Shown: in pieces, positions 1 to 64,000 of the stretch
Position numbering within the stretch: the stretch's first letter is position 1
Layout: every line of letters begins with the position of its first letter
Virus record (IMG/VR): IMGVR_UViG_2884366220_000001
Coordinates: 1 to 64,000 of that record
Length of the DNA: 64,000 nucleotides
Reading direction: 5' to 3' (one strand)
Source of the DNA: a virus
Lineage: Duplodnaviria > Caudoviricetes
Position numbers and translations under genes: made by a program
The notes under the pieces: generated by a model
Told to the model about the DNA's origin: nothing
The model's database searches: none
What the model saw: only the letters and a program-made list of their open reading frames with translations

Positions 1-225
1 ATGGCCTGGATTACCCGATTATCCGAGTCCGACTACCGCGTGTCCATGCGCCTGGCGACGCACGTAATCATCTCAGACGACCGCAACCGTCACAGCTACA
101 GACTTTCAGCTGACGCGGTGCAATTCATCATTCGACTCATAGGGTTGCAACAGCCGGATAAGCTGTGGATAGCTACCGCGATTCAACTGGGCTATATCCC
201 GCACCCCTACGACGAGTACATCTAA
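1..225 (+). CDS. Hypothetical phage early protein
   Basis: ORF co-oriented with the early cluster; no recognisable motif. Confidence 0.55.
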   Translation: MAWITRLSESDYRVSMRLATHVIISDDRNRHSYRLSADAVQFIIRLIGLQQPDKLWIATAIQLGYIPHPYDEYI

Positions 226-252
226 TTCATTCTACGATAAACGCTGAGTAAC

Positions 253-543
253 ATGAACATCACTTACAACGAAGGCGCAGACGATGAGCGCGTAGCCAAC
301 TTCCTGGCCGAGTTCTTCCGGTACCGGAATAAGCAGGTTGAATCAGTCGTAGTTGAGAAAACTACCTTAACGGACCGGCCCGAATTGGCAATGCGAAAGC
401 TGACGATTACCGGCGAAGAAATCGACCTTTTCGACGTATACAACGCAAAGAATTTTGGCCTGATCGACATCCATCTGCAAGCAAAGGCTGAGAAGAATAA
501 AGCCGTCGTTTCGTGGCTCGTTCAACTGACTGACCCCGAATGA
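253..543 (+). CDS. Hypothetical phage protein
   Basis: ATG ORF whose stop overlaps the next start (ATGA). Confidence 0.7.
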   Translation: MNITYNEGADDERVANFLAEFFRYRNKQVESVVVEKTTLTDRPELAMRKLTITGEEIDLFDVYNAKNFGLIDIHLQAKAEKNKAVVSWLVQLTDPE

Positions 544-1043
544 AGGCCACAGGACAGTCAGGCCCCTGCTGCTCTGTGTGCGGCAAGCCACTGACCGACC
601 CGGTCAGCATCGAGAAGGGAAGCGGCCCGGAGTGCGCCGGGAAGCAGAAACGCACTGAACTGGCGTACAGAACCGGAAATCTGTTTGCCAACCGGGCCGA
701 CTACAGCTGGGGACTGGAGGGAGCCGTCATCTGGATCGAGGATAATAACGGGCCAAAGTCGGTAACCAACGATATGGATGCCGTATTGACCGACATCTGC
801 CACGAGTTACGCGAAGAGGTCAACTACAAACTGGTGATGTATCGCGATTCGCGGGGGGTATGGGATGCCGTCTCCTGTAACGTACAGATCTGTGAATCGC
901 TCGGTACGTTCCGCCAGAATGGAAAGGGGGCTATTGTCAGCGGTGTCGATTTCGTATCGCTCAATCAAACCGATAGGAAACGGGCCAAAATCGAGCTGTA
1001 TAGCAAAGCTGCCTTACGAAAAGTCAAGCCGATAAGGCTGTAA
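540..1043 (+). CDS. DUF6011-like Zn-finger phage protein
   Basis: N-terminal CSVCGKPLTDPVSIEKGSGPEC resembles the CxxCGRxLTDxxSxxxGxGPxC pattern. Confidence 0.7.
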   Translation: MKATGQSGPCCSVCGKPLTDPVSIEKGSGPECAGKQKRTELAYRTGNLFANRADYSWGLEGAVIWIEDNNGPKSVTNDMDAVLTDICHELREEVNYKLVMYRDSRGVWDAVSCNVQICESLGTFRQNGKGAIVSGVDFVSLNQTDRKRAKIELYSKAALRKVKPIRL

Positions 1044-1054
1044 ATGCACTATAA

Positions 1055-1516
1055 ATGAAGGAGTTAATCAAAAAAATGACCGATCGAAAAGCCGAACTAG
1101 AGCGCCGGCTGGAAGTGGGTTTCGACTACGAAGGCACAATGGATTATGCCGAACACGTTGAGGGCGATGCGGCAAGATCGGAAGCGTATCGGGATGAAAT
1201 CGCCTTCCTGACGGAGTTGCTGAAAACACCAGCCGAACGGCCTGTAACCGACGAACTGCTTGAGGAATACGGCTTCATGGATGACGAACCTGGTTACTGG
1301 TTTTTGGAAGATGAAGATGGCCGTCTGCTCATGGATGGCATTCGCGTCGAGCAGAATCTACGTAATCAGAGCGAGTGGCGGCTGTTCATAGAAACCGAGG
1401 AGAACGGAGCCCAAACGTTTGACCTGAAAGGCTTCGACCATCTGCTGTCATTGTTGGAAGAAAACGGTATCACCTTCAGTAATGAAGACGGGGAGGAGGG
1501 CGAAAATGAAGAATAA
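1055..1516 (+). CDS. Acidic hypothetical phage protein
   Basis: ATG ORF in operon, very Glu/Asp-rich. Confidence 0.7.
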   Translation: MKELIKKMTDRKAELERRLEVGFDYEGTMDYAEHVEGDAARSEAYRDEIAFLTELLKTPAERPVTDELLEEYGFMDDEPGYWFLEDEDGRLLMDGIRVEQNLRNQSEWRLFIETEENGAQTFDLKGFDHLLSLLEENGITFSNEDGEEGENEE

Positions 1517-1934
1517 TCGACCCGACATAAGCCTGCTGAACGTGTTGGAAACACCCGCCGAATGGCGCGAGTGGATCGAGGAAGACCCCAACGACGCCCC
1601 GGCCATATCGGATGAGTTGAGCGAGTTGATGATTGAGATTGTCAGCTGCCGTCGGTTCATTAATTGGCCGATCACAGGAGTCACTAAGGAGATGTACGCC
1701 CAGAGCCGCGAACTCAGCGAATACATTAAGGACCTGATGGCTCAAATCATTTCGCTCTGTAACGGCAAGGAAACTCGAGCAACGCTCGACGTCGACGATG
1801 GTTTCACCTGTACGATCAGAATCTACTACCACGAGAATGAAGAGTTTCCCGAATCATCGGCGTGGAACATCGACATCCAGTTTGCCCGTCGACTGAAACG
1901 AAAGGAGGTGCCCGATGCCCCTGATCAACGCTGA
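1482..1934 (+). CDS. Hypothetical phage protein (probable start ATG 1506)
   Basis: ORF overlapping both neighbours. Confidence 0.65.
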   Translation: MKTGRRAKMKNNRPDISLLNVLETPAEWREWIEEDPNDAPAISDELSELMIEIVSCRRFINWPITGVTKEMYAQSRELSEYIKDLMAQIISLCNGKETRATLDVDDGFTCTIRIYYHENEEFPESSAWNIDIQFARRLKRKEVPDAPDQR

Positions 1935-2256
1935 CTTTCTCCAAAAACTGCGCGAACAGGCTGACGTCGTGCAGATCATTGGGGAGTTCATCGACCTAAA
2001 AAAAACGGGTAGCACCTACAAAGCGTGCTGCCCGTTCCACGACGAAAAATCACCGTCGTTCACCGTCAGCCCGGTACGCCAGACCTATAAATGCTTCGGC
2101 TGTGGCAAGTCAGGCGACGCCCTCGATTTCATCATCTCCTACCGTAAGCTTTCCCTACCAGAAGCTGCTACCTACCTCGCCGGTAGACTCAACGAACTTG
2201 TCGAGTATGACACTGATAACCGACCCAAAAGCCGATTCGACGGAATCCAACTATGA
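1915..2256 (+). CDS. CHC2 zinc-finger domain (DnaG N-terminal zinc-binding domain), encoded in a separate frame
   Basis: CCPFHDEKSPSFTVSP...YKCFGCGKSGD motif. Confidence 0.9.
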   Translation: MPLINADFLQKLREQADVVQIIGEFIDLKKTGSTYKACCPFHDEKSPSFTVSPVRQTYKCFGCGKSGDALDFIISYRKLSLPEAATYLAGRLNELVEYDTDNRPKSRFDGIQL

Positions 2257-5200
2257 GACATTCACCGATTTATACAGCCTTAACGACCGTATTGCTGACA
2301 AATACCATCGTTACCTGACCGAAGAAATTCTGCCCGATGGGCTGCATCCCGTAAGCCAGTATCTGGCCGGCCGTGGCTACGGCCGTGAGCAGATCGACTA
2401 CTGGCAGATCGGGTTCGCCCCCGACCAGTGGCAGTTCGTAGCCGACAGCGTAATCAAGCTCGATGCGTTTGATCTGGCGGTTGATCTGGGCGTGTGCCGG
2501 AGCAAGGACGGCAGCCGGTACGACTTTTTCCGGAACCGGCTGATGATTCCGATTCGGGACGAGAAGAACCACATGCTGGGATTCACGGCCCGCTCGATCG
2601 GCCAGCAGACGACGCCGTCTGGCGAGAAGCTGCCCAAATACATCAACACCCCCGAAACCGTCATTTTCCGGAAAGAAGAAATTCTGTTCGGACTCAATAA
2701 AGCCCGTAAGGAAATTGAACGGTCGAAAATGGCCGTGCTAACCGAGGGGCAAACCGACGTGATAGCCCTGCATCGTGCCGGCATCACCAATGCCATCGGC
2801 AAACAGGGCTCGGCCCTGACTGAAAAGCAGATTGCCAAGCTGGCCAGCCTGTGTGAGTCGGTGACGCTGGTATACGACATCGATACGAACGGGACGGGCC
2901 AGAAGGCGCAGGCCCGCGATACGGAAGTACTGCTCAAGGCAGGGTTGCGCGTGAAGATCTTCTACCTGCCGCAGCCGGAGCAGGCCGAAGGAGAGGGGCC
3001 GGTAAAGGTCGACGCTGATTCATGGGTACAATCGCTGCTGCTCAGTGACGAACCCGCCGACGGGCCAGCGTGGTGCATCAAACTACGCGGCAAACTCGAC
3101 CTGAAAGCCCAGTTGAAGCGGGACAGCAAAGACGGTCTGATGGAACTGGCAGCTTCGCTGCTCGATCAGGAAGACATGGATGACGTTATCATCGGTCAGC
3201 GGCAGATCATCACGATGCTGAGTCGACTCGATGATTCGGTAGCGGACGCCTACGTTACCCGCATCGCCAAAGAGTTAGCCTGGAAAAAGAGTGTTATCAG
3301 CAAGCTGCTGGCTACAGCTAAAAAGAAGGGCGATAAAAAGGCAGGCAAGGATGATGACGACGATGACGACTTCCCGGAGTGGGTTGACCGGAAGGAGTTT
3401 TTTCAATGGCAGTTCGCGGAACGGTGCGACGCGCAGCAACCTCATAAGACAGGGTACTATTTCTCCGGAGTCAAAGGCATCAGTACCAATCCGCTGACCA
3501 ATTTCATTGCCAAACCGCTGTTTCTCATCAAGCAGCAGGGAGCCGTTCGGCGACTGGTGCAGCTGGACAATGGATACCGGAAGGTTTACGCCGAGTTCGA
3601 CGCCAAAGTACTGACCGGTGTCACGCAGTTCGAACAGGAGCTAAGCAATTTGGGCTACTTCACCATCGACGAAGATTTCGATAAGAAGCACCTGAAGCGG
3701 ATCATGAACAAGATCCTGGCGAATACCCCGGAGGTTTACCCGGTCAATACGCTGGGATGGCAACCCGAAGGATTCTTCGCATTCAGCAATGCCGTATTCA
3801 ATGGGCATCTGGAGAATTACAACGAGCACGGTGTCGTCGTCGTCAACGAAAAGCACTTTTTCAGCCCGGCCATGTCGCCCATCAGCGCCAACTACCGGCA
3901 GGAAGAGGACGGCTACAAACACGATCGATACCTGACGTTCCGGCCGTCGACGGTGACGTTCAACCAGTGGGGGAAGCAAATGCGCCGGGTGTACGGCGAT
4001 CGGGCAATGGTTGGGGTTACGTTTGTCATTGCTACGCTGTTCAAAGACATCGTCAAGAAGCTGGCAAAAATCCCTCTGATCTACTGCTACGGGCCGAAAG
4101 ACTCTGGTAAGTCGACCTACGCAGAATCGTTGCTGTACGTATTTTTTTCGGGTAAAGATTCCAACGGGGATCTGATGAAGCCCATGAACTTAGGGGCCGA
4201 ACCGACACTGGCGGCCTTCTGGACCGCACTGGCCCGGTTTCGCAACTGCCCGTTCGTGTTCAATGAATTTGATTCTACCCGCGTGGCGCCATTCGTGGCC
4301 ACAGCGTTTAAAGCCGCCTGGGATAACGAGGGCCGGAGCCGCCAGAGCCGGGACAACAAGTACCAGACCGAAGAGCAGTCCGTAAACTGTGCCCCAATTA
4401 TCGTCGGGCAGTACCTGGCCACCGGTGACGACGGAGCCGTGCTGAGCCGTAGTCTGATTTTCGAGTTCAAGAGCCGGAAGGATACGCCGTTTACCCCGGC
4501 CGAAAAAAATGACTACGGCCAGCTGCGGCAGTGGGAGCAGGCGGGGCTGAACGGGTTGCTCAGCGAACTGCTGCCCCTACGGGAAACGATGGAGAGCCGT
4601 TTTGGCGAATCCATCCGGGCCGTGCGGTCGGAACTGGCCGAGCGGCTGGAGCGTCAGGGTATTCCGTTTGAGAACCGGCCGCTCGAAAACATCATCTGCC
4701 TGCTGAGTATCTACGAAACGGTCAGTAAGTCGGTGTCCTTTCCGATGACCCGCGACGAGTTCTGGAACTACTGCTGTGAGCTGCTACGCGATATGGGTAG
4801 TCAGATCCACGACAGCGACGTGCTGACCGGTTTCTGGGGAATGCTGGAGTATCTGCTCGACCGGGGCGATATCGTCGACGGGTGGGATTTCAAGATCGAA
4901 ACCAGCACTTCGGCCAAACTCACCGGCGAGAACCGCAAAGCCGAAACGATCAGCTTCGACAAGCCGACGCGCGTGCTGTACCTGCGCATGAAAATGGTAC
5001 ACAAGCCCTATGCCGAGGCCATGCGCCGGCAGAGTAACGACAAGCCACAGAGCGAGCAGACACTGAGCACCTACGTCCGCCAGCAGAAGTATTACCTCGG
5101 TACCAACGAGAAAACTTACTTCTCGCAATCGGGTGGCGAATGGACGAACACCAGTGCCATTGTACTGAATTACGACCTGCTCAGCGACCGCACCGGCATG

Positions 5201-5599
5201 AGCCTGGAGCGATTCAAACAGTCGGACGAGGATACCCGGCAGGAAGTGACGGTGGAAGGCACCCTGAACCGTGACATCAAAGTGCTGAACGTCGGTACTG
5301 GTCAGCAGATCGAGTTCGTCCTCCAGGTTACGCAGACAATCAGCCAGGGAGGTACACCCCGCACTGAGCAGTTCAATGTCAAGTGCTTTGCCGCCCCCGA
5401 AGTGGTATCGGAAGAGAAACTGCGAACCGGTACCGTCTGGAAAGTGACCGGTCTGATGCAGGAAAAAAGCTGGAAAAAAGGTGCCGAAACATTCCACCAC
5501 CGTACGCTCGACGTGCTGAGCGCATCACAGGTCGATATGTCGGTACGCTACGCAACCGGGTACAAGCCCAGCGACGAAGAGAAGAATATGCCATTCTAA
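2207..5599 (+). CDS. DnaG-type primase (TOPRIM) + P-loop helicase-like domain + C-terminal SSB-like domain
   Basis: FRNRLMIPI, PKYINTPET, LTEGQTDV and YDID primase motifs; Walker A GPKDSGKS; OB-fold-like C-terminus ending DEEKNMPF. Confidence 0.88.
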   Translation: MTLITDPKADSTESNYETFTDLYSLNDRIADKYHRYLTEEILPDGLHPVSQYLAGRGYGREQIDYWQIGFAPDQWQFVADSVIKLDAFDLAVDLGVCRSKDGSRYDFFRNRLMIPIRDEKNHMLGFTARSIGQQTTPSGEKLPKYINTPETVIFRKEEILFGLNKARKEIERSKMAVLTEGQTDVIALHRAGITNAIGKQGSALTEKQIAKLASLCESVTLVYDIDTNGTGQKAQARDTEVLLKAGLRVKIFYLPQPEQAEGEGPVKVDADSWVQSLLLSDEPADGPAWCIKLRGKLDLKAQLKRDSKDGLMELAASLLDQEDMDDVIIGQRQIITMLSRLDDSVADAYVTRIAKELAWKKSVISKLLATAKKKGDKKAGKDDDDDDDFPEWVDRKEFFQWQFAERCDAQQPHKTGYYFSGVKGISTNPLTNFIAKPLFLIKQQGAVRRLVQLDNGYRKVYAEFDAKVLTGVTQFEQELSNLGYFTIDEDFDKKHLKRIMNKILANTPEVYPVNTLGWQPEGFFAFSNAVFNGHLENYNEHGVVVVNEKHFFSPAMSPISANYRQEEDGYKHDRYLTFRPSTVTFNQWGKQMRRVYGDRAMVGVTFVIATLFKDIVKKLAKIPLIYCYGPKDSGKSTYAESLLYVFFSGKDSNGDLMKPMNLGAEPTLAAFWTALARFRNCPFVFNEFDSTRVAPFVATAFKAAWDNEGRSRQSRDNKYQTEEQSVNCAPIIVGQYLATGDDGAVLSRSLIFEFKSRKDTPFTPAEKNDYGQLRQWEQAGLNGLLSELLPLRETMESRFGESIRAVRSELAERLERQGIPFENRPLENIICLLSIYETVSKSVSFPMTRDEFWNYCCELLRDMGSQIHDSDVLTGFWGMLEYLLDRGDIVDGWDFKIETSTSAKLTGENRKAETISFDKPTRVLYLRMKMVHKPYAEAMRRQSNDKPQSEQTLSTYVRQQKYYLGTNEKTYFSQSGGEWTNTSAIVLNYDLLSDRTGMSLERFKQSDEDTRQEVTVEGTLNRDIKVLNVGTGQQIEFVLQVTQTISQGGTPRTEQFNVKCFAAPEVVSEEKLRTGTVWKVTGLMQEKSWKKGAETFHHRTLDVLSASQVDMSVRYATGYKPSDEEKNMPF

Positions 5600-5613
5600 A
5601 AACGCCAATAGCT

Positions 5614-5907
5614 ATGATAACCGCCCAACAACTATGCTACTGTGATGTGCTGCTGACGCCAGGGGAAGCCGCCAAAGAGTCGGACGAGAAGCGAGGCTAC
5701 ATCGTGTCAAGCATCATTCAGATGCCCAAGCGAATCAACGACGGCTATCGCGAATACGTCGAATGGCAAATCGCCGGATTCTATCTACTCGAAAGCAAAA
5801 CGCTGACCCGCCGGGAAGTAACGCTCGAAGAGATGGAGCTGAGTCTGGCTGAAGGATCGCTGGTGCCTTACCTACCGCCCACGGTGCGCCAGGTTAAAAT
5901 GGGCTAA
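5614..5907 (+). CDS. Hypothetical phage protein
   Basis: ATG just after the primase stop. Confidence 0.6.
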   Translation: MITAQQLCYCDVLLTPGEAAKESDEKRGYIVSSIIQMPKRINDGYREYVEWQIAGFYLLESKTLTRREVTLEEMELSLAEGSLVPYLPPTVRQVKMG

Positions 5908-5935
5908 TCAATTCACCAAATCAATTCATTCTACG

Positions 5936-6064
5936 ATGTACAAGGAAACCTGTTGGTACTGCCCTCGACGCCCGTCGGCAACGCAGCGACTCGGCCACGT
6001 AACCGGTCTGATTCTCTATCCCTTCTGGAGCGCCTACCGCCGACTTCGTCAATTCAGCAACTAA
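5936..6064 (+). CDS. Small hypothetical protein (42 aa, MYKETCWYCPRR...)
   Basis: Translated by hand; AT-rich leader; fills an operon gap. Confidence 0.4.
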   Translation: MYKETCWYCPRRPSATQRLGHVTGLILYPFWSAYRRLRQFSN

Positions 6065-6082
6065 CCCATATAGTTTACAACT

Positions 6083-6715
6083 ATGAATCAACCGATCAGT
6101 GACGTTCGTACCCTGGCGAATCTAACTCGGGAAGAAGGCCAGAGCCTATTTTCACTTGGTTTCGGCTTTACACCACCACTTGATGCGCTGACGAATAGCT
6201 ATCAGGGCGGACTGGCTTCGTACCGGATCATCAGTGACAGCACATTTACGATGATTTTGTACCAGGGTGGGGGTATGTCGGCCTTCCGGGAACACGACGA
6301 TATCAGCAGCCCGGTATCGGTCAATATCGCCAAAGTCGTTGGCTACCTCAATTCGCTGGAGATCGACTTCGATCGGATTCCGGTACCGGCTCAGCTGTCG
6401 GTTACGCTGCCGGCATTATCACCCATTATAGGGCCGGTTTTTACCGTTCGCCCACAGACCGCCGTCGTTACGGAGTCGGTAGGGGAGTTGCTGACGGTGG
6501 CTGGCCACTGGGCCAGTGGTACTATGCTTAAGCCCCCCGTCACGCTCGAGGAGTTCAAAGATCGGCTGAACCGGGAAATGAACTTCATGACGGCGGATAG
6601 CTACAACCTGACTGGTATCGAGGTCCAGTGGATGGATGAGGGTTGTACGGTCCTGGCAATTGCCACGACAGTGGTTCCCGTGATGGTTCTCGCTACGATC
6701 ACACTAACCGAATAA
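6083..6715 (+). CDS. Hypothetical phage protein
   Basis: ATG ORF in operon. Confidence 0.65.
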   Translation: MNQPISDVRTLANLTREEGQSLFSLGFGFTPPLDALTNSYQGGLASYRIISDSTFTMILYQGGGMSAFREHDDISSPVSVNIAKVVGYLNSLEIDFDRIPVPAQLSVTLPALSPIIGPVFTVRPQTAVVTESVGELLTVAGHWASGTMLKPPVTLEEFKDRLNREMNFMTADSYNLTGIEVQWMDEGCTVLAIATTVVPVMVLATITLTE

Positions 6716-6728
6716 TATAACAGATTTC

Positions 6729-7049
6729 ATGAACAGAGACTTTCATTTCCGTATTGGCGCAGCTGTGTCGTGTAGTGTCGCCAATGACCAGGTAAACCTT
6801 GAGCACGTCGACGTGATGTACAAACATTCCGACGCTCCGGACGACTGGAAAGATCGAAACGGTCATTTTACCGAAAAAGGCGTTGATATGCTCCTGTTCG
6901 GATTCACGGCCGCACTGATAGGCGTGATTCACGCAACTGGTCACCAGCGGGGCGCGGATACGGCCGCATTGATGCGGCAGGCGATCAGTTTGATGGAGCA
7001 GCAGTTCGTTATGCAGGTGTCGACGACTAACGTTCACTCACCCCGGTAG
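6729..7049 (+). CDS. Hypothetical phage protein
   Basis: ATG ORF in operon. Confidence 0.65.
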   Translation: MNRDFHFRIGAAVSCSVANDQVNLEHVDVMYKHSDAPDDWKDRNGHFTEKGVDMLLFGFTAALIGVIHATGHQRGADTAALMRQAISLMEQQFVMQVSTTNVHSPR

Positions 7050-7053
7050 CACG

Positions 7054-7395
7054 ATGGCGATGGACCGCAGCAGGTACCCCCGTGGCTGGCGCAGGATCAG
7101 CAACCGGTATCGATTCGAGGTGGCCAATGGCATTTGCGAGCAGTGTGGGGTAAAACACGGAACGGTATATCCGAAGGGGCCAGATCTGAAGTGTGCCTAC
7201 CCGGCAACCCGCATCGTCATTGTATTCCTGAACGCGGCCCATCGCTATCATAACACAGACAGCAGTGATGACGAAGATCTGATTGCTTTATGCCCGCGCT
7301 GCCATGCCAGATACGACATGGATGATATCCTGAGCAAGAAGGTGTACGGTATGAATCACGCGGGTCCCCAACAACTAAAACTATTCGACCAATGA
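7054..7395 (+). CDS. HNH-family endonuclease-like protein
   Basis: CEQCG...AAHRYHN...LIALCPRCH. Confidence 0.75.
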   Translation: MAMDRSRYPRGWRRISNRYRFEVANGICEQCGVKHGTVYPKGPDLKCAYPATRIVIVFLNAAHRYHNTDSSDDEDLIALCPRCHARYDMDDILSKKVYGMNHAGPQQLKLFDQ

Positions 7396-7800
7396 GACTC
7401 TTTCTGAAGCGAGGGCCACCACCTTAATGCAGACCGGGACGTGGGGATTGAACCACCTGGTGTCAAAATGAGAACCCCACCGACCAGCAGAAGCCATCCA
7501 ATAGGGTGGCTTTTGTGTTTTTCTACGATTTCGGTCTGTGCTGGCGATTTTACTTATAAGTGAAGTCCGACCCACCAGTTTCACTTATAAATGGCTGGTA
7601 GGTGCCTTTCCCGGCCGGTTTGGAGTGTCGTTTCCCTGAATTACCGCGAGTGTCCCCGAAATCCGTGCCGATTGCCTGCGCGACGTTGCCATGCTCACTG
7701 CCCCGATCGGCGGGGGCGACACCGCCCAAACCACCGTTTTAAAGCCTACAGGTAACAGTAAATCAGAAAAAAAACAGAAAAGCTAAATAGCTGTAATTCT

Positions 7801-7960
7801 CCCCCTGATTACCCCTGATTTCCCTGATAGATATAAGTAATTGATAATGAATAGTAATAGCATATATAAAGGGGGTGTTTTTTCAGGGACGTTCAGGGGT
7901 GTCAGGGACAATCAGGGAAATCAGGGGGAGATTTTTCAGGGAAACACGCTATTCAGGGGA
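7801..7960. repeat. Iteron array, putative phage replication origin
   Basis: CCCTGA at 7803, 7813, 7822; AT-rich core 7829-7870; TCAGGG at 7883, 7893, 7902, 7912, 7921, 7936, 7953. Confidence 0.75.
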
Positions 7961-8163
7961 AAAACTGATTTTTTTATCGCAGATAAGCCTCCAAGCAGTC
8001 GCATACAACCATATGATATGTGTTGAATTTTAAAGGGATTACCGGAAGGAGTAAACCAGACGGACTTTTACAAAATATATTGTAACTACTCAGGTACTAA
8101 TACGCGTGTATTTAATTTTATTTTAACTAATTTTCGACGTATTCTCCGTACTCTTCGTAACTC

Positions 8164-8757
8164 ATGTACTTCTGCGAACCAGTGTTGTTTGAGATTCCGG
8201 TGCGCCCGCGAATCCGTAAGTTTATTCACACCCATTTAATTGATGAGCGGGGGCGTCGACGCCCGATGCTCGTCAGTTCGGACGCGCAGGGGGCCAGTCT
8301 GTGGATGTGGGCACTGGCACAGTCTGAAAAGGTGCAGCTGAACACCGGATGGCGCAGGCCCAAGCCTGATAATAGTTACCTGCACACCGACGGAGCCGGT
8401 CGGATTATGGCCCCGGACGACATGACCGACGTAATCGGTCTGGCAATCCACGAGTTTCACAAAAGCCGCCAGCAGTATCTGCTCAACTACGCCGAACTGG
8501 AGGCATTCAGCAGCTGGGTCGACTACCTGATTCGGAACGAGCTGATCTGTTTCTGCGAGGAAAAGCAACACCTGCCCCTGATGGAGCGCATCCGTCAATT
8601 TGCTGACTGCTACGATTTTTCCGAAGATGATATCTCCGAGGCTAATCTGAAGCAGATCGTTTACCGCCACGGCTCGACCCAGCCCGATGCATTTCGGAGC
8701 TTCAATACCGGAGTCGCCCTTATCAACCATTTCACAGCTTACCCAATGGCTGCCTGA
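8164..8757 (+). CDS. Hypothetical protein; candidate late-gene transcriptional activator
   Basis: Stand-alone gene at the early/late junction, ending 8 bp before the first late-promoter motif; function inferred from position only. Confidence 0.6.
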   Translation: MYFCEPVLFEIPVRPRIRKFIHTHLIDERGRRRPMLVSSDAQGASLWMWALAQSEKVQLNTGWRRPKPDNSYLHTDGAGRIMAPDDMTDVIGLAIHEFHKSRQQYLLNYAELEAFSSWVDYLIRNELICFCEEKQHLPLMERIRQFADCYDFSEDDISEANLKQIVYRHGSTQPDAFRSFNTGVALINHFTAYPMAA

Positions 8758-8765
8758 TTTAGTCT

Positions 8766-8816
8766 GTCATCACGCCTGTCACGTCTGCCCCCCAGTGATG
8801 CCGGCACATTTGCCCC
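8766..8816 (+). promoter_or_regulatory. Late promoter motif, copy 1
   Basis: GTCATCACGCCTGTCACG-N21-CACATTTG-N4-ATG(8817). Confidence 0.8.
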
Positions 8817-9266
8817 ATGACTGATCTGAATTACGACCCGGTCAACAACATTGGGGGGCTATATCGAATCCGGTTTGTGCCAGTTGCTGGAGTAACTCCA
8901 ACCCTGGCCACCGGTACCCCAAATTTTCGCGATGGGTTCCGGTTCTATACCGCCTACGGTACCGAATCGACGCGAGGCTACGAAGAACGACAATCGAACA
9001 GCGATAACGGCCCGGTTTGGGATGTGACCGTTTCCGCCTTCTTACCCGGCGACAGTCCTGAACGGCGTGCTCAACTGGCCGAGATGGTGCGTCACCGATT
9101 CATCATTCAATGTGAGGATAACAATGGCCAGCTGCGGCAGGTCGGTAGTTATGAACAGCCGCTCGAACTGACCTATCAGTTCGTCACCGGCAAGGCTGTC
9201 GCAGATTTGCGCGGCTACGCCCTCACCTTCCGGGGCAGTCTCTCTGAGGCCCCGGCCATTCTTTGA
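8817..9266 (+). CDS. Phage structural protein, paralogue of the tail-tube-like protein at 12539
   Basis: Shared NNxGG N-terminus and FxPG / GS-x3-P pattern. Confidence 0.65.
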   Translation: MTDLNYDPVNNIGGLYRIRFVPVAGVTPTLATGTPNFRDGFRFYTAYGTESTRGYEERQSNSDNGPVWDVTVSAFLPGDSPERRAQLAEMVRHRFIIQCEDNNGQLRQVGSYEQPLELTYQFVTGKAVADLRGYALTFRGSLSEAPAIL

Positions 9267-9297
9267 GTATGCCTTGCTTTCATAACGGTGGTTTCTG

Positions 9298-9330
9298 AAC
9301 CCCCGCTGGTTTTACCGGCGGGGGTTTTTT
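9298..9330 (+). terminator. Intrinsic terminator
   Basis: AACCCCCGCTGG-TTTTA-CCGGCGGGGGTT followed by T run. Confidence 0.8.
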
Positions 9331-9347
9331 GTGGAATCTTCATTCGC

Positions 9348-9398
9348 GTCATCACGCCTGTCACGCCCGGCCCCTCGCAATAGGGGCAGTTTCGGGCC
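9348..9398 (+). promoter_or_regulatory. Late promoter motif, copy 2
   Basis: GTCATCACGCCTGTCACG-N21-CAGTTTCG-N4-ATG(9399). Confidence 0.8.
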
Positions 9399-10904
9399 AT
9401 GATTAGCCAATTTCAAATCCTTTCCGCCCTGCTACGCCACAAGTGGGCCATCGAACCCATCTGGGCCGAACAGCACCAAACGCTACTTGATAGCTACCTG
9501 GCTGGTAAGCTGGATTTGAAGCTGCTGCAACAAAACGCCATTGATGAGGCCGGGGGCGTCGATCCGATCAGCTCGATCGGCTACGTACTGGCGTCGGACG
9601 AGGTCGACACACCGCCCGGCGGCCCGGCCGTTACCGCCACTAACCCCCGCAACCGCTATGCGCTAGACAACCCTGACCTCCCCGAAAACAGCGTATTCGT
9701 CCTTGATATTCGCGGGCCGATTATGAAGGAAACCACGTGCTGCACACTAGGCACGGAGGACTACGCTAAACTGATTCGTCGTGCCTACGCACACCCCAAA
9801 ATCATCGGTATTGTCAACCTGGTCGATTCGCCAGGTGGCCAGCTGTTTGGTACCCCGACGCTGTACGACGCCATTCGAGATCCACAAAAGCCGGTTGTTT
9901 CGGTAGTATGCGAGGGACTCATGGCGTCGGCAGCGTACTGGCTGGCCTGCGGCTCCGACGAGATTCTGGCGACCCAGCAGACCGATATGATCGGCTCTAT
10001 TGGCGTATTCGTCAGCTTTCGGGACAACCGGAAGGCGCTGGCGCTGGCCGGTATCGAGGTTCACACGGTCTATTCTGACCGCTCAGCCGAGAAAAACAAA
10101 CCGTTCCGCGACGCACTGGAAGGCGATACAGCGGCCCTGACGGAAGATCTGAACCAGGCTGCCGACTTATTCCGTGTCGCCGTCGAAACCGGCCGTGGTG
10201 CCAAGCTGAAGCCCGTCACGAAGGGCGGTGCCGACGTGTTCAAAGGCGGTCTGTTCTACGCATCCAAAGCGATCGAGTTAGGGCTTATTGACGGCTTCGG
10301 CGACCTCGACGTGGCCGTAGCCCGCGTGGCGGAGCTGGCAAAGCAACCCCGCGCGACGGCCGTGGAACCTACGCCTGCCGAACCGACCGGCGACGGCAAC
10401 GATCTGGACGACGAACACGACAACGACAACGACCCTGAAGCTGACGCTTCCACGCCTGTCACTGAGCCTGTTCTGGCCAGCCAGGATTCTTCTGTTTCCC
10501 CAACTAATCAAACCGACACAACCATGTTTGGCGACAAACACAAACTCATTACGGCCCTTGCTGGCGTCGAGTCTTCGGCCATTACCGATGATCAGCTCAA
10601 CGCAATCAATGCTAACCTGGATGCTCAGAACATCAAAGGTATTCGCGTCATCTCACAAGGCTATTTGGACGAGATGACAACTAGTGCTACAGCGCTGACG
10701 ACCGCTCAGGAGCAGGTGTCGAAGCTGACCCAGGAGCGTGACCAGCTGCAATCAAAGGTCAACGAATACGGCTCGCAGCCTGGCGTGCTGGGTACGACCT
10801 CGCAGAAAACCGAAGAGCCACAGGTAGCGGCCGGCGATGACGAAGAAGTCATCTCGGAAACCGACGCCAAACTGCGCTCGATGGCCTCCCTGAAGGGCAA
10901 ATAA
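9399..10904 (+). CDS. S49-family prohead protease with C-terminal scaffold-like coiled coil
   Basis: DSPGG, MASAAYW and GSIGV motifs; acidic linker then coiled coil; directly upstream of capsid gene. Confidence 0.88.
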   Translation: MISQFQILSALLRHKWAIEPIWAEQHQTLLDSYLAGKLDLKLLQQNAIDEAGGVDPISSIGYVLASDEVDTPPGGPAVTATNPRNRYALDNPDLPENSVFVLDIRGPIMKETTCCTLGTEDYAKLIRRAYAHPKIIGIVNLVDSPGGQLFGTPTLYDAIRDPQKPVVSVVCEGLMASAAYWLACGSDEILATQQTDMIGSIGVFVSFRDNRKALALAGIEVHTVYSDRSAEKNKPFRDALEGDTAALTEDLNQAADLFRVAVETGRGAKLKPVTKGGADVFKGGLFYASKAIELGLIDGFGDLDVAVARVAELAKQPRATAVEPTPAEPTGDGNDLDDEHDNDNDPEADASTPVTEPVLASQDSSVSPTNQTDTTMFGDKHKLITALAGVESSAITDDQLNAINANLDAQNIKGIRVISQGYLDEMTTSATALTTAQEQVSKLTQERDQLQSKVNEYGSQPGVLGTTSQKTEEPQVAAGDDEEVISETDAKLRSMASLKGK

Positions 10905-10979
10905 CCTGATCGATCATCGACCGCCTTAGGCGGTCGATGATCGCAATTCTTACTCCGTAACTTCCTTAATCTCACAATT

Positions 10980-12056
10980 GTGGCAAAGACCCAAACCGAT
11001 CTGCAAGCGATTGCCGGCTACGCTGGCGAATACGCAGAAACGATTATTCTGGCCGTCATGCAGGCGCTCGACATCACCAAGGATGTCTCGGTGCTGACGA
11101 ACCTGAAGACATCAACCATCCTACCAAAATACGTTGCCAGCGAGGGGCTGCGGCCGTACAGTTCGGCTGTAAAAACGCCGAAAGGTCAGTCGGGTACGTT
11201 CAGCGCGCGTCGCATCGACCCACGTACGGCGATGAAGATTCTGGATATCATTCCGGAAGAATTCCGTGATACGTACCTGGCTCGTGGTCTGGCTGCCAAC
11301 GCCAAAGATTACCCACAGGGCTTCGGTCAGTACTTCTGGCTGGCACAAATTCTCAAAATCGCGGAAGAGATCAACGACAACATCTACCTGTCGATTGACC
11401 CCAAAACGGTTGCGCCATTCGATGCTACGGTGAACTACACCGTCGGAAGCAAAGTGTTCTTCGAGGAGAACTACTACCAGGTCGTAACGGCGACGACTGC
11501 TGGCCAGACGCCTACGAGCGTTCCTGCATCGTTTCTGGACATCAACAACAAATGCCTGGGTATCGGATTCGGTACCATCATCGCGCAGGAATACAACAGC
11601 CTTCCCGCTGCTAACCGTATTGCTACGGGCATTATCACCGATACCAATGCTTTCGACAAGGTATCGGGTATGTACAAAGCCATGCCGTCGAAAAAGCAGG
11701 CGTTGGGCGGTACCGCGTTTGTGTCGTACAACACCTACCAGAACTACCAGAGCAGCCTGCTCAACAAGTTCACTAATGGTACCTCGGCGTATGAAGTGCC
11801 CGGCAAACCCGGTATGCTGATTTTCGGCTCAGACGGTAAGTGGAACGTGCAGGCGGCCTCGTGGATGGGCAATTCGGGCCGGATCATCATGACCCAGCCG
11901 AAGAAAAACATGTTCATGGGCACCGACCAGCTGCCTGACCTGACGACGGTTGGTAACATGATCCCCCACATCCACGGCTTCCTGGCCAAGTTCCAGATGA
12001 TTCTGGCCTGCCAGTTCGCCGATATGGATACGCTGTTCGTAAACGACCAGGCGTAA
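10980..12056 (+). CDS. Major capsid protein with inserted CBM5/12-like domain
   Basis: 358 aa, immediately after the protease; insert FDATVNYTVGSKVFFEENYYQ. Confidence 0.72.
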   Translation: MAKTQTDLQAIAGYAGEYAETIILAVMQALDITKDVSVLTNLKTSTILPKYVASEGLRPYSSAVKTPKGQSGTFSARRIDPRTAMKILDIIPEEFRDTYLARGLAANAKDYPQGFGQYFWLAQILKIAEEINDNIYLSIDPKTVAPFDATVNYTVGSKVFFEENYYQVVTATTAGQTPTSVPASFLDINNKCLGIGFGTIIAQEYNSLPAANRIATGIITDTNAFDKVSGMYKAMPSKKQALGGTAFVSYNTYQNYQSSLLNKFTNGTSAYEVPGKPGMLIFGSDGKWNVQAASWMGNSGRIIMTQPKKNMFMGTDQLPDLTTVGNMIPHIHGFLAKFQMILACQFADMDTLFVNDQA

Positions 12057-12143
12057 TTCGACTTAACCCAGACTATTCTTCAACCCTGACGATTGGATGC
12101 CCGCGATAGGTGGGCATCCAATCATTCAAACAGACTTACTACT

Positions 12144-12470
12144 GTGGAACTCACTAAGGAACAGGAGGAAATAGAAGCCCTCAAATTACAACTGAAAGCG
12201 GCTAACGAAGCCAAAGAAGCCAGCGCCCGTCAAGTACTCGAGGCCGGTGAAGTGGTGCAGGATCTCAAGAAGCAATTGGCTGAGAAGCCTGCTGCTGACG
12301 AGGAAAAGACGTATGGCAAGGTCACTGTCGGCAAAGCGACGTATGATCTGGTCGTTCCTTCCTTCAACTACCTGGGTGAAATCGTCACCATCGACGTGCT
12401 CAACCAGAAGTCGAAACTCGCTGAGCAGCTGGTGAAGGACGGCGTATCGTTCCTGCAAAAAGCTGAGTAG
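12144..12470 (+). CDS. Hypothetical coiled-coil phage protein (GTG start)
   Basis: In-frame GTG downstream of an intergenic hairpin. Confidence 0.65.
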   Translation: MELTKEQEEIEALKLQLKAANEAKEASARQVLEAGEVVQDLKKQLAEKPAADEEKTYGKVTVGKATYDLVVPSFNYLGEIVTIDVLNQKSKLAEQLVKDGVSFLQKAE

Positions 12471-12538
12471 TTCAATCCATTCAGGTTAGACCGGTCGACA
12501 GACCGGTTTAACCGCTTCACTCCGTAACGACCCCAACA

Positions 12539-13071
12539 ATGGACTACACAAACCTTCTCGGCCCCGATGGTACCGAGAACAATATGGGGGTACCGAGCTG
12601 TTTTTCTATTTGATCTCGCACTCAAATATTAAAACGTTCGGCACGCCACCAGCCAACCCGGCTACGCCAGCTGATGCCTACGTGATTACAACTCCTCACG
12701 TGTGCAACACCGGAAAGAACTTCACTCAGGTCTACTGTACGCCCGATACCTCAGAACTGGAGGGCGGAATGAACGGCGAAATTGACGGCCGTAGCTTCAA
12801 AGTGACCTTCAAATTTTTCTATCCGGGTTCGAAGAAAGAGCTATTCGCCTTCAAGAACCGGGTTAAAAACGACAAGTTCGTTCTGGAGGTGCCGCTGTCT
12901 GACGGGACAATTATCCAGATCGGGTCGGCCAAATTTCCGGCCTACATCGCCCCCAGCTTTAAATCGGAAAAGATGTCAGGCCGTGGTAAAGGAGCGGAGT
13001 TCGAGGTTACGTGCTGGATGCCGGATATGCTGATTTACAGCGCAGCCATCCCGCTCACGCCAGCGGTTTAA
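12539..13071 (+). CDS. Major tail-tube-like protein; frameshift in G run 12586-12590
   Basis: ATG 12539 (MDYTNLLGPDGTENNMG) joins ORF 12610..13071 if G5 is read as G6; role inferred from size, position and beta-rich sequence. Confidence 0.6.
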
Positions 13072-13083
13072 CCAACCTCAGCC

Positions 13084-13287
13084 ATGCCGAAAGAAACAAC
13101 TAAGGCGGCTTCCACCAAAGGCATTGTCGGTCTGCTAGCGACCGACTCGATGCTGATCAGGTTCGCCGGGCGTGATTACGACCTGGCGAACCTATCGGCC
13201 GACGATGAGGCATACCTGCGTCAGTTTCCCGACCAGGTGCCCTATCTGCAAAAACCATTAGACGTGAGCAACCCTGCCAACGACTAG
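13084..13287 (+). CDS. Small hypothetical phage protein
   Basis: ATG ORF followed by terminator. Confidence 0.65.
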   Translation: MPKETTKAASTKGIVGLLATDSMLIRFAGRDYDLANLSADDEAYLRQFPDQVPYLQKPLDVSNPAND

Positions 13288-13304
13288 TACTGTGGAACGC
13301 CGAT

Positions 13305-13338
13305 AAGAAGCCTGCCGATTGGCGGGCTTCTTTCTTTC
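13305..13338 (+). terminator. Intrinsic terminator
   Basis: AAGAAGCCTGCC-GATT-GGCGGGCTTCTT followed by TCTTT. Confidence 0.7.
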
Positions 13339-13353
13339 AACCCTAACGCACTC

Positions 13354-14016
13354 ATGCAACCTACGCTACTCGAACAACTGGCCGCCTGGCTTGACAACCG
13401 CGTCTACGACGTCGGGGTATTGCTGTATCAGCAGATCCACGGCGACGGGTTCATGCTGTCGATGCTGAAGGGCGGTGCCGACGACTATAACCGGAAGAAA
13501 CTCACCGACGCCCTACAGACTCATCACGATCAGCTGAGTGCGGCAGAAACCGCCCTGGTCGAAAGCTACCCCGAGTCGCTGACCGGTGATCTGGAGCGGG
13601 GTAAGATCCTGATGGATGAGCGTACTGCGCTGAAGGAGCGAATGCGGTACATGGCCGATCAGGGCATCACCAAAGGCGAAGACCTCAAACGCCTGGCGTA
13701 CCGGGTGCTGACCATCCGGGATGATCTCGGTACCATCTACGGCCGTAAGGAATTCTTCCGCCAGCATGGCTACATGCCAGACGCGCCGGCCGTCGACCCG
13801 GCCATCACGGAAGCCGCGCTGATGAAGCGGCTTTTGTCGGTTCGGACCTACATCAGCAAAGAAACCCGGCGGCTCGCGCAGCTGACCGCTGACGACCCGA
13901 AACGACCCAAATACGAGCAGAAACTACGGGCATTCACCAGTGAGGCCGAGCAGCTTAAGCAGCAGCTGGCAACGCTGACTAATAACCCATACGATAATGT
14001 CACTATTCTCGACTAG
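13354..14016 (+). CDS. Hypothetical helical phage protein
   Basis: ATG ORF heading the packaging operon. Confidence 0.7.
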   Translation: MQPTLLEQLAAWLDNRVYDVGVLLYQQIHGDGFMLSMLKGGADDYNRKKLTDALQTHHDQLSAAETALVESYPESLTGDLERGKILMDERTALKERMRYMADQGITKGEDLKRLAYRVLTIRDDLGTIYGRKEFFRQHGYMPDAPAVDPAITEAALMKRLLSVRTYISKETRRLAQLTADDPKRPKYEQKLRAFTSEAEQLKQQLATLTNNPYDNVTILD

Positions 14017-14608
14017 CGAGGCCCACGACTATGCCAAACCCCAACACGACAAAGCTGCCGTGTGCAGCAGTGTTGAGCAACATTCGAATACGCTCCTTGG
14101 TCGAGTTTCGGATGCTGTCGACGCAGTGTTCCCACCGCTCGAGCGGGGAAACACCTACCACTACGCCAGTGCCGGCCTGTGGAGCACGCACGACCTCCTG
14201 TTGCACATCCTGCGCCAGACCGGCCCGGCCCGGATCTGGATTGCCACCTGGTCAATGACCGAGGATGCCTGCCGCGTGCTCGTGCAGGGCATTCAGGAGG
14301 GTATCATTCAGGATCTGCGGCTACTCATCGACTCACGGGTAATTACTCGCAATGCGAGCGCCTATGCGTTTGTCTCTTCTCATGCCGAAAAGACTCGGAT
14401 TACCGCCTGTCACGCGAAAGTGACGGTGATCGAGAACGACGCCTGGGCTGTGTCGATGGTCGGCTCAGCAAACTACACGAATAACCCCCGGATCGAAGCC
14501 GGTGTGGTCACCGAGAGCCGCCCGGTTGCGGCTTTTCACCGCGACTGGATCGACCGCGAAATGGAGAAAGCCAAGCCTTTTGGCGAAACCCTCAAACTCT
14601 TACGATGA
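13997..14608 (+). CDS. Phospholipase D-superfamily (single HKD) nuclease-like protein
   Basis: CHAKVTVIEND...VGSANYT motif. Confidence 0.8.
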   Translation: MSLFSTSEAHDYAKPQHDKAAVCSSVEQHSNTLLGRVSDAVDAVFPPLERGNTYHYASAGLWSTHDLLLHILRQTGPARIWIATWSMTEDACRVLVQGIQEGIIQDLRLLIDSRVITRNASAYAFVSSHAEKTRITACHAKVTVIENDAWAVSMVGSANYTNNPRIEAGVVTESRPVAAFHRDWIDREMEKAKPFGETLKLLR

Positions 14609-14880
14609 AACTAACGGCTGAACAGCTGACCGAACTGGAGAGTCTGGCCAGCTACTTTTTCACTCCCGACGAATGCGCTATTGTACTGTCGATATCCACC
14701 GACGATCTGGAAATCGCACTGGAAGACGACACGCACCCGGCCTACAAAGCCTATCAGCGCGGCAAACTCAAATCGAAACTGGAGCTACGGAAATCAATCC
14801 TGACGCTGGCCAAGCAGGGTTCGTCGCCCGCGCAGACGATGGCCCTTCGCCTGCTCGATGAATCGGAATCACTCGATTAA
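14605..14880 (+). CDS. Small HTH-like packaging-region protein (terminase small subunit candidate)
   Basis: FTPDECAIVLSIS helix-turn-helix-like stretch; upstream of terL. Confidence 0.5.
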   Translation: MKLTAEQLTELESLASYFFTPDECAIVLSISTDDLEIALEDDTHPAYKAYQRGKLKSKLELRKSILTLAKQGSSPAQTMALRLLDESESLD

Positions 14881-14889
14881 CCCACCGAC

Positions 14890-15516
14890 ATGAACACTGA
14901 CGTAGGATTTCTTGACCCCGACGTACCGAGCCGCCACGACGATAAGTTCGACGCCATCGTTCGGTGGTACAACGATGACCGGGATATGGACGACCCGGCC
15001 CGGCGACAGCTGAGCAAATCACTCCAGGAGCAGTACGAGCGGTGGCAGTACATCTATTCCATCCTGACGCTGCCCAAAATCCGGTTTAAATCGGATACCA
15101 TGCTGGTAAAGCGGCTCAAAGAGAAGTGGCCGACGCTGTCGGATCGGGTGCTACGCTACGCCATTGCCGACACGCGCCGGTTCTACGCGCAGCTGGAGCA
15201 GCCTGTTCTCGACTGGGAGCGGGTTATGCTCATTACCAATATGAAACGGGCGATGGAGCGGGCGGAAAAGAAAGGTGATTTCAAATCGCTGGGAGCCATG
15301 TTCGGGCATTATATCAAGCTCATTGGTGCTGATAAGCCGCAGACGCCCGTCGACAACCGCACGATTATCAACTTCATCAACTTCAACCCGGAACAACTGG
15401 GAGGGAAGCAGATCCCGGATGATAAGCTGGAGGCACTTATTGCCCAGATGCAGGCCAGCGATCGTAAAAAACAACAAGCCCTTTTTGACGACTTCGAGGA
15501 TGTCTCAGCTGCCTGA
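14890..15516 (+). CDS. Hypothetical protein (terminase small subunit candidate)
   Basis: Overlaps the start of terL. Confidence 0.55.
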   Translation: MNTDVGFLDPDVPSRHDDKFDAIVRWYNDDRDMDDPARRQLSKSLQEQYERWQYIYSILTLPKIRFKSDTMLVKRLKEKWPTLSDRVLRYAIADTRRFYAQLEQPVLDWERVMLITNMKRAMERAEKKGDFKSLGAMFGHYIKLIGADKPQTPVDNRTIINFINFNPEQLGGKQIPDDKLEALIAQMQASDRKKQQALFDDFEDVSAA

Positions 15517-17233
15517 TCGTTACCAGATGGGGTCATTGCTGAGCGATGATCTCGATACAGCCGTAAAACTGGCGCAGGTTCCCCTCGACCCGCGTAAGTT
15601 GAGCGATGACGTAAAAATTGAGTCCAAACACTTCAATAAACCCCAGATCCGCTCTATGTCGGTTGGGGCCAATGAAGAATATGCAGTCTGGGGTCGGGGT
15701 ACCGGTAAATCGGAAGGGCTTATTGCCCCGCGTTCGTTTCGAAACGTCGACGTGATGCCCAGGGCGCACGGTTGTTTCGCTGGTTCGACCTACCTGCAAT
15801 TGCTGGAGCGGACGCTGCCCCCCGTGATCAAAGGCTGGGAACAGATGGGCTGGCAGCGCGGCCGTGACTTCTGGATTCGGGAGCGACCACCCAAGCACCT
15901 GAACATTCCGACGCCGATTGTTGGCCCTGTCGTTTCGGATCACTGTATTTTCTTTAAAAACGGCGCGGTGGCGTCGATGGTGTCGCAGGATCGGCCGGGT
16001 TCGGCCAACGGTAAAACGGTGCATTGGATCGTCGGTGACGAAGCGAAGTTCCTGGATAAAGCGAAGCTCGACAACGAACTGTTGATGACCAACCGGGGCG
16101 ACGAACGCTATTTCGGGGGCATTCCGGAGTTTCACAGCCTGCTTTTCTGCACCGATATGCCCACATCGAAGGCCGCGATGTGGATACTCGAGGAGGAGAA
16201 GCGGATGGATCGGCAGCGGGTCGAACTGCTGCTGAGCATCCGGGTAAAGATCTATGAGTTGTATGGTCAGCTGATCGCTCACCCCAGCAAGCGGGTGTCG
16301 ATCATGAAGGCCATTCAGAAAAAGCAGGCCGAGTGGGATAGCATCCGGGCTAAATGCGTGTTTTTCTCGGAAGCATCGACGCTTGACAACATTCACGGCT
16401 TCGGAGCGGACAACATCCGACGGCTGCGCGAGAAGCTGCCCGCGTTCATCTTCAACACGGCTATTCTGAATCAGCGGCCGTTCCTGACCGAAAACGCGTT
16501 CTATCCGGATCTGGACGAACACCACTTCTACGACAAGGAAGATCACGCCTACATCAACAGCTTCAATATTGAGGATTTCGGTAAGGGGCTGTTCAATGAT
16601 TCGCGCAAAGATGCCGACGTCGACAAATACCGGCCGCTCGATATTGGTATTGACAACGGTGCATCGATCAACGCACTGCTGGTAGGGCAGCCCCACGGCC
16701 GCACCTATCGCATTCTGAAGGAACTGTACGTATTGCACCCTGAGCGGGTTGTCGATCTGGCTAGGGCATTCTGCGAATACTACCGTTACCATCCCTGCAA
16801 AGAGGTCAATTACTTCTATGACCATACGGCGATCGGTACATCGGCCGTAAGTAACGCATCCCCAGCCGAGGTATTCATCGACTACCTGATGGAAGCAGGC
16901 TGGATCGTACACCGTCATTTTATTGGAGCTACGCTCGATCCTGAATGGCGGTATGAACTGTGGGGTATGTGCCTGCGGGGTGGTGGTGATCGGCTGTTCA
17001 AGATTGCCATGAATCGGCACAACTGCGAGTATGTACGCATCTCGATGCAGTCTACCCAGATTGCCCAGGGCACGACCGGCTTTCGCAAGAACAAGAATGA
17101 TGAGAAGAACAGTGAGCTGGACCAACGGACAACCACCCACTTCAGCGATGCAATCGACACCCTGCTAGTAGGGGCACACATGGTACATCGCTTCGAAGAT
17201 CCTGTTGCCTTCAAATCCATATTCATGAATTAA
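15500..17233 (+). CDS. terL: Terminase large subunit
   Basis: Walker A WGRGTGKS, Walker B WIVGDEAK, RNase H-like DIGIDNG and C-terminal HFSDAID. Confidence 0.85.
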   Translation: MSQLPDRYQMGSLLSDDLDTAVKLAQVPLDPRKLSDDVKIESKHFNKPQIRSMSVGANEEYAVWGRGTGKSEGLIAPRSFRNVDVMPRAHGCFAGSTYLQLLERTLPPVIKGWEQMGWQRGRDFWIRERPPKHLNIPTPIVGPVVSDHCIFFKNGAVASMVSQDRPGSANGKTVHWIVGDEAKFLDKAKLDNELLMTNRGDERYFGGIPEFHSLLFCTDMPTSKAAMWILEEEKRMDRQRVELLLSIRVKIYELYGQLIAHPSKRVSIMKAIQKKQAEWDSIRAKCVFFSEASTLDNIHGFGADNIRRLREKLPAFIFNTAILNQRPFLTENAFYPDLDEHHFYDKEDHAYINSFNIEDFGKGLFNDSRKDADVDKYRPLDIGIDNGASINALLVGQPHGRTYRILKELYVLHPERVVDLARAFCEYYRYHPCKEVNYFYDHTAIGTSAVSNASPAEVFIDYLMEAGWIVHRHFIGATLDPEWRYELWGMCLRGGGDRLFKIAMNRHNCEYVRISMQSTQIAQGTTGFRKNKNDEKNSELDQRTTTHFSDAIDTLLVGAHMVHRFEDPVAFKSIFMN

Positions 17234-17256
17234 GCAGCCCAGTAGGGTAGGGCAGT

Positions 17257-17295
17257 AGCGGCCCGGTCAGATCTGACCGGGCCGCTTCGTTTTTG
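17257..17295 (+). terminator. Terminator built on a 30-bp perfect palindrome
   Basis: AGCGGCCCGGTCAGATCTGACCGGGCCGCT then TCGTTTTT. Confidence 0.75.
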
Positions 17296-17869
17296 TCCTA
17301 TAAATTCGGACAGTGTTCGTGTAGGGCATTTGGTGACGTATATACATACACGTTAATTGAATGGGTGTATGTGTAGGGCACTCGCTGGTACCCAGCGGTA
17401 AACGGCCGGTGTGTTGTTGATGCAAACCAAATCGGATGCTGTGTGTGTAGGGCACCTGCCGGTGCCCAGCGTGGCCCAGCCCCAGCGCGGCCAGACGCGC
17501 ACACGTGCCCGCAGACAGGCTAACGAGTCGTGCCAGTAGTCAACGCAGTAGCCTCTCGACGGCCCCGCAGACGCACCCAGACGCGCCCAGAATGCGGGTT
17601 CTCGACCCCTCCGACCCCGCCAAAATTATCGCCCCCACCCCCCCCTCGGCAATTGCTTTTTTGGTCTGTGCGTGGCATGGGGGGGGTAAACCCCGGACGC
17701 GGAGCGTTCACCAGCGGAAACCGGTCAAGTGTCTGAAAAACAGTAGTTTAGACTGTTTTTAAATTGCAAAAATACTTACAATGCCGTTGCAAATTTACGA
17801 CGGTTTGCGTACCTTTAATACATGGAAATCAAGCAGATAACCAGTTAAAAACACAAAAAAGCAACTTTT

Positions 17870-18778
17870 ATGGAAGGTACAAAACGCGACCACTTCGCAG
17901 AGGTCACCGGGAAAATTATTGCCCAATTGGAACAGGGTATCGTACCGTGGCATCAGCCGTGGGGCTTCTGCGAACCCGCACAAAATCACTTCACCGGCCA
18001 CCGCTACCGCGGTATCAATTCGCTACTGATGCTGATGGAGGACTATAAAACGCCCTACTTCGCGACCATCAAGCAGATTAACGAAGCCGGTGGGCGCGTC
18101 AAGAAGGGAAGCAAATCGACACAGGTTTATTTTCACGACTGTATTTACAAGGACAAAAACGGCGCACGGCTAACCCCCGACGTTGCTTTACCCCGCATCA
18201 AAGCCGGTGATTCGACCGTCAGAAAGTACCCGTTTATTCGCCTGTTTCCGGTGTTTAATATGGATTCGGTGGAAGGGTGCCCCGTTAAGTCAGCCATACG
18301 CCGGAGCGAAACCGATAACCACGAGATAGCGGTCTGTGCGGACTTCGTTACCGCCCTGAATTTGGGCAACCAGTTGCGCCACGCCAACGTTGACGAAGCC
18401 TTTTTTCACAAAAAGGATGATTACGTGCAGATGCCCCCGCTGGACGTGTTCCGCAGTTCGGAATTGTACTACGGTGTTTTGTTCCACGAGCTGACCCACT
18501 GGACGGGACACGCCGACCGGTTGAATCGAAAGACGTTGACCGAAGCCCTGAAATTTGGCGACACCAATTACTCACTGGAAGAACTGACCGCCGAACTCGG
18601 CAGTACGTTTCTGTGCAATACGTTCGGTATTGATACGCCCGACACCCTACAGAACCAAGCCGCCTACATTGCCAACTGGCTGGGCGTGCTCAAAAAGAAC
18701 AGCCGCTTTATCTGGGATGCCGCCAGCGACGCACAGGCCGCATTTACGTACCTGATCGACCGCGCAGGTACTTATTAG
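17870..18778 (+). CDS. ardC: ArdC-family anti-restriction protein (ssDNA-binding + zincin-like domain)
   Basis: PWHQPW, YRGINSLLL, FHELTHWTGH, YSLEELTAE and AAYIANWL motifs. Confidence 0.9.
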   Translation: MEGTKRDHFAEVTGKIIAQLEQGIVPWHQPWGFCEPAQNHFTGHRYRGINSLLMLMEDYKTPYFATIKQINEAGGRVKKGSKSTQVYFHDCIYKDKNGARLTPDVALPRIKAGDSTVRKYPFIRLFPVFNMDSVEGCPVKSAIRRSETDNHEIAVCADFVTALNLGNQLRHANVDEAFFHKKDDYVQMPPLDVFRSSELYYGVLFHELTHWTGHADRLNRKTLTEALKFGDTNYSLEELTAELGSTFLCNTFGIDTPDTLQNQAAYIANWLGVLKKNSRFIWDAASDAQAAFTYLIDRAGTY

Positions 18779-18896
18779 TCAACTCAATTTATCGGAGTCC
18801 CTACCGGTCGTTTTTCGCCCGACAGGACAACTACGCCCAATCCTCAGCATTACCCAGTTTTCAATACATCAATCCATCAAAAACCAGTCAAATCCA

Positions 18897-19487
18897 ATGA
18901 AAACCACCCCACAAGTTACCCCCGCGAACACCAACACCACCACCGACAACCAGAACGCCAAAGGCAGTACCGGTAAGTTCACCGTTACCCCCGCCGAACC
19001 CGTTGCCCTGAGTGATCTACTGAAACAGGCCCACGCCGACACTGCCGCGAAAGCCGCCGATGTGGTCGAGCCGAAACCCTACCCCGTTCAGGCCCAGCCA
19101 GAGCCAGCCAAACCCGAAGCTACCGCCACCGCCCCGGAGCCAGCCAAAGCCCCAGCCCAGCCAGAGCCGCAGAAGCCAGCCGCCCCCGTTCGGAGCCGTG
19201 GCGAAGAAATCGAGTTTCAGATTGCCAAGTCGGGCAAACTACAACTGATAAACAACCAACTGCAAAGCCTGAAAGCCAAGCAGAACGAGTTAAACCAGTT
19301 CAGTTTCGCCGTTAGTAAGGACGAGGACTACCGCTATGGCCGGTTAGTGATCTTTGACGATAACAACCGCGAATTCCAGTGCAAAAACCACGGCCTAGCC
19401 GCCCTGATCGTGGAGCACCTGAAAGGCTTGTTCGAGCAGAAGGTGGAAGAGAAAGAAAGCGAACTGTTAGCGGTTTCGCGTTCGTGA
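18897..19487 (+). CDS. Hypothetical protein with Pro/Ala-rich N-half and coiled-coil C-half
   Basis: ATG ORF with A/C-rich leader. Confidence 0.7.
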   Translation: MKTTPQVTPANTNTTTDNQNAKGSTGKFTVTPAEPVALSDLLKQAHADTAAKAADVVEPKPYPVQAQPEPAKPEATATAPEPAKAPAQPEPQKPAAPVRSRGEEIEFQIAKSGKLQLINNQLQSLKAKQNELNQFSFAVSKDEDYRYGRLVIFDDNNREFQCKNHGLAALIVEHLKGLFEQKVEEKESELLAVSRS

Positions 19488-19717
19488 GTGAATTTGACAC
19501 GCTGATCGTGGACGAGTTGCGCCGGGAATTTCGGCGCACTCGTCCCCCGGCGAAGGTCATCACCGACCAGTATATAGCCGGTATTTTTCGCGTCACCAGC
19601 CGCCAGCCGCCCCGCATAGGCTACCGGGTTTTCTGGTACCCATCCAGTCTACTGCATCCCGATTCGACTGTTTACGAGGATACCCAATTTGATTTAATCG
19701 AACCCCTACCGTTATGA
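19484..19717 (+). CDS. Hypothetical protein (GTG start)
   Basis: GTGA and ATGA overlaps at both ends. Confidence 0.55.
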   Translation: MSEFDTLIVDELRREFRRTRPPAKVITDQYIAGIFRVTSRQPPRIGYRVFWYPSSLLHPDSTVYEDTQFDLIEPLPL

Positions 19718-20186
19718 GTCTACGCCCCCAGGACGCCACCACTATTTATTCCGTGGGTGAAATCAGCGTCAGCTACAAAACCAACAGTAACCCCAAGTTA
19801 GCGCACGTTCGGGCCAGCCGCGACGCGTACGGTATCTTTCGCCAGTACTGGAGCGAGCAGATTAACTGGATCGAGGAATTTTACCTAATGTGCCTTAACA
19901 AACAAAACGAAGCCATCGGCATTTTCCGGGTATCGGTGGGGGCACGGCCGCTACCTACGTGGATGCAAAAGTCATTTTTCAGGTAGCCTTGGGCTGTCAC
20001 GCCAGTAGCATTGTACTAGCTCATAACCACCCGTCGGGCAACCTTGAGCCGAGCAAAGCGGACAAAGACCTGACCGTCAAGTTTAAGCAGATCGGCCAGT
20101 TACTGGACTGTCCGGTGTTGGACCACCTGATTTTAGTGCCTGATGCTGATTGTTACACCTCATTTGCCGACAGCGGTATTTTATAG
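19714..20186 (+). CDS. radC: RadC-like JAB/MPN domain protein; frameshift in G run 19938-19942
   Basis: EEFYLMCLN...VSVG(G)TAATYVDAK...LAHNHPSGNLEPSKAD...LDHLI. Confidence 0.85.
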
Positions 20187-20188
20187 CC

Positions 20189-20743
20189 ATGACTTATTTT
20201 ATTCGTATCAGTAGCCAGAACCGCCCCGCCAACCGATTACAGCAGGCTATACTAGACCATTTCGGGGCCTACCACAGCGTACTGACCAGCGACCCGACGA
20301 GCATTTACCAACGGCTCAGCGGGGCCGTCGAGCAGGCCCACAGATCGTACCGGCGATGCACAAAACAGACCGTCAGCAAACAGCACGACTACAGCACGAA
20401 AGAAATCGTTGCCATCTACGTCGACGGATTGATTCAACTTAGTATGCACCCGGTTTTACGGACGGTTTATCTTGATCCGACGCCCCCCAAACCAGAGCCG
20501 ACCGCCCCGCCATTAGCCGCCCCAAACCAGACCGACGACCCACCGGGCGAAGTTTTACCCCGGGCCGTGATCTACAAACAGCGCGACAGTAGCGAGGAAT
20601 TACGACTGGATTACTGGTATAAGTTTTCTACCCAAGTGCAGAGTTTACTACGGCAGGGCGTTATCTGGCGCATCTACCTGAACGAAAACGCGTCACCCAT
20701 TGCCGAACTATACGGCGGTCGAACGATACCCGCCTACCTGTAA
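20189..20743 (+). CDS. Hypothetical protein
   Basis: ATG 2 bp after the radC stop. Confidence 0.6.
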   Translation: MTYFIRISSQNRPANRLQQAILDHFGAYHSVLTSDPTSIYQRLSGAVEQAHRSYRRCTKQTVSKQHDYSTKEIVAIYVDGLIQLSMHPVLRTVYLDPTPPKPEPTAPPLAAPNQTDDPPGEVLPRAVIYKQRDSSEELRLDYWYKFSTQVQSLLRQGVIWRIYLNENASPIAELYGGRTIPAYL

Positions 20744-21042
20744 CCGTACCCGTTACGCCTGATTCCTGCTAATTCCCTAGTGAGTTAGTGGGCTTTTGGC
20801 GTTCCTCGCGCCTTTGCTGTGGCGGGGTTCACGACAGCCCTGGTGTTTCGCAGGCTCACACCGGCCTGTCACTCACCCTGCCGGCGTCCAGCCAACTCTC
20901 TGCCGTTCGCTCAGCTGGAGATAGATCAGCTTACTCGTTAACTGGCTAAAAACCCGTGCTTAAAGCAATTTAGATCAACCGGCAACAGCAGGTTCTACGC
21001 GACTAGGCTAAACGCCCGACATATTAAATTTTAATCAATATA

Positions 21043-21381
21043 TTGACGACTAATGACTTACTTAGACCGTTTAGCATGTGTCGTGTTACCAATATGAGTA
21101 TGCATCCACACAGTTCACATAACCATCCCATCAGTCAACCCAATACCCCATTCACTACTCAGGAGGGAAAGCTTTGGCAGGAAGTAATTTTTTACGAACA
21201 ACATATCGTCAGGTTGGAACTGCTGCTCACTCAACTGACTCAAAACGAACAACTTTGCTTTACGTACAGGGGAGTAGATGCATCTATACAGACATATTTT
21301 ACATTGATTAAAGCACGTTACATGACTCAGATCGAACGGGCTTATCGCATGCGGGAAAGATTGTTGATGCGTCTTCTATAG
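21043..21381 (+). CDS. Hypothetical protein (lower GC, start uncertain)
   Basis: ORF only. Confidence 0.45.
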   Translation: MTTNDLLRPFSMCRVTNMSMHPHSSHNHPISQPNTPFTTQEGKLWQEVIFYEQHIVRLELLLTQLTQNEQLCFTYRGVDASIQTYFTLIKARYMTQIERAYRMRERLLMRLL

Positions 21382-21511
21382 AGTAGCTAGATTACCGCTA
21401 CGATTCCGCAATCAATTTGGTTTTCGTCAGTCTTGGGACACTAATTTCACTGAAAACAAATCAGCCCGAACGCAAAGCATCCGGGCTGAAGAAGCCAGTT
21501 AAAAACAAAAT

Positions 21512-21727
21512 CTATTCGGGCAGATTCCAGGTCTTTTCATGCTCGACACTGAACTGTGCTTTTTTAAGCATCTCTTCTTTTTTATCAATCGTCACGCCCC
21601 GGCCTGAATTAATCAGATGCCGGTAGTTACGACGAACCGACTTATCTAGTCCCGTCAGTGACCAGTAGTAGTCACTATCCAGTATAAGCCTGAAGGCTTC
21701 ATCCGTTGTTGGTGAGTTTTTCGCCAT
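21512..21727 (-). CDS. Small HTH-like regulator
   Basis: 71 aa basic protein, TAGATTTG -7 box upstream on the minus strand, shares a 17-bp operator-like repeat with the ardC promoter. Confidence 0.6.
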   Translation of the reverse strand: MAKNSPTTDEAFRLILDSDYYWSLTGLDKSVRRNYRHLINSGRGVTIDKKEEMLKKAQFSVEHEKTWNLPE

Positions 21728-21806
21728 TGTGCTGCCTTGTTAGGATACACAAATCTACGAAAACCACCGCGAATTTACGACGGTTTGCCGTCCTTTTTTC
21801 GACCTC

Positions 21807-21857
21807 GTCATCACGCCTGTCACGCCCCGCCCTACCTGACGCTGTCAACTTCGGCCT
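21807..21857 (+). promoter_or_regulatory. Late promoter motif, copy 3
   Basis: GTCATCACGCCTGTCACG-N21-CAACTTCG-N4-ATG(21858). Confidence 0.8.
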
Positions 21858-22133
21858 ATGATGCTGAAGTTGACAGATGTAGTACGCCTGATGCGTAAAA
21901 GTGAGTCGGGGCACGCCAGCCCGGGCAGGCCCCGCCCGTTTACCATTCAATACGTGACGGCCGACCGCACCCGCAACAAGGGTGGCGAGGTCCGCACGTT
22001 GAAGCGGGCTGTACTGCTCACCAAAAAGCGCACCGATAACCGGATCGTCGATCTGCAACCCCTCGGTACCACCGACATCGTGCGCGTGCATCTGGATCTG
22101 ATCCTTCGTTTCAATAATCAGCCTGTTGCATGA
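21858..22133 (+). CDS. Small basic phage protein upstream of portal
   Basis: ATG ORF coupled to the portal gene. Confidence 0.7.
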   Translation: MMLKLTDVVRLMRKSESGHASPGRPRPFTIQYVTADRTRNKGGEVRTLKRAVLLTKKRTDNRIVDLQPLGTTDIVRVHLDLILRFNNQPVA

Positions 22134-23590
22134 GCCAAGTTGAATACTTCACCGGCTCGACCGCCGACGCTGTTGTGGTGCCCCGTCTGGGGCTGAGTTT
22201 TGCCATCGAACACGAGAAGCCGATGGGCAAGCGTAGTGGTAGCCCCGCGATACTACCGTCGACGGGTTCCACGCCTGGCGCGAACCCCTCAGCCGTTCAG
22301 CCGAGTCAGGCATTTGTCTGGTCGGCCGGTAGTGATATCATGCCCTGGGGAGTCGGTAACGATTTTCCTCAGCGCATCGCGTCGCTGTATTCAAAAGATC
22401 CCATCATTCCGACCACATTGGGTAAAATTGCCGCCATGGTGCAGGGTCGGGGCATCATTCCGGTACTAGAGCACGTCGACGACGACGGTGATCCCCTGTA
22501 TCGACCACTACCCCGGAATAACGCGGTAGCCACTGAGATTTACACTTACCTCAGCAGTCGGTACCATAAACAGTACATGCGCGAAATGGCGTCCGATGCC
22601 ACCATGTACTTCAATGGCTTCCCGGAGATGCTCATCTCGAAGGACCGCAAGAAGATCGTGCAGCCGCACCCGCTGAATGCCGAGGAAGTTCGCTGGTGTC
22701 AGATGGATAAGGCCGGCAACCTGCCGCATATCTATTTGAGTGCCGACTGGCCCCGCGCGACGGATGAAACCGCCAAGAAAATCACGGCCATCGACCCCTT
22801 TCGGTACGATGCCGTCGACTGGCTGCGTGAGCAGAAAGAGTACAACGTCGTCTACCCGATCCGGTTTCCGACGCCGGGCCAGCGGTATTACGCGCTGCCG
22901 CACCACTACAGTCTGGTCGAATCGGGCTGGCTCGACGTGCACCTGGCCGTGCCCCAGTTCAAGAAGTACATGCTCAAGAACCAGATGTCGATCAAGTATC
23001 ACATCAAGGTCGATGAAGCGTACTGGCCACTGGCGTTCGGCGACGACTGGAACAAAGCCAAAACCAAGCCGGGTGAGCGGCAGAAGCTGATTGAGGGCTG
23101 GCTGGAAAAAGTAACCAAGATGCTGACCAACGTGGAAAACACGGGTCAGGCCCTGATTACCCAGGTCAAAGCCGCAACCAACGACCCGACGAAGGTCGCT
23201 GACTACGTCACGATCACGCCGATTCAAGACCCCAGTCGGGAAGGGCAGCACCTGGCCGACAACCTCGAAGCAGCGGCCAACATCTTCTACGCGCTGAACG
23301 TCGATCCCACGCTGGTTGGCTTCGCCGGTGGCGACAAGATGGGTGCGCGTAGTGGTGGTTCCGACAAGCTCCAGGCGTATCTGATTGCCCTGCAAATGCT
23401 GTCCCCGTTCCGGGATATGCTCATCGAACCGATTGACTTCATGGCCGATTTCAATGGCTGGAAATTGGCCCTTCCCCAGTTGAAGTTTATCTATCCCGAT
23501 CAGAACCCCAGTGCCAAAAAGGGCGACCAGAAGAAAGACGAACCTAAGTCGTTGCCGGCCGGTGGCGATAAATCCAAACCTGACGCATGA
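22130..23590 (+). CDS. Portal protein
   Basis: 486 aa; PWGVGNDFP, YYALPHH, G-x-N-TG-type and VDPTLVG stretches typical of portals; position. Confidence 0.75.
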   Translation: MSQVEYFTGSTADAVVVPRLGLSFAIEHEKPMGKRSGSPAILPSTGSTPGANPSAVQPSQAFVWSAGSDIMPWGVGNDFPQRIASLYSKDPIIPTTLGKIAAMVQGRGIIPVLEHVDDDGDPLYRPLPRNNAVATEIYTYLSSRYHKQYMREMASDATMYFNGFPEMLISKDRKKIVQPHPLNAEEVRWCQMDKAGNLPHIYLSADWPRATDETAKKITAIDPFRYDAVDWLREQKEYNVVYPIRFPTPGQRYYALPHHYSLVESGWLDVHLAVPQFKKYMLKNQMSIKYHIKVDEAYWPLAFGDDWNKAKTKPGERQKLIEGWLEKVTKMLTNVENTGQALITQVKAATNDPTKVADYVTITPIQDPSREGQHLADNLEAAANIFYALNVDPTLVGFAGGDKMGARSGGSDKLQAYLIALQMLSPFRDMLIEPIDFMADFNGWKLALPQLKFIYPDQNPSAKKGDQKKDEPKSLPAGGDKSKPDA

Positions 23591-24558
23591 GCCAGTTATT
23601 CACCGGAGAAACCGACCAGCTGCGGCAGTACGTCCCGGTCAATGTCAATTTTGATACGGACGGACTAATGCCCGTACTGGATGACACCGAAATGACGGTG
23701 CTGGGCCGCTTTATCGGCCTCGACGTGCTGGAGCAGCTGCGCGACTACGCCAGCACCAACGATCACCCGGATCTGACCGCTTCCGAGAGCCGACAGCTGG
23801 AGAGTGCCTTATTTCTGGCCAGGGGGGCAGTCGGTCGTATCGGCTTTGCGGCCTACCTGCCGTTTGCCGAAATGCAGATCGACAACGATGGTATTACGGT
23901 GACGGCAGCGCAGGGTCGCAAAGCTGCGTTTGAGTATCAGACCAACAACCTCAAACGCACCCTGCTCGATGCGGGCTGGGAGTCGCTCGATCGGTTGCTG
24001 AGCCTGCTGGCCAGCCAGCCCGATCTGTTTCCGGACTGGAAAAATGCCCCCTACTACGAGGAGCAGCAGAACGCCATTTTCAAAACGCCGGCGGAGTTCA
24101 GCCGCTACTATCCCATTCAGGATCGGTGGCTGACGTTCTGGGCGCTACGATTCAGCATCCGTAACGTCGAAGAAGACCAAGGCGCAGATGCGCAGGCCCG
24201 GATCGATAAGCTGTCTGCTGGATCGGTGTCGGATTCAATGCGTGCCAAGCTGAATCGACTGATGCGCCGGGGGATTGCTTATCAGGCCGTGCTCGACGCC
24301 CTGCCGACGCTGAGCATCGAACTGGAAGGCATCAATGTAAAAGTCAACTACGGTTCCCAGTACGGGAACGCGGATTACTACCAGCCGCCCTCTCAGGCCC
24401 AGCTGAACTTCGTTATCAACAACCTGCAACGGCAGATCGACATCGCCTGGAACAGCTTCGAGGCTGCGATTTCGCCACTGGAGACACTACCCACTCCTGA
24501 CGACGATTCATCCACCAGCTACGGCCCCTATTCGACCGGCGCAATTTCCTTTCTGTAA
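23587..24558 (+). CDS. Head-tail connector-like protein (DUF6712-like)
   Basis: Follows portal; helical; family assignment from memory. Confidence 0.5.
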   Translation: MSQLFTGETDQLRQYVPVNVNFDTDGLMPVLDDTEMTVLGRFIGLDVLEQLRDYASTNDHPDLTASESRQLESALFLARGAVGRIGFAAYLPFAEMQIDNDGITVTAAQGRKAAFEYQTNNLKRTLLDAGWESLDRLLSLLASQPDLFPDWKNAPYYEEQQNAIFKTPAEFSRYYPIQDRWLTFWALRFSIRNVEEDQGADAQARIDKLSAGSVSDSMRAKLNRLMRRGIAYQAVLDALPTLSIELEGINVKVNYGSQYGNADYYQPPSQAQLNFVINNLQRQIDIAWNSFEAAISPLETLPTPDDDSSTSYGPYSTGAISFL

Positions 24559-24560
24559 TC

Positions 24561-24908
24561 ATGATCTTGACAATAAGCTGTCACATCATTGGTATCCTTA
24601 GCGCAATTCTGACCAGCTATAGACTGGTGTCTCGTCCTACGAAATGCCGCTGGATAGCCTACGGCCTATCTGTGTTTGTCGCCTGGACAAGTTTGTATCT
24701 GCTGGCGTCGTGCAAGCCCAAAACCAAACCTACCGCGCCCGCAGCTACATCGGTACCGACCGTCGACACGGCCCGAATTCGCCTGCAAAATCAAGCCGAC
24801 GCCAGCCGATCAGCTGCCGAGCGGGCGACCAAAGCATCTAATTCAACCGTAACCAACTACGACCGTGATACCAAAACGTATGACTCGATACGAGTCGACC
24901 TGCGCTAA
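24561..24908 (+). CDS. Membrane/lipoprotein, spanin candidate
   Basis: Two hydrophobic segments ending LLASC, then Pro-rich linker and coiled coil; in lysis cluster. Confidence 0.5.
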   Translation: MILTISCHIIGILSAILTSYRLVSRPTKCRWIAYGLSVFVAWTSLYLLASCKPKTKPTAPAATSVPTVDTARIRLQNQADASRSAAERATKASNSTVTNYDRDTKTYDSIRVDLR

Positions 24909-25458
24909 AGCAGGCTGGAAACTATTGCTGCTTGGGGCAGCTGTGCTGATAAGCTTTTTGCTCGCTGGCTTTGATGCATCGGGCCAACCCGTCGCAATGG
25001 TCAAACAGCAACCATTCCCGTATCCTGTCGGGGTTGCAATAGATACGGCGACCTATGGTGCGGTGAAAGCGAAACTGAGAGCCGCCGATCGGCTGCGGGT
25101 CAGTGCTCAGCATCGGATCGACTCGCTACAGGCCGAAGTGGCCGCGACCCGTAAAGCCCTCGACGATCAATTCCGGCTGGGCAAATACGATGCCGGCACG
25201 GCAATGGGCCTGACTGCCCGCATGAATCTGATTCAAAGTGAACTGGCTTCGGCTCAAAACTCCCTGCGGGTAGCTGAAGGTGCGATCGACGGTGTACTGG
25301 CATTGTTGCCCCGCTCGGTACGCAATAAGCTGCGAGTCGATCAGCCCGATAAAATTGCCGATGCCCTCAGCGAATACGTCAGTACGCTAAAGAAACGAAA
25401 GTGGCGATGGTCTGCGGCCTTTTTCGGGGCCGGCGCGCTGGCTGCACTACTGCTTTAA
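24879..25458 (+). CDS. Signal-peptide coiled-coil protein with C-terminal TM, spanin candidate
   Basis: N-terminal hydrophobic segment, long coiled coil, C-terminal WRWSAAFFGAGALAALLL. Confidence 0.5.
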
Positions 25459-25470
25459 CTAACCTACCAT

Positions 25471-25830
25471 ATGGAAAACTACGCATCCATTATCCCCGAG
25501 CTACTCAAGCTCTCACCCATTGCGGCCGTGCTGTTTATCTGCCTGGCTGTTGTCTGGAAATACGTCCAGAAGAAAGACGAGGCCCTGACGGCCGCGCAGG
25601 CCCACACCAACGATAAGCTGCTGGAGATGCAGGAGAAGATGATTGTCAGCAACAATAACGTGGCCACCAGTCACGTGACGCTGGCTACTGCGATCGGCAA
25701 ACTATCGGAAACGATCGACGACAACCAGGCGCAGGTCATGCGCGAACTGGACGAGATCAAAACCGGCACCAAAGTTCGGTCGCTCCCCGGCCGTAGTCGT
25801 ACAGTTTCCGAACCTAAAGCGCAAGCCTGA
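25471..25830 (+). CDS. Holin-like single-TM protein
   Basis: N-terminal TM then coiled coil, directly before the endolysin. Confidence 0.5.
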   Translation: MENYASIIPELLKLSPIAAVLFICLAVVWKYVQKKDEALTAAQAHTNDKLLEMQEKMIVSNNNVATSHVTLATAIGKLSETIDDNQAQVMRELDEIKTGTKVRSLPGRSRTVSEPKAQA

Positions 25831-26432
25831 TGAAACCCGTTCTTCAACCCGCTGACTTCGGTCGAGCAGCCCAGTCGTTGGGCTGCTCGATAGCCGCTAT
25901 CCGGGCGGTGGCCGAAGTCGAATCCGACGGCGGAGGTTTTCTAAAAGGTAAGATTCTGGTCACTCGCTTTGAAGGCCACATTTTTCGGCAGAAAACAGAC
26001 GGACGGTTTGATAAATCGCACCCGACGTTGTCGCACCGGTACATGGAAGATTGCCCTTACAACAAAGGGACGCTGTCCGATCTGCGCAGGCTGGAGCTGG
26101 CGCGTCAGCTGGCGGGCGACGTGGCGTTTGAGTGTGCCAGCTACGGCATGTTTCAGATCATGGGGTTTCATTATGCGCTGCTGGGTTACAAGTCGGCCTA
26201 CGAAATGGTGCAGGCATTCAACCAGAGCGAATCAGTTCAGCTCGATGCATTCGTACTGTTCATTCGTGGACAGGGACTTGCCGACGAGTTGCAGGATCTG
26301 CGCTTTGCCGATTTCGCCTACCGATACAATGGAGCCAACTACCGGGCCAATCGCTACGATATCAAAATGCTCAACGCCTACGGCTACTACCTGCCTAATC
26401 CGCTGACGCCGAACCGCTACAAACTCATCTGA
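25830..26432 (+). CDS. Endolysin, N-acetylmuramidase (DUF3380-like)
   Basis: AVAEVES, RFEGHIF, SYGMFQIMGFH and YNGANY motifs. Confidence 0.9.
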   Translation: MKPVLQPADFGRAAQSLGCSIAAIRAVAEVESDGGGFLKGKILVTRFEGHIFRQKTDGRFDKSHPTLSHRYMEDCPYNKGTLSDLRRLELARQLAGDVAFECASYGMFQIMGFHYALLGYKSAYEMVQAFNQSESVQLDAFVLFIRGQGLADELQDLRFADFAYRYNGANYRANRYDIKMLNAYGYYLPNPLTPNRYKLI

Positions 26433-27307
26433 TGAATACCTTCAATCTCTGGAAAAAGGGCCGGATGCGACTGTATACCGGCCCTTCCTGTTGGGCTGAA
26501 CTGACCGACCCGCAATCGGTATCGATGATGCGCGTCCGGTCGATGGTGCTGGAAAAGCCGGAATGCCTGTTTGCTGTGCTGAAGCAACTGTACGGTATGT
26601 CATTCCGTACCCAGCGCTGGTTGTTCGACGACAACTACCTGCGCCGGAAGGGGATGGAGCCTGACGATCGGGAGCTGACCCGGCGAATGGGGCAGGCCAT
26701 GCTCGACACACTGACCTGGATTGGTCAGGAAGATGATACCGGTACGTTCCCCCAACGGTTTCGTCGGTTCGACTTTTACTTCGGAACGACCCGGATCTGG
26801 CTACGTCGACTGGTCAACCGCACGGTTTATCATGGCCCGGCTGCGGCCCTGGCTAACTGCACGTTTGCCGAGTTCATGTTTGCCGACGTCGCATTCCAGA
26901 AACGCGATTGGGCGAAACTTGCCGCTATCCTCTATCGGCCTGCCGGTACCGATGGTGCCGACCCGCGACAGCCGCTCGATCGGCACCAGGTCGAGGCCCG
27001 CGCCGAGGCCTTCGCCCAGCTTGATCCCGCCCTGCTGGAGCGTATTGTTTTCGCCTACGGCTGCACGCTCGTACGACTGAAATCGTTCTTCCCCCTCGTT
27101 TTCAAAGCGCCCGACGAGGCCGATACCTCGACGACCCAGAAACAGAATAGTTGGCTCGACGTGGCCATCAACATGGTGAAGCTCGACGCGACCCGCGTGC
27201 AGGAAATCGAGAAACTGAACCTGTATCTGGCGTTGAAGGTGCTGAACGCGCAGATCCAGCAGGGCGAGGAAATGCAGGAGCAATACGACAACATGAAAAA
27301 CAGATGA
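26432..27307 (+). CDS. Hypothetical tail-region protein
   Basis: Translationally coupled ORF. Confidence 0.65.
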   Translation: MNTFNLWKKGRMRLYTGPSCWAELTDPQSVSMMRVRSMVLEKPECLFAVLKQLYGMSFRTQRWLFDDNYLRRKGMEPDDRELTRRMGQAMLDTLTWIGQEDDTGTFPQRFRRFDFYFGTTRIWLRRLVNRTVYHGPAAALANCTFAEFMFADVAFQKRDWAKLAAILYRPAGTDGADPRQPLDRHQVEARAEAFAQLDPALLERIVFAYGCTLVRLKSFFPLVFKAPDEADTSTTQKQNSWLDVAINMVKLDATRVQEIEKLNLYLALKVLNAQIQQGEEMQEQYDNMKNR

Positions 27308-27879
27308 CCGAGCAGGACTACATCGACTACTTCACTGATCTGGCCACAAAAAATTTGGCCATCGGCCACACGCCAGACCGGCCGCGTTTCTACGTGATTC
27401 ACGATAACAACATGAGCGAACTGACAAACGCCATGCGGAATCTACGGGTACCGGCACTGCTGATCGACCAGTACTACGACGATATCGACCGCACCCAGGA
27501 CAATCCGCGCCTGCGAATTTCAGGCGGCCTGAACGTACTGGTTAAGTGCAATACGGGAGATACCAAGGATGTTCGCCGGGCCAGAGAAGAAGCCCGGCAG
27601 ATTGCCCGTCAATTTCTGAACCGGATGTTCAACGATTCCCGGACACCGGGTAGCGTACTATGCCGGCAGGGTAGGGCTGTCACCGTGTCGACACAGTACC
27701 AGGGCGAACCAATGGCCGACATGCAGAATTACGCCGGTTGGGGCTATCCCTTCGAGTGGACTGTAGCCCAGAATGTCGCGGTTGTCAATAATGAGTGGGA
27801 CGATCTGAGGCCGAAGCCAGCTCCTGAACCTGAGCCAGTGCCGGCACCACAACCGGCTCCGGTGCTTAGTCAGGATTAA
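27304..27879 (+). CDS. Hypothetical tail completion-like protein
   Basis: ATGA overlap; function from size and position only. Confidence 0.55.
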   Translation: MTEQDYIDYFTDLATKNLAIGHTPDRPRFYVIHDNNMSELTNAMRNLRVPALLIDQYYDDIDRTQDNPRLRISGGLNVLVKCNTGDTKDVRRAREEARQIARQFLNRMFNDSRTPGSVLCRQGRAVTVSTQYQGEPMADMQNYAGWGYPFEWTVAQNVAVVNNEWDDLRPKPAPEPEPVPAPQPAPVLSQD

Positions 27880-27935
27880 ATGGCCATCCAGAATCGACAC
27901 GTTACCGGTACGTGTCGATACGCTGTACATGGGCT

Positions 27936-27986
27936 GTCATCACGCCTGTCACGGCCTGAGCCATAGCGCGCGCAGAATTTCGCGCT
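27936..27986 (+). promoter_or_regulatory. Late promoter motif, copy 4
   Basis: GTCATCACGCCTGTCACG-N21-GAATTTCG-N4-ATG(27987). Confidence 0.8.
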
Positions 27987-29983
27987 ATGGCCGTTTCTAT
28001 TGTTTCCAGTCCCGATCCACACGCACTCTCTCAGGGCGGACGTACTACGTTCGTTTTTCAGGGGCCGGGCGTGTGGCCAGCAGTGGACAAAAGGCGGTCT
28101 GTACGCTGGCTATCACCGGGGCTATCGCCGACGGTACCATCCTGAATTTTCGCTGGAATGGAATCACCCGCGCCGTCGTCGCCAAAACGGCACCCGCTGC
28201 CCCCAACGAGTTTGCCGCTGGGGGCAACAGCGTCGACTACGTCAACGCGCTGGCCGACTGGTTTTCCAGGAATTTTCCCTTTCAGCAGGACTTCGTGGTT
28301 ACGCGGGGCGTCGACATCGGCCCGCTTCGTACCATTCAATTCACTGCGAAGAAAGCCGGGGCTGCCTACAACATCACCCCGTTCGGAGGTTCGTTTGCCC
28401 TGGTCGGCGGCTCAACGCTGCCCTATCAGCTGACGGTGGCTACCAAAGGGGCCGACCCCGTAGTACGAAGCCAATACAGCGTGTACGCCGAACTGCACAT
28501 GCAGGGAATCGGCGAGAATGCCCCCTACGAGCTGATCTTCCCGACGTTTATCGACATCGACGATAAAGGACAGGGGATCTGGGACGTGGGTGATCTGCTG
28601 CACGCCCGGCTGGAGGACGATCTGCCCGTCTGGAATTTTCCCACGACGACCTATTGCGCCAAATCGGCCCGTAACTACCTCATCAAATACGCCGAAGCGT
28701 ACGGAAACCCCCGTCAGGTTGGGGCGCTCGCAACCGACACGACACGCCGGATCTACCGGGGCGGGGCTGACTACGTCCACCGCGCCGGCGCAGGCTTCGA
28801 TCTGTTGCCGGTCACTCAGACCAACAGCGGTGGTATTCTTCAGTACCGGGCGCTTCGGCTCGGCTCGGCCCATCGGTACGTGCGTGTCGACGAGCCCCAG
28901 TATTTAACCTTTGTTAATTCGACCGGCGTAGCGGCTGCTGCCGTTTCGCTGTCGGTTACGCTCATCTTCAGTGATAAGACGGAACTGACGGCCGTCACGC
29001 CCTACGATCCGGTGATTTTCCCGATCGGGGGCAAGTGGTGCTTCGCCGTGGGAGTCACGCAGCTGAAGTTGTTGGACAAAGTGCCGGCCGGCAAAACGCT
29101 GGTGGAATACCTGGTGCAGCTGGTCGCACCAACGGATATTTCGCCCATCTACCGGTTTACGCTGAATGTGCAGCATGAGCCGTATACGCGCTACTTCGCC
29201 TACATCAATTCGCTGGGTGCGCTCGAAACACTGGCCACCTATGGCAAGGGTTCGCGTGAGCTGAGCCTGTTCTCGGAGAGTGCCGACCGGTATCTGCCGG
29301 CCGGTTACGACGTGTCGGGCGGGCAGTTCGTGCAGTATGACTTGCAGGTGCAGCAGCAGACCGAAGTGACCACCGGTTTTCGCCGGGCGGCTGAACTGCG
29401 CGGCTGGACCGACTTCTACCGCTCGCCCCTGAAGTTTCACCTTCGCTACGCTCAGGCGCTGCCGATCGGCGTAATCAGTAAATCGATCAAACAGGGTAAA
29501 GATGGCGATACCCTGTTTGCTCATGCTTTTCAGTACCAATACCTCTACCGCGACGATTTCTACACCGTCAGCGTGGAAGAAGAAGCGGCTCAGGGGGATG
29601 CCTACCCCCCGCAGAACTTCTCAGCGGCCAGTGGCGGTACCATTTCGATTCAGCCTGTCACGGTAGTACCCAGCGTCGACAAGACCGTGCCCGACGTGGT
29701 GCGTACCCTGACGGTCGACAAGGTTCTGTCGTTTTCCGTGGCCAGTGCCAAGGTCGACCAGCTGGCGGCTCGTAATCTGCTCGACGAGCCGACCGGCCGG
29801 CTGCTGTTTCGGCCCTTCGACCAGGCGATCGACTTCATTAAGGACATCGCCAACCGGCCCAATAACCGGGACGGCTACGGCCTGTCCGACGTGCTGACCC
29901 AGAAAGAAACCCAGCAACAGATTCTGGACCTGGTCCCGCTCCGGGTAGCCTTAAAATCCTGGACTGACCAAATCGAACCCTGA
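27987..29983 (+). CDS. Tail/baseplate structural protein; probable start 27987 with a -1 frameshift near 28034
   Basis: MAVSIVSSPDPHALSQ joins the long frame (GRTYYVRF...); internal YINSLGALET motif; beta-rich. Confidence 0.65.
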
Positions 29984-29985
29984 CC

Positions 29986-30294
29986 ATGCCCGGCATTCGC
30001 ATTCAACAGCCGATCGGCCCGGACTGGGAATACAGTCTCGACGGCCAGACCTGGCAAAAGCAGCCCCTTTTTACGACTAGAGTCGATGGCTCGGCTTTCA
30101 AGCCTGGCCAGAGCTACCCGGTGCAGGTCCGTAATCTGGTACTGGGCCGGCTAGCAGTAGGTACCATCGTTTTTGGTGACCTCAGCAACGAAGGGCAGCG
30201 GGGGGTGCCCAACAATCAGCGCTATGGCCGGGGCACGTTGCTCAAACCCGGCCTGCCCGAATTCTCCTATGATTTCTCCGACGACTTTGATTAG
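29986..30294 (+). CDS. Small virion-associated protein
   Basis: EYSLDGQTWQ motif; C-terminal EFSYDFSDDFD. Confidence 0.6.
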   Translation: MPGIRIQQPIGPDWEYSLDGQTWQKQPLFTTRVDGSAFKPGQSYPVQVRNLVLGRLAVGTIVFGDLSNEGQRGVPNNQRYGRGTLLKPGLPEFSYDFSDDFD

Positions 30295-30296
30295 CC

Positions 30297-32387
30297 ATGC
30301 CTGCAACGCTGCCTGACCCCTACGTATACAGCCCCGACAATTGGCTGGCGGTACCCGATCTGACCACAAACCAGGTCCGCTACTGGCCCATGCCCTGCCA
30401 TAAGGTAACGCACCAGCTGGTGAGCGAGGAACTTGCCAACTACCTGCTGCGCACGGTACCGGGCGCTTTCAATGATCTGCTCGATGAGCTGCCCGATGGC
30501 GTGCGCGACGACGGCGATCGGCAGCCCACCACCCTGAATCTGCTGGCTGGTACCAATAACATAATCAGCCGGTATATCTGCACGGGCGGTTACACCCAGC
30601 CTAAATTCTGGCGCGCGAGTCAGGCGCTGGCCGTGGCTGTCATCAATCCCGCCCTGCTGGCCGATAATGACGGCGGTACCATCTCGCTGGAACGGCTCGA
30701 AGTACTGGGTCTCGATGATCTGCTGATGCTACTCATCAGCCAGGCTAAACCCGCGACAATATTGGCGTTGTGCAGCCGGTTGAGTAGCGCGGGTTGCGGC
30801 TCGCAGCCCGCCATTGAAGTCGCCAGCTACCTGGTAGCTGACCTGCTGGAGCCAATCGTGCCCCCATCCGGGACTACGACGCCCACGCCCACGCCCACCC
30901 CAACGCCCACCCCGACGCCCACTGTGCCCAGTAAGCCGACACTGGTACTGCGTGTAGAGGTCAACAACTGCGATAAGGTAGCGGGCTGGATCATTGACAC
31001 ATCCAATCCGAAAGTGGCCCAGTCGGTCGACATTTTTGTGAATGATAAGCTGGTCGCCACCGTCACGGCCAGCAAACTGCGCGATGACGTAGCCAAGACC
31101 TTTTCAGGCGACGTAAACAGCCTGTACGGCTTTGAGTGGATAAAGCCGGCCAGCCTGCGGGATGGCTCTTCGCATAAGACCCGCGTCTTTGGCCGCGATA
31201 ACGCTGTCGAGGCTGAATACGCCGGGTCGACCATCAGTGGCCCCTGCGGTACGGCGCCCAGTGAACCGACGCCCGCGCCGGTACGTGTGATTCAGTACCG
31301 CATCGATGGGCCATTCTCCATCCCTGAGCAGGGAGGAGATAAGCTGTTCTGGGTGACCGAGCGGCTCAGTTATCCCGATAAGGCCGAGCGCCGACGTACC
31401 GCCGTCAGCAATTTCCGGCTCAAAGAAAACGATGTGCCCTCGCTGGTGCTGACGCCCACCGCCAATTCGGCGGAAGTCATTCTCAACCTGAGCAGTATCG
31501 ACAAGACAGTTCGCAAAACACTGGTCGCTGAATTTCCCGAAGGCGGTTCGGCCGAAATGACGATCGAACTGGTCGACACGAGCTGTCACCGCCCATCGGG
31601 TCAGGATTACAAGCCACTTCTGGTGTGGAATGCCGTGCCAGCCGGGGGCGGCAATGCCCGCACCTTCGATACGCTCGACGATGCCAACAATACGCTCGGC
31701 AAGCATTTCGATGATAGCAGCCCACTGAAGCTCGACGGCTCAACCTTTGCCGCCGAAATGGCCAACTACAATGTGGGTACCGACGTGTACCTGTACTGGT
31801 CACCAGGTGTTGACTCTTGCGCCCGCGTGTCCGACCGAATCTATTATGTGCTCAACGGCGACTCCAGCAACGGCCAGAAACTGGCCATTCAGGTGGTGGC
31901 CGGCAAGATTGCCGCTGTTAAACGCTCTGATTACAGCACGCCTACCGGTGCCCCCCAGCCCCCTAACAGCTCGCTGAGTGCCATTGCCTACGGCTACACC
32001 GGGGTAAATGACCAGTACTCGGGGGATCTGCTGGTGTTCGCCAAAAACGGCACCCAGCCAGCGAACGGTATGGCCGATACCTCAACGGTGCCGACAACCG
32101 GCTTCAGCAACGGCAACCAGACGCTGGACGATAACTCCTCGATGTCGACGATCGACAACTACCTGAACCAAGCCGACGTGGTGCCCCGCTGGGTATCGCT
32201 GCTCCAGGCGGCTAAGCAGGCCGGCTACAGCTACGTAGGCCGGGGTAGTGGTATCGATAACCCCGGCGAAGCTATTCGCTACCGGGTGCGCGGTAACCGG
32301 AGCGAGACCGGCTACAAGGAATACACGTTCATCACGCCCAACTACGACGTCGCGGTTGGCCTCACCCAACTCTATCCCGCCCCATGA
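30297..32387 (+). CDS. Multidomain tail-appendage protein with (PT)n linker and Ig-like domains
   Basis: TPTPTP linker; VAGWIID...VDIFVNDK...RDDV Ig-like stretch. Confidence 0.65.
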   Translation: MPATLPDPYVYSPDNWLAVPDLTTNQVRYWPMPCHKVTHQLVSEELANYLLRTVPGAFNDLLDELPDGVRDDGDRQPTTLNLLAGTNNIISRYICTGGYTQPKFWRASQALAVAVINPALLADNDGGTISLERLEVLGLDDLLMLLISQAKPATILALCSRLSSAGCGSQPAIEVASYLVADLLEPIVPPSGTTTPTPTPTPTPTPTPTVPSKPTLVLRVEVNNCDKVAGWIIDTSNPKVAQSVDIFVNDKLVATVTASKLRDDVAKTFSGDVNSLYGFEWIKPASLRDGSSHKTRVFGRDNAVEAEYAGSTISGPCGTAPSEPTPAPVRVIQYRIDGPFSIPEQGGDKLFWVTERLSYPDKAERRRTAVSNFRLKENDVPSLVLTPTANSAEVILNLSSIDKTVRKTLVAEFPEGGSAEMTIELVDTSCHRPSGQDYKPLLVWNAVPAGGGNARTFDTLDDANNTLGKHFDDSSPLKLDGSTFAAEMANYNVGTDVYLYWSPGVDSCARVSDRIYYVLNGDSSNGQKLAIQVVAGKIAAVKRSDYSTPTGAPQPPNSSLSAIAYGYTGVNDQYSGDLLVFAKNGTQPANGMADTSTVPTTGFSNGNQTLDDNSSMSTIDNYLNQADVVPRWVSLLQAAKQAGYSYVGRGSGIDNPGEAIRYRVRGNRSETGYKEYTFITPNYDVAVGLTQLYPAP
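30879..30923 (+). repeat. (ACNCCN)n coding repeat (Pro-Thr linker)
   Basis: Seen directly. Confidence 0.85.
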
Positions 32388-33586
32388 TCCAGGCAGTCAT
32401 TCAAAATCAGGCCGCCAAAACGATCGGCTATTTCGGTGTCGATGACACCAACACTTGTGGAGATAAAGCGGGCCTGTTTCCCGAAAAGCCCACCCCGGCT
32501 CAACTGGCTAAGGTGAATACCTTACCAGCTGGACAGTACCGCTCGCTGTGCGTCCGATCGGCCAGCAAGATCACCGCGCTCTACGTGGCCCGCAACCCCG
32601 ACGGTGCGCTGTCGTTTTACGCCAGTGGGTCCGGCACTATAACGCTGGTGCTGACGGCGCTGGGGGGCGGAGGCTACAACCAGACCAAGGTGATGACTAC
32701 GGCTGACGGCCCCTACAGCCGCGACGGGCTGTTTACCGGCTCGCTGGTGTACGGTTCGCTGTTTGGTAATACGGCCGACGCCCAGTACCAGCTGCTGGCC
32801 AAAGACGACGCTGGCGGCATTGACGGCTACGTGCTGACGCTGAACGACTCGACGCCGGCGCAGGCCCTGAAAACGGCCTCGTCCAAACTGACGGCGCTCT
32901 ACGTCGCCCGCAACAGCGGAGGGTCGCTGTCATTTTACGTCAGTGGGTCGGGAACGCTCACCCTGACGCTGGCCTGCGTGGATGGCACCTCCACCTACAG
33001 CCAGACCAAAGTGATGACGACTGCCGACGGTCCTTACGGCCGTGACGGGCTGTTTACCGGTACGCTTGCCTATGGCTCCCTGTTTACCAATGTACCCAAT
33101 GCCCGGTTTGGACTAACGGTTCGCGACGATGCAGGCGGTCAGGAACAGTTCAGCTTCAGCACGACCGATACCGGGCCGTTTCAGGTACTGAAAGCCGGAT
33201 CGTCGACGGGTGGTGGCTCGGGTGGTGGCTCGGGTGGTGGCTCGGGTGGTGGCTCGGGTGGGGTGCCCAGCCCGACTATCAAGGGCAAGATTGACCACAT
33301 CAGCCCCTCGCGCCGGCCGGATTTGATGCAGATCGTAGTAACCGCTTATCAGGAAGCTGACGGTTCATGGTGGCTCAAATTCGACGATAGCGCAACAGGT
33401 ATCACCGAGAAATTCTACCGGGGTATTGGCGAAGGCTCTTGGATCACCCTGGCTCAGCTACGGGCACTGCGGGTACCAGCTGGCTACCTGTACGCCATCT
33501 CGTGTATGCAGATGTCGTCGCCCGCTGACGACAGCAAAATCAATGATCAGACGGCGCACTGCGTCCAATTTATTTACACCAGCTAG
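32384..33586 (+). CDS. Tail-region protein with ~105-aa tandem duplication and (GGGS)4 linker
   Basis: SKITALYVARN...DDAGG occurs twice. Confidence 0.7.
   Translation: MIQAVIQNQAAKTIGYFGVDDTNTCGDKAGLFPEKPTPAQLAKVNTLPAGQYRSLCVRSASKITALYVARNPDGALSFYASGSGTITLVLTALGGGGYNQTKVMTTADGPYSRDGLFTGSLVYGSLFGNTADAQYQLLAKDDAGGIDGYVLTLNDSTPAQALKTASSKLTALYVARNSGGSLSFYVSGSGTLTLTLACVDGTSTYSQTKVMTTADGPYGRDGLFTGTLAYGSLFTNVPNARFGLTVRDDAGGQEQFSFSTTDTGPFQVLKAGSSTGGGSGGGSGGGSGGGSGGVPSPTIKGKIDHISPSRRPDLMQIVVTAYQEADGSWWLKFDDSATGITEKFYRGIGEGSWITLAQLRALRVPAGYLYAISCMQMSSPADDSKINDQTAHCVQFIYTS
33209..33256 (+). repeat. Four exact copies of GGTGGTGGCTCG
   Basis: Seen directly. Confidence 0.9.
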
Positions 33587-33588
33587 AC

Positions 33589-35040
33589 ATGGGAGTACCA
33601 CTAATTAAAGACCGAACCCTGCCCCGTCAGCCCGGAAAAGAATACGAAGAGGTGCCCCTGGTGACAGATGGCTCGATGAACCTCAATTTCCGCAACGGGG
33701 AAACCTATTCGCAGGCACCGACCAACGCCTGCGACTTCCACGGCTACATCGACAAGAACATTCACTATATGCTGAATGGGGGCGTCATCACGCCGGCCGG
33801 GATGGCGTACATGCGTACGATGTTTATGAAGGATGCCAACATCCAAGACATCAATCCGGGCAAGCCGTTTAACCAGTTTACAAAGGACGAATGTTACGCA
33901 GTTGCCGAGTTCCTGTGGGCCAATAAAGGGCCATTTGGTATCGTTAGTGGCGAGGCTCAGGAGTCTGGCAGTGACTGGCGTTTCCAAACCGACTACGCTC
34001 CTCAGCAGTGTAAGTGGGTGCTGGAAGGGCTCTCTAAGCTAAAGGAAAAATACGCCCAGTTCATCAACCTCGGCGCGTCGTACGCAGGTCCTACCACGTT
34101 CTGGCCTACCAAGTCGAACCTGGCGGCCGTGAGTGATGCGTGTAGCGACTTCAACAAGCTAAAGCAGTTCCTCACTAGCTACGAATGGGGGTTTGCAAAA
34201 TACGTGTCGATGGATATGCACCTAACCGGTGCCCTGCCGCAGGTGAATTTGTACATGGTTCTCAACAACGGCTGGGACCAGTACTGGAAATCCCGGCTAG
34301 GGCTGCTCATGATGGGGCAGTTCCTGAAGGGCGTTAACCTCGACCCACGCGACCAGGGCGGCTTCGGCTGGTGGCGCTGTGCTGCCGGGATCGACCCGTT
34401 CACTGAACAATACCAGATCGATTTAGGGAATGGTCTGGTAGCAAATACAGCCGACTTTAACATTCAGAACCCGCAGTTGCAGTTTGCCACGGCCGCTATG
34501 GCCATGCAGACGATCCGGCACGTACTTGGGTGGGATAACCCCTACGTGTTTGGGATTGACCGCAACAAGATCGCCCGTCCTGACAACACCGGTCGATATA
34601 GCCTGTCAGGTTCGACAAACGGGCGAACGCTCATCGACAATGGTCGATTCAAACCCGCTCCTCCGCAGAGTGGCGTCGACTACGCATTCCCCAACGTCTA
34701 TTATGGCCCTAACGATTTAGGTGCACTCGCTGCGAAAATGCGGTGTCTGAGTACCGATTTCGTTAACGCTTGGCCCGGCCCTGTGAAGTGGCGTCCTGCC
34801 GGCACATCGACCTGGAAAACACTCGATCACACCTATTACCCGAGCAGCTGCTACAACAAGGAGCCCGACGTAAACATGGCGACCGATGGCGTCAATACAG
34901 CTGGTGGGAAGCGCGTGGTTACCATCTACGGCGCAGGCCGGGGCGGTACGATCGAGATCGACCTGGGCGGCTCGAATAACGTGGCCACGATCACCTATCC
35001 GGGTGAGGTCTATAAGCAATACGAAATCACGCTAACCTAA
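33589..35040 (+). CDS. Hypothetical aromatic-rich protein (possible glycan-active domain)
   Basis: 483-aa ORF in the tail operon; no motif firmly recognised. Confidence 0.6.
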   Translation: MGVPLIKDRTLPRQPGKEYEEVPLVTDGSMNLNFRNGETYSQAPTNACDFHGYIDKNIHYMLNGGVITPAGMAYMRTMFMKDANIQDINPGKPFNQFTKDECYAVAEFLWANKGPFGIVSGEAQESGSDWRFQTDYAPQQCKWVLEGLSKLKEKYAQFINLGASYAGPTTFWPTKSNLAAVSDACSDFNKLKQFLTSYEWGFAKYVSMDMHLTGALPQVNLYMVLNNGWDQYWKSRLGLLMMGQFLKGVNLDPRDQGGFGWWRCAAGIDPFTEQYQIDLGNGLVANTADFNIQNPQLQFATAAMAMQTIRHVLGWDNPYVFGIDRNKIARPDNTGRYSLSGSTNGRTLIDNGRFKPAPPQSGVDYAFPNVYYGPNDLGALAAKMRCLSTDFVNAWPGPVKWRPAGTSTWKTLDHTYYPSSCYNKEPDVNMATDGVNTAGGKRVVTIYGAGRGGTIEIDLGGSNNVATITYPGEVYKQYEITLT

Positions 35041-35045
35041 TCGCC

Positions 35046-35351
35046 ATGCCACTATTTGCGCTCAAACGCGAACACGAAAAAATCAAGCGGGTCGAAGATC
35101 CTGGAAACCCTGAAACGTGGCCTAACGCGCTATACGAAGAGAACACCCGCTTGCTGGCCGACCGCTACTGGTATGCCGAGCAGGTCACGGCCGACAATCC
35201 TGAAACGACCGAAGACGGCACGCCCATCGCCGAAGGCAATTACTGCATGTGGTATCGCTGGTCGGACGGTAGCTACCGCCGAACCGAGTCGGAACGTGAG
35301 TACTTCGAGAAGACCTACTTCGACGTCGACGAGCTACCTGACCAGTCCTGA
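35046..35351 (+). CDS. Hypothetical acidic protein
   Basis: ATG ORF in operon. Confidence 0.6.
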   Translation: MPLFALKREHEKIKRVEDPGNPETWPNALYEENTRLLADRYWYAEQVTADNPETTEDGTPIAEGNYCMWYRWSDGSYRRTESEREYFEKTYFDVDELPDQS

Positions 35352-35386
35352 ACCTTTATTCCATCATTCTTTAACGAGTCAACACC

Positions 35387-36151
35387 GTGGCTACCGAACA
35401 GGATACCCGTAACTTAATTACTTCCGAACTCCCCGATCGCAACGCGGCCGGCTCGACCCGCATCAAAGCAGCCGCCTTGCGAAAGGTGCTGAACTGGATC
35501 GTCGACTACATCAAGAGCTACTCCCCCACGTTCTTCAACGCGCCTAATGGCGACGGGAGCGCCCTTTTTTCGGACAATCAGCCCGGTCTGGGTCTGATGC
35601 GCTTTCTGGGCAACAAGATTATTGGTGCCTCGGACTTTGGGATGATCAACATCAACTTGGCTGGGGATGGCTTCAGCTTCTGGCAGCAGCTGACGGCCAC
35701 TAAAGACAAACTGCTGATGGCCGTGCGTCGGAATGGCGTCGCTATCGGTACCGACAATCCGGAAGAGTTATTGCACGTGGCTGGTCGCATCAAAACGTTT
35801 GGTTTGGTGGCTATCGGCGGGACGCCCACCGCCAGCCTACTCGGTACCGGACTCGGCACAGGGGGGACAGTCAGCATGGGTAGCGGAGCCACTGATCAGG
35901 CCGGTATGTTCATCATTACCACGGGCAGCAATCCGGGCGCGACGCAAATGGCCCGCATCAGCTTTGCCAACAAAGTAGCACGCACACCCACGGCCGTCAT
36001 GATTTCGGGCTGTAGTACATCGTCTGGAAACCATCTCGGAAAGCTGGTTCTCTATGCCGAGTCATCGAGCGCCCTGATACTTACGGCGAGCGATGGGTCG
36101 ATACTGCCCGCCAATTCAACATTGTCCTTCTACTACCAGGTTATCGTATGA
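35387..36151 (+). CDS. Tail fibre-like protein
   Basis: IKAAALRKVL N-terminus, GVAIGTDNPEELLHVAG repeat motif, Gly/Thr-rich tip. Confidence 0.65.
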   Translation: MATEQDTRNLITSELPDRNAAGSTRIKAAALRKVLNWIVDYIKSYSPTFFNAPNGDGSALFSDNQPGLGLMRFLGNKIIGASDFGMININLAGDGFSFWQQLTATKDKLLMAVRRNGVAIGTDNPEELLHVAGRIKTFGLVAIGGTPTASLLGTGLGTGGTVSMGSGATDQAGMFIITTGSNPGATQMARISFANKVARTPTAVMISGCSTSSGNHLGKLVLYAESSSALILTASDGSILPANSTLSFYYQVIV

Positions 36152-36600
36152 AAAATCAGCTTGTTATTCCTATCAGCGACGACCCAATCACGGGACTGCC
36201 GCGCCAGGCTTCACTGGAAGCCTTTATTATCCAGTCCGACCTGAACATGACCATCCGCGCCCGGATCAGTTACCTGACCCCGGATGGTGGGCCGAAGCTA
36301 GCCGCCATTGCGGAAGACGTGAGCCTGTCGCCCTACCAGAAACAGGTTGCCGCCGAACAGTTTGTCGATCGCATTACCAATCGTCAGACGGGCGGCTCGT
36401 TTGTACTGCCGGCGACCGGTCAGATCGTCGACGAGTCGACCGCGATGGCCGTTGCCCAGCGCGATTATTTTCAGGCCATTGACCTGGGTGACCTCAAGGC
36501 GCTGGGGCTAACGATCAACGATCAGACTACGCTGGCCGAACTGATGTATGCCGTACTAGGCATGGAAATCCGTAAGTCCGACGCCCGCAAGGAAATCTAG
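36148..36600 (+). CDS. Hypothetical protein (fibre chaperone candidate)
   Basis: ATGA-coupled to the fibre gene. Confidence 0.55.
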   Translation: MKNQLVIPISDDPITGLPRQASLEAFIIQSDLNMTIRARISYLTPDGGPKLAAIAEDVSLSPYQKQVAAEQFVDRITNRQTGGSFVLPATGQIVDESTAMAVAQRDYFQAIDLGDLKALGLTINDQTTLAELMYAVLGMEIRKSDARKEI

Positions 36601-36608
36601 TGCTCACG

Positions 36609-36666
36609 CGTCATCACGCCCGTCACGAACCGCCCGATCTGGACCTACCAGCTTCGGGCGGTTTTT
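36609..36666 (+). promoter_or_regulatory. Late promoter motif, copy 5, fused to an intrinsic terminator
   Basis: GTCATCACGCCCGTCACG-N21-CAGCTTCG; AACCGCCCGA...TCGGGCGGTT + T run. Confidence 0.8.
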
Positions 36667-36679
36667 TATCTCTAACTCT

Positions 36680-37306
36680 ATGAAGCACCTCATTTTGTGG
36701 GCGGGCCTGCTGCTCTCGCTCAGCTGCTCAGCGCAAACCATTCAGCCCTTCGACATGACCGTGTTCCGGGGCCAGATCAGCGAAAAAACCCTGCTCCTGT
36801 TGCTGGCAGACTCCTCCAGGAGTGTGAGCGCAACGGCCTACTGGGATCGGTTCGGGCGTATGCTGCCAGCTGATCAGCAGCCCATCCTGATTCGCTCCGC
36901 CCGGCCGGGAACCAGCCTGGTCGTTCGGCTGCAAAACACGCTCAATCTGCCGGCATCTGGTGGGTGGATCGAAATTCGTGTCGGTGGCCAGATCCGGGCC
37001 AGCGGCCGGCTGATCGTTACCCAGGTCCGTTCGCCAACGACGGCTTCCATCGACGCCCCCAGTGGTGTCGGCGAGGGTACGGTAAAGTTTTGGCGGCTCA
37101 GCAACGCCGTCAGCGGACAGGAAATCCGCCACGGCTCAAGCAGCCGCTTGGTCAGTGCCCAGTTCTTCCGCGACGATACCGGGCAACTAGATCCGCTAAT
37201 CCGGATCGAGATCATCGACGAGAACCGGATTCGACTCATTGCCCCGCCCGGCGAAACCGTCAATGGCCAGCTCACGACTATCATCATTCAGAAGCTTACC
37301 CAATAA
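36680..37306 (+). CDS. Signal-peptide protein, beta-rich
   Basis: MKHLILWAGLLLSLSCSA|Q. Confidence 0.75.
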   Translation: MKHLILWAGLLLSLSCSAQTIQPFDMTVFRGQISEKTLLLLLADSSRSVSATAYWDRFGRMLPADQQPILIRSARPGTSLVVRLQNTLNLPASGGWIEIRVGGQIRASGRLIVTQVRSPTTASIDAPSGVGEGTVKFWRLSNAVSGQEIRHGSSSRLVSAQFFRDDTGQLDPLIRIEIIDENRIRLIAPPGETVNGQLTTIIIQKLTQ

Positions 37307-37336
37307 TCAATCCGTAACAATTAACCATCCATCTCA

Positions 37337-37927
37337 ATGAAACCATTTCGTGGTTTACTCGCCGGCCTACTGCTGGCAACCGTTTCTCTTTCCGTCCAGG
37401 CGCAGACGCAGGTAGCCAAGCGAGACACGGCCGCTACGACCCAGGCCAATCGACTCCAGTTGGGAGCCGATGACACGCGTATGGGTCAAAAAGGATCTAC
37501 GGGCAACTTCCGGGGCTTCGCTTTCAAAGACGAAGTTGTTGCTGCCCAGGGGTCGGCCGTGCAGACGGTCAATAACAAAACGCCAACGGCGGGCAACATC
37601 AATATTTCTGCCACTGATGTCGGCCTGGGTAACGTCAGTAATACCTCCGACGCTAACAAGCCAGTTTCAACGGCTCAGCAGCAGGCGTTCGATCTGAAGG
37701 CCAATCAGGCCACATCGGTTTACAGTGACGCGGTGGCCAGCTATTCTGCCCTTTCCAGCTACACAGTGCCCAACGGGAAAGCCTACCTGATCACGGTGCG
37801 AAGCGATGAACGCTACAAGAAGAGGGATGGCAGTAACTCGATCAATACGCTGTACTGGAAATCGGTCTCCAGCGACGGCTCGACGACGACTCTGTATAAA
37901 GTCACCTTTATCGACGAGTCGAATTGA
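37337..37927 (+). CDS. Signal-peptide protein with phage tail-fibre repeat
   Basis: MKPFRGLLAGLLLATVSLSVQA|Q; VQTVNNKT and DVGLGNVSNTSDANKPVSTAQQ. Confidence 0.8.
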   Translation: MKPFRGLLAGLLLATVSLSVQAQTQVAKRDTAATTQANRLQLGADDTRMGQKGSTGNFRGFAFKDEVVAAQGSAVQTVNNKTPTAGNINISATDVGLGNVSNTSDANKPVSTAQQQAFDLKANQATSVYSDAVASYSALSSYTVPNGKAYLITVRSDERYKKRDGSNSINTLYWKSVSSDGSTTTLYKVTFIDESN

Positions 37928-40245
37928 TCCGGATGCTGACACTGCTACTCACGCTCGTAGTGAGCGTGAGTAGCTATGGGCAATTAGCGACGAAGGCGCA
38001 GTGGGGTGTGGCCCGGTCGACGGATAGCCTGAACGAAACGCGTGACGGCTTTCTGCTTGGGCCAGGAGCCGGCCGCTACCTGAAAGTGTTGATTGACTCC
38101 AATACGGCCAACTTGGTACGTAAGCAGCCGCTACTGACGACCAGTAGTAATGTCGTGAGTGGCACGCTAACGGCCGGTAAAATCTTTCTCCAGGGAGCTA
38201 CTGCCGCTGAAACCGCTAGAAACAGCATCCTGCCGCTTCCGGGTGGTGGGGTCGAGTTCGGCGGTAATCCACGGCTTTCAGCTGCGGGCATTGGCGCGGG
38301 CGGGAATCTCGACGTGAAGCCGGACGGCAACCTGTATTTCTTCAGCAACGGTAACAGTAGCCGGTCGCTGTTTCTGCACAACGAAGGTATTTCTGTCAAC
38401 CGGAACACCAACACGGCCCGCGCCGGGTTCGACATCGGCTCAGACGTTTGGGTTGATGGTAACCTGAAACTACCTACCGTAGACGGCCGCTGGTTCGGCT
38501 TCGATGGCTTGTCTTCCGGTCAAACCGTCCGGCTTCGTATGGGCGACCCCACCGGGGGACTCGATGTAACATCAGGCGCGGGCATGACGGTAAAGGCTTA
38601 CCACGGCATTATCGTACAGAATCAGGCCGGGGGCGCTGGACCAGCGCTGCGAGTCAATGGCTTGTCGAGCGGTCAGAACCTGTTCGAGTTTTACGACGCA
38701 GCGAGCGCGTTACGGGCGTCGCTGTCGCAGGCGGGTATTTTGTCGTTGGGCGCAGGCGGGGGCGTCCGATTCGCTGACGGCTCGACGCAGACGACAGCAG
38801 CGGGTACGGCCGCGCCGATATCTGTTACGATCGCAGCGAGTGAAACGGCCCTATTGAATGCGATCGCAGCGGCTACCGTTCCGACCGTCGTCAGTTGGAC
38901 CGGCGTCATAACGCAGACGCAAACGATTGTCATAAATAACAAGACTGAACTGTATTTGGACTGCTACGGTAAGGGCGGGCTCAGTCGATCGAATTCGCCC
39001 GATCAGATTTTGGTAAATGGCAATAACAAAAACGTCGGCTTTCGCGGTATCGCCTTTGTGAACACAAATACAACCGGAACCAACGGTGCGCAAATCCGAA
39101 TCAACGAACAAGGGCCGGAAGACGGGATTTTTATTGAAGACAATACCTTTCTGAACGCAGGCACGAACAATAATTCGATTGCGTCGAATGCGTCAGGCGG
39201 GGCGCAGGACCAGTTCATTACGTCGCACAAACGTTTCTACATTCGCCGGAATACATTCGGCGGTTCGGTTGGCAGCGGTACGGGTATTTCGCGCATGGCG
39301 ATCGAATTACTTAATCACTCAGCAGACGGGCCGGGGCCGATTCAATACTGCGAAGAATTTGTAATTGAGGATAACAAAATTTACAAACCGGGTACGGGTA
39401 GCGACGACGGTTTCGGTATTTCGTTGTCGGGTTTGATCCGTAAAAGCCGGATCAAAGGGAATACAGTTATTGACGCCGAACGGTATTCTATCGAAATCGT
39501 TTTGGGGGCGAATATTCTCGTCGAGGATAACACGGTCATCGATATTGACAACTCGTCAGTAGGCATTAGCATTTCTAACGGCTATAAAGCTGAAAACGCA
39601 ATACCGGCAGGCGCAAATCAGAATATAATCGTAAACCGGAACCGGATAAACGTAAAACAACGGGCGATCCTAGCGTACTACGTCAGCAATTCGATATACA
39701 CGCGAAACATCTTCAAAAGTCAGCAGCGTAACGAGTTTATTGGGAATGAAAACGTTTTCGCGAACAATACTATCGACGTTTACAACGACTGGAACGCCTT
39801 GTATTTTGCCCGTTCGAGCCGAAACAAGATCGTCGATAATACAGCGACGACGTACTATCACGGTAACGGCATTTACACGTCGTCAGTTATATTCTTTGAC
39901 GCCGGATCAAACGACAGTTACGTGCGTCTGAACACGCTCACGCGGCCGACGAATTCGTATAACGTTCACATTGAACAGGCCAGCGGAACAAGCAACGACA
40001 CCGGGGCGGGGTTCCAGTCGGCAACCAATACGCTTAACACCTACGCGGAGAAACGACCTAACACCCTGGGGAATGACCAGATACAAGTCGCAACTTACCA
40101 GGATATGATTAACCTGGGCACGGTCACCGTGTCGACTACCGTCTACGTCCTTGCCGACGAGAAAAATAATCCCGGCGCACTGAGTGTGTACACGCTGCTA
40201 CCATCGGGCAAACGCGTTCGGTTTGCCGCCATCGAAGACAATTAA
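37924..40245 (+). CDS. Signal-peptide tailspike-like protein with right-handed beta-helix (depolymerase candidate)
   Basis: ...VVSVSSYG|Q; GVRFADGSTQTTA fibre motif; repeated IEDN/IRRN/IKGN beta-helix rungs. Confidence 0.78.
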   Translation: MIRMLTLLLTLVVSVSSYGQLATKAQWGVARSTDSLNETRDGFLLGPGAGRYLKVLIDSNTANLVRKQPLLTTSSNVVSGTLTAGKIFLQGATAAETARNSILPLPGGGVEFGGNPRLSAAGIGAGGNLDVKPDGNLYFFSNGNSSRSLFLHNEGISVNRNTNTARAGFDIGSDVWVDGNLKLPTVDGRWFGFDGLSSGQTVRLRMGDPTGGLDVTSGAGMTVKAYHGIIVQNQAGGAGPALRVNGLSSGQNLFEFYDAASALRASLSQAGILSLGAGGGVRFADGSTQTTAAGTAAPISVTIAASETALLNAIAAATVPTVVSWTGVITQTQTIVINNKTELYLDCYGKGGLSRSNSPDQILVNGNNKNVGFRGIAFVNTNTTGTNGAQIRINEQGPEDGIFIEDNTFLNAGTNNNSIASNASGGAQDQFITSHKRFYIRRNTFGGSVGSGTGISRMAIELLNHSADGPGPIQYCEEFVIEDNKIYKPGTGSDDGFGISLSGLIRKSRIKGNTVIDAERYSIEIVLGANILVEDNTVIDIDNSSVGISISNGYKAENAIPAGANQNIIVNRNRINVKQRAILAYYVSNSIYTRNIFKSQQRNEFIGNENVFANNTIDVYNDWNALYFARSSRNKIVDNTATTYYHGNGIYTSSVIFFDAGSNDSYVRLNTLTRPTNSYNVHIEQASGTSNDTGAGFQSATNTLNTYAEKRPNTLGNDQIQVATYQDMINLGTVTVSTTVYVLADEKNNPGALSVYTLLPSGKRVRFAAIEDN

Positions 40246-40258
40246 CCGCATAACGTCC

Positions 40259-41449
40259 ATGAAAAAAGCACTAATTATAGCCCTGCTGAGTCTGGCCACC
40301 CTCAGCGCATTTGCTCAGTTCCCCGTCGATCAGGCCCGGCCAGGTCGGGTGTACACATCGATTAAAGACCTGGCCCAATCGGAAGGGCAGGAATATTACC
40401 TCGGTAGCCGGGGGAAAATCGTCGTCACCGGTACGGTGTCGGCCACGTCGACCAGTGAGGTCAGCTATACGTTTACCTCCGGCAACCTGCCCAGCTACTT
40501 CGCGCCGGCCGGCATCGTGGTGCTGCACACGATGGATTACCGGTTCGACACCAAAATCAAAGGGTACTACTACACCCCGTTCGGTAACTCATCGACGTTT
40601 GCGACCTACACCAATACGCAGCCGTTTTTCAGCGCCAACGCCAACGAACGACTGACCCGCCCGGTTAGTCAGTACCTGCTCCCCACCCAGTCGCCGACGG
40701 CCGCCGTGCTGACCGAAGCCGCCATCCCGGTTAGTAATACCGCAACCTTACCAACCATCGGATCGACCCAGTCGCTGACCATTGGCTACGAAACGGGCTG
40801 GTACGGTAACCTGATCTGGGACATGAACATTGGAGCCAGTAAGTGTGTCGACATCTGGGGCGATAGCATCTGGAATGCGGTGGGCCCTACCACCTGGTCG
40901 AATAATTTCGCCTACCTGTTGCGGGATTATTTTACCGACAAGGGCTATAACTACCGGCTCAGAAACCGCAGTGTGTCCGGCTCGACCACGCTCGATCACC
41001 GCAATTTCTGGTACGCGGGCCGAACGCTGGCTGACCCCCCGGCGGTGGTATTTATTCCGCTCGGCACCAACGATCCGGACGCGATGAGTACCAGCGACAA
41101 TATTTTGTACCTGGTCAACAAAGCCCTTACGACCTACACCACGCCGACCAACAAAGTGCGGGTTGTCGTGTGTGGTATCCTGCCCAAACTCAACAGTACC
41201 GCCGAAACCACCGCGAGTAATAAGCGCAGTGCGATTAAATCGGCGCTCGAAGGCCACGCCAAGTATAACTCGCAGGTTTTCTATGTCAACTCCCTGACGA
41301 CCGCCTGGACGGCGACGACGGCCAGTAACTATCTGGCCGATGGTGTTCATCCGGTCGACGCGGCCGAACTGACTGCTTGGGGCTTACTGAAGACCTGGCT
41401 CGATGGCTACAACGTGACCGGCGGCAATACCATTTTTTCGGCCCGTTAA
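40259..41449 (+). CDS. Signal-peptide SGNH/GDSL hydrolase (esterase/deacetylase)
   Basis: MKKALIIALLSLATLSAFA|Q; WGDSI, NRSVSG, LGTND and DGVHP blocks. Confidence 0.85.
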   Translation: MKKALIIALLSLATLSAFAQFPVDQARPGRVYTSIKDLAQSEGQEYYLGSRGKIVVTGTVSATSTSEVSYTFTSGNLPSYFAPAGIVVLHTMDYRFDTKIKGYYYTPFGNSSTFATYTNTQPFFSANANERLTRPVSQYLLPTQSPTAAVLTEAAIPVSNTATLPTIGSTQSLTIGYETGWYGNLIWDMNIGASKCVDIWGDSIWNAVGPTTWSNNFAYLLRDYFTDKGYNYRLRNRSVSGSTTLDHRNFWYAGRTLADPPAVVFIPLGTNDPDAMSTSDNILYLVNKALTTYTTPTNKVRVVVCGILPKLNSTAETTASNKRSAIKSALEGHAKYNSQVFYVNSLTTAWTATTASNYLADGVHPVDAAELTAWGLLKTWLDGYNVTGGNTIFSAR

Positions 41450-41455
41450 AACGCC

Positions 41456-41513
41456 CGTCATCACGCCCGTCACGAACCGCCCGAACTGGATCGACCAGCT
41501 TCGGGCGGTTTTT
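41456..41513 (+). promoter_or_regulatory. Late promoter motif, copy 6, fused to an intrinsic terminator
   Basis: 55 of 58 bases identical to 36609-36666. Confidence 0.8.
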
Positions 41514-41527
41514 ATTTCTGACGACTG

Positions 41528-42022
41528 ATGGAATCCTTTCTCTTGTTGTTTATCGCCCTTGTGCTGGCGCTCCTATTTTTTCCTGCTGGCATTCTGACCA
41601 CGCTGATCCGCTCACTGATTCGCTGGAAACGGGTTTCCTTTTCTGCATACATCGCGCAGGCCGCCCGAAGCCTTGCGCTCAGTATCGACCGGATGGGTAA
41701 CGTCGTTTGCAGTGATCTGCTGGAACTGACAATGACCCGCGATACGGGTAATTACCTGTTCGGAAATAGTGTGGAGACAATCAGCCTAGTGCTTGGTATG
41801 AACAAGCACCTGGGGACGCTTACCCGATTCGGTACCGGCTTAGCCTGGTTGCTCAATCTCATTGACCCCGGCCACGTAGAGCGGGCCGCTGGTATGCCCA
41901 TTATTCCACCACCAGACCCCTCACAGGTGCTGATTCGCGCCTTTCTGAAGCAGTACTGGAAACCCGCGTTGGCTTTTGCGATCGGAGTTTTGACCGTTCA
42001 CCTGATTCTATACATCCTATGA
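41528..42022 (+). CDS. Phage membrane protein
   Basis: N- and C-terminal TM segments; SIDRMGN...ETISLVLG. Confidence 0.7.
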   Translation: MESFLLLFIALVLALLFFPAGILTTLIRSLIRWKRVSFSAYIAQAARSLALSIDRMGNVVCSDLLELTMTRDTGNYLFGNSVETISLVLGMNKHLGTLTRFGTGLAWLLNLIDPGHVERAAGMPIIPPPDPSQVLIRAFLKQYWKPALAFAIGVLTVHLILYIL

Positions 42023-44088
42023 TCGGTATCACCAACGATCAGGGGCTTAGGCTGGAGCTTTTTTCAAACCAGAACCTGGTCACTGAACAGGTTGCCGCCT
42101 GGCTCGTCGACGACGAGTTGCCCGGCGAATTTTCTTACCCCATCGACGCGCCTCTGACGGAGAATAATCAGCGGTTCGTTGCCCACGGCTACCGGCCCGA
42201 TTCGGCATCCCCGCGCCTGATCATGCCGGTAACGGTGTCGTTTGGTGGTATCCTGTACCGTCGGTGCCAGCTGGCCTACAAACTCCAAAATGGGAAATTG
42301 AACGCCTATCTGAAGATCGACAGCGCCGAAGTATATGATAAACTTCGTAAGCTGAGTTTGCAGGAAGCCCTGGCCACGCCGATCCGCATTGGTGATGGTG
42401 TCGTTGGGGCAGTAAACGGTATCGCCACCGTGCTACCGCTCAACGAGCGGCTGACTCAGGTTGCTGCGGCACCGCCCGGCACGTGCGCGTTCGCGGTGTT
42501 CCCCATTCGTAACGAAACATTCTTCGAGGACGACTGGCGAATGAAGGTACCAGGAGCCATTCCTGATCCCCAGCCGTATGTTAACTGGTTCACCAAGACC
42601 GGCAGTAATGGGGTAGGTAATTTCGTGGCCGACTACCAGTTCGGCGACGGGGTAGTACGTGGGTACCCGATTTGTCCTCAGCTATATCTTTGGTGGGTAC
42701 TGGAGCAGCTGATGCTACTCGCTGGCTACCGGATCGAATCGGATTGGCTCGCCCAGGAAGCCATTCAACGATTGTGCATTCTGAACCTGACGGCGCTTCC
42801 GATCATCGAAAACAAAACGCTCGATGAAGCCTTCGGCGGACGACGCTTTATTCCCGGCCAGTGCCTGCCCGAGATGGACGTGTCGGAATTTCTGAAGGCC
42901 ATCAAACAGCGATTTGGTTTGTGCTTCACCTTCAATGCCAATACGCGGATCTGCACCATTGCCCAGTTCGTCGGCGCCGTGGCCCAGGGGCCAGCCGGCA
43001 ACCTGACTTCCTACCAGGCTGGTTCGTACGATACGGCCGAGCCGGACGGCCGTGGTTTTGCCGTAACGGAGTACTTCGACCCCGCCGACGAGCTATACAA
43101 AGATGCCAGGGGCCAGACCATTCAGCCCGACCCAATCATTATAGGCAAGGGGGGACAGCCGATCAGTATGAAAGTGGGCACCTGCCAGTCGATCTATACC
43201 GATTCGACGGTCAGCAACGGAAAGTGGCAGGTACCCACCGTCCGGCAGGCGGGCAACCTGCTCGACCCGGCCTACAGCGCATCGGATCGGTACCTCGATC
43301 AAACCGGGAAGCGTCGTAATAACGTGGGCCTGCGCCTGCTGAGCTACGAAGGAATGCAGCAGGACAGCACCGGGGCCTACTATCCCTTCGCGTCGACGGA
43401 AGTCTGTGAGCTGGCTGGCCGGAATGGCATCTGGCTTAAGGGTCTCCGGCAGTATTACTATTTCCGGGATCAGACGCAGCGGATTACCCAGAAGATGCTG
43501 CTACCGGCACCAGTCCTGTCGACCATGCAGCTGCACCGCAGTTACAGTTTGAGTCTGAACGATAGAATCCGGCGGGCGTATCTGATCACGAAGCTACAGG
43601 CGGAAGCCCCCGGCCCGGAGGGGAAACTCACGGCGCGGCTGGAATGCCAGACGATTCCTTCGGGTATCGATCAGGCGGCCGACGTCGACGAGGCATTCGT
43701 TTATCTGGAGCTGGTCAACGAAACCCAGAAGCAGCTAGCCGGGCCAACCTCATCCGTGATCAACGCCAATTTCTACGATCAGACCAAATTGACCGTCAAG
43801 GTGTGGGCCGATCGGAATAAGACCAGGGCGGCCATTGTCGGCAAGCTACCGGTCAAACTGCGCTTCCTGAAGAGTTGGCCAGTCAAGAAAAACATCACGC
43901 AGCTGGAGGCCGGGCAGGTCCGCACGGTCAACTACCTGGAAACCGTTACGACCTACGACATCGTCGGCTCGCAGATGGTGATCGAGCCGGCGCTAAAAAC
44001 CTACCTGTTTCTGACGGGTGAGAACGTGTGGGAGGAGTTTCAACTAGTGGTTCAGCTTGATCCGGGGGAGGGGTACGGTATACTATGA
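42019..44088 (+). CDS. Tail/baseplate hub-like protein
   Basis: GEFSYPIDAPLT N-terminus and LPEMDVSEFLKAIKQRFG; position. Confidence 0.65.
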   Translation: MIGITNDQGLRLELFSNQNLVTEQVAAWLVDDELPGEFSYPIDAPLTENNQRFVAHGYRPDSASPRLIMPVTVSFGGILYRRCQLAYKLQNGKLNAYLKIDSAEVYDKLRKLSLQEALATPIRIGDGVVGAVNGIATVLPLNERLTQVAAAPPGTCAFAVFPIRNETFFEDDWRMKVPGAIPDPQPYVNWFTKTGSNGVGNFVADYQFGDGVVRGYPICPQLYLWWVLEQLMLLAGYRIESDWLAQEAIQRLCILNLTALPIIENKTLDEAFGGRRFIPGQCLPEMDVSEFLKAIKQRFGLCFTFNANTRICTIAQFVGAVAQGPAGNLTSYQAGSYDTAEPDGRGFAVTEYFDPADELYKDARGQTIQPDPIIIGKGGQPISMKVGTCQSIYTDSTVSNGKWQVPTVRQAGNLLDPAYSASDRYLDQTGKRRNNVGLRLLSYEGMQQDSTGAYYPFASTEVCELAGRNGIWLKGLRQYYYFRDQTQRITQKMLLPAPVLSTMQLHRSYSLSLNDRIRRAYLITKLQAEAPGPEGKLTARLECQTIPSGIDQAADVDEAFVYLELVNETQKQLAGPTSSVINANFYDQTKLTVKVWADRNKTRAAIVGKLPVKLRFLKSWPVKKNITQLEAGQVRTVNYLETVTTYDIVGSQMVIEPALKTYLFLTGENVWEEFQLVVQLDPGEGYGIL

Positions 44089-44570
44089 GTGAGTTAGCCA
44101 CTGCCTACCGGTATCTGGACATCAACCAGAAGATTAACCTCAAAACTGTCGTCAGTAAATGGCTACAGTTTGCACGTGAACGATTCGGAGAGGATCTGGA
44201 GAAGTTCGTTTACAATCGTAAACGGTCGAGTCGGAAGCGCCCCCTGCGCCGTAGTTACAGACTTAAATCAGATTGGAGCACAGGCATGAATATGAGCGGA
44301 AACGACGTCAATTCTGCCTTTCTAAGTTTCCTGCTGTACGGTCGGTTTGTTGACATGGGCGTAGGAAAAGGGACCGACTACGCGACGAGCCAGTACCAGA
44401 AGGTCAGGAAGAACGGCGAACCTCGCAACCGCAGGCCCGCCCGCTGGTATGCCAAGCGAAAGGGCTACGAAACCCACCGATTGCGCGAACTGCTCGTGGA
44501 TCACTACGTGAGCATCCCAATCACCACTATTGAAAATGCGCTGACCGGTAGTGTCAGCATCAGCGTGTAA
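44085..44570 (+). CDS. Basic neck/tail completion-like protein
   Basis: YGRFVDMGVGKG motif; precedes tape measure. Confidence 0.55.
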   Translation: MSELATAYRYLDINQKINLKTVVSKWLQFARERFGEDLEKFVYNRKRSSRKRPLRRSYRLKSDWSTGMNMSGNDVNSAFLSFLLYGRFVDMGVGKGTDYATSQYQKVRKNGEPRNRRPARWYAKRKGYETHRLRELLVDHYVSIPITTIENALTGSVSISV

Positions 44571-44637
44571 TCGACGGCACGCACCACCACAGCACTAGTT
44601 ACAGGGCCTCACCGCAACGCTTAAACCAAGCAGTACG

Positions 44638-47600
44638 GTGGCTAGAACCCAGAATGAACGCGCCATTATTGACCTCGTCATTAATGGCCAACAGGCAAAA
44701 ACCAGCCTGAAAGAAGTGAGCCTGAGCATCACCAAGATGCGCTCGGAGCTGAACAAAATGCATGAAGCGGACGACCCCGCTTTATACGCTGCCAAAGTCC
44801 GGGAAATCAATAAAATGATTGCGGCCCAGCGGGAGATGACCGCCCGCATCAATGACACCAGCACTGCCTGGGGCCGCTTCAAGAAAGAAATGGCGACCGT
44901 GGCCACTGGTGTCGTCGGTGGCAACGTGATCACGTTCATGCTGCAATCGCTGGTCAATCTGATTCCGCAGACAATCGACCGGACGATGAAGCTGAAGGAT
45001 TCCTTCGCCGACATCGAAAAGGCAACTGGTCTGAGCAGTGAAGGGGTGAAGCGACTCAATAAGGAGTTGAAGGACATCGACACCCGCACGACCAACCAGG
45101 ATCTGCGCGACATCGCCGTGGCGGCCGGTCAGTTAGGGGTTGCCAACGATCAGCTGGTTTCGTTCGTGAAAAACGCCGATATGGCCGTGGTCGCGTTAGG
45201 CGATGAATTTTCGGGTGGTGTCGAGCAGGTAGCCAAGGAGTTAGGCGGTATTGCCAAGCTGTATAAGGAAACGCAGGCGATGGATACCGGCGAAGCCCTC
45301 AGCCGCATTGGTTCGGGGTTGAACGAACTGGGAGCCGCCGGATCAGCGACCGCCCCAGTGGTCGCGGAGTTCGTGCAGCGCATGGGTCAGCTGGGCAATC
45401 TGGCACCGAGCCTGGCACAAACGGCCGGTTACGGTGCCGCCCTTCAGGAACTGGGAATGACGGCCGAGATTGCCGCCAGCGGACTCGGTAAAATCCTGAT
45501 GACCGGCGCGACCAAATCAGATCTGTTTGCTCAGCATCTGGGAAAAACGAAGGAAGAAGTCGAAGCCCTCATCAATACGAATCCGGATCAATTCCTGAAG
45601 GCGTTGGCCCTGTCGTTTCAGGGACTTTCGCAGACGCAGGTCGTGCAGCGCATGAAGGAACTGAAGCTGGAGTCTGACGAGTCGATCAAGGTGATGTCGT
45701 TGCTGGCCAACCAGACGGATTTCGTAACCAAGAAGCAGGAGATCATGGCGTCGGCTTTCGCCGAGAATACCAGTCTGGCGAAAGAATTTGAGAAGAAAAA
45801 CTACGATCTGGCGAAGGAGCTGAAGAACCTGACCGAGTGGTTTAATGGCCTGTTTACCAGTGAGGGGTTGCAAAACTTTCTGGCAGAAGCTGTTCACAAT
45901 ACCCTCGAATTCACGAAGTCACTATCGACGGCGAAACGCTGGTTTGGCGAAAACAGCGTAGCCCTGTATGCATTGGCGACAGCGGCCGTAGCTTACAACG
46001 GGGCAACACTGGCCGCCGTTGCCGCCACGGCCCTCGACACCTTGCACCAGGGCTACCGGAAAGTGGCCTACGAATTAGGCTTCCGTTGGCTGGTATTGCA
46101 ATCGTCGGCTAGTACCGCTTACGCTACGGTGACGGGTTTACTGACCGGTCAGATCACGCTTCAGACGGCCGCTGTTACGTTGGCCCGCACGGCCTGGGCT
46201 GCATTCAACGCCGTTATGCTGGCCAACCCACTTGGGGTTGTCATTGCAGGTCTGGCAGCCGCAGCCTACGCAATCAAAACGTTGTCGGATAATACCGAAG
46301 CCGCCCTGCGCATCGAGCGGGAAAAAATCAACCTGACCCGCGACCTGGCTAAGTTCCACGAACAGACCAACAAGGTCGTAGCGAAGTACAACGAACTGCT
46401 GGCGGAGTATCCGAAACTCAGTCAGGAAGAGCGGGCCGAAATGGTTAAGAATCTGGCCATGAAGCGGCTGGAACTGGAAAGTCAGCTGACGCAGCTGAAG
46501 GCCCGCGAACGGCACATGGAGATGCTTTCGGCCGAGCCGACACTGTGGCAATATCTGTGGGCTACAATCAAGAACGGGGGCAATGGCGCGATGATCGGTA
46601 ATGCACTGGTCAAGCAGGCGGCCGACAACATGAAGGCAGTTCGTCAGCAGTTTGCCGGTGGTATCGAGCAGTTGCAGGGTGACATCAAAAAGGTCGACGA
46701 CATCTTTCTCAAGATGGGATCGTACAACAAACCAGCCGGTGCCACTGGCCTGCGCACAATCGAAGATGATACGGAGAAAAAACAGAAGAAAGACAAGGCC
46801 GTATCGGACGCAAAACAGGATGCTGACGATCTGGAGCGGATGCTGTCGGATGCCCGGCGCGATGCCCTGAAATCGGAAGAAACCGATTACGAAAAATCGG
46901 TCATGGCCTTCGCTGCCAAGTACACGAAGATGTATGAGTTAGCGAAGGGTAACCAGGCGAAGATTCAGGAGATCGAACGCTTGTCGCGGGTCGAAATGGC
47001 TGCGATCGACAAAGCCCGGCAGGAAAAGGAAGCGGCCGAGATGCAGAAGAAACTCGACAAATCGAACCGCGAAGCCTTCGGTAACACGATGGACGTTGCC
47101 GACCAGCGCCACAGCGACGCTATCAGCGGTATCGAGCGTACACAGGCGATGTCGCCCAGCGCCATCGGTGACGCCGAGGTGCACATGCAGAAGTTGCAGG
47201 CCGATCAGCAGTACCTGACCCAGAAGCTGCTACTCGAGGAAACGTTCGCCCAGCACTCGGCCGACACCCAGCGTCAGCTGACCGAGAACTGGAACGAGCA
47301 GGTCAAGCTGCGGGCCGACACCGAGCACGGCTACGCCGAGCAGATGAAGCAGGCCGAATGGGCTTTGCAGGACGCTAAACGGGCCGCCATGACCCAGGGG
47401 CTGGATGTGCTGAAAACGTTTCTGGGAAAAGGTACGCTGGCCTACAAAGCCGCCATCGTTGCCCAGAAAGCCTACGCGATCGCGCAGCTGATCGTCGACA
47501 ACCAGCGCGAAGTGGCCCAGATCTATGCCAACCCGACCTGGTCACTGATGCCGGACGGGGGGCTGAGTCTGAAGACGGCAGCCGCCACCGCATCCCGGAT

Positions 47601-48093
47601 TCGCATGGGGATCGGTATTGCCGCCGTAGCCGCCCAGGGTATTCAGGAGATTGCCGCCAAAAAAGACGGGGGCTACACCGATATGCAGACGATGTACGGT
47701 AGTCCGTCGGGCTTTGTGCGTGATCCGACACTGTTCAATCTGGGCCGGCGTAGCTTCATTGCTGGCGAAGCCGGTACTGAGTTCGTCATCAATAACAAGG
47801 CGCTGTCTGATCCGGTAATCGGCAACTTCGCTCGGATGCTGGACGGCGTGCAGAAGTCGGGTAACTATACCAGTTTTTCGGCCATGCTCTCGGGAGCCAG
47901 CGGGGGGAGTACAAGCGCAGGTAACGCGGGCGGGGGAATGACGGCCGAGATGGGCCTGATGATCATCCGGGAATTGCAGGCTAACCGGGCTATGATGGAG
48001 CAGTATGCCAACCGACCCATCGAGCAGAACTACCGGCTAACCGAGCAGTTTGACGAGAATATTCAAGAAGTACGGAAGGCGAACACGTTGTAA
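44638..48093 (+). CDS. Phage tail tape measure protein
   Basis: 1151 aa, Ala-rich helical; DSFADIEKATGL, AWAAFNAVMLANPLG and AGEAGTEFV motifs. Confidence 0.92.
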   Translation: MARTQNERAIIDLVINGQQAKTSLKEVSLSITKMRSELNKMHEADDPALYAAKVREINKMIAAQREMTARINDTSTAWGRFKKEMATVATGVVGGNVITFMLQSLVNLIPQTIDRTMKLKDSFADIEKATGLSSEGVKRLNKELKDIDTRTTNQDLRDIAVAAGQLGVANDQLVSFVKNADMAVVALGDEFSGGVEQVAKELGGIAKLYKETQAMDTGEALSRIGSGLNELGAAGSATAPVVAEFVQRMGQLGNLAPSLAQTAGYGAALQELGMTAEIAASGLGKILMTGATKSDLFAQHLGKTKEEVEALINTNPDQFLKALALSFQGLSQTQVVQRMKELKLESDESIKVMSLLANQTDFVTKKQEIMASAFAENTSLAKEFEKKNYDLAKELKNLTEWFNGLFTSEGLQNFLAEAVHNTLEFTKSLSTAKRWFGENSVALYALATAAVAYNGATLAAVAATALDTLHQGYRKVAYELGFRWLVLQSSASTAYATVTGLLTGQITLQTAAVTLARTAWAAFNAVMLANPLGVVIAGLAAAAYAIKTLSDNTEAALRIEREKINLTRDLAKFHEQTNKVVAKYNELLAEYPKLSQEERAEMVKNLAMKRLELESQLTQLKARERHMEMLSAEPTLWQYLWATIKNGGNGAMIGNALVKQAADNMKAVRQQFAGGIEQLQGDIKKVDDIFLKMGSYNKPAGATGLRTIEDDTEKKQKKDKAVSDAKQDADDLERMLSDARRDALKSEETDYEKSVMAFAAKYTKMYELAKGNQAKIQEIERLSRVEMAAIDKARQEKEAAEMQKKLDKSNREAFGNTMDVADQRHSDAISGIERTQAMSPSAIGDAEVHMQKLQADQQYLTQKLLLEETFAQHSADTQRQLTENWNEQVKLRADTEHGYAEQMKQAEWALQDAKRAAMTQGLDVLKTFLGKGTLAYKAAIVAQKAYAIAQLIVDNQREVAQIYANPTWSLMPDGGLSLKTAAATASRIRMGIGIAAVAAQGIQEIAAKKDGGYTDMQTMYGSPSGFVRDPTLFNLGRRSFIAGEAGTEFVINNKALSDPVIGNFARMLDGVQKSGNYTSFSAMLSGASGGSTSAGNAGGGMTAEMGLMIIRELQANRAMMEQYANRPIEQNYRLTEQFDENIQEVRKANTL

Positions 48094-48095
48094 AC

Positions 48096-48135
48096 AAAGA
48101 GAGCCGTCCGTTTACTAAATCGGGCGGCTCTCTTT
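48096..48135 (+). terminator. Bidirectional terminator
   Basis: AAAGAGAGCCGTCCG...CGGGCGGCTCTCTTT. Confidence 0.8.
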
Positions 48136-48177
48136 ACGCATCGAACCGTATTTTTCGGATTCAACCAAAAACTGTTT

Positions 48178-48849
48178 ATGAAACAATTTTTCACACTAGT
48201 AACGATTGCTTTATCTATAACTAGCTGTACCCTCTATCAGCCCCGCGTTGTTGATTGGCAAGATCCCTTTACAGGGCAAAAGTCACGTACTATGTCGGTT
48301 GGCGAGTCCGACCAGTCAATACTATTAGCCAGTATCGCCAATGCGGGACGCCCTTATTACGCTCCTGCCATTCGTCCGCTCGCTATCAATACGCTGATTG
48401 GTATCGGTATTAGTGAAGGGGACACGGCTATGACGTTTGCCCAAGCAACCATTGACCGTAAGTACGATGTACCCGAAAACGGTACGATTGCTGTCAAATT
48501 TGTCGGTCCTAAGCGGGGCGGTTCCGGCGGTACGATTATCTATCTGCCGTTAGTCCGTAAATATCATACTTCAGCAGGGTCGTTGCGGGTGGTCGGTAAA
48601 GTAAACGGGGCAGCCATGCGGGAGCTGGAACGCGGGGAAATCGAGATTGTGCGTGTAGAACCAGTCGTCGTCAACGAGTCTGATCCCGGCCCACTCGATT
48701 GGGTGCCCGGTCCCGATTATGCACAAGCCTTTCAGAAAGGTGTACCAATGTTGCTCAGTAAGAAAGTGCGGGCTAAAAGCTACGAGCCGCAGGAAACACC
48801 GCGTGATGACCGAGGATTGCTTCGGAGAATGAGCAAGAAAAAAAAATAA
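48178..48849 (+). CDS. Lipoprotein moron
   Basis: MKQFFTLVTIALSITS|C lipobox; TATTTTTCG -7-like box upstream. Confidence 0.75.
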   Translation: MKQFFTLVTIALSITSCTLYQPRVVDWQDPFTGQKSRTMSVGESDQSILLASIANAGRPYYAPAIRPLAINTLIGIGISEGDTAMTFAQATIDRKYDVPENGTIAVKFVGPKRGGSGGTIIYLPLVRKYHTSAGSLRVVGKVNGAAMRELERGEIEIVRVEPVVVNESDPGPLDWVPGPDYAQAFQKGVPMLLSKKVRAKSYEPQETPRDDRGLLRRMSKKKK

Positions 48850-48899
48850 AGGAGCAGGCCGGTCGCATTGACCGGCCTGCTTGCGTTTATCGATGTTTG

Positions 48900-49238
48900 T
48901 CACTCGGCAGTCCAAACGTGGTACTGTTTCCAGCGCATGCCGAACTGCCTGCCCAGCGCGTCAACTGCTTCATGAATCCGTATCACATTCAATGGATATT
49001 CTTCCGTACCCGTGTAGGTAACGTGAAACTGGTACTGGTTGAGTTTGGTGTCTTTGCTGTCGATCTCCTCTTCGGTGAAAATTGTCCCATCGATCTCAAC
49101 ATGAAAGCTTACGGTTGAATCAAGGCTAATACCCAGCGAGCGTAGCCGGGGCTGTATGTGCAGCTGGTGTACCCGCAAGTCGGCGGCCGTGCCTGTGAAA
49201 CTGTCGTAGAGTTGAAAATGGTAGTGTGTCAGCATCAT
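48900..49238 (-). CDS. Hypothetical protein
   Basis: ATG ORF downstream of kinase. Confidence 0.55.
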   Translation of the reverse strand: MMLTHYHFQLYDSFTGTAADLRVHQLHIQPRLRSLGISLDSTVSFHVEIDGTIFTEEEIDSKDTKLNQYQFHVTYTGTEEYPLNVIRIHEAVDALGRQFGMRWKQYHVWTAE

Positions 49239-49314
49239 CCATCGCTTACCGGATTTGATAAAAAAGTTTTTTAGTACTTTTTAACGCGTCGACCGTCGGT
49301 GGTGTGCGTAGCCG

Positions 49315-51408
49315 TCAAACAGGTAGGTACACGCTGAAGGTGGCTCCTTGCCCCGGCTGACTACTGGCCGTAATGGCGCCCCCGTGATTGGTTATCACTT
49401 TCTCGCAGATGGCCAGGCCCACGCCCGTCCCCTCATACTGGCTCTTGCCGTGCAGCCGCTGAAAGACCTGAAAGATGCGGTCCAGGTACTTCTCCTCGAA
49501 GCCAATGCCGTTATCGACTACCTCAATGCGTTCGTAGTAGGCCGTTCGCCGGATGGGCCTGACGGATGGTGGTAACTCCACGGCGTTTATTCGCTGACTG
49601 CGGATCTGAATACGGGGCTCGACCCCGGGCCGACGGAACTTGAGGGCGTTACTAATCAGGTTTTGAAACAATTGGCCCAGCTGGGAGGTATCACCCGGTA
49701 CCGTCGGAAGCTCGTCGATTTGCACCTGGGCACCCGTATTGGTAATCGCCATGTCCAGTACGTCCAGCACGTTGTTGATTAGTACCCGGAGGGATACTGT
49801 GTCATCGCTATTGCGCTGAGTGGAAATGCGTGAGAAGCTCAAAAGGTCCCGAATCAGCGTCGACATCCGGCCAGCCGCCACCCGCATCCGCTCCAGATAA
49901 CCTAACTCTTCGGCACCAATCGAGTCGCCCAGGCGTGTTTTGAGCAGATCGCCAAACTGCTGAATCTTGCGCAGGGGTTCCTGCAAGTCGTGGCTGGCCA
50001 CGTAGGCGAAGGTTTGCAGGTTGTCGTTGGAGCGGACCAGCAGGCTATTCGACTCTTCCAGTTCTTCGTTGATCGAAACATATTCTTCATTGGAGGCACC
50101 CAGTTCTTCATTGATGGCGGCTAACTCCTCGTTTGAGGCAATCAACTCTTCGTTTGCCGCAGCCAGCTCATCGGTACGCTCCTGCACCTGCTGCTCTAAA
50201 AACAGTTGCTGCTCCCGCTGGATGGTTATGTCCTGAGCGGTGCCTTCCAGCCTGACCGGATTCCCGGCAACATCGGTATAAACCCGGCCCAGGGCGTGAA
50301 TGATGACTTGCTGTCCAGTCCGGGCGTGAACGATTGAATGGACCACGTCGTAGCGCCCGTCTAAGCCCGGCCGCAGGGCGTTTGCCAGACTATCGCGTAC
50401 CAGCCCGCGGTCAGCCTGGCCCACCCCGTTGATAAACGCTTCTGCGTCAGCGGCCAGGCTTTCGAAGCCAAACCAGCTGGCTACGCGGGGGGAGGTGGTG
50501 ATGACCTGGGTGGTTACGTCCACGCTAAACGTGCCTAGTTCGGCCAGTTCGACGGCGCTGTTTAAGACCGCTTCTTTCTCCGCCAGGGCCTGCTGGGCCA
50601 GAACCTGCTCGGTGACGTCAATGGCAATATCGAGGATGGCGTACACCTGACCGGTGACGTCCCGAATGGGCGTGTAGGAAATGTTGTAATAATTGTCGTT
50701 GAGTACCCCGTTCTGCACAATCTTGACCAGCGATGCCGGAGATATAAACGGCACACCCGTAGTGAACACCTCGTCCAGAATGGTCAGGAAGGGCTGTCCC
50801 TCGCTAAGCAGTTCGGGCATGGCTTCCCGCAGGGGTAAGCCTTCCACGCCGGGGCCCTTACCGACAATATCAATAAAGGTCTGGTTGGGGTATTCGATCA
50901 CCAGATCGCGCCCCACGAAAAGGCCGATACCAGCGGGGGCTGCCGCAATCAGGCTCCGCAACTTGGCTTCGCTCTCCTCCAGTTTCCGGTGAGCTACCAC
51001 CTGCTGAGTCACTTCCTGAGCCACACCCGCAAGGCGCTGTAAATCACCAGCCGCTGTGAAATAAGCTCTTCCTTGAAAACGTACCCACCGCACCACTCCA
51101 TCATCTACCCCAATGGTGCGATAGGTCTGGTCATAGATCCCATCTGACTGAGGATCTAGTGACTGCTCTACAGCTGCGTTAACGCGCTGCATATCATCGG
51201 GATGAATATACTGAATCGCCTGCTCGTAGGGAATGAAATTGGTTTCAGCAATTCCGTACAGGGCCTGGCTCCGCTTGTCCCAATTGACCAGACCTGAGAC
51301 TGGATCAAAATCCCAGACGCCGAGTCCGGCTGCTTGAAGGACAAAATCAATGTCTAACTGCTGGTGTAAGTTGCGGGAGGAATCAAACGACGATTGGTGG
51401 TCGGTCAT
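49315..51408 (-). CDS. Cytoplasmic multi-PAS sensor histidine kinase
   Basis: PAS/PAC repeats, NEEL heptads, ASHDLQEPLRK H-box, NLISNALKF, DNGIG and GTGVGL. Confidence 0.95.
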   Translation of the reverse strand: MTDHQSSFDSSRNLHQQLDIDFVLQAAGLGVWDFDPVSGLVNWDKRSQALYGIAETNFIPYEQAIQYIHPDDMQRVNAAVEQSLDPQSDGIYDQTYRTIGVDDGVVRWVRFQGRAYFTAAGDLQRLAGVAQEVTQQVVAHRKLEESEAKLRSLIAAAPAGIGLFVGRDLVIEYPNQTFIDIVGKGPGVEGLPLREAMPELLSEGQPFLTILDEVFTTGVPFISPASLVKIVQNGVLNDNYYNISYTPIRDVTGQVYAILDIAIDVTEQVLAQQALAEKEAVLNSAVELAELGTFSVDVTTQVITTSPRVASWFGFESLAADAEAFINGVGQADRGLVRDSLANALRPGLDGRYDVVHSIVHARTGQQVIIHALGRVYTDVAGNPVRLEGTAQDITIQREQQLFLEQQVQERTDELAAANEELIASNEELAAINEELGASNEEYVSINEELEESNSLLVRSNDNLQTFAYVASHDLQEPLRKIQQFGDLLKTRLGDSIGAEELGYLERMRVAAGRMSTLIRDLLSFSRISTQRNSDDTVSLRVLINNVLDVLDMAITNTGAQVQIDELPTVPGDTSQLGQLFQNLISNALKFRRPGVEPRIQIRSQRINAVELPPSVRPIRRTAYYERIEVVDNGIGFEEKYLDRIFQVFQRLHGKSQYEGTGVGLAICEKVITNHGGAITASSQPGQGATFSVYLPV

Positions 51409-51603
51409 AGGTATCGGAGTGCATAGTTGGCACTACGTAGGTGAACAAATTCGATGAAAGGGTACCTGCCAGCCGCGCGTATATAGTATGCAGTAGAGAC
51501 ACGGCTGGTTGTTTAGGAGTGACGCGAATGAAGTCACAGCAGTAGATAAGCTTCGTCAAGGGTGTTGCCGGTACACAAGGCCCGGCCATTAGACCAGGCT
51601 TTC

Positions 51604-51762
51604 TTATTTCTTATCTATCGTTGCTTCAAGTATTCGACTCAACTCATCTCCTGCAATATCGGCTAGACTGGTCCTCTCTGCCTTGTTCTTCTTTCTGATA
51701 AGCTGTAATTCCAGCAGTTTATCGTGAGCCTTATCCGTGATTGCAATTGTCAGCTTTTTCAT
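51604..51762 (-). CDS. Small ribbon-helix-helix-like regulator (52 aa)
   Basis: Translated by hand: MKKLTIAITDKAHDKLLELQ...SLADIAGDELSRIL; divergent from KilA-N. Confidence 0.6.
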   Translation of the reverse strand: MKKLTIAITDKAHDKLLELQLIRKKNKAERTSLADIAGDELSRILEATIDKK

Positions 51763-51867
51763 GGCGCTAATCTATTACTATGAGTTGTAGTAAAAAATAG
51801 TTAATAAAACATTTTGTTGCTAACTATAGATTGTTGTGATTTGTGACAATTACAACAATCTATAGTT

Positions 51868-52476
51868 ATGAATAGTCAAATAATCAAGTTCTCTTACGAA
51901 GGACAGGAGGTCGAGTTCGACACTAGTGATCCAAAACTGATGGTTAATGCAACCGAGGTGGCAAAAATTTTCGGCAAGCTAACGGCCGATTTTTTTCGCT
52001 TGGATCAGACTAAAGCATTCATCAACGAGTGTCTGAATTATGGGAATTCCCATAATTCAGACGGCGAAAAAAACGGGCATTCCCGTTTTTTAGGTATCAA
52101 TAACCAAGATGATTTATACACGTCACGACGACGCTCTGGCACATGGATGCACCGAATTCTTGCGCTAAAATTTGCTGCCTGGCTTGACCCACGCTTTGAA
52201 TTATGGGTGTACCTGACCATCGATCAAATTATCCAAGGTCAGCATCCTCTACCAATTGAGCTACTGGCCGAGCGAAAGCAGATTCTGAACGAACGCAATT
52301 TCGATGTAGAAGAGGCCAAACGAACGGAAGCTGAATTGTTGGAGAGCGATGTATTCCGTCGCTGGCAGGAACAACAAGGCCGAATCAAGTCAAGCAATAC
52401 GAAGCTAAAAGCCTTTGACAGAAAGGTGATGGTTCAACTGGATATGTTTTCTAAGCCGCCAGTCAAGCAGGAGTAA
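51868..52476 (+). CDS. KilA-N domain DNA-binding protein (antirepressor-like)
   Basis: MVNATEVAKIFGK, GTWMHRILALKFAAWLDPRFELWV. Confidence 0.9.
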   Translation: MNSQIIKFSYEGQEVEFDTSDPKLMVNATEVAKIFGKLTADFFRLDQTKAFINECLNYGNSHNSDGEKNGHSRFLGINNQDDLYTSRRRSGTWMHRILALKFAAWLDPRFELWVYLTIDQIIQGQHPLPIELLAERKQILNERNFDVEEAKRTEAELLESDVFRRWQEQQGRIKSSNTKLKAFDRKVMVQLDMFSKPPVKQE

Positions 52477-52638
52477 ATTGAAAAAAAGAGGGGAGTTTTA
52501 ACCTTAGGGTTAAAACTCCCCTTGGCGGAAGGCATATTACTTACTCTTAGGAGTAAGTAATAAAAAAAGCCCGGCTGCTCGAACAGCCGGGCCAGAAGTC
52601 AAACCGAAGTTTAACCACTCATTGAGCGTATCAAATTT

Positions 52639-52926
52639 ATGACTAATTACTTTAAGGGCAACGCGCCCATCATGTTCCAGCACCCGACTTCGGGCAAGCA
52701 TGTCAACATCGAGCCCATGCTGCGGGCCATGTTCGAACTCTCCGATCAGGCGCAGGCTCAGCGCGATACGCCCCAAGTACTAGCCGAACTGGTCGAAAAT
52801 GCCATCCGGATGCTAGGTACGCGGGTGCCGGCGATGGAAGCCGATCAGGCCGTCGATTACAACCAGACCATGACGCAGCTTTATGACCTGCGCGATATGT
52901 TCAACGCCATGTTTGTCACCCAATAA
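52639..52926 (+). CDS. Hypothetical protein, paralogue of 53250
   Basis: VNIEPML...AIRML...LYDLRDMF. Confidence 0.65.
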   Translation: MTNYFKGNAPIMFQHPTSGKHVNIEPMLRAMFELSDQAQAQRDTPQVLAELVENAIRMLGTRVPAMEADQAVDYNQTMTQLYDLRDMFNAMFVTQ

Positions 52927-52938
52927 TCCACCGGTATC

Positions 52939-53094
52939 ATGGCTAAAAACACCACCAGAGCGCAGGTTGAAGGGCAGATTGCCCGCCTGGAGCAGAAGCT
53001 CATCATTATGAAAAGCAAGGCCGATCTGCTCAGCAAGGGCATTACCTATACGGAGGAGAAACTAAGCAAACTCCGCCAGCAGCTGACTACGTAA
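52939..53094 (+). CDS. Small coiled-coil protein (51 aa)
   Basis: Translated by hand: MAKNTTRAQVEGQIARLEQKL... Confidence 0.55.
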   Translation: MAKNTTRAQVEGQIARLEQKLIIMKSKADLLSKGITYTEEKLSKLRQQLTT

Positions 53095-53249
53095 TCAAAA
53101 ACCGCCCCCAGTAGCAACGAACCCGGTCAACTGGCTGGGTTCGTTTCATTTGGCTATTTCAAGTAAACGATATATAAAAACTAAAACATATTGAATATTA
53201 TTGCTGTACAAACATTAATACGTTTTAATTCACTAGCAGTGCTCCGCGT

Positions 53250-53531
53250 ATGCGTACAACCGATCCCACCCGGGTTTCTGAGCCCCAAACCAACCTGCGT
53301 GTCGATGTCGAACCCTTCCTGACGCTTCTAAACCAACTCGACATGCCCCCCGGCTCGCCCATCGGCGCAGGCGGAGCGGCCCTGATCCGCCAGACCATCC
53401 GCGTACTGACCACCTCCGTCATCGACCCGCAGGTACACTCACCCGTCGACATGGCTAATCTGTACGCCGACCTGCACAAACTCGAGGATATGTTTCTGGC
53501 TACTACCAGCCAGCCGCAGGATAACGAGTGA
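53250..53531 (+). CDS. Hypothetical protein, paralogue of 52639
   Basis: VDVEPFL...TIRVL...LHKLEDMF. Confidence 0.6.
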   Translation: MRTTDPTRVSEPQTNLRVDVEPFLTLLNQLDMPPGSPIGAGGAALIRQTIRVLTTSVIDPQVHSPVDMANLYADLHKLEDMFLATTSQPQDNE

Positions 53532-53567
53532 AACCGAAGCCTGGCAACCGCCGGGCTGTTTTTGTTT

Positions 53568-53593
53568 TCAGGGGAATCAGGGACATCAGGGGG
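53568..53593 (+). repeat. Second TCAGGG iteron cluster
   Basis: TCAGGG at 53568, 53577 and 53586. Confidence 0.6.
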
Positions 53594-53723
53594 CGCTTTT
53601 TTTATATAATCGACTGCCTGCTATTTATTTTCTACGCCGGGTTGGCCCGGTTGTCGTGCCTTATCGGTCGGTGTGGTCTGTTGTTGTATATTTGGTTTTC
53701 TTTCTACGACCGTACCTACCGTA

Positions 53724-56135
53724 ATGGCTGATCTGACTAACTCGCCCGAGTCTACGTTTGAAGCTGAAAATAGACGACTGACCTTTGCCCTGGCAGCGGC
53801 CGGGGTAGGGACCTGGGACCTGGATATTGCCAACCAGCGTGTCTGGTGGGACGACCGTTGTAAGCAGCTCTACGGCGTCGAGCGGGAATACGTGGTGCCT
53901 TATCAGGATGTACTATCGTACATACACCCCGATGACCGGGCGCGTGTCGATCAGGCGGTGCAGCGCGCCATTCAGCCGGCCTCCGGCGGGGCCTACGACA
54001 TTGAGTTTCGCACGGCCGGTGCTGGCAAGAAGCCGCTGCGCTGGCTGCACTGCCGGGGGCAGGCTTATTTTGATCCGCAGGGCCAGCCAATCCGGTTCGC
54101 CGGCACCGCACAGGACATAACCGAACGGATACTGGCCGAGCAAAGGACAGCCTCCGCCCAGCAGCAGATCCTGCATTCGTTTGCCGAATCGCCGGTTGGT
54201 ATTGCCCTTATCGATCGGCATGAACTAAGGTTTCAAATGGCTAACGCCTTATATGGGCGGCTGGTGGGCCGGGAGCCCGACCAGCTGGTAGGTAAGCCGC
54301 TGCTGGAGGCCTTGCCTGAACTGAAGGGCCAGGGTTTCGATGACCTACTCCGGCAGGTGCTGGCCAGCGGCACCCCGTTCGCGGCCAGCGAAGTCGCCGT
54401 CGATTTGATTCGGCAGGGTCAGCTCGAAACGATCTACGTTGATTTTAACTACCAGCCCCGGCGGGAAGCCGGTACGATTGTGGGTGTACTGGTTGTCGCT
54501 ACGGACGTAACCAGCCAGGTACGATCCCGGCGGGTTATCGAGCAGAAAGAAAGTCAGCTGCGTAGTCTGGTCGACAGTGCGCCCTTTCCGATCGGCGTGT
54601 ACGTAGGTCCCTACCTAACGATTCAGCTGGCCAATTCTGCCCTGATCGCTATCTGGGGTAAGGGATCCGACGTAATTGGCAGACCGTACGCGGAGGTCCT
54701 GCCTGAACTAAATCCGGCTATCATCGCCCAGTTACTGGGGGTCTATGCCACCGGGCAACCCGTTTACCAGCGGGGTCAGCGCATCGATCTGCTGGTGGAC
54801 GGGCAGTGGCAATCGATGTATTTCGATTACAGCTTTACCCCCCTGCGGGATGACGATAACCAGGTATATGGGGTTATGAGTACGGCGTTCGATGTAACGC
54901 CTGCTATTCAGGTTCGGCAGGCCCTGCAACGCAGTGAACAGCGGTTTCGGGCCCTGGTGGAAGAAGCCCCCGTGGCTACCTGCCTGTTTACCGGACCTAC
55001 GATGCAGATCGAAGTGGCCAATCGGCCCATGATTGCTGTATGGGGTAAAGATGAGTCCGTACTAGGCAAAGCCCTCGTCGACGCGGTACCGGAACTGAAG
55101 GGGCAGCCCTTTCTGGCTATACTGGATGAGGTATTCAGAACGGGGCAGCCTTACTCGTCCCGCAACGCCCGGGCGGAACTGGAAGTCGACGGTGTGCTGG
55201 GTACCTACTACTTCGACTTCGTATACAAGCCCCTGGTTGATTCGACCGGTGTGGTGTACGGTATCATGGACATGGCCATTGACGTTACCGAGCAGGTACT
55301 GGCCCACCAGGCGATCGAAGCGAGCGAAAGTCGTTACCGGCTGCTGGCTGCCGAACTGGACCAGCGCGTAACTGAACGCACCCAGGAGCTGCTCCACGCT
55401 AATCAGGACCTGAGCCGATCCAATGAGAACCTACTACAGTTTGCCTACATTGCCAGTCACGATTTGCAGGAGCCACTGCGTAAGATTCAATCCTTCAGTA
55501 CGTTGCTGGAAGAGCGTTTCGGCGCCAACCTGGGCGAGGACGGGCGTGACCTGCTGGAACGGATGCGTTCGGCAGGGTCCCGGATGTCGCAATTAATTAA
55601 AGATTTGCTCGTCTTTTCCCGCATTTCAACGCGTCAGCAAGCCTTTGGGTTGGTATCACTCAGCGACATCATGAAGGCTGTATTGACGACACTGGAGCTT
55701 TTGATTGACGAACGCGATGCTCAGGTGGCTATCGGCGATCTGCCCGTGATTAATGGCGACGAGTCGCAACTGAGCCAGCTCCTGCAGAACCTGTTGACCA
55801 ACGCCCTGAAATTTACCCGGCCCGACCAGCGGCCGGTGATCACCGTGACGGCTTGCCGTTGCGAACGTAGTGCACTGCCGGTTCAGTTGCGCCCAAACAG
55901 TCCGGTTAACCAGTTTTGGCAGCTCGACGTAACCGATCAGGGTATCGGTTTCGAGCAGAAATACACGGATCGTATTTTCCAGGTTTTTCAACGCCTGCAT
56001 GGGAAACAGCAGTATGCCGGAACGGGCGTAGGCCTGGCAATCTGCCAGCGCGTAGTCGAAAATCATGGCGGTTGTATCGTCGCCCGCAGTGAACCGGGGC
56101 AAGGTGCAACATTCACCGTTTACCTACCTGCCTAA
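53724..56135 (+). CDS. Cytoplasmic multi-PAS sensor histidine kinase
   Basis: Four PAS domains, ASHDLQEPLRK, NLLTNALKF and GTGVGL. Confidence 0.95.
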   Translation: MADLTNSPESTFEAENRRLTFALAAAGVGTWDLDIANQRVWWDDRCKQLYGVEREYVVPYQDVLSYIHPDDRARVDQAVQRAIQPASGGAYDIEFRTAGAGKKPLRWLHCRGQAYFDPQGQPIRFAGTAQDITERILAEQRTASAQQQILHSFAESPVGIALIDRHELRFQMANALYGRLVGREPDQLVGKPLLEALPELKGQGFDDLLRQVLASGTPFAASEVAVDLIRQGQLETIYVDFNYQPRREAGTIVGVLVVATDVTSQVRSRRVIEQKESQLRSLVDSAPFPIGVYVGPYLTIQLANSALIAIWGKGSDVIGRPYAEVLPELNPAIIAQLLGVYATGQPVYQRGQRIDLLVDGQWQSMYFDYSFTPLRDDDNQVYGVMSTAFDVTPAIQVRQALQRSEQRFRALVEEAPVATCLFTGPTMQIEVANRPMIAVWGKDESVLGKALVDAVPELKGQPFLAILDEVFRTGQPYSSRNARAELEVDGVLGTYYFDFVYKPLVDSTGVVYGIMDMAIDVTEQVLAHQAIEASESRYRLLAAELDQRVTERTQELLHANQDLSRSNENLLQFAYIASHDLQEPLRKIQSFSTLLEERFGANLGEDGRDLLERMRSAGSRMSQLIKDLLVFSRISTRQQAFGLVSLSDIMKAVLTTLELLIDERDAQVAIGDLPVINGDESQLSQLLQNLLTNALKFTRPDQRPVITVTACRCERSALPVQLRPNSPVNQFWQLDVTDQGIGFEQKYTDRIFQVFQRLHGKQQYAGTGVGLAICQRVVENHGGCIVARSEPGQGATFTVYLPA

Positions 56136-56277
56136 CCAACAAAATGGTTGCCTGGCAGCTGCATCCATTAAGTAATGGCGGGGGCAGTGCCTATTAAAAG
56201 TAAACTGTTAGGTAGGTAACGTTGTTAACCTAATTCACTCGCAGATATTTATCGGCTCAGTGAATTAACTGATCGAT

Positions 56278-56700
56278 ATGTATATGTCTATACACCCAAT
56301 TATCTTCGTCGACAATGATGAAGACGAGGATATGTTGATTGGTGGTATGCTTCGGGATCTTGCGCCGACTCATCCATTACTTCGTTTTTCTACGGCTGCC
56401 GCAGCCTTGGCCCATTTGAAGGTGGGTAATTCCCAGCCCTTTCTGATCCTTTGCGAAATCAACCTGCCGGGCATGAATGGCTTGGAATTACGGAAGGCTC
56501 TGCTGGCCGATGAGAAGCTAAGGAAAAAAGCAATTCCGTTTATTTTCCTGACCAATCCAATCAGTCCGGTCACTGTTGAAGAGGTTTACGAATTGCAGGT
56601 CCAGGGCTTGCTGGAGAAAAAGCTAACGTTAACTGAGCAGCGCCACGATCTCCAGTTAATCATTGCTTATTGGTCCCACTGCCGACGTCCCAATACATAA
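56278..56700 (+). CDS. Single-domain response regulator with Glu at the phosphoacceptor position
   Basis: IIFVDNDED...FLILCEINLPGMNG...IPFIFLT. Confidence 0.88.
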   Translation: MYMSIHPIIFVDNDEDEDMLIGGMLRDLAPTHPLLRFSTAAAALAHLKVGNSQPFLILCEINLPGMNGLELRKALLADEKLRKKAIPFIFLTNPISPVTVEEVYELQVQGLLEKKLTLTEQRHDLQLIIAYWSHCRRPNT

Positions 56701-56762
56701 TCGTAAGCTTAGCCCGACCATTCATTTTCCCTACCTTGTAGCTAGCTAACGAACCAAAGTCA

Positions 56763-57002
56763 ATGGAAAAGAGCCGGGTTTATCAATCGCAGGTCAATAC
56801 AGGGCTCAGCCAACTGGCCGAGCGGGCTGAAGAACTAACGATCAGACACAGCGTGCGGGAAAACGTACAGCTGACTGGTGAACAGGAGGCTTTCGGTGTA
56901 ATCGGACTAACAGGCATAAACCTTTGTTTCGTGCGAAGTGACCCCAAGAAATGGACACTCGATTTAGATAAGCACACGGTTATACAAGACAATAGCTTAT
57001 AG
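56763..57002 (+). CDS. Hypothetical protein
   Basis: ATG ORF with TACCTTGT -7-like box upstream. Confidence 0.45.
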   Translation: MEKSRVYQSQVNTGLSQLAERAEELTIRHSVRENVQLTGEQEAFGVIGLTGINLCFVRSDPKKWTLDLDKHTVIQDNSL

Positions 57003-57070
57003 AGCCGGTCTTTAACTGCCAATCGGCAGTATTGCCTGGTGTTGTGGAAGCCCTCCTGATCTTGAACAGG

Positions 57071-57406
57071 CTACTCACTGAGCACAAAGGTTACTGTTCG
57101 TAATCCCCCATCGATACACCTGTCTTTGATGATCAGGCCCGTGTCTTCGTTAAAAAGGCGATCTCCAATGATGGGCAGGCTGCCAAAGCTTTTATGAAAG
57201 GCCCGAATACTGTTGAAACAAATTTCCAGCTGGGCCATGTATTCTATCGCTACATCGGCATCTTCGTACCAGTTAAGTGCCTTGGAGCGGTGCTTGATGC
57301 TGACCAGCATCCGCTCGGAAAATAAAAATTGGATATGCCACTTATCAATGATCCACCGGGTATCACGGTGGGTATCGACAACAGAACTCTGGTAGTCAGT
57401 ACGCAT
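57071..57406 (-). CDS. Hypothetical protein (probable start MRTDYQ)
   Basis: A-rich leader before the in-frame ATG. Confidence 0.55.
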   Translation of the reverse strand: MRTDYQSSVVDTHRDTRWIIDKWHIQFLFSERMLVSIKHRSKALNWYEDADVAIEYMAQLEICFNSIRAFHKSFGSLPIIGDRLFNEDTGLIIKDRCIDGGLRTVTFVLSE

Positions 57407-57875
57407 TTGATTTGATTGATTAAGTGAGAACGGGGTATTGAAAAAGGCGGTGTTAAGAGCTGGTTGTAGCCAGTAGTGCCGCTCCCAAACAGCCCGTTTA
57501 TAGCGCTGTAGTGGTCTCTTAAACTGGCTAGGAGACAGTGGGTCATCCACTGGTTTTGGCTGCAACTCATCTCTCTGGTCGACGGGGTTCGATACAATAA
57601 ACAGGGAGCTTACCTGGGCTGAAGCGCGCGTAAAGGTAAGAGGGGGCTTAAACGGCATATTCAGCGGTGATGAATTGTCTGCCGACGCAGGATTACAAAC
57701 CGCTGATACAACCATCTGCTGGTAAGGTGGATTAAAGGTACGCCTTATTTAGTAACTAAACGGCAAATAAATATATTCAGCCTATATAATTGGTAGAGAT
57801 GCTACGGGTACTAACTGTCTGCGTGGGGCGCAACACCGCAGGTGTCACGAAAAATTAGTTAGGCCTGGATAAGGC

Positions 57876-58012
57876 GGTTCAAAAAGGTATACTTTCTGAT
57901 GCCCCCGGCTCACCGGGGGCAGACGCTATCGAAAGTGCCAGTTTGAATGGTCCAAAAAGTTAGGTCAGAAAGTTTTTGCTGATTATCTTTATGAACCTAC
58001 CTAAATGAACCT
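57876..58012. promoter_or_regulatory. Putative res site / resolvase operator
   Basis: GGTTCAAAAAG, GGTCCAAAAAG, GGTCAGAAAG and inverted TGAACC half-sites upstream of the recombinase. Confidence 0.5.
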
Positions 58013-58017
58013 ATTCA

Positions 58018-58581
58018 ATGCTTTTTGGCTACGCGCGGGTATCGAGTGCGGATCAGAACCTCGATGTACAAATTGACACGCTGACCAGAGCGGGATGTGA
58101 CCAGATCTTTCAGGAAAAGATCAGTGGGGTCGTCATTGACCGGCCCCAGCTTGGCAAGCTACGCGCAGTGCTGCGGCCGGGTGATACAGTCGTCGTTACC
58201 CACCTCGATAGGCTGGGTCGTGATGCGATGCACATGATGCAACTAGTCAGCGACTGGGCCAAGCAGGGCATTCAGTTTCGTTCGCTGGATCTGGGTATTG
58301 ACACAAAGACACTTAGCGGAAACCTAGTATTGCAAGTATTCGCGGTACTGGCTGAGTACAACCGGAATCTCATCAAGGAAAAGCAGCGAGCTGGCCAAGT
58401 ACTAGCTAAAGAGCAGGGTAAGCACATGGGACGCCCGCCTGGTGTTGATGAAGAAAACTATCAAAAAGTAAAAATGGCTTACCAGAAGAAATTATCTATA
58501 AACGAGACTGTTGCCTTAACTGGAGTCAGTCTGTCGAGCGTAAAGCGTTATAGGAAAATAATCGAATCAGGAGAAGTTTGA
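58018..58581 (+). CDS. Small serine recombinase (resolvase/invertase)
   Basis: GYARVSS, LDRLGR, GRPP and C-terminal HTH. Confidence 0.93.
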   Translation: MLFGYARVSSADQNLDVQIDTLTRAGCDQIFQEKISGVVIDRPQLGKLRAVLRPGDTVVVTHLDRLGRDAMHMMQLVSDWAKQGIQFRSLDLGIDTKTLSGNLVLQVFAVLAEYNRNLIKEKQRAGQVLAKEQGKHMGRPPGVDEENYQKVKMAYQKKLSINETVALTGVSLSSVKRYRKIIESGEV

Positions 58582-58652
58582 CTATATAAACAGTACTAGT
58601 TGTTTTAGTGAATTTCAATCGATTTTATAATACTTCAGCTAAGTAAATAATC

Positions 58653-60338
58653 ATGAAAGTTTCTGTAACTGATCCTTCTAAAGCCTTTCAGCATCACATT
58701 GATAATCCAGAAAATCAACATATTCTTTTTTCAGGTGCTTTTGGCTTTGGGAAATCATATTTTCTAAACGATTTCTTTAGCCGTAATGAGGACAGCTATT
58801 CTGCTTTCTTTATATCACCAGTCAAATATGCAGTAGGGTATAATGAAGATATATTTGACTATATAAAAATAGATGTTGCTTCCGCTTTAATAGCAAGTGG
58901 AAAACTGCCGATAAACGTTCCTAAACACTTTTCAGAAAGCGAATACTTGAGTTTCTTTATTCGGGAAAATGCAAGCGAAATTTTAAATATTTTATACGAA
59001 TCTTTAAAGGATGATAAAGCTGAGAAGATAAAAAAAATTATAGATTCCGTGTCAAAGGTTTTAGATTTCAAAGAGAAATACAACAAGTGGAAAGATACAA
59101 TACGAAAAGCTGATAAAAATTTGATTGACAGCCTGAGTGATGTAAGCAAGCAATACCTTGTTCGTAAGGGATCTATTTATGAGGATGATATACTAACACA
59201 ATTGATCAGGGGTTCTGTAGAAAAAATTAGGAACGAAACTTCTACAAAAACTGTGTTAGTTATTGACGATTTCGATAGGCTAGATCCTGAACACATATTT
59301 CGTATTCTTAATATATTTAGTGTTCATAATAATTATTATGATCAAGAAAATAAATTTGGATTTGATAGAATTATAATTGTGTGCAGTCTGCTGAACATAC
59401 AGAGAATATACGAATATAAATATGGAACAGAGGTTGATTTTAATGGGTACATTGAGAAATTTTATTCAACAGACGTATTTTATTTTCATAACCAGAAAGC
59501 TATATCTGAATTCTGTTCAAGCGAGTTCAGTGCAGACCTAGACGAATATTCTCAGTATTTATTGAGTTATGTTCTCTCCTATTTTGTTGAAAAGGATATA
59601 ATTTCTATTCGTAGTATTATAAAGCATTCTAGGACGTTTTTCTTTACGCCCTTCACCCAAAAATTTGTATTAAATGAAAATTTTAGTGAAGTTAAGAATG
59701 AACAAACAACGTTAGTTCCTCCTGTTGATCATAGGTATGGATATACAGAACATTGGCATGAAAAAGTGTGGAGCGAAGATTTTATTGCCCCTTATAGAGC
59801 AGAGATAAGCACATTTTCTGTCTCCAGCGACGATTTGCCCATTCTTAAAATTTTGAAGATTCTGGTTACAATTTTCGGGGATTATAATAATTTGCTTGAG
59901 GTTGTATCCAGAAACAGAGAGGATAAGTCATTGATACATTTTGATAAAACTATTATATTAATAAAGTCTCTGGCAATATCATGGTATGTCTTTCAAAATT
60001 TTAGTATACCGGAAAATATTATTATTGAAAAGAGACCATTTCCTTATAGTAGAAACGGCAATCGCACATATCAAAGATTCGGTAAGCCAGTTATTAATTT
60101 TAATGGAATGTTTGAAACGAAAATTCCATTAAAATGGGATCAGACAAATCAATATGATGGTGAGGCAAGTCTTTTTCAAGGAATTGACTACGATAACTGG
60201 GAGATAGTTTATCCTATCAGAGATCCGCAGTCATTTACCACTGGAACATTAATGGATATGATGAGAGACACCTTATTGCAAATTGAGAGGTGTGGACAAC
60301 TTCCTTTATTAGGAATAACTAAAAATAGAAAACTCTAG
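58653..60338 (+). CDS. KAP-family P-loop NTPase with unknown C-terminal domain
   Basis: SGAFGFGKS Walker A; VLVIDDFDRLDP Walker B; GYIEKF; very AT-rich. Confidence 0.8.
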   Translation: MKVSVTDPSKAFQHHIDNPENQHILFSGAFGFGKSYFLNDFFSRNEDSYSAFFISPVKYAVGYNEDIFDYIKIDVASALIASGKLPINVPKHFSESEYLSFFIRENASEILNILYESLKDDKAEKIKKIIDSVSKVLDFKEKYNKWKDTIRKADKNLIDSLSDVSKQYLVRKGSIYEDDILTQLIRGSVEKIRNETSTKTVLVIDDFDRLDPEHIFRILNIFSVHNNYYDQENKFGFDRIIIVCSLLNIQRIYEYKYGTEVDFNGYIEKFYSTDVFYFHNQKAISEFCSSEFSADLDEYSQYLLSYVLSYFVEKDIISIRSIIKHSRTFFFTPFTQKFVLNENFSEVKNEQTTLVPPVDHRYGYTEHWHEKVWSEDFIAPYRAEISTFSVSSDDLPILKILKILVTIFGDYNNLLEVVSRNREDKSLIHFDKTIILIKSLAISWYVFQNFSIPENIIIEKRPFPYSRNGNRTYQRFGKPVINFNGMFETKIPLKWDQTNQYDGEASLFQGIDYDNWEIVYPIRDPQSFTTGTLMDMMRDTLLQIERCGQLPLLGITKNRKL

Positions 60339-61615
60339 AACCGAGGAAATCTATGAATCTTGTCATCGTTGACCATACGAACCCCAAGGTCACGTAGATA
60401 CTCGATGGTTTGCTTGATGTCGGTGTGCCTAGCCTGCTGCCGGATTAGTTCTATATCCTTCGTAGCATTCCATAGTGCAATGGCCCCGGTATGTTTCCAG
60501 GAATACATATCGTGGCCTGAACCAACCATACCGAGCTTTTCAATTACCTGCTGATGCCGGCGGTAGAAGAATTTGGGACCAACGCAGACCGGCCCCGGCT
60601 CGCCTGAAGTGGTGAACACATAGTAGTGACCTGGATACTCGCGGATGCGCTGCTGCTGAATCAGTTCTTCGAGGGGTAGGGGAATGTTAACAAAGCCGCC
60701 GTCGTTGGTTTTGGCTGATTCACCCGTCACGTAGATCATGTGCGTTCGCACGTCGCGCACCCGCAGGAGCCGCAACTCCTCGTGGGGCCGCATGAGCGTA
60801 TAGTACAGCCACCGGTTGAAAGTTAGCAAGTAGTCCAGTCCCAGGTCTTCGCATACCTGCCGGTACTCAGCTTGTTGCCGTTCGGAATACGCCTGGTGCT
60901 TATTGCTGACCTGCGGCAGCTTCTTGATGCTTTTATCCTCGAAGGGATTCCCCGCTTTGCCCAGCTTCTTGGAGCGGTCCAGCCCGATCCAGTGATTAAA
61001 GAAGGTTCCTATGTAGCCTTTGCGGTTATTGCGTGAACGGTTGTTGACGCCCACCACCGTAATCAACTCGTGCAAAAACTCGATAGCGCCGGCCGAACTG
61101 AACTGCGCCAGCGTCGCCTGGGGCCGGTGGTGCCGCTCCAAATAGGCTAGCAGATCCATTACGGCCGTGCGGTAGGATTTGAATGTGTTCCTGGCGTGTA
61201 CTTTCTTACAGTACGCCAGGTATTCAGGGACAGCCTTCTCTATGGGGATCGAACCGGCATCGTTCAGATTAAGAACGGGCGGCTCGGGGCGGGGGCGGGC
61301 CGTTTGTTTTGGCTTGGTACCGACGTAGGCTTTTCCCCCTTTCAGGTAGTTGGTCAGTTCCGCGATGATATCCGTCGCAACCCGGTGCCGCTCGGCGACC
61401 GAGTAGCCCGTTACGATCACCCGCTTTCGGACCAGCTTGTTTTTATCGAACGAAAAGACCGAGTAGGTTACGCACCACTGACCGGTCAGGTTCTCGTCGG
61501 CGGGCCTGCTCAGATAGGGAAGCTTGTAGGGGTAATTGCCAGGCTCTAAATCGGTATTCACGGTTTTGTCCAACTTATTTTGCCACGGATTTGCCACGGC
61601 GTCGATTTTTGCCAC
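60335..61615 (-). CDS. int: Prophage tyrosine integrase (true start possibly GTG 61561)
   Basis: TLMRPHEE (R), AKT (K), YSWKHT, ARHTD and IEYL catalytic pattern. Confidence 0.88.
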   Translation of the reverse strand: MAKIDAVANPWQNKLDKTVNTDLEPGNYPYKLPYLSRPADENLTGQWCVTYSVFSFDKNKLVRKRVIVTGYSVAERHRVATDIIAELTNYLKGGKAYVGTKPKQTARPRPEPPVLNLNDAGSIPIEKAVPEYLAYCKKVHARNTFKSYRTAVMDLLAYLERHHRPQATLAQFSSAGAIEFLHELITVVGVNNRSRNNRKGYIGTFFNHWIGLDRSKKLGKAGNPFEDKSIKKLPQVSNKHQAYSERQQAEYRQVCEDLGLDYLLTFNRWLYYTLMRPHEELRLLRVRDVRTHMIYVTGESAKTNDGGFVNIPLPLEELIQQQRIREYPGHYYVFTTSGEPGPVCVGPKFFYRRHQQVIEKLGMVGSGHDMYSWKHTGAIALWNATKDIELIRQQARHTDIKQTIEYLRDLGVRMVNDDKIHRFPRF

Positions 61616-61664
61616 AAAAAAGCCTGTAAATCATTGATCTACAGGCTTTTAATCGGTGGAGACG
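61579..61664 (-). other. Putative att junction: tmRNA/tRNA-Ala-like 3' fragment, terminator and three arm-type repeats
   Basis: Minus strand CGTCTCCACC (61664-61655); hairpin 61618-61650; TTTGCCAC at 61579, 61590, 61608. Confidence 0.55.
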
Positions 61665-61859
61665 GAGACACAAAGGAGATATATTGTAAGTCATTGACTT
61701 ACAGCCTTATAAATGCCATATTAAGCGTTCTGTACCCTTGTGGGTTTACCCTGTACTGTTAAGCTACTCCCAGGAACGTATTGTATTGATCCTAATAGCT
61801 TTTCTTATATGTACCCTTATTGAATAAAGTGACCTAACGCGTAACCCCGTAACCCGTCT

Positions 61860-62462
61860 TTAATGCGGTATAGCTCCAAGTTTCCTATTATAGTGCTTTA
61901 AAAAGAGCTTTGCTTCTCTAGTAGTTGTATCTATAATATCTCTCTGAAATAAGTCTCGGAAAACATAATATAACGCTGAGTGATTGGCATAAAGAATATC
62001 ATAGACCTGCATTAATTCGCTGTTAGTAAATGTTCTGTAAAACATTATATATATTTCATTCTCATCTTCAATGTGTTCTGTGCCTATCCCGGCATTCTCC
62101 CCGATATTATTAATAGTGTCAATAAAAGTGCTGTAAGTTAAAGCAAGCTTACGCTTCAGAGTTTCTATATATTCTTGAGCAATAAGAACGGTCGGTGTAG
62201 GGTCTTGAGTTTTCTCTCCTAAGTCGCCGTTACTAGTTTCTTTCGGGTTCTCATTGCTTTGTATCCCCCCCCAAGTAATCAGCTCAACAACTGAAACGCG
62301 TAAGGCCTTAGATATTCTCTCTAAGTTATTGAATGTCAATTGATTGCCTCGGTTTTCAAGTCGTGGGTAATTAGTTGCTTCTATACCCAGCTCCTTGGCC
62401 ATCATTGTAGGCGTGATACCTCTCGCCTTACGTATAGCTTTGATGTTGCTAGCAATGTCCAT
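61860..62462 (-). CDS. XRE-family HTH repressor
   Basis: IKAIRKARGITPTMMAKELGIEATNYPRLEN. Confidence 0.85.
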   Translation of the reverse strand: MDIASNIKAIRKARGITPTMMAKELGIEATNYPRLENRGNQLTFNNLERISKALRVSVVELITWGGIQSNENPKETSNGDLGEKTQDPTPTVLIAQEYIETLKRKLALTYSTFIDTINNIGENAGIGTEHIEDENEIYIMFYRTFTNSELMQVYDILYANHSALYYVFRDLFQRDIIDTTTREAKLFLKHYNRKLGAIPH

Positions 62463-62588
62463 AATCACTATTAGATAGCGCAATACTCATCATTAGTGGT
62501 AAAATAATCATAATCGAACTTGCATAATCAAGAATCAATAGTCGATATTTGAGAGTCGTTTAATGACTACAATAATCATATATTGACT

Positions 62589-62804
62589 ATGAAGGCAGTT
62601 TCGATCCCTCCAGTAGCGAAAGCCATACAGCTCTACGAACAGCGAACAGGCTTTAAAATCAAGATTGACAAAGATTTCTACCAGAAGGTAGATATAAACT
62701 CAAAACGCTTCGGCTTGCTGCTCAAAGGGCGTTTGGAACCAAGCTTCGACGAAGTAAAGCGCGTCGTAACTGCCCTGAATATTTCCGTAATCGACTTGCT
62801 ATAA
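62589..62804 (+). CDS. Cro-like small HTH protein
   Basis: Divergent from the repressor; LKGRLEPSFDEVKRVVTALNISVIDLL. Confidence 0.7.
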   Translation: MKAVSIPPVAKAIQLYEQRTGFKIKIDKDFYQKVDINSKRFGLLLKGRLEPSFDEVKRVVTALNISVIDLL

Positions 62805-62879
62805 AAGCAGAAAGCCCTACCGCATCGAGGCCGTAGGGCTTTACCATTTACGTTTTAATTACCTCAAAGTTAACGGTTT

Positions 62880-64000
62880 ATGTTTAAATTACCTGCTTAT
62901 CGAAAAGCACAAGATGCTGCCGAAAGGGGGCACAAGTTCAAAGCGCCCACCTGTAATGTTGTATTTATCATGCGTAGCAACTCGGATGCTATATACATTC
63001 GAGTGTCTGTCAACGGTGTTCGATCTACCAACAAATCAACCGGCATAAAAGCCGCTCGTGAGGATTTTGACACGAAAACCCGCACCATTCTGAATGACCC
63101 TACCAATACGGTTCGGCTTCGGAAAATGGAGAGTGCGGTGTATGAGGTGTTCAAAGATCGGGAGATAACCGGGCGCTCATTAGAACCTAACCTGATACGA
63201 GATATTGCTTTCGGGCTGCGTGGCCACGATGAACAAGAGCCAACCGTTATTGAGGCTATCAGCCTCTATCAGCAATGGCATGAACAGCGCTTTGGTAGCA
63301 ATGACGTATCCATCGGTACGATTCGACGCTACAGGACGTACAAGACGCTGCTCACTACGTTCTTTACCCTTACACCTGGCTACGGGAAAGACACCCGATT
63401 TAATCAGCTCAAACCGGCTCTACAGTTCCACTTAGTTGATACCTATCTCAAAGCCCAAAAGAAGTACTGCCATAACTACGCCTTAAAGATCTTCCAGTTT
63501 TTCCGGGGCCTGGTGGAGTACGCAATAGCTCACGAGTGGGCGGATCGGAACCCGCTACGGCATGCTCGTATTCGAAAGTATGTCAAAGCGCCGGTTACGC
63601 TGTCGATGGAAGATCTGGCCAAGCTCAAGGCATTCGAGTTCGTAGAACCCCATGCTAACCAGGTGCGGGATGTGTTCTTACTGTGCTGTTATACTGGCCT
63701 GGCTTACAGTGATGTAGCAGAGCTAAGTAGTGCTGATCTAGCCAATATCAACGATGTGGCTTGCATCCTGAAAAATCGCACTAAATCGGGCGTACAAGCC
63801 TTTGTACCTCTTTTCCCCGACGCCCGCGAAATACTCGACAAATACCGCTTTCACGAAGGATGCCGGATGAGTGGAAAGCTAGTACCTGTCTTGTCCAATC
63901 CCAAGATGAACAAGTGGCTTAAAATCATTGGCAATACGGTCGGCATCAAGGAAAGTCTACATACCCACTTAGCCCGTAAAACCTTCACCATGTATTCCGA
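62880..64000 (+). CDS. int: Bacteroidota-type tyrosine integrase (truncated by window end; absent from ORF track)
   Basis: Translated by hand: IYIRVSVNG...STGIK arm-binding domain, FLLCCYTGLAYSD, RTKSG, SNPKMNKWLK and HLARKTF. Confidence 0.9.
   Translation, partial: MFKLPAYRKAQDAAERGHKFKAPTCNVVFIMRSNSDAIYIRVSVNGVRSTNKSTGIKAAREDFDTKTRTILNDPTNTVRLRKMESAVYEVFKDREITGRSLEPNLIRDIAFGLRGHDEQEPTVIEAISLYQQWHEQRFGSNDVSIGTIRRYRTYKTLLTTFFTLTPGYGKDTRFNQLKPALQFHLVDTYLKAQKKYCHNYALKIFQFFRGLVEYAIAHEWADRNPLRHARIRKYVKAPVTLSMEDLAKLKAFEFVEPHANQVRDVFLLCCYTGLAYSDVAELSSADLANINDVACILKNRTKSGVQAFVPLFPDAREILDKYRFHEGCRMSGKLVPVLSNPKMNKWLKIIGNTVGIKESLHTHLARKTFTMYS

Follow-up and report, generated by a model that had tools for sequence, protein, structure and literature searches.

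The window, by which we mean the whole stretch of 64,000 nucleotides analysed here, is best explained as carrying a siphovirus-like temperate prophage of about 50 kb from a Bacteroidota host of the Cytophagales type. One of its ORFs encodes, without an internal stop, a protein in which a primase core, a helicase, an OB fold and a short tail follow one another, and a small ORF for a zinc-binding domain overlaps its start (Table 1). An earlier note had proposed that a primase, a P-loop helicase and an SSB-type domain are joined in a single chain, and this is borne out by the one intact ORF, the translation of which contains all four peptides quoted there (EVTVEGTLNRD, EQFNVKCF, LRTGTVWKVTGLMQEKSW and DEEKNMPF). 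Full-length homologues (44-95% identity) have the start Met in common with it, and a structure model of the whole chain reached a pLDDT of 86.2. A sequencing or assembly artefact behind the fusion was ruled out, because a 95%-identical protein and 25 distinct related loci show the same continuous, OB-bearing ORF. Locus searches with a single sequence gave no matches in genome or viral contigs; those based on alignments succeeded.

Table 1. Features of the primase-helicase locus, with positions in the window and residues of the main ORF product
Feature	Position	Strand	Residues	Basis
DnaG CHC2 zinc-binding domain, separate 113-aa ORF	1915..2256	+		Pfam Zn_ribbon_DnaG (PF01807), E 9.5e-34
Main ORF: primase core, helicase-initiator, OB fold, tail	2207..5599	+	1-1130	1130 codons + stop
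DnaG-type RNA-polymerase domain (N-subdomain, Toprim, helical subdomain)	2255..3322	+	~17-372	Pfam, VIA-align
Low-confidence charged/acidic linker (KKKGDKKAGKDDDDDDDF)	3338..3388	+	~378-394	pLDDT <50 at 378-386
Cch/SaPI-Rep-like helicase-initiator	3383..5212	+	393-1002	VIA-align structural matches
Walker A (GPKDSGKST)	4091..4117	+	629-637	Conservation in aligned homologues
SSB-type OB fold	5240..5530	+	1012-1108	AlphaFold model, Foldseek, VIA, hhalign
Low-confidence 22-residue C-terminal tail ending ...PSDEEKNMPF	5531..5596	+		pLDDT, conservation

In the primase part, Pfam recognised DNAG_N (residues 48-167, E 1.6e-28) and Toprim_2 (residues 177-256, E 7.3e-11), and four DnaG RNA-polymerase domains (RPDs) matched structurally with Z scores of 28-31.6, that of B. 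subtilis (5guj_A) at Z 31.6 with 315 residues aligned and an rmsd of 4.3 in VIA-align. Residues E180, D224 and D226 are invariant in 53/53 aligned homologues. The CHC2 zinc-binding domain is absent from the 1130-aa chain and lies instead on the upstream ORF, which overlaps the ATG of the main ORF by 50 nt, the main ORF being in the +1 frame relative to it; TIGR01391 (dnaG) is covered at positions 2-101 by the upstream ORF and at 101-338 by the main ORF. The single-chain arrangement envisaged earlier therefore holds for the primase core, the helicase and the OB fold, but not for a complete primase. A frameshift error was ruled out as the source of this split, because the same +1 overlap was present in all three independent close relatives (L001, L002 and L003/L081) despite divergence of their junction DNA (mean column identity 68%). 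A search of the junction gave no convincing +1 slippery site, and conservation of the final 14 residues encoded by the upstream ORF is at the protein level, one Ser having the codon AGC in one genome and TCC in another, so that two overlapping genes are favoured over programmed frameshifting in these sequence comparisons.

The helicase part consists of a beta-rich N domain, an AAA+ core, a helical domain and a C-terminal helix-plus-strand domain. VIA-align matched it to SCCmec Cch (5dgk_B; Z 22.7, 469 residues aligned, rmsd 5.4) and SaPIbov1 Rep (8tch_B; Z 21.0, 459 residues aligned), with MCMs or MCM AAA+ cores at Z about 13-15. Judged from the model, it is structurally closest to Cch and SaPIbov1 Rep and is predicted to be of their MCM-like self-loading initiator-helicase type. 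Walker A residues G629, G634 and K635 and E687 of the Walker B motif (NEFD, residues 686-689) are invariant in 53/53 aligned homologues, and S636 and D689 in 18/18. The analogy with phage P4 alpha drawn in the earlier note found no support in the helicase, for which Cch and SaPIbov1 Rep were the nearest structures; P4 alpha gave no match in Pfam, PHROG or structure searches, the last in a PDB that possibly contains no full alpha helicase structure. Structures of T7 gp4 and Twinkle aligned to the primase part only (residues ~10-357), the helicase part matching AAA+ proteins, and Pfam PPV_E1_C matched the main-ORF protein weakly (E 0.12). A search for origin iterons 3' of the gene revealed only weak short repeats at 5906-6060 (AATCAATTCA twice and TCAATTCA once), and an AT-rich dip was absent there. 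Part of the apparent downstream gap is itself a 97-codon ORF (ATG 5614 to 5907).

Like the window protein, Cch and SaPIbov1 Rep come from mobile elements and unite the initiator and helicase functions, but they share only 10-11% sequence identity with the window helicase and are without the DnaG primase, OB fold and Phe tip that the window protein possesses; in addition, the SaPI5 primase is of the archaeo-eukaryotic type, whereas that of the window is DnaG-type. SaPI Reps are described, in the accessible part of the source, as self-loading helicases with a C-terminal origin-binding winged helix (PMC9371898). P4 gp-alpha, according to the available text of another report, is a single chain in which a DnaG-type primase and a helicase are joined to an origin-binding winged helix at the C-terminus, with its helicase placed in the D5/SF3 group (PMC4889955). 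It is similar in being a one-chain primase-helicase that relies on the host polymerase, but differs in its helicase group, the window helicase matching Cch and MCM, and in having no SSB domain.

Position 5237, from which the earlier note had read the last ~120 aa as SSB-like, is codon 1011, one residue ahead of the first modelled OB strand (E1012-1020), and the SSB likeness was confirmed by structure and profile searches. Specifically, an AlphaFold (AF2) model of the OB domain alone (pLDDT 88.3 overall, about 95 in the core) retrieved only SSB or PriB structures among the top-ranked Foldseek matches (best E 3.4e-8), and residues 1003-1115 gave VIA Z scores of 10-12.8 to SSB/PriB. A profile of the C-terminal domain from 22 homologues matched SSBs first among solved structures (1se8, E 2e-4; 26 of the 36 matches listed were SSBs) and was aligned by hhalign to a profile of 17 Cytophagales SSBs with 94.3% probability (E 9.8e-8, 82 columns). 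Searched against 1.84 billion proteins, the same profile gave 349 matches that included canonical SSBs at E 2e-8 to 7e-5, and all 23 of the matches of 128-276 aa that were sampled proved to be PF00436 proteins above the cut-off. The comparison with PF00436 suggested earlier was positive for the fold, which has SSB/PriB topology, but the Pfam SSB model missed its gathering cut-off of 26 bits, scoring 19.1 bits (E 0.0014) on the last 140 aa and 14.3 bits on the whole protein. Because Pfam misses the OB domain, annotation pipelines name the whole protein 'toprim domain-containing protein' or 'DNA primase'. Taken with the models, these profile matches indicate that the domain is a divergent but genuine SSB-family fold.

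Among the 22 family sequences, G1082 is kept in all, aromatic residues occupy the positions of F1037 and of F1061 in 19 each, and R1099 is present in 17. In the hhalign profile alignment, the host SSB residues W58 and W86 are matched by F1061 and W1089, respectively, but the column of W52 is opposite a gap or Q1055, and W1089 is aromatic in only 7/22 members, so that classic SSB-style wrapping is not assured. With bacterial SSBs it has in common the SSB/PriB topology, a G-x-L...D start, a TE motif, an L-x-x-G-x-x-V-x-V-x-G strand, a Trp after a long hairpin, and a probably flexible C-terminal tail ending hydrophobic-Pro-Phe. Bacterial SSBs, however, are free proteins of 110-180 aa, whereas the domain here is the C-terminus of a 1130-aa enzyme; one DNA-stacking Trp position is not kept, and the linker is about 22 residues long with the tip EEKNMPF, compared with about 60 residues and DDDLPF in the host SSB. 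A mobile-element primase whose ssDNA binding depends on a small SSB-like protein with an OB fold has been described for SCCmec CcPol-MP (Rice 2023, PMC10061031), although there, as far as the available text goes, the OB is a separate protein bound to an A-family polymerase domain, and not fused at the helicase end of a DnaG-type primase-helicase.

The tail had pLDDT values of 58-60 in the OB-only model and 50-51 in the whole-chain model, and F1130 is invariant in 18/18 aligned homologues. Its description in the earlier note as an intact SSB-like acidic tail is supported as far as flexibility and the terminal PF are concerned, but DEEKNMPF, with three acidic residues and one basic, is only loosely like the GGDDDLPF of the host SSB, K and N taking the places of D-D in SSB tips. 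The family as a whole has the consensus Q-x-[DE]-[LF]-P-F: of 219 distinct C-termini, 162 end in F and 175 in F, Y or W, and the 162 ending in F have P at -2 in 107 cases, D or E at -4 in 90, Q at -6 in 52, QxxhxF in 49 and [DE]hPF in 50. An F terminus was found in 90/122 distinct family loci, as against 45/858 background ORFs. The tail is not specific to the SSB fusion, since it occurs family-wide with or without the OB and is less regular in the OB clade (15/25 ending in F and 7/25 in PF) than outside it (75/97 and 67/97, respectively).

All 25 OB-bearing rows of the helicase-family tree fall in one clade of 36 (support 100; 3 changes, with 0/500 shuffles as low), whereas tails ending in F are present to either side of the midpoint root. 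On this midpoint-rooted tree the tip therefore looks ancestral to the helicase family, and the OB looks like a later gain in one clade. Relatives in the family occur in gut Bacteroidales and in Porphyromonas phages; the best isolated-phage relative, Cellulophaga phage Ingeline, has neither the OB nor the F tip and ends ...AIEHL. A neighbouring SSB gene beside OB-less relatives was considered as the source of the fusion, but none was found among 147 loci with flanks of up to 6 kb by an HMM seeded with the host SSB, which would miss divergent SSBs. The same HMM located a canonical SSB gene in one locus pair, L003/L081, which is already OB-bearing, indicating that the fused OB is not necessarily a substitute for an SSB.

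No polymerase gene and no further SSB-family (PF00436) gene was found in the prophage or genome searched, and the phage must therefore use parts of the host replisome. The host SSB (177 aa, L148:1492-2022) has a tip of the usual kind, 21/24 SSBs from 21 related genomes ending [LI]PF. The classic and best-known polymerase-associated partner of SSB is the Pol III chi subunit; a search of the host genome turned up no chi, so that the best-known SSB-to-polymerase link is unavailable. T7 offers a parallel, in which the gp4 tail has a terminal Phe and a site in common with the tail of the gp2.5 SSB. Although T7 gp4 likewise has a DnaG-type primase N-terminal to a ring helicase and a flexible C-terminal tail, its helicase is a RecA-type SF4 enzyme, it has no OB, and T7, unlike the window prophage, has its own polymerase and a separate SSB. 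The acidic tail of gp4 binds the polymerase gp5, and its removal lowers processivity, as stated in the available portion of that study (PMC12593628).

We consider it fairly probable that the window protein acts as a self-loading primase-helicase which keeps hold of displaced ssDNA and docks onto a partner in the host replisome; the binding steps are those we infer. The AAA+ helicase would probably also recognise and melt the phage origin, where its ring would form before unwinding the DNA; the small overlapping ORF would provide the primase with its zinc-binding domain; the OB domains, one tethered to each subunit, could catch the displaced single strand beside the primase; and the hydrophobic tip may dock in a pocket of a host replisome or repair protein, in the manner of DDDLPF in the host SSB or of the T7 gp4 tail, bringing host machinery to a phage that has no polymerase.

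The tip could instead be a beta-sliding-clamp-binding peptide that tethers the host clamp and, by way of the clamp, Pol III, with the OB as an independent ssDNA-handling add-on. Clamp-binding hexapeptides are of the QLxLxL type, exemplified by QVELEF of Pol III alpha, and the family tail, with the pattern Q(-6)-x-[DE]-[LF](-3)-P-F(-1), resembles them in a Gln that is not a feature of SSB tips. This reading would also suit the tails of some clades that are without any acidic residue (GQSSLPF, QSNFNF), a host without chi, and the 6/57 non-F C-termini in which [LF]PF or its like is followed by further residues, usually one or two (SLPFN, FPFQ, ELPFG, LPFDT, QLPFG, FPWEQKS), suggesting that a free carboxylate is not always needed. 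We nevertheless think it rather unlikely, because Q is absent from -6 in the window protein and in the nine relatives closest to it, [DE]hPF is about as frequent as the Q pattern, and Pro at -2, the acidic -4 residue and terminal placement are hallmarks of SSB tips.

A role mainly within the protein itself, in which a PriB-like OB, or one sensing the origin or ssDNA, would control loading or priming, an autoinhibitory tail would fold back on OB or helicase, and no host partner would be recruited, seems improbable. The tails of SSB and T7 gp2.5 do fold back on their own OB folds in competition with ssDNA, PriB structures scored as well as SSBs (1v1q and 2ccz, Foldseek E 7e-7 to 1e-6, VIA Z 10-12), the short linker between OB and tip would agree with such a role, and a separate SSB is kept beside the fused OB in L003/L081. 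However, 75/97 OB-less family members possess the tail, so the OB cannot be what it primarily targets, and the prophage, which needs the host polymerase, shows no other candidate adaptor. As to degradation, an SSB tail ending LPF was reportedly the substrate in a study of ClpXP in Streptococcus mutans. That a terminal LPF or MPF is a tag, for example for ClpXP, limiting the level of the replication protein has a precedent in the degradation motif reported in that species, in the part of the paper available (PMC5143411), but is very improbable here, there being no evidence for it in Bacteroidota and the acidic or Q context and the location on a replisome protein, as with the T7 gp4 tail, being left unexplained.

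Returning to the self-loading primase-helicase that docks a host partner, the combination of a primase, such a helicase, an SSB-type domain and a tip in one chain is apparently undescribed: literature searches, in which coverage of subscription journals was thin, found no description of a primase-helicase-SSB fusion and, with most such journals uncovered, none of an SSB-tip mimic on a helicase. A wider reading, which we offer tentatively, is that helicases with an SSB- or clamp-type docking peptide at the C-terminus are widespread in Bacteroidota phages, that one clade later captured an SSB OB, recreating an 'SSB on a helicase', and that its primase zinc finger acts in trans. If true, a ring helicase in which every subunit bears an SSB module would coat its own displaced strand and, at phage forks, take over the SSB interactome of the host, and the zinc finger, a separate overlapping gene in the same clade, would have to work in trans; the two genes would together form a minimal organiser of the replisome and a natural case of SSB-hub hijacking by mimicry.

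For temperate phages that encode only a primase-helicase, the link to the host polymerase is, to our knowledge, mostly unknown outside T7 and lambda. The conserved C-terminal Phe tip, with the SSB domain tethered in one clade, is a testable handle on this link, and the family could reveal how Bacteroidota phages exploit SSB-tip or clamp pockets. The OB clade is in addition a natural experiment on the effect of a covalently tethered SSB on a helicase, and the split zinc-binding domain a natural test of primase function in trans.

The primase-helicase ORF at 2207-5599 (+) translates without a stop into 1130 residues and contains all four peptides quoted in an earlier note, confirming the single chain claimed there. 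The longest open frame containing it starts at GTG 2102, but the Met encoded at 2207 is where nine homologues aligning over the full length (44-95% identity) start. PHROGs and NCBIfam describe the N-terminal part as DNA primase. A whole-chain model based on a 53-sequence alignment (pLDDT 86.2, pTM 0.50; low-confidence linkers at residues 282-294, 378-386, 1004-1009 and from 1112 onward) was compared by VIA-align with 48,161 PDB representatives. Residues 393-1002 also matched SaPIbov1 Rep (8tch_B, Z 21.0, 459 aligned), and MCM AAA+ cores ranked after Cch and Rep (Z 13-15). Because this segment gave these matches, while T7 gp4 and Twinkle matched the primase part only, we assign the helicase to the Cch/Rep, MCM-like kind. 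Proteins of this kind are described as initiator-helicases that load themselves and bind the origin through a C-terminal domain, with 3'-5' unwinding in those assayed (PMC9371898); the prophage protein may assemble into a ring and recognise an origin. No match to the ORF was found for phage P4 alpha, whose architecture, as presented in PMC4889955, is analogous but whose helicase part is not demonstrably homologous.

Features of the primase-helicase (residue numbers) and of its surroundings (window positions unless a locus is named)
Feature	Position	Strand	Details
LRR-Roc-COR protein (bacterial ROCO GTPase), 1047 aa	L149:12840-15983	-	just outside prophage left end
cI-like repressor	L149:16305-16640	-	1.7 kb upstream of window
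CHC2 zinc ribbon ORF, 113 aa	1915-2256	+	PF01807, E 9.5e-34
DnaG RNA-polymerase domain	residues 10-372		VIA-align: 5guj Z 31.6, 2au3 30.3, 5w33 29.1, 1dd9 28.0
DNAG_N	residues 48-167		Pfam, E 1.6e-28
Toprim_2	residues 177-256		Pfam, E 7.3e-11
Cch/Rep-like helicase	residues 393-1002		VIA-align: SCCmec Cch 5dgk_B Z 22.7, 469 aligned, rmsd 5.4
Walker A, GPKDSGKST	residues 629-637		conserved in homologue alignments
NEFD	residues 686-689		conserved in homologue alignments
SSB/PriB match	residues 1003-1115		VIA-align, Z 10-12.8
97-codon ORF	5614-5907	+	starts 15 nt past primase-helicase stop
HNH endonuclease	7054-7395	+	phrog_1571, E 9.2e-14
PLD-like endonuclease	13997-14608	+	phrog_16945, E 3.1e-19
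ArdC-like protein	17870-18778	+	ArdcN E 1.7e-24; zincin MPTase-PolyVal domain E 2.1e-36; within prophage
Serine recombinase/invertase	58018-58581
KAP-family P-loop protein	58653-60338
Tyrosine integrase	60335-61615	-
HTH repressor-like gene	61860-62483	-

The zinc ribbon is encoded by a separate upstream ORF, and the TIGR01391 dnaG model was split accordingly, with positions 2-101 on this ORF and 101-338 on the primase-helicase, which lies in the +1 frame relative to it with its ATG 50 nt ahead of the upstream stop (overlap 2207-2256). The split, overlap and relative frame are shared with three independent relatives: Spirosoma panaciterrae (L001), a MAG from Cytophagales (L002) and Arsenicibacter rosenii (L003; viral contig L081 is the same locus). 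The zinc finger is fused to the primase in more distant relatives, and in other lineages (e.g. loci L011-L015, L085, L091, L092, L105, L107 and L126) it is primase and helicase that are split instead. Because the upstream ORF keeps its last 14 residues as protein in the four genomes and no convincing slippery site was seen, we favour two overlapping genes, although programmed +1 frameshifting may still join them. On the first reading the primase is split by nature and would work in trans; on the second, a programmed +1 shift would produce one chain.

The earlier note had also read the C-terminus as SSB. The Pfam model (PF00436) scored below its cut-off of 26 bits (14.3 for the whole protein, 19.1 for the last 140 residues), but the structure model and profile comparisons gave an SSB-type OB fold. 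The AlphaFold model of residues 1001-1130 (mean pLDDT 88.3, core about 95) has six long strands (in the whole-chain model the domain's first strand begins one residue after codon 1011, position 5237); its Foldseek matches in PDB were bacterial SSBs and PriB throughout among the matches listed, the best being Streptomyces SsbB (4dam, E 3.4e-8, TM 0.61/0.72). With a profile of 22 distinct C-terminal domains from relatives, SSBs ranked first among PDB sequences (1se8, E 2e-4; 7d8j, 2.9e-4; 7r4w, 3e-4) and made up 26 of the 36 matches listed, the other 10 being G3BP1 and CD47 chains, all with E > 0.6; hhalign paired this alignment with a profile of 17 host-order SSBs over 82 columns (probability 94.3%, E 9.8e-8). 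Searched against 1.84 billion representative proteins, the profile gave 349 matches at E <= 0.001, headed by the C-terminal ends of long helicases or primase-helicases and followed by SSB-sized proteins; among the best 150 of the 349, these long proteins numbered 11 with a length of 1100 aa or more and 12 with 813-921 aa. Pfam was run on 39 of the 349: all 23 scanned matches of 128-276 aa (E 3e-9 to 5e-5) were PF00436 above cut-off, the 13 closest matches scanned were assigned no family, and one, a PAN-repeat protein, was a false positive. G1082 is kept in all 22 domains and R1099 in 17/22, and positions F1037 and F1061 are each aromatic in 19/22. W58 and W86 of the 177-aa host SSB align to F1061 and W1089, and its W52 column to a gap or Q1055. 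The conserved positions fit an SSB-like DNA face, and the domain may bind ssDNA. We conclude that the domain is a divergent SSB superfamily member overlooked by the curated Pfam model.

Just before the conserved aromatic, C1060 (window 5384-5386, motif K-C-F) is Cys in 18/22 family domains, and canonical host-order SSBs have Leu or Val there. Four library proteins of 122-184 aa (P0137, P0142, P0145 and P0147) comprise only the final part of the helicase or the OB domain alone with an F tip, P0137 beginning MERF exactly at the domain boundary; they may be fragments cut off at contig ends, or the module may also exist as a free-standing protein.

The distribution of the tail was followed in 210 related proteins (E <= 0.001; best 120 of 210 used) and in 147 loci, 80 of them from genomes and 67 viral. 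Phe is terminal in 95 of these 120 homologues (Pro-Phe in 38 of the 95) and in 90 of 122 distinct locus proteins reaching the helicase C-terminus (PF in 74); as background, the remaining 858 ORFs at these loci include 45 with F and 9 with PF ends. The pooled 219 distinct C-termini from both sets end in F in 162 and in Y in 13 more; the F-ending tails have P at -2 in 107, L or F at -3 in 52 and 27, D/E at -4 in 90 and Q at -6 in 52. In the sub-clade of the prophage protein all 10 are F-terminal, and F1130 is invariant (18/18). A FastTree phylogeny of the helicase core (125 rows; identical rows merged, fragments below 500 profile positions dropped) placed all 25 OB-bearing rows in one clade of 36 with local support 100, the OB label requiring at least three changes, which none of 500 shuffles equalled; F-tails are found to either side of the midpoint root, with 18 changes required. 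As the phylogeny was built quickly, has several long branches and is rooted only at its midpoint, the sequence of events it suggests is the best available interpretation and no proof; on it, the F-tail looks like a helicase-family feature older than the OB domain.

The tail is not confined to proteins with the fused SSB domain, being F-terminal in 75 of 97 relatives without the OB domain (PF in 67) as well as in 15 of 25 with it (PF in 7). Domain and tail might act mainly inside the protein, in a PriB-like or autoinhibitory manner; PriB is among the structural matches of the domain and the tail occurs widely in its absence, and we regard this as rather improbable. The acidic SSB-like PF tail reported earlier does end in PF, but DEEKNMPF is a looser copy of the SSB tip. 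The host SSB ends in GGDDDLPF, and 24 SSB-family proteins taken from 21 related genomes end in [LI]PF in 21 cases (the three short paralogues lack it); many family tails (DDLPF, DELPF, EDLPF) are identical to such tips. Tails with the frequent Q at -6, and the QSSLPF or QSNFNF ends of some clades, recall the beta-clamp-binding hexapeptide consensus. Q-x-x-hydrophobic-x-F occurs in 49 of the 162 tails, [DE]-hydrophobic-P-F in 50 and both in 19, and a clamp-binding tip seems possible though unlikely. That the tip is a degron is very improbable. The host genome gave no match to Pol III chi (PF04364) among six candidates scored, and the textbook link from SSB to clamp loader is therefore ruled out as the target of the tip. 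In T7, acidic gp4 tails are described as binding basic patches of gp5, their removal lowering processivity (PMC12593628).

In the prophage, a cI-like repressor is followed by small ORFs, the zinc-finger ORF and the primase-helicase, and then by an HNH endonuclease, S49 prohead protease, ArdC-like protein, portal-like protein, endolysin, genes for the tail and a tape-measure protein that ends at about 48.1 kb, with host histidine-kinase genes farther on. None of the prophage ORFs scanned was recognised as a DNA polymerase, and the host SSB was the sole PF00436 match in the whole genome (99.86% complete). The same layout was seen in isolated or curated relatives, namely Cellulophaga phage Ingeline (across its 50 features) and Porphyromonas phage 019b (within its first 20 kb); the only annotated replication gene of each is a giant 'DNA primase', ending ...AIEHL and ...KKEESEEIF respectively. 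In the Arsenicibacter prophage, a canonical 174-aa SSB ending DDNDLPF (L003:10204-10725 = L081:6426-6947) is encoded about 900 nt downstream of a primase-helicase that also bears the fused domain, the only locus of 147 with a detectable SSB in its flanks; this coexistence argues that the fused domain is not simply an SSB replacement. The 175-nt gap after the 97-codon ORF contains, within 5906-6060, AATCAATTCA twice (5906, 5919) and TCAATTCA once (6049), a weak signal that could represent regulatory or origin repeats. The PLD-like and HNH endonucleases belong to the early and packaging parts of the prophage. ArdC-like proteins are usually found on conjugative plasmids as anti-restriction proteins, and ArdC binds ssDNA. 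Past the prophage, the serine recombinase/invertase, KAP-family and tyrosine integrase genes form another cluster that looks mobile (58018-61615).

Most likely, the protein works as a self-loading primase-helicase, in which tethered OB domains would keep the displaced strand near the primase and the C-terminal tip would dock a host replisome or repair protein, coupling the phage fork to host synthesis. The analysis establishes the protein's architecture, fold, homology and distribution, and from these ssDNA binding, ring assembly, origin recognition and partner docking are inferred. In the literature searched, with subscription journals mostly outside its coverage, no account was found of a primase-helicase fused to an SSB domain, or of a Cch/Rep-type helicase carrying a peptide like the SSB tip, a provisional result; the nearest published idea found was the polymerase-SSB primase pair of SCCmec-like elements, as outlined in PMC10061031. 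The novelty would lie in the way known modules are combined, for which no description was found, and in the family-wide tail, which offers a testable route to host-replisome capture.

Follow-up and report, generated by a model that had tools for sequence, protein, structure and literature searches.

Six candidate activator-dependent late promoters in a Spirosoma-like prophage, and a phage protein family that may read them

A short sequence recurs six times between the genes of a prophage, each time at the same distance from a box that resembles a bacterial promoter element. What is this sequence for, and what reads it? The DNA analyzed here (the window, a stretch of 64,000 nucleotides) is a prophage of a Spirosoma-like host, and a preliminary description of it had proposed an activator-dependent regulon of leaderless late transcripts. 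To our knowledge, the timing of transcription in the phages of Bacteroidota is almost unstudied, and the phages of flavobacteria from soil, the sea and fish are no exception. We think it probable, if by no great measure, that the six sites serve as late promoters which depend on an activator, give mostly leaderless messages and are probably driven by the family of P0001, a protein encoded just upstream of the first site. We observe the sites, their spacing and conservation, their confinement to the phage and their occurrence together with the gene family; where transcription starts, whether an activator is needed and which protein acts as the factor are what we infer.

Six copies of an 18-mer in the prophage

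The 18-mer GTCATCACGCCYGTCACG has six matches in the window, all on the + strand and all between open reading frames. None of the six has a mismatch to the degenerate pattern (up to three were allowed), and 100 dinucleotide shuffles of the window gave a mean of 0.11 matches and a maximum of one. Y is T in the copies at 8766, 9348, 21807 and 27936 and C in those at 36610 and 41457, and TCACG is present twice within the 18-mer, 9 nt apart. A second box of the general form (C/G)AnnTTYG follows after 21 nt in all six cases (in site order CACATTTG, CAGTTTCG, CAACTTCG, GAATTTCG, CAGCTTCG and CAGCTTCG), with an ATG 4 nt past this box at four sites (8817, 9399, 21858 and 27987) and 23 and 24 nt past it at the last two (36680 and 41528). 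The number and placement of the copies, the constant gap, the four closely following start codons and the direct repeat had all been claimed in the preliminary description, and the coordinates bear them out.

Copy 1 (8766..8783) has its box at 8805-8812, ahead of the 149-aa P0002 (ATG 8817). Copy 2 (9348..9365; box 9387-9394), which lies 3' of a hairpin of 10 bp plus T6 at 9300-9330, precedes the gene for an S49 head maturation protease (ATG 9399), and copy 3 (21807..21824; box 21846-21853; ATG 21858) lies 3' of a terminator-like hairpin (21779-21792) plus a T-run. At copy 4 (27936..27953; box 27975-27982), an 11-bp inverted repeat (27960-27970 / 27981-27991) covers both box and ATG; this ATG (27987), where the orthologues start MPVT, is out of frame with the long ORF 27929-29983, and the orthologues place the frame switch near 28045-28050. 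Copies 5 (36610..36627; box 36649-36656; ATG 36680) and 6 (41457..41474; box 41496-41503; ATG 41528) are near-identical across 57 nt. The copy 5 box is within the 3' arm of a hairpin at 36630-36661, followed by T6 at 36662-36667 (z -5.7), and the copy 6 box is inside a hairpin at 41477-41508, followed by T5 at 41509-41513 (z -6.2).

Each copy had been taken to head a structural operon, which the annotation bears out only in part. Downstream of the sites are the S49 head protease (9399), a terminase large subunit homologue (15275-17233), a weak portal match and an endolysin (22130, 25830), a tail-fibre-like protein (37337) and a tape measure protein (44638), but many other downstream genes are without annotation. 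A strong terminator-like hairpin of 13 pairs (17257..17286, + strand), 3' of the terminase gene, likely ends the transcription unit begun at copy 2.

A scan of the host genome for more copies, as the preliminary description had suggested, covered 6,049,537 bases at up to two mismatches and returned eight matches: the six exact prophage copies and two with two mismatches, the same level as in the reversed-pattern control (1 and 1 matches). No exact 18-mer is present outside the prophage in the 6.05 Mb genome, and the full layout CTGTC-N24-nAnnTTYG-N4-5-ATG occurs four times, every time in the prophage. This restriction argues against a host factor (an alternative sigma or a regulator) reading the boxes, with the phage borrowing the signal of a host regulon. 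So does the spacing, which fits neither ECF promoters, whose -35 and -10 elements are 16-17 nt apart, nor sigma-54 promoters (GG-N10-GC), as well as the variation of the box among prophages of one genus and even within one genome. A host factor would be in keeping with a TGTC core that is kept across phages of different hosts and with the many ECF sigma factors of Bacteroidota (PMC7366714), but we consider it very unlikely.

Conservation of the layout in close relatives

A motif search before orthologous genes in related prophages, also suggested beforehand, found the layout kept in seven further prophages, each with four to five copies of its own box variant at the same spacing. With the window prophage included, the survey comprises 39 sites in eight prophages from seven genomes. 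The gap between the 18-mer and the second box is 21 nt at 35 of the 39 sites and 20 nt at the other four; ATG follows the box after 4 nt at 16 sites and after 5 nt at nine (25/39 together), while at ten it is at least 23 nt away or there is no clear ORF. The positions are orthologous, with sites 3' of the P0001 homologue and 5' of the genes MTDL, MNR (protease), MIKV and MPVT. A multi-copy, phage-specific site before head, lysis and tail genes is found here (six copies) and in every one of the seven relatives (four to five). In G030 and G204, unbiased 14-mer counts ranked the box first among repeats. The variant is prophage-specific, and the two prophages within genome G309 differ.

The strong hairpins and T-runs at 36610 and 41457, together with stems covering box and ATG at several other sites, could be read as signs of a role in RNA or termination (antitermination, processing or an operon-end terminator), in which case the promoter-like box would be incidental. 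Such structure is not universal, however, with folding z below -2 at 7/39 sites and above -1 at 23/39 (mean -0.8), and the window has no Rfam match. What is conserved is the sequence and its fixed distance from a promoter-type box rather than base pairing, and the spacer between 18-mer and box has neither sequence conservation nor consistent covariation, so that we regard a role of this kind as highly improbable. The box-overlapping hairpins at some sites are, as a separate observation, unaccounted for by a pure promoter model.

Fit to Bacteroidota promoter geometry

In the B. fragilis literature, the -33 TTTG and the -7 box are separated by 19-21 nt. Sigma-A promoters of Bacteroidota have TTTG at -33 and TAnnTTTG at -7 (PMC7366714, PMC9723704), and in F. 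psychrophilum the latter box spans -12 to -5 (PMC9723704). With the box at -12 to -5, an ATG 4 nt past it has its A at +1, with the 18-mer (copy 1, for example) covering roughly -51 to -34; transcription is therefore expected to begin with the A of this codon at four sites of the window. The phage sites have the geometry of these promoters, the upstream element ending 21 nt before the box, and the 18-mer takes the position of the -33 element, as had been proposed: in place of TTTG stands the 3' end of the 18-mer (CACG, CGCG, AACG or TACG).

The second box had been described as a -7 box weakened at its first T. The first T is indeed mostly C, but so is the seventh, giving the consensus CAnnTTCG (CA at the start in 26/39 sites, TTCG at the end in 23/39); only three of the 39 boxes start with TA and ten end with TTTG. 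Upstream of host genes, the host-type TAnnTTTG is enriched, being present in 329 of 2758 windows compared with 97 for the opposite strand, and its distance to ATG peaks at 4 nt (20 genes); CAnnTTCG has no enrichment there (81 versus 82). Not being host-type, CAnnTTCG could be readable by something other than host sigma-A.

Leaderless starts are predicted at 25/39 phage sites, as against 3.7-5.5% short or leaderless mRNAs reported for B. thetaiotaomicron and F. psychrophilum (PMC7366714, PMC9723704). The leaderless regulon of the preliminary description agrees with the geometry for the four window sites with ATG at +1; the sites at 36610 and 41457, inside terminator-like hairpins, are not leaderless.

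A candidate factor

The candidate for a factor acting in trans on the late promoters is P0001, the 197-aa product of the gene at 8164..8757 (+ strand) and a member of an uncharacterized phage protein family. Neither Pfam nor PHROG has a match to it, and a search of 1.84 billion representatives gave 52 relatives at E<=1e-3, none of them annotated. The first promoter box follows the P0001 stop codon in the window and in six of the seven close relatives, and the family is the sole unannotated gene common to every examined phage with the layout; as judged from position and co-occurrence, P0001 appears to be the most likely factor. Comparison of its AF2 model (pLDDT 91.2) with the PDB (Foldseek, VIA-align) gave no clear match (best Z 4.4, none at 5 or above). 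Between helices 121-177 of the model and many DNA-binding domains of the helix-turn-helix type there is a weak likeness (Z 3.2-3.8), and the C-terminal three-helix part probably binds DNA.

Fifteen IMG/VR loci with distant P0001 relatives hold 35 occurrences of CTGTCCTT, 32 of them on the gene strand; as related loci were collected through the P0001 protein itself, the co-occurrence of protein and box is not independent of selection. TTYG is found at a fixed offset in 27 of the 32, with ATG 3-6 nt later in 16, and in none of the three opposite-strand occurrences is there a TTYG at the offset (0/3) or an ATG (0/3). Among more distant phages, the cultured Flavobacterium phage 1H, Cellulophaga phage Ingeline_1 and Polaribacter phage Leef_1 have a TGTC-core element whose distance from an nnnnTTTG box is almost that seen in the window. 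A family member was detected by HMM in all five cultured phages examined, namely 1H gp34 (1e-8), Ingeline_1 gp41 (2e-5), Leef_1 gp39 (5e-25), laban6-1 gp42 (3e-16) and one in Mea-Yong924-1 (2e-7). Four of the five have a TGTC-core repeat in four to six copies before operons; a repeated box was looked for in laban6-1 and not found. In Mea-Yong924-1 and Leef_1, no box stands immediately 3' of the P0001-family gene. The family takes in 1H gp34, Ingeline_1 gp41, Leef_1 gp39 and hundreds of uncultured relatives. The layout is also present in one phage filed under Microcystis, and it might serve to mark the host phylum of uncultured phages. The preliminary description knew of no account of this late-control system. 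The system is not peculiar to the prophage, the TGTC core being found at the same distance across a wide group of phages.

The late promoters may be activator-dependent and yet answer to another phage protein, with P0001 serving, for example, in DNA packaging or replication. The assignment of P0001 is purely positional, many small early prophage genes are without annotation, cultured relatives encode LuxR-type and other regulators, and the C-terminal helices of P0001 also resemble a small-terminase DNA-binding domain (Z 3.6). On the other hand, no homologue of the cultured relatives' regulators, LuxR-type ones included, is detectable in the window prophage, and the 64 window ORFs scanned, host-side genes aside, have no GerE or other regulator domain. 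The residue before the invariant R168 of P0001 is L in 5/5 phages with TGTCGCG and Y or W in 4/4 with TGTnACG, and this covariation of residue 167 with base 16 favours P0001, although one or two changes would be enough to explain it on a poorly resolved tree. These observations, with the family's unique presence alongside the layout, make another phage protein an unlikely factor in our estimation.

P0001 might also be a sigma-like subunit that replaces sigma-A and itself reads both the TGTC element and CAnnTTCG. The second box is two positions off the host consensus and lacks enrichment before host genes, and phages whose hosts range in GC from 0.30 to 0.55 share the family together with both elements. 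The size range of small phage sigma-like factors includes 150-200 aa, which the P0001 family fits. No Pfam sigma-70 domain, however, is found in P0001 or 46 relatives, and the structure searches gave no significant match to sigma domains (a single sigma row, E 2.3, probability 0.08), though a distant sigma kinship might escape such searches. Further, the box of the distant relatives has retained a host-like TTTG and, in many cases, TA, in keeping with its being read by sigma-A. We see a sigma-like P0001, too, as having a rather small chance of being correct.

Proposed mechanism and significance

As activator-dependent late promoters, the sites would work as follows. The 18-mers would be upstream recognition elements in place of the host -33 TTTG, and CAnnTTCG at -12 to -5, 21 nt past the 18-mer, would be a degenerate Bacteroidota -7 box. 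Such weak late promoters would be silent with host RNA polymerase alone, until a phage-encoded protein, reading the conserved TGTC-type core and a phage-specific 5' half, switches them on. At four sites, the first transcribed base would be the A of the start codon, giving leaderless late mRNAs, while at 36610 and 41457 it would start inside the T-run of the terminator hairpin and leave leaders of about 19-20 nt. More tentatively, and with somewhat more doubt than confidence, we suggest that the P0001 family may be a new class of phage promoter-specificity factor of unmatched fold, directing Bacteroidota RNA polymerase to TGTC-N~25-nAnnTTYG and so timing late expression across Duneviridae, Helgolandviridae and related prophages, largely via leaderless mRNAs.

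If the late-promoter reading is right, a single short sequence rule would serve to find such promoters across a large group of Bacteroidota phages and prophages and to pick out the likely regulator among many unannotated phage genes, and leaderless translation, rare in Bacteroidota by the figures cited above, would be the norm for late genes. The box variants, each with its own factor, could provide orthogonal switchable promoters for Bacteroidota, for which, as far as we know, genetic tools are scarce.

Comparison with known systems

Two kinds of system were considered and set aside. In lambda Q-type antitermination, there is one late promoter followed by a terminator, plus a Q-family protein; here there are six sites over 33 kb, four of them abutting start codons, and no Q-family Pfam match. 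ECF and sigma-54 promoters are set aside because the gap is 21 nt and TGTCACG is without GG and without TTGC 4 nt downstream.

Phages P2 and P4 likewise have about four late operons, each with an activator site on its 5' side, and a small phage-encoded factor. Their Ogr site, however, has dyad symmetry (TGT-N12-ACA) and its centre near -55, and Ogr itself is a zinc protein of 72 aa, whereas the site described here abuts -34 and no zinc-finger motif was noted in the 197-aa P0001. The middle promoters of phage T4 have a MotA box at -30 and are served by MotA and AsiA ('sigma appropriation'). There too, a phage box, asymmetric like the 18-mer, replaces the upstream element, and the downstream box is read by the host primary sigma; the downstream box is degenerate here and consensus in T4, no co-factor came to light, and no MotA or AsiA Pfam domain is found in the 64 window and 13 upstream ORFs.

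In phage Mu, the late promoters Plys, PI, PP and Pmom are activated by protein C, and Mor acts at Pm. The prophage differs from Mu in its Bacteroidota host and -33/-7 promoter geometry, in an asymmetric 18-mer where Mu has a dyad, in a candidate factor with a different, unmatched fold (in the predicted model), and in having no Mor/C-family Pfam domain among the same 64 window and 13 upstream ORFs scanned. Mu nevertheless also has several late promoters dispersed over its genome with a usable downstream box, the host-type upstream box being replaced by a phage activator site that overlaps the -35 region, and its activator gene lies at the early/late boundary, as the P0001 gene does here.

The 18-mer and its second box

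The putative late-promoter motif of this prophage is robustly real and widely conserved. The preliminary description had reported six plus-strand copies of the 18-mer GTCATCACGCCYGTCACG, all of them intergenic, and we recovered every copy as an exact match lying between open reading frames (at 8766, 9348, 21807, 27936, 36610 and 41457, numbered here as copies 1 to 6); shuffled sequence held a mean of 0.11 copies and a maximum of one. It had also claimed a constant spacing, which was borne out: the second box, (C/G)AnnTT(T/C)G, follows the 18-mer by exactly 21 nt in 6/6 copies, and, again as described, an ATG stands 4 nt past this box at four copies (8817, 9399, 21858 and 27987). At copies 5 and 6 the gap between second box and ATG widens to 23 and 24 nt. 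Across the six aligned regions, full identity is confined to the 18-mer, part of the 8-mer and a few neighbouring bases, and the 21-nt spacer is unconserved. The scan of the host genome for more copies, proposed as a check, covered 6.05 Mb and found no exact GTCATCACGCCYGTCACG beyond the six in the window; at two mismatches there are two further matches, which is the level of a reversed-pattern control. Four instances of the complete layout (CTGTC, 24 nt, nAnnTTYG, 4-5 nt, ATG) are present in the whole genome, each within the prophage.

Prophage organization

The window is a prophage, in a host genome of 55% GC, and among named organisms the closest relative of the locus lies in Spirosoma panaciterrae. 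Its products include a primase (2102-5599), an S49 head maturation protease (9399-10904), a homologue of the terminase large subunit (15275-17233, 39% identical to a protein annotated as such), an N-acetylmuramidase endolysin (25830-26432), a tape measure protein (44638-48093) and tail-fibre-like proteins. A 10-bp hairpin with a T6 run (9300-9330) precedes copy 2, a terminator-like hairpin (21779-21792) precedes copy 3, and a 13-pair terminator-like hairpin (17257-17286) trails the terminase gene, which argues that the 18-mer copies head separate transcription units. An ArdC-like anti-restriction/zincin peptidase gene (17870-18778) sits between two late units, past the terminator at 17257-17286, with no 18-mer ahead of it. 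No match was returned by a scan of the window at Rfam gathering thresholds, and no tRNA by a tRNA scan of the same DNA.

Upstream of the window, adjoining host genes, are an opposite-strand HTH_3 repressor-like gene and a low-GC gene for an LRR-Roc-COR protein. The latter (1047 aa; 14840-17983 on the minus strand of locus L040) lies just left of the window in an island of 28-35% GC, adjoins the repressor-like HTH gene and sits at the left prophage end. At the other side, between 58000 and 64000, GC falls to 36-48% and the genes include a serine resolvase, a KAP-family NTPase, two tyrosine integrases and an HTH gene; this is probably a separate mobile island adjoining the prophage. The gene that begins at ATG 27987 shifts frame near 28045-28050 (within 27987-28100) into a long open reading frame (27929-29983), and its orthologues are 650-1600 aa long and start with MPVT. 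Either this large late gene carries a frameshift, in which case the prophage may be defective, or the assembly has an indel here.

The gene at 8164-8757 encodes the 197-aa P0001, the candidate late-promoter factor, and ends 8 nt ahead of copy 1. In the long gap upstream of it, three copies of CCCTGA and about eight of TCAGGG are opposed across an AT-rich core at 7828-7870 (whole array 7795-7965). The array resembles a set of operators or an origin of the iteron type, and it might control the timing of the candidate factor's production.

Proposed promoter geometry

In PMC7366714, the Bacteroidota primary sigma factor is described as reading TAnnTTTG near -7 and TTTG near -33, and PMC9723704 places the sigma box of F. 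psychrophilum at -12 to -5. On that published geometry, the second box of the prophage sites would fall at -12 to -5, an ATG 4 nt on would begin at +1, and the 18-mer would span about -51 to -34, occupying the place where the -33 element is expected. In the host, TAnnTTTG is present on the coding strand in 329 of 2758 upstream windows, versus 97 on the opposite strand, and CAnnTTCG is without enrichment before host genes (81 versus 82). Among close cases, the distance from host TAnnTTTG to the start codon peaks at 4 nt (20 genes, with seven at 5 nt and five at 3 nt), and this peak supports a +1 on the ATG for the 4-nt spacing. Such leaderless layouts account for only a small minority of host genes.

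Copies 5 and 6 (36610-36667 and 41457-41513) are near-identical 57-nt cassettes in which the 18-mer is joined to a terminator-like hairpin with a T-run. The second box falls inside the 3' arm of the GC-rich hairpin, ahead of the T-run (z of -5.7 and -6.2; all hairpin z-scores are against mononucleotide shuffles), and each of the two copies looks like a promoter joined to the terminator of the operon before it. Transcription from these copies would begin within the T-run, giving a leader of about 19-20 nt. The pair suggests duplication of a single promoter-terminator module inside the tail region, and no counterpart of either site was found among the seven close relatives considered below. Inverted repeats also extend across the second box and ATG at several other sites, for example over 11 bp at copy 4. 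We considered a hairpin as a defining feature of the promoters and rejected it, as z is below -2 in only 7 of the 39 sites pooled over the window and these relatives, and the mean z is -0.8.

Related prophages

Motif discovery in related prophages, another check proposed in the preliminary description, drew on seven further prophages; their sources were six genomes and an IMG/VR record, itself a match to one of the six. Each has its own 18-mer variant, in four to five copies on the gene strand: GTCATCACGCCTGTAACG and GTCATCACG(C/G)(T/G/C)TGTCGCG in the two prophages of genome G309 (a and b, respectively), GTCATCGCGGGTGTCGCG in G030, GTCTCATCGGGTGTCGCG in G204, GTG(T/C)AGGGTGTCGCG in G058, GTCACCG(G/A)G(C/G)TTGTCGC(G/A) in G293 and GGCATTCCGTCTGTTACG in G321 (S. 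panaciterrae). Unbiased counting of 14-mers returned 18-mer variants as the top repeated words in G030 and G204. Since the two G309 prophages have different variants, the specificity of the 18-mer is the phage's and not the host's. A TCACG direct repeat, earlier taken as part of the motif, was dropped as a conserved feature because it is absent from the relatives' variants.

The distance from 18-mer to second box is 21 nt in 35 of the 39 pooled sites and 20 nt in the other four. From the second box to the next start it is 4 nt in 16 sites, 5 nt in nine, 7-8 nt in four and 23-37 nt in six, with no open reading frame found after the box in four of the 39. CA opens the second box at 26 sites, and TTCG closes it at 23. 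Orthologous sites lie past the P0001 homologue and ahead of the MTDL, MNR (protease), MIKV and MPVT genes. In the distant genome relatives G046, G106 and G028, simple k-mer and pattern searches found no multi-copy box; G046b and G106 each have one box-plus-ATG site, just past the P0001 homologue.

Distant phages

Fifteen IMG/VR loci, found with a 4-sequence alignment as the query, encode relatives that share about 20-25% identity with P0001. In these loci the word CTGTCCTT has 32 gene-strand occurrences and three on the other strand. At the exact offset of the window (23 nt between CTGTCn and the box), TT(T/C)G is found for 27/32 gene-strand words, and an ATG 3-6 nt after this box for 16/32; the corresponding counts on the other strand are 0/3 and 0/3. 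At least one such site is present in 11 of the 15 loci. In four distant IMG/VR phages (L090, L092, L093 and L098), the gap that follows the family gene is filled with GTGGACA(C) repeats in direct and inverted orientation.

Five cultured phages were chosen for having protease or terminase genes in common with the prophage, and the family HMM found a member in all five, each annotated as a hypothetical protein. These are gp34 of Flavobacterium phage 1H (E 1e-8; four copies of ATGTCTTAAA), gp41 of Cellulophaga phage Ingeline_1 (E 2e-5; six of TGTCCTTTTAA), gp39 of Polaribacter phage Leef_1 (E 5e-25; six of TGTCCTTTT), gp42 of Flavobacterium phage laban6-1 (E 3e-16), in which a repeated TGTC-type promoter box was looked for and not found, and an unnamed open reading frame (8977-9450) of 'Microcystis' phage Mea-Yong924-1 (E 2e-7; five of ACACGCTGTCCTT). 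In the four repeat-bearing phages most copies are ahead of operons and are followed after 22-25 nt by a TAnnTTTG-like box, and at several an ATG comes 3-6 nt past this box. The family members in cultured phages were detected only by the HMM; tblastn with P0001 and P0047 gave no match in cultured phages. A homologue of the LuxR-type regulators of the cultured relatives was not detectable in this prophage.

Mea-Yong924-1 (L104, MZ447863.1) is filed under a cyanobacterial host. Its five ACACGCTGTCCTT copies are each followed by a ..TTTG box, with ATG or GTG 3-5 nt on in 4/5, a promoter layout that on its sequence is Bacteroidota-style, and its true host may deserve re-examination.

The P0001 family

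P0001 has 12 relatives in a collection of 5.8 billion proteins. In a sample of 401 genomes of the host's family, 11 have matches, the host itself among them, and a metagenome scan added one extra locus only. A profile search of 1.84 billion representatives gave 52 proteins at E<=1e-3, of 79-215 aa apart from two long outliers, none of them with a Pfam match above threshold; none of the 58 family members matched PHROGs. In the ESM Atlas, P0001 falls among viral and Bacteroidota hypothetical-protein clusters of up to 745 members.

An AlphaFold model of P0001 from a 58-sequence alignment (pLDDT 91.2, pTM 0.87) combines an alpha/beta part at the N-terminus with a helical C-terminal part; an earlier AF2 model from 13 sequences (pLDDT 55) was not used. 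Foldseek against the PDB found no match at E<=1e-3, an exhaustive VIA-align search nothing at Z of 5 or more, and a PDB sequence-profile search nothing below E 0.2. Independently of the HMM result, the only significant structural match to the model among viral proteins is the Leef_1 protein (E 2.4e-5). Residues 121-177 of the model align to many helix-turn-helix and winged-helix DNA-binding domains at Z 3.2-3.8, a predicted likeness that is suggestive and not evidence. The last helix of this region contains the invariant R168. The residue before it is L in 5/5 phages with a box ending in TGTCGCG and Y or W in 4/4 phages with a box ending in TGT(C/A/T)AC(G/T), and on the protein tree this split amounts to two changes, at least one. 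The apparent pairing of residue and box end is a lead, not proof.

Comparison with known systems

In the openly accessible full-text literature, we found no description of the motif, of a function for the P0001 family or of leaderless late genes in Bacteroidota phages, and in the main text of PMC8776804 (the Ingeline/Leef paper) the word 'promoter' occurs 0 times. Cultured phage-host pairs exist for testing the late-promoter reading. The late sites depart from the host sigma-A promoter consensus in both boxes, and they are best read as activator-dependent, mostly leaderless phage late promoters. On the protein side they fall outside each of the Mu C, P2 Ogr and T4 MotA/AsiA families. The proposed logic of these sites is the same as that of the activator-dependent late promoters of Mu (C) and P2 (Ogr) and of the middle promoters of T4 (MotA/AsiA).

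Follow-up and report, generated by a model that had tools for sequence, protein, structure and literature searches.

Tailed-phage particles are regarded as wholly built in the cytoplasm, and this holds for the appendages with which they recognize and degrade host surface glycans. The tailspikes, fibre depolymerases and esterases of P22, HK620, CBA120 (TSP3) and APK14 (gp49) join a modular N-terminal part to a variable beta-helix or SGNH body and are encoded in the hypervariable receptor-binding region of the tail module; G7C gp63.1 is likewise an SGNH spike. None of them carries a signal peptide, and prophage genes that have a signal peptide are generally taken for morons or host genes. Lambdoid morons such as lom and bor are signal-bearing genes set among the late tail genes of a temperate siphovirus and bounded by terminators; morons have their own promoter, are expressed in the lysogen and encode outer-membrane proteins or lipoproteins. 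Late phage proteins can also reach the periplasm by Sec before lysis, as the Sec-exported and SAR endolysins do (fOg44 Lys44, P1 Lyz), but these are single murein-acting genes of lysis cassettes. No tailed phage whose tail appendages are exported by Sec is known to us. No fibre or spike of a tailed phage with a Sec signal is described in the literature found, including the available portions of PMC6199706, PMC5723332 and PMC10367356.

In the Bacteroidota, the available portion of Matrishin et al. 2023 (PMC10367356) describes Porphyromonas gingivalis prophages with five genes that follow a Q-rule, meaning that predicted signal peptidase I (SPI) cleavage exposes Gln; their function is unassigned and they are read as modifiers of the host outer membrane. 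These phages resemble the one studied here in being temperate, in their Bacteroidota hosts and in a front half with primase, protease, capsid, terminase and portal genes, and the terminases are distantly related (26% identity). They differ in that their signal or lipoprotein ORFs are tiny and lie outside the tail module (in one record, lysis and capsid genes excluded).

The window analysed here, a 64,000-nucleotide stretch of viral DNA (positions 1 to 64,000 of IMG/VR record IMGVR_UViG_2884366220_000001), belongs to a prophage, best explained as temperate and siphovirus-like, of a Spirosoma soil bacterium. Four co-oriented ORFs with signals occupy a hypervariable slot at its receptor-binding position, between a conserved tail gene of 650 aa on the left and a hub-like gene followed by the tape measure gene on the right. 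The features are as follows.

27987..29983, plus strand: g27987, conserved tail-region gene, about 650 aa, left border of the slot
29986..30294, plus strand: g29986, ORF of 102 aa
36601..36679, plus strand: left repeat copy, with motif (36609-36627), hairpin (36627-36664) and U-run
36680..37306, plus strand: sp1, 208 aa, SPI signal (CSA/Q, slash marking predicted cleavage), two Ig-like beta-sandwich domains
37337..37927, plus strand: sp2, 196 aa, SPI signal (VQA/Q)
37924..40245, plus strand: sp3, 773 aa (770 aa from the ATG at 37933), SPI signal (SYG/Q)
40256..41449, plus strand: sp4, 397 aa, SPI signal (AFA/Q)
41450..41527, plus strand: right repeat copy, with motif (41456-41474), hairpin (about 41474-41511) and U-run
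41528..42022, plus strand: g41528, membrane protein of 164 aa with hydrophobic N- and C-terminal segments
42019..44088, plus strand: g42019, conserved protein of 689 aa, right border of the slot and marker of the prophage family
44638..48093, plus strand: tape measure protein, 1151 aa (phrog_25337 at 2.9e-76)

The longest ORF of g27987 runs from 27929 and contains a motif copy at 27935-27953; the true start is probably 27987, 33 nt past that copy. The first 75 or so residues of g29986 correspond to the conserved N-terminus of signal-less fibre-like proteins of 630-1150 aa in relatives, and here they are encoded separately from an ORF of 696 aa at 30297-32387. Homologues of g41528 adjoin signal-bearing genes in two other prophages (G320, G212). 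The g42019 product is a candidate hub or tail-tip protein; its Atlas clusters are mainly viral, and the named families among them, below 0.9, serve as leads only. The tape measure protein is 61% identical to that of a related provirus, G001. A separate lysis cassette lies at 24561-26432 (endolysin match at 2.3e-61).

Signal peptides were called with a home-made heuristic for SPI and signal peptidase II (SPII) sites run on all plus-strand ORFs of at least 100 aa, together with conservation, and a second scan followed hydrophobicity over 58 hand-listed ORFs of the window. An earlier note on this DNA had claimed Gln-exposing SPI signals on the four genes, and the heuristic places the best cleavage before Q in 4/4 (scores 3.9-5.0), and each signal combines a positive n-region and a hydrophobic h-region free of charges with Gln at +1 and small residues at both -3 and -1. 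The N-termini read MKHLILWAGLLLSLSCSA/Q in sp1, MKPFRGLLAGLLLATVSLSVQA/Q in sp2, M(IRM)LTLLLTLVVSVSSYG/Q in sp3 and MKKALIIALLSLATLSAFA/Q in sp4. The TTG start of sp3 at 37924 overlaps the stop of sp2, and the public gene call begins three codons on (770 aa); the longest ORF of sp4 runs from 40184 and the ATG carrying the signal is at 40256. The upstream tail genes are signal-less, as the same note had it: neither scan flags anything from 27929/27987 to 36600, and sp1-sp4 are the sole tail-region ORFs with a Gln-exposing SPI signal. Both scans also flag membrane proteins of the lysis cassette (24561, 24865, 25471), the transmembrane protein at 41528 and a lipoprotein at 48178. The Bacteroidota preference for exposed Gln, which the note took as established, extends to this host, in which Q is the most frequent +1 residue (197 of 612 predicted signals, from 2858 ORFs of at least 300 aa scored without a Q bonus).

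The signals are supported by their conservation in relatives. In sp2 the A22/Q23 pair is unchanged across 7/7 family sequences, and three sp1 homologues, 81-83% identical in the mature part and only 50% in the signal, retain the hydrophobic core and Q at +1. All four appear to be genuine signals of a conserved, Q-rule SPI type. A conserved lipobox, which would mark SPII lipoproteins, is not found; Cys occurs within the signal only in sp1 (LSLS/C), and its absence from 3/3 close homologues, which keep Ala or Gly before Q, argues against a lipobox there. Internal-start isoforms were discarded as well, Met residues past the sp1 and sp2 signals not being conserved in homologues. Also borne out is the stated lack of a type IX secretion (T9SS) C-terminal domain: a CTD of type A or B was matched by NCBIfam in 0/9 proteins (E<=0.01) and by Pfam in 0/11 (4 + 7).

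What do the four putatively exported parts look like? The bodies appear to be fibre-, depolymerase- and esterase-like. The AF2 model of sp1 (pLDDT 88.9) gives generic Ig-fold matches. Its first domain is an N-terminal module that elsewhere is fused to collagen-like and other long bodies: across 86 family representatives the match is N-terminal in almost all, and about three quarters of the members have a signal peptide. The family profile finds nothing below E 0.68 among PDB sequences, and Pfam, applied to 42 members, gives Collagen in 2 and otherwise scattered single matches. The arrangement recalls the BppU-type anchors in that the domain is N-terminal on collagen-containing fibres, and a phage protein annotated 'BppU N-terminal domain-containing' superposes on it (TM 0.70 by target, rmsd 2.5 A, rank 34). 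However, 0/42 sp1-family members match the BppU family in Pfam, the fold is a generic beta-sandwich and, unlike BppU proteins, most members have a signal.

Following its signal, the shorter fibre-like protein, sp2, has a mature N-terminus that is conserved, then a single tail-fibre repeat (GLGNVSNTSDANKPVS) and finally a small module at the C-terminus. The repeat had been put forward as a phage fibre repeat, and this is well founded: it matches 16 PHROG families and, by tblastn, 219 phage records, 7 of the 16 families being annotated as tail proteins, among them tail fiber phrog_35419 at 1.9e-11. The N-terminal region of sp3, some 280 aa long, is one that it has in common with a relative, P0006; a right-handed beta-helix comes next, and the protein closes with a small module resembling the C-terminal one of sp2. 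AF2 leaves the first 295 residues below pLDDT 50 and models residues 296-687 mostly at 60-94, which with the Foldseek matches upholds the proposed beta-helix. Those matches number 17 PDB entries at E<=0.001 and include AlgE6, chondroitinase B, RbmB and CBA120 TSP3, with bacterial epimerases and lyases (AlgE6, chondroitinase B, RbmB) ranking ahead of tailspikes. The helix is 52-63% identical to that of signal-less proteins. The idea that GVRFADGSTQTTA is a known fibre motif is not borne out, as a 51-aa query around it finds no phage record at E<=1; the motif is kept in the sp3 relatives P0005 and P0006. Close relatives of sp3 and P0006 were absent from the genome, viral and metagenome contigs covered by single-protein scans, and no relative in culture exists, tblastn of sp3 and g42019 having given zero matches among 50,697 phage records. 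A D-[ST]-[AILVT] site lies 8 residues past the sp2 cleavage in 7/7 sequences, and another occurs in sp3 and P0006. Finally, sp4 has an N-terminal half to which no fold is assigned and a C-terminal SGNH/GDSL esterase domain, as claimed (PF13472 at 3.7e-11, 44.3 bits against a cut-off of 32.9), with its catalytic blocks GDS, SGS, GTND and DGVH intact as read in the sequence.

The cassette is a separate unit between two terminator-like hairpins, which belong to two flanking copies of a direct repeat of about 70 nt; RNA folding gives -29.3 kcal/mol (z -4.87) for the left hairpin and -31.0 kcal/mol (z -4.31) for the right. Each copy also holds a 19-nt motif, YGTCATCACGCCYGTCACG, present 6 times in the window, always on the plus strand, against 0.06 expected; even with one mismatch allowed, it has no further copy in the 6.05-Mb genome. 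It precedes the ATG by 33 nt at the 8817 ORF, at the protease, at the portal-block ORF and at g27987, and by 52-53 nt at sp1 and g41528, where counting from the last motif position gives 53 and 54 nt; G001 has 5 copies in homologous places. By its positions the motif would be a late promoter or regulator. That it is common to the protease, portal and tail blocks and to the cassette argues for late co-regulation. The 'late operon' of the earlier note therefore survives as co-regulation with virion genes, given the shared motif, and not as a continuation of the upstream tail operon, given the hairpins that bracket the unit. A scan for sigma-70 promoters and terminators across 26000-45000 came out near shuffle expectation (15 vs 9.3 and 23 vs 17.7) and missed both bracket hairpins because their loops exceed its limit. 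The Bacteroidota -33/-7 consensus has 0 matches in the window, and no sigma-70-like or Bacteroidota-type promoter lies within the 13 nt between hairpin and sp1 ATG. Among relatives, no repeated upstream motif precedes the signal-bearing genes in 16-kb loci, as searched with a script that mishandled ORFs at locus starts. The k-mers common to the upstream regions of the portal block and the g27929 homologue occur only in G093 and G177 and are lineage-specific, and direct repeats in the G029 locus all fall within coding sequence.

The arrangement is not peculiar to this prophage. A g42019 homologue is present in 34/401 genomes of the host's family, and those relatives that carry a name belong to Spirosoma, Fibrisoma, Larkinella, Fibrella or Fibrivirga, five genera in all. 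Among 20 related prophage loci examined, 16 have a slot with 1-6 large ORFs (at least 150 aa) in which an SPI signal exposes Gln. Such signals are found on 35 of 102 slot ORFs, with 5 more showing another +1 residue, against 7 of 96 ORFs in the conserved stretch upstream; known tailspikes, which assemble with the particle in the cytoplasm, have none, whereas here all 4/4 cassette genes do. The signal-bearing genes overlap or abut tail genes, the distance to the upstream ORF being -11 to +79 nt in 34/35 and 343 nt in the remaining one. In line with a receptor-binding type of architecture, collagen repeats follow an sp1-like domain in some of them, SGNH domains also occur, and N-terminal modules are common to differing bodies. 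A body that has a signal in one relative may lack it in another: at 37.5% identity, G308a (786 aa) corresponds to residues 200-914 of G029 (914 aa). The window is syntenic with G001 throughout except for 30297-42022, and G001 lacks signal-bearing slot genes, although a 28-codon relic of one abuts its g42019 homologue. Two ideas on why the proteins would be exported, disulfide bonds and O-glycosylation, gave nothing when 44 signal-bearing were set against 79 signal-less slot proteins: Cys is not enriched (0.65 vs 0.59 per 100 aa), nor is the Bacteroidota O-glycosylation motif D[ST][AILVMT] (observed/expected 0.77 vs 0.81). Since relatives share the signal trait, these virus parts probably exit the cell interior ahead of the particles, and the export and late timing of sp1-sp4 are well supported as predictions.

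Could the cassette instead be cargo carried for the lysogen? The exported products of moron-like genes for lysogenic conversion or superinfection exclusion, made in the lysogen, would mask or alter that cell's surface polysaccharide or receptor, and the altered surface would stop related phages from adsorbing. Signal-bearing genes within tail regions are what the classical morons of lambda, lom and bor, amount to, and the cassette is a discrete unit between terminator-like hairpins whose presence and content differ among relatives. However, no separate promoter was found, the sole upstream element being the motif of the phage's own protease, portal and tail blocks; the genes of relatives overlap or abut tail genes; and the products look like fibres and enzymes, with bodies of up to 1552 aa and collagen or fibre repeats unlike known exclusion proteins. 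The P. gingivalis genes have been so read (PMC10367356, in its available portion), but those signal or lipoprotein ORFs are 56-63 aa long and near the integrase end, as counted in one phage record outside the lysis and capsid genes. We consider a moron-like role quite unlikely.

A role inside the envelope is likewise unlikely, if a little easier to credit. Here sp1-sp4 would be late enzymes that act in the periplasm before or during lysis and never bind receptors or work extracellularly, for instance by de-O-acetylating peptidoglycan with the SGNH esterase or cutting polysaccharide in transit. Sec-exported and SAR endolysins set a precedent for late phage use of Sec, export with no onward secretion signal places proteins in the periplasm, sp4 is an intact SGNH esterase and sp3 comes closest in fold to polysaccharide-modifying enzymes of bacteria. 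Against this, the phage has a separate lysis cassette; sp1 and sp2, like many relatives, are not enzymes but proteins of fibre, collagen or Ig type; the same bodies occur without signals in sibling prophages; and extreme mosaic variability suits the diversity of surface glycans, not conserved envelope polymers. Very improbable, finally, is that these are auxiliary metabolic genes which the phage captured from a host and which serve the use of polysaccharides, with no role in infection and with fibre-like motifs that are incidental. Bacteroidota typically use glycans with the help of periplasmic SPI enzymes, and sp4 has a weak NCBIfam acetylxylan esterase match (E 0.0017, 16.7 bits against a cut-off of 700). 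Yet 0/4 genes have a paralogue elsewhere in the 6.05-Mb genome, sp4-like genes occur in only 5/401 family genomes and in prophage contexts where examined, and virion proteins of 219 phage records match the fibre repeat.

The reading that we prefer, and to which we give about an even chance, is that sp1-sp4 form an accessory cassette for recognition and depolymerization of the host surface, expressed late, exported by Sec and acting extracellularly. The cassette would be turned on along with the virion genes, and each product would be made as a Sec precursor with a Q-rule SPI site. Heads and tails would be assembled in the cytoplasm; meanwhile sp1 (two Ig domains), sp2 (a short fibre), sp3 (a polysaccharide lyase or tailspike-like protein with a beta-helix) and sp4 (an SGNH esterase) would be translocated, trimmed and folded in the periplasm, with mature N-termini that are probably pyroglutamate; the host has a partial Glu_cyclase_2 match (29.5 bits, profile positions 31-124 of 249). 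With no T9SS domain and no conserved lipobox, the proteins would therefore stay periplasmic until lysis. Holin, endolysin and spanin would then merge the compartments and open the cell, and sp1-sp4 would act outside it on host surface polysaccharide as progeny spread, whether as free enzymes or attached to the tail tip by their N-terminal modules. We infer the export, the cleavage, the late timing and the extracellular role from the sequence features above.

Several points count against this accessory role. The best fold matches of sp3 are bacterial enzymes, ahead of tailspikes. The periplasm offers no access to capsule or slime before lysis, which leaves the benefit of export unexplained, and neither Cys nor O-glycosylation motifs are enriched. 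The phage already has a signal-less fibre-like protein with a conserved N-terminus, and relatives have anywhere from 0 to 6 signal-bearing genes, which are therefore dispensable for particle assembly. A stronger version, in which Sec-exported, SPI-trimmed and pyroglutamate-capped fibres or spikes become virion parts, is possible but doubtful: assembly would then take place in two compartments, the proteins docking through their N-terminal Ig-like modules onto cytoplasm-built tails after the holin lesion.

A whole phage lineage thus puts Sec signals on proteins at the receptor-binding or depolymerase position, and these signal-bearing proteins share a control element with capsid and tail genes. 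Should they act as free enzymes, their export would still be an unexplained but testable adaptation, perhaps for extracellular stability through the Q-rule N-terminus. If they are true virion parts, they would define a new assembly route, and for a whole lineage of Spirosomataceae siphoviruses it would be routine to complete the virions at or after lysis. Either outcome bears on how the tail regions of Bacteroidota prophages are annotated, on the prediction of host range from receptor-binding genes and on the search for glycan-active enzymes that are naturally secretion-competent.

Four consecutive genes in the tail region of this Spirosoma prophage encode proteins with predicted Sec signals whose cleavage by signal peptidase I would expose glutamine (SP|Q), following the Bacteroidota Q-rule, which was reportedly defined by Bochtler et al. 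(PMC5837995) and in a follow-up paper (PMC10653852). The ORFs and their N-termini match the description in the earlier note:

Signal-bearing cassette
36680-37306, + strand, sp1
37337-37927, + strand, sp2
37924-40245, + strand, sp3
40256-41449, + strand, sp4

A hydrophobicity scan of 58 ORFs and a home-made SPI/SPII scoring heuristic single these genes out, both also flagging the lysis-cassette membrane proteins, the TM protein at 41528 and a lipoprotein at 48178. As the earlier note had it, none of the upstream tail ORFs (27929-36600) is flagged as signal-bearing, and profile searches, which included relatives' proteins, detected no T9SS C-terminal domain in the cassette proteins. The A|Q junction is invariant in seq­uences of the sp2 family (7 of them, 43-94% identical). 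Between sp1 and three homologues the mature part is 81-83% identical and the signal only 50%, the homologues' signals retaining a hydrophobic core and Q at +1 while losing the Cys. P0006, a protein related to sp3, has its first ~300 residues in common with it, including the ...SYG|Q signal, and the C-terminal bodies differ. In the host, Q occupies +1 in 197 of 612 predicted signals, more often than any other residue, under a scoring that gives Q no bonus. The conservation of junction, core and Q+1 across these relatives, together with the host Q-rule, argues that the predicted signals of sp1-sp4 are functional. Eight residues past the cleavage site, a D-[ST]-[AILVT] triplet, the Bacteroidota O-glycosylation motif, is conserved in all seven sp2 relatives (window 37424-37432, sp2 residues 30-32) and occurs also in sp3 (38023-38031, residues 34-36) and P0006; signal-bearing proteins of the slot described below showed no overall enrichment of the motif.

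The domain content of the cassette largely bears out the first reading. Sp4 is an SGNH hydrolase by Pfam with intact catalytic blocks, sp2 contains a single copy of a phage fibre repeat widespread in virion fibre proteins, and sp3 residues 296-687 are modelled as the proposed right-handed beta-helix, the N-terminal 295 residues being modelled with low confidence. Among PDB structures the sp3 model most resembles AlgE epimerases, PL6 chondroitinase B and the RbmB lyase, and after these the CBA120, APK14 and HK620 tailspikes. The sp1 model (pLDDT 88.9) consists of the signal helix and two beta-sandwich domains, and its PDB matches are generic Ig folds. The claim that GVRFADGSTQTTA is a known fibre motif found no confirmation: a search with a 51-aa query around it returned no phage record at E<=1.

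The prophage, on the + strand, fills the window from ~1 to ~49,000, the window being G000:C1:3560361-3624360 of a 6.05-Mb, three-contig genome.

Landmarks of the prophage
2102, + strand, primase
9399, + strand, S49 prohead protease (match 1e-49)
10980, + strand, capsid candidate
15275, + strand, terminase-like ORF (39% identity to an annotated phage large terminase)
22130, + strand, portal-like ORF
24561-26432, + strand, lysis cassette with endolysin (2.3e-61)
44638-48093, + strand, tape measure (phrog_25337, 2.9e-76)
48178-48849, + strand, lipoprotein (ITS|C by the SPI/SPII heuristic), the final prophage gene, after the tape measure

Gene order in the tail region (22130-48849) is unusual, running on a single strand from portal/adaptor through the lysis cassette, tail and fibre genes and a hub-like gene to the tape measure at the prophage end; no major tail protein was identified in it. 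This order roughly mirrors that of a P. gingivalis phage with a similar front half, and P. gingivalis prophages resemble the window in the gene order of the front half and have a terminase 26% identical to its own. Matrishin et al. (PMC10367356) describe five genes with Q-rule signals, of unknown function, in P. gingivalis prophages. In the one P. gingivalis phage record scanned, the extra signal/lipoprotein ORFs are 56-63 aa long and lie outside the tail module, whereas the cassette lies inside the tail region. The spanin-like lysis gene (24865-25458) looks like a signal-anchor in the window and carries a cleavable-looking SP|Q in several relatives (e.g. L049 4831-5379, L050 3204-3743, L052 2362-2865). 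The site behind the tape measure is one where superinfection-exclusion or conversion genes typically sit; in the related IMG/VR provirus G001 the counterpart of the 48178 lipoprotein is an unrelated 212-aa SP|Q protein (L001 13582-14220). Between its early and structural genes G001 also has a 132-bp tandem repeat of ~20 copies with 82% matches (L003 12521-15174), ruled out as a CRISPR array since the whole unit repeats.

One ~70-nt repeat occupies both gaps flanking the cassette; in each copy a 19-nt motif, YGTCATCACGCCYGTCACG, precedes a strong hairpin and a U-run (-29.3 kcal/mol, z -4.9, and -31.0 kcal/mol, z -4.3). Six copies of the motif are present in the window, all on the + strand, against 0.06 expected, and none elsewhere in the 6.05-Mb genome at <=1 mismatch.

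Copies of the 19-nt motif
8765-8783, + strand, 8817 ORF, whose ATG lies exactly 33 nt downstream
9347-9365, + strand, prohead protease, whose ATG lies exactly 33 nt downstream
21806-21824, + strand, first ORF of the portal block (21858), whose ATG lies exactly 33 nt downstream
27935-27953, + strand, 650-aa tail gene (27987), whose ATG lies exactly 33 nt downstream
36609-36627, + strand, cassette (sp1), longer hairpin-containing leader
41456-41474, + strand, downstream block (TM protein, hub-like gene, tape measure), longer hairpin-containing leader

A nearly identical motif stands at five homologous positions in G001 (18997, 19869, 21015, 34005 and 40380), 33-34 nt from the ATG in the three copies measured. 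The motif matches neither the sigma-70 nor the Bacteroidota promoter consensus and is a candidate for the phage's structural-gene (late) promoter or regulator site. Since the cassette and the downstream block each have their own copy with a longer leader holding a terminator-like hairpin, this arrangement suggests late, possibly attenuated or antitermination-dependent expression of both. In other relatives the signal-bearing genes have no motif-hairpin unit of their own and abut or overlap the preceding gene (34 of 35 gaps fall between -11 and +79 nt).

Synteny between the window and G001 (65 kb, 87% complete) breaks only at 30297-42022, with protein identities of 37-71% (about 50%) elsewhere; the cassette thus lies in a hypervariable slot.

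Bounds of the slot
27987 (real start), + strand, conserved ~650-aa gene, left bound
Next gene, fibre-like protein without a signal, with a conserved N-terminus split off in the window as the 102-aa ORF at 29986
42019-44088, conserved 689-aa hub-like protein (the marker), right bound, then a 161-aa protein and the tape measure

In relatives the fibre-like protein is 630-1150 aa long, and its conserved N-terminal ~75 residues correspond to the separate ORF (29986-30294). The 696-aa body ORF (30297-32387) begins 2 nt further on in a different frame, with a stop three codons upstream, and the pair is therefore a clean split and not a simple frameshift. Body residues 219-336 are similar to a host domain that is repeated six-fold at C1:3096853-3100161.

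Among 401 genomes from the host's family, 34, spread over 13 of 51 genera, carry the marker. Loci reaching up to 16 kb upstream of it were taken at 20 places, and slot ORFs, called by a greedy longest-ORF rule, were scored with the signal heuristic. Of the 20 loci, 16 yielded one to six ORFs (159-1552 aa; cut-off >=150 aa) whose SPI signal is followed by Q at +1, so that the survey of relatives' prophages generalises the original observation; the relatives are kin, and these counts describe one lineage rather than independent events. SP|Q signals are carried by 35 of 102 slot ORFs, and five more have another +1 residue, several with apparently mis-set cleavage sites. For SP|Q signals in the conserved part upstream, the count is 7 of 96 ORFs, and by eye several of these are homologues of the 24865 spanin-like gene. 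The loci without SP|Q slot ORFs are G308a (= G001), G045a, G045b and G039. G001, the one close relative devoid of signal-bearing slot genes, retains a 28-codon relic of a signal-bearing ORF, MKKLLILWLVSVSALAQTPNR..., whose stop overlaps the marker ATG (L001 7302-7388; G001 52224-52310) and of whose first 22 residues 20 match a 254-aa protein of G308b.

The trait is not confined to one prophage family, as a prophage-like region of G212, a genome with no marker match in the family-wide search (401 genomes), encodes an SP|Q-bearing sp4 SGNH homologue (28% identity; L071, G212:C1:6350558-6354736). Beside it lie a homologue of the 41528 membrane protein and a 110-aa SP|Q protein whose small C-terminal module recurs in sp2, sp3 and G308b_13997; lysis-like genes follow. 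Members of the small membrane protein family of 41528 neighbour signal-bearing slot genes in three prophage contexts (window 41528-42022; G320, L041 15618-15995; G212, L071 777-1169), and a functional link between the two is possible.

When 156 slot proteins were compared all-against-all by BLAST, N-terminal modules after the signal proved common to proteins with different bodies, and the same type of body was seen with and without a signal; a signal-less 786-aa protein of G308a aligns with residues 200-914 of a signal-bearing 914-aa protein of G029 (37.5% identity, 757 columns). A library of 1.84 billion proteins yielded 86 representatives of the sp1-like domain at E<=0.001, in proteins of 120-1304 aa, almost always at the extreme N-terminus and in some members running on into collagen repeats. 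The heuristic assigns SP|Q to 51 and a signal with another +1 residue to 15, leaving 20 without a signal, of which by eye about half have missed or truncated signals and about ten are truly signal-less. One BFVD match of the sp1 domain is annotated with a BppU N-terminal domain (TM 0.70); Pfam does not support membership of that family, and the likeness stays a lead. The modular anchor-plus-body design and the signal-less siblings fit receptor-binding proteins, and argue that the N-terminal module would bind a phage part and not an envelope component.

Could the cassette instead be lysogenic-conversion cargo, a set of periplasmic egress helpers, or captured metabolic genes? These less probable alternatives are all weakened by the motif common to the cassette and the structural gene blocks, by the operon packing of the signal-bearing genes, by their fibre and collagen content and by the lack of host paralogues of the cassette genes. 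A literature search covering journals open without subscription turned up no account of a tailed phage whose tail fibres or spikes bear signals. As possible benefits of export, neither cysteine content nor glycosylation received bulk support when signal-bearing and signal-less slot proteins were compared; PMC10653852 reportedly suggests that a Q-rule N-terminus stabilises extracytoplasmic proteins.

The observation is confirmed and generalised, and the interpretation in the earlier note, that exported fibres or depolymerase join virions at or after lysis or act free, is partly supported. That appendages mature in the periplasm and join virions post-lysis seems to us rather unlikely. The gene content is most economically read as an accessory set of late-expressed fibre, depolymerase and esterase proteins that leave the cytoplasm through Sec; these would stay in the periplasm and become useful once lysis opens the cell, when they may dock on tails or act as free enzymes.
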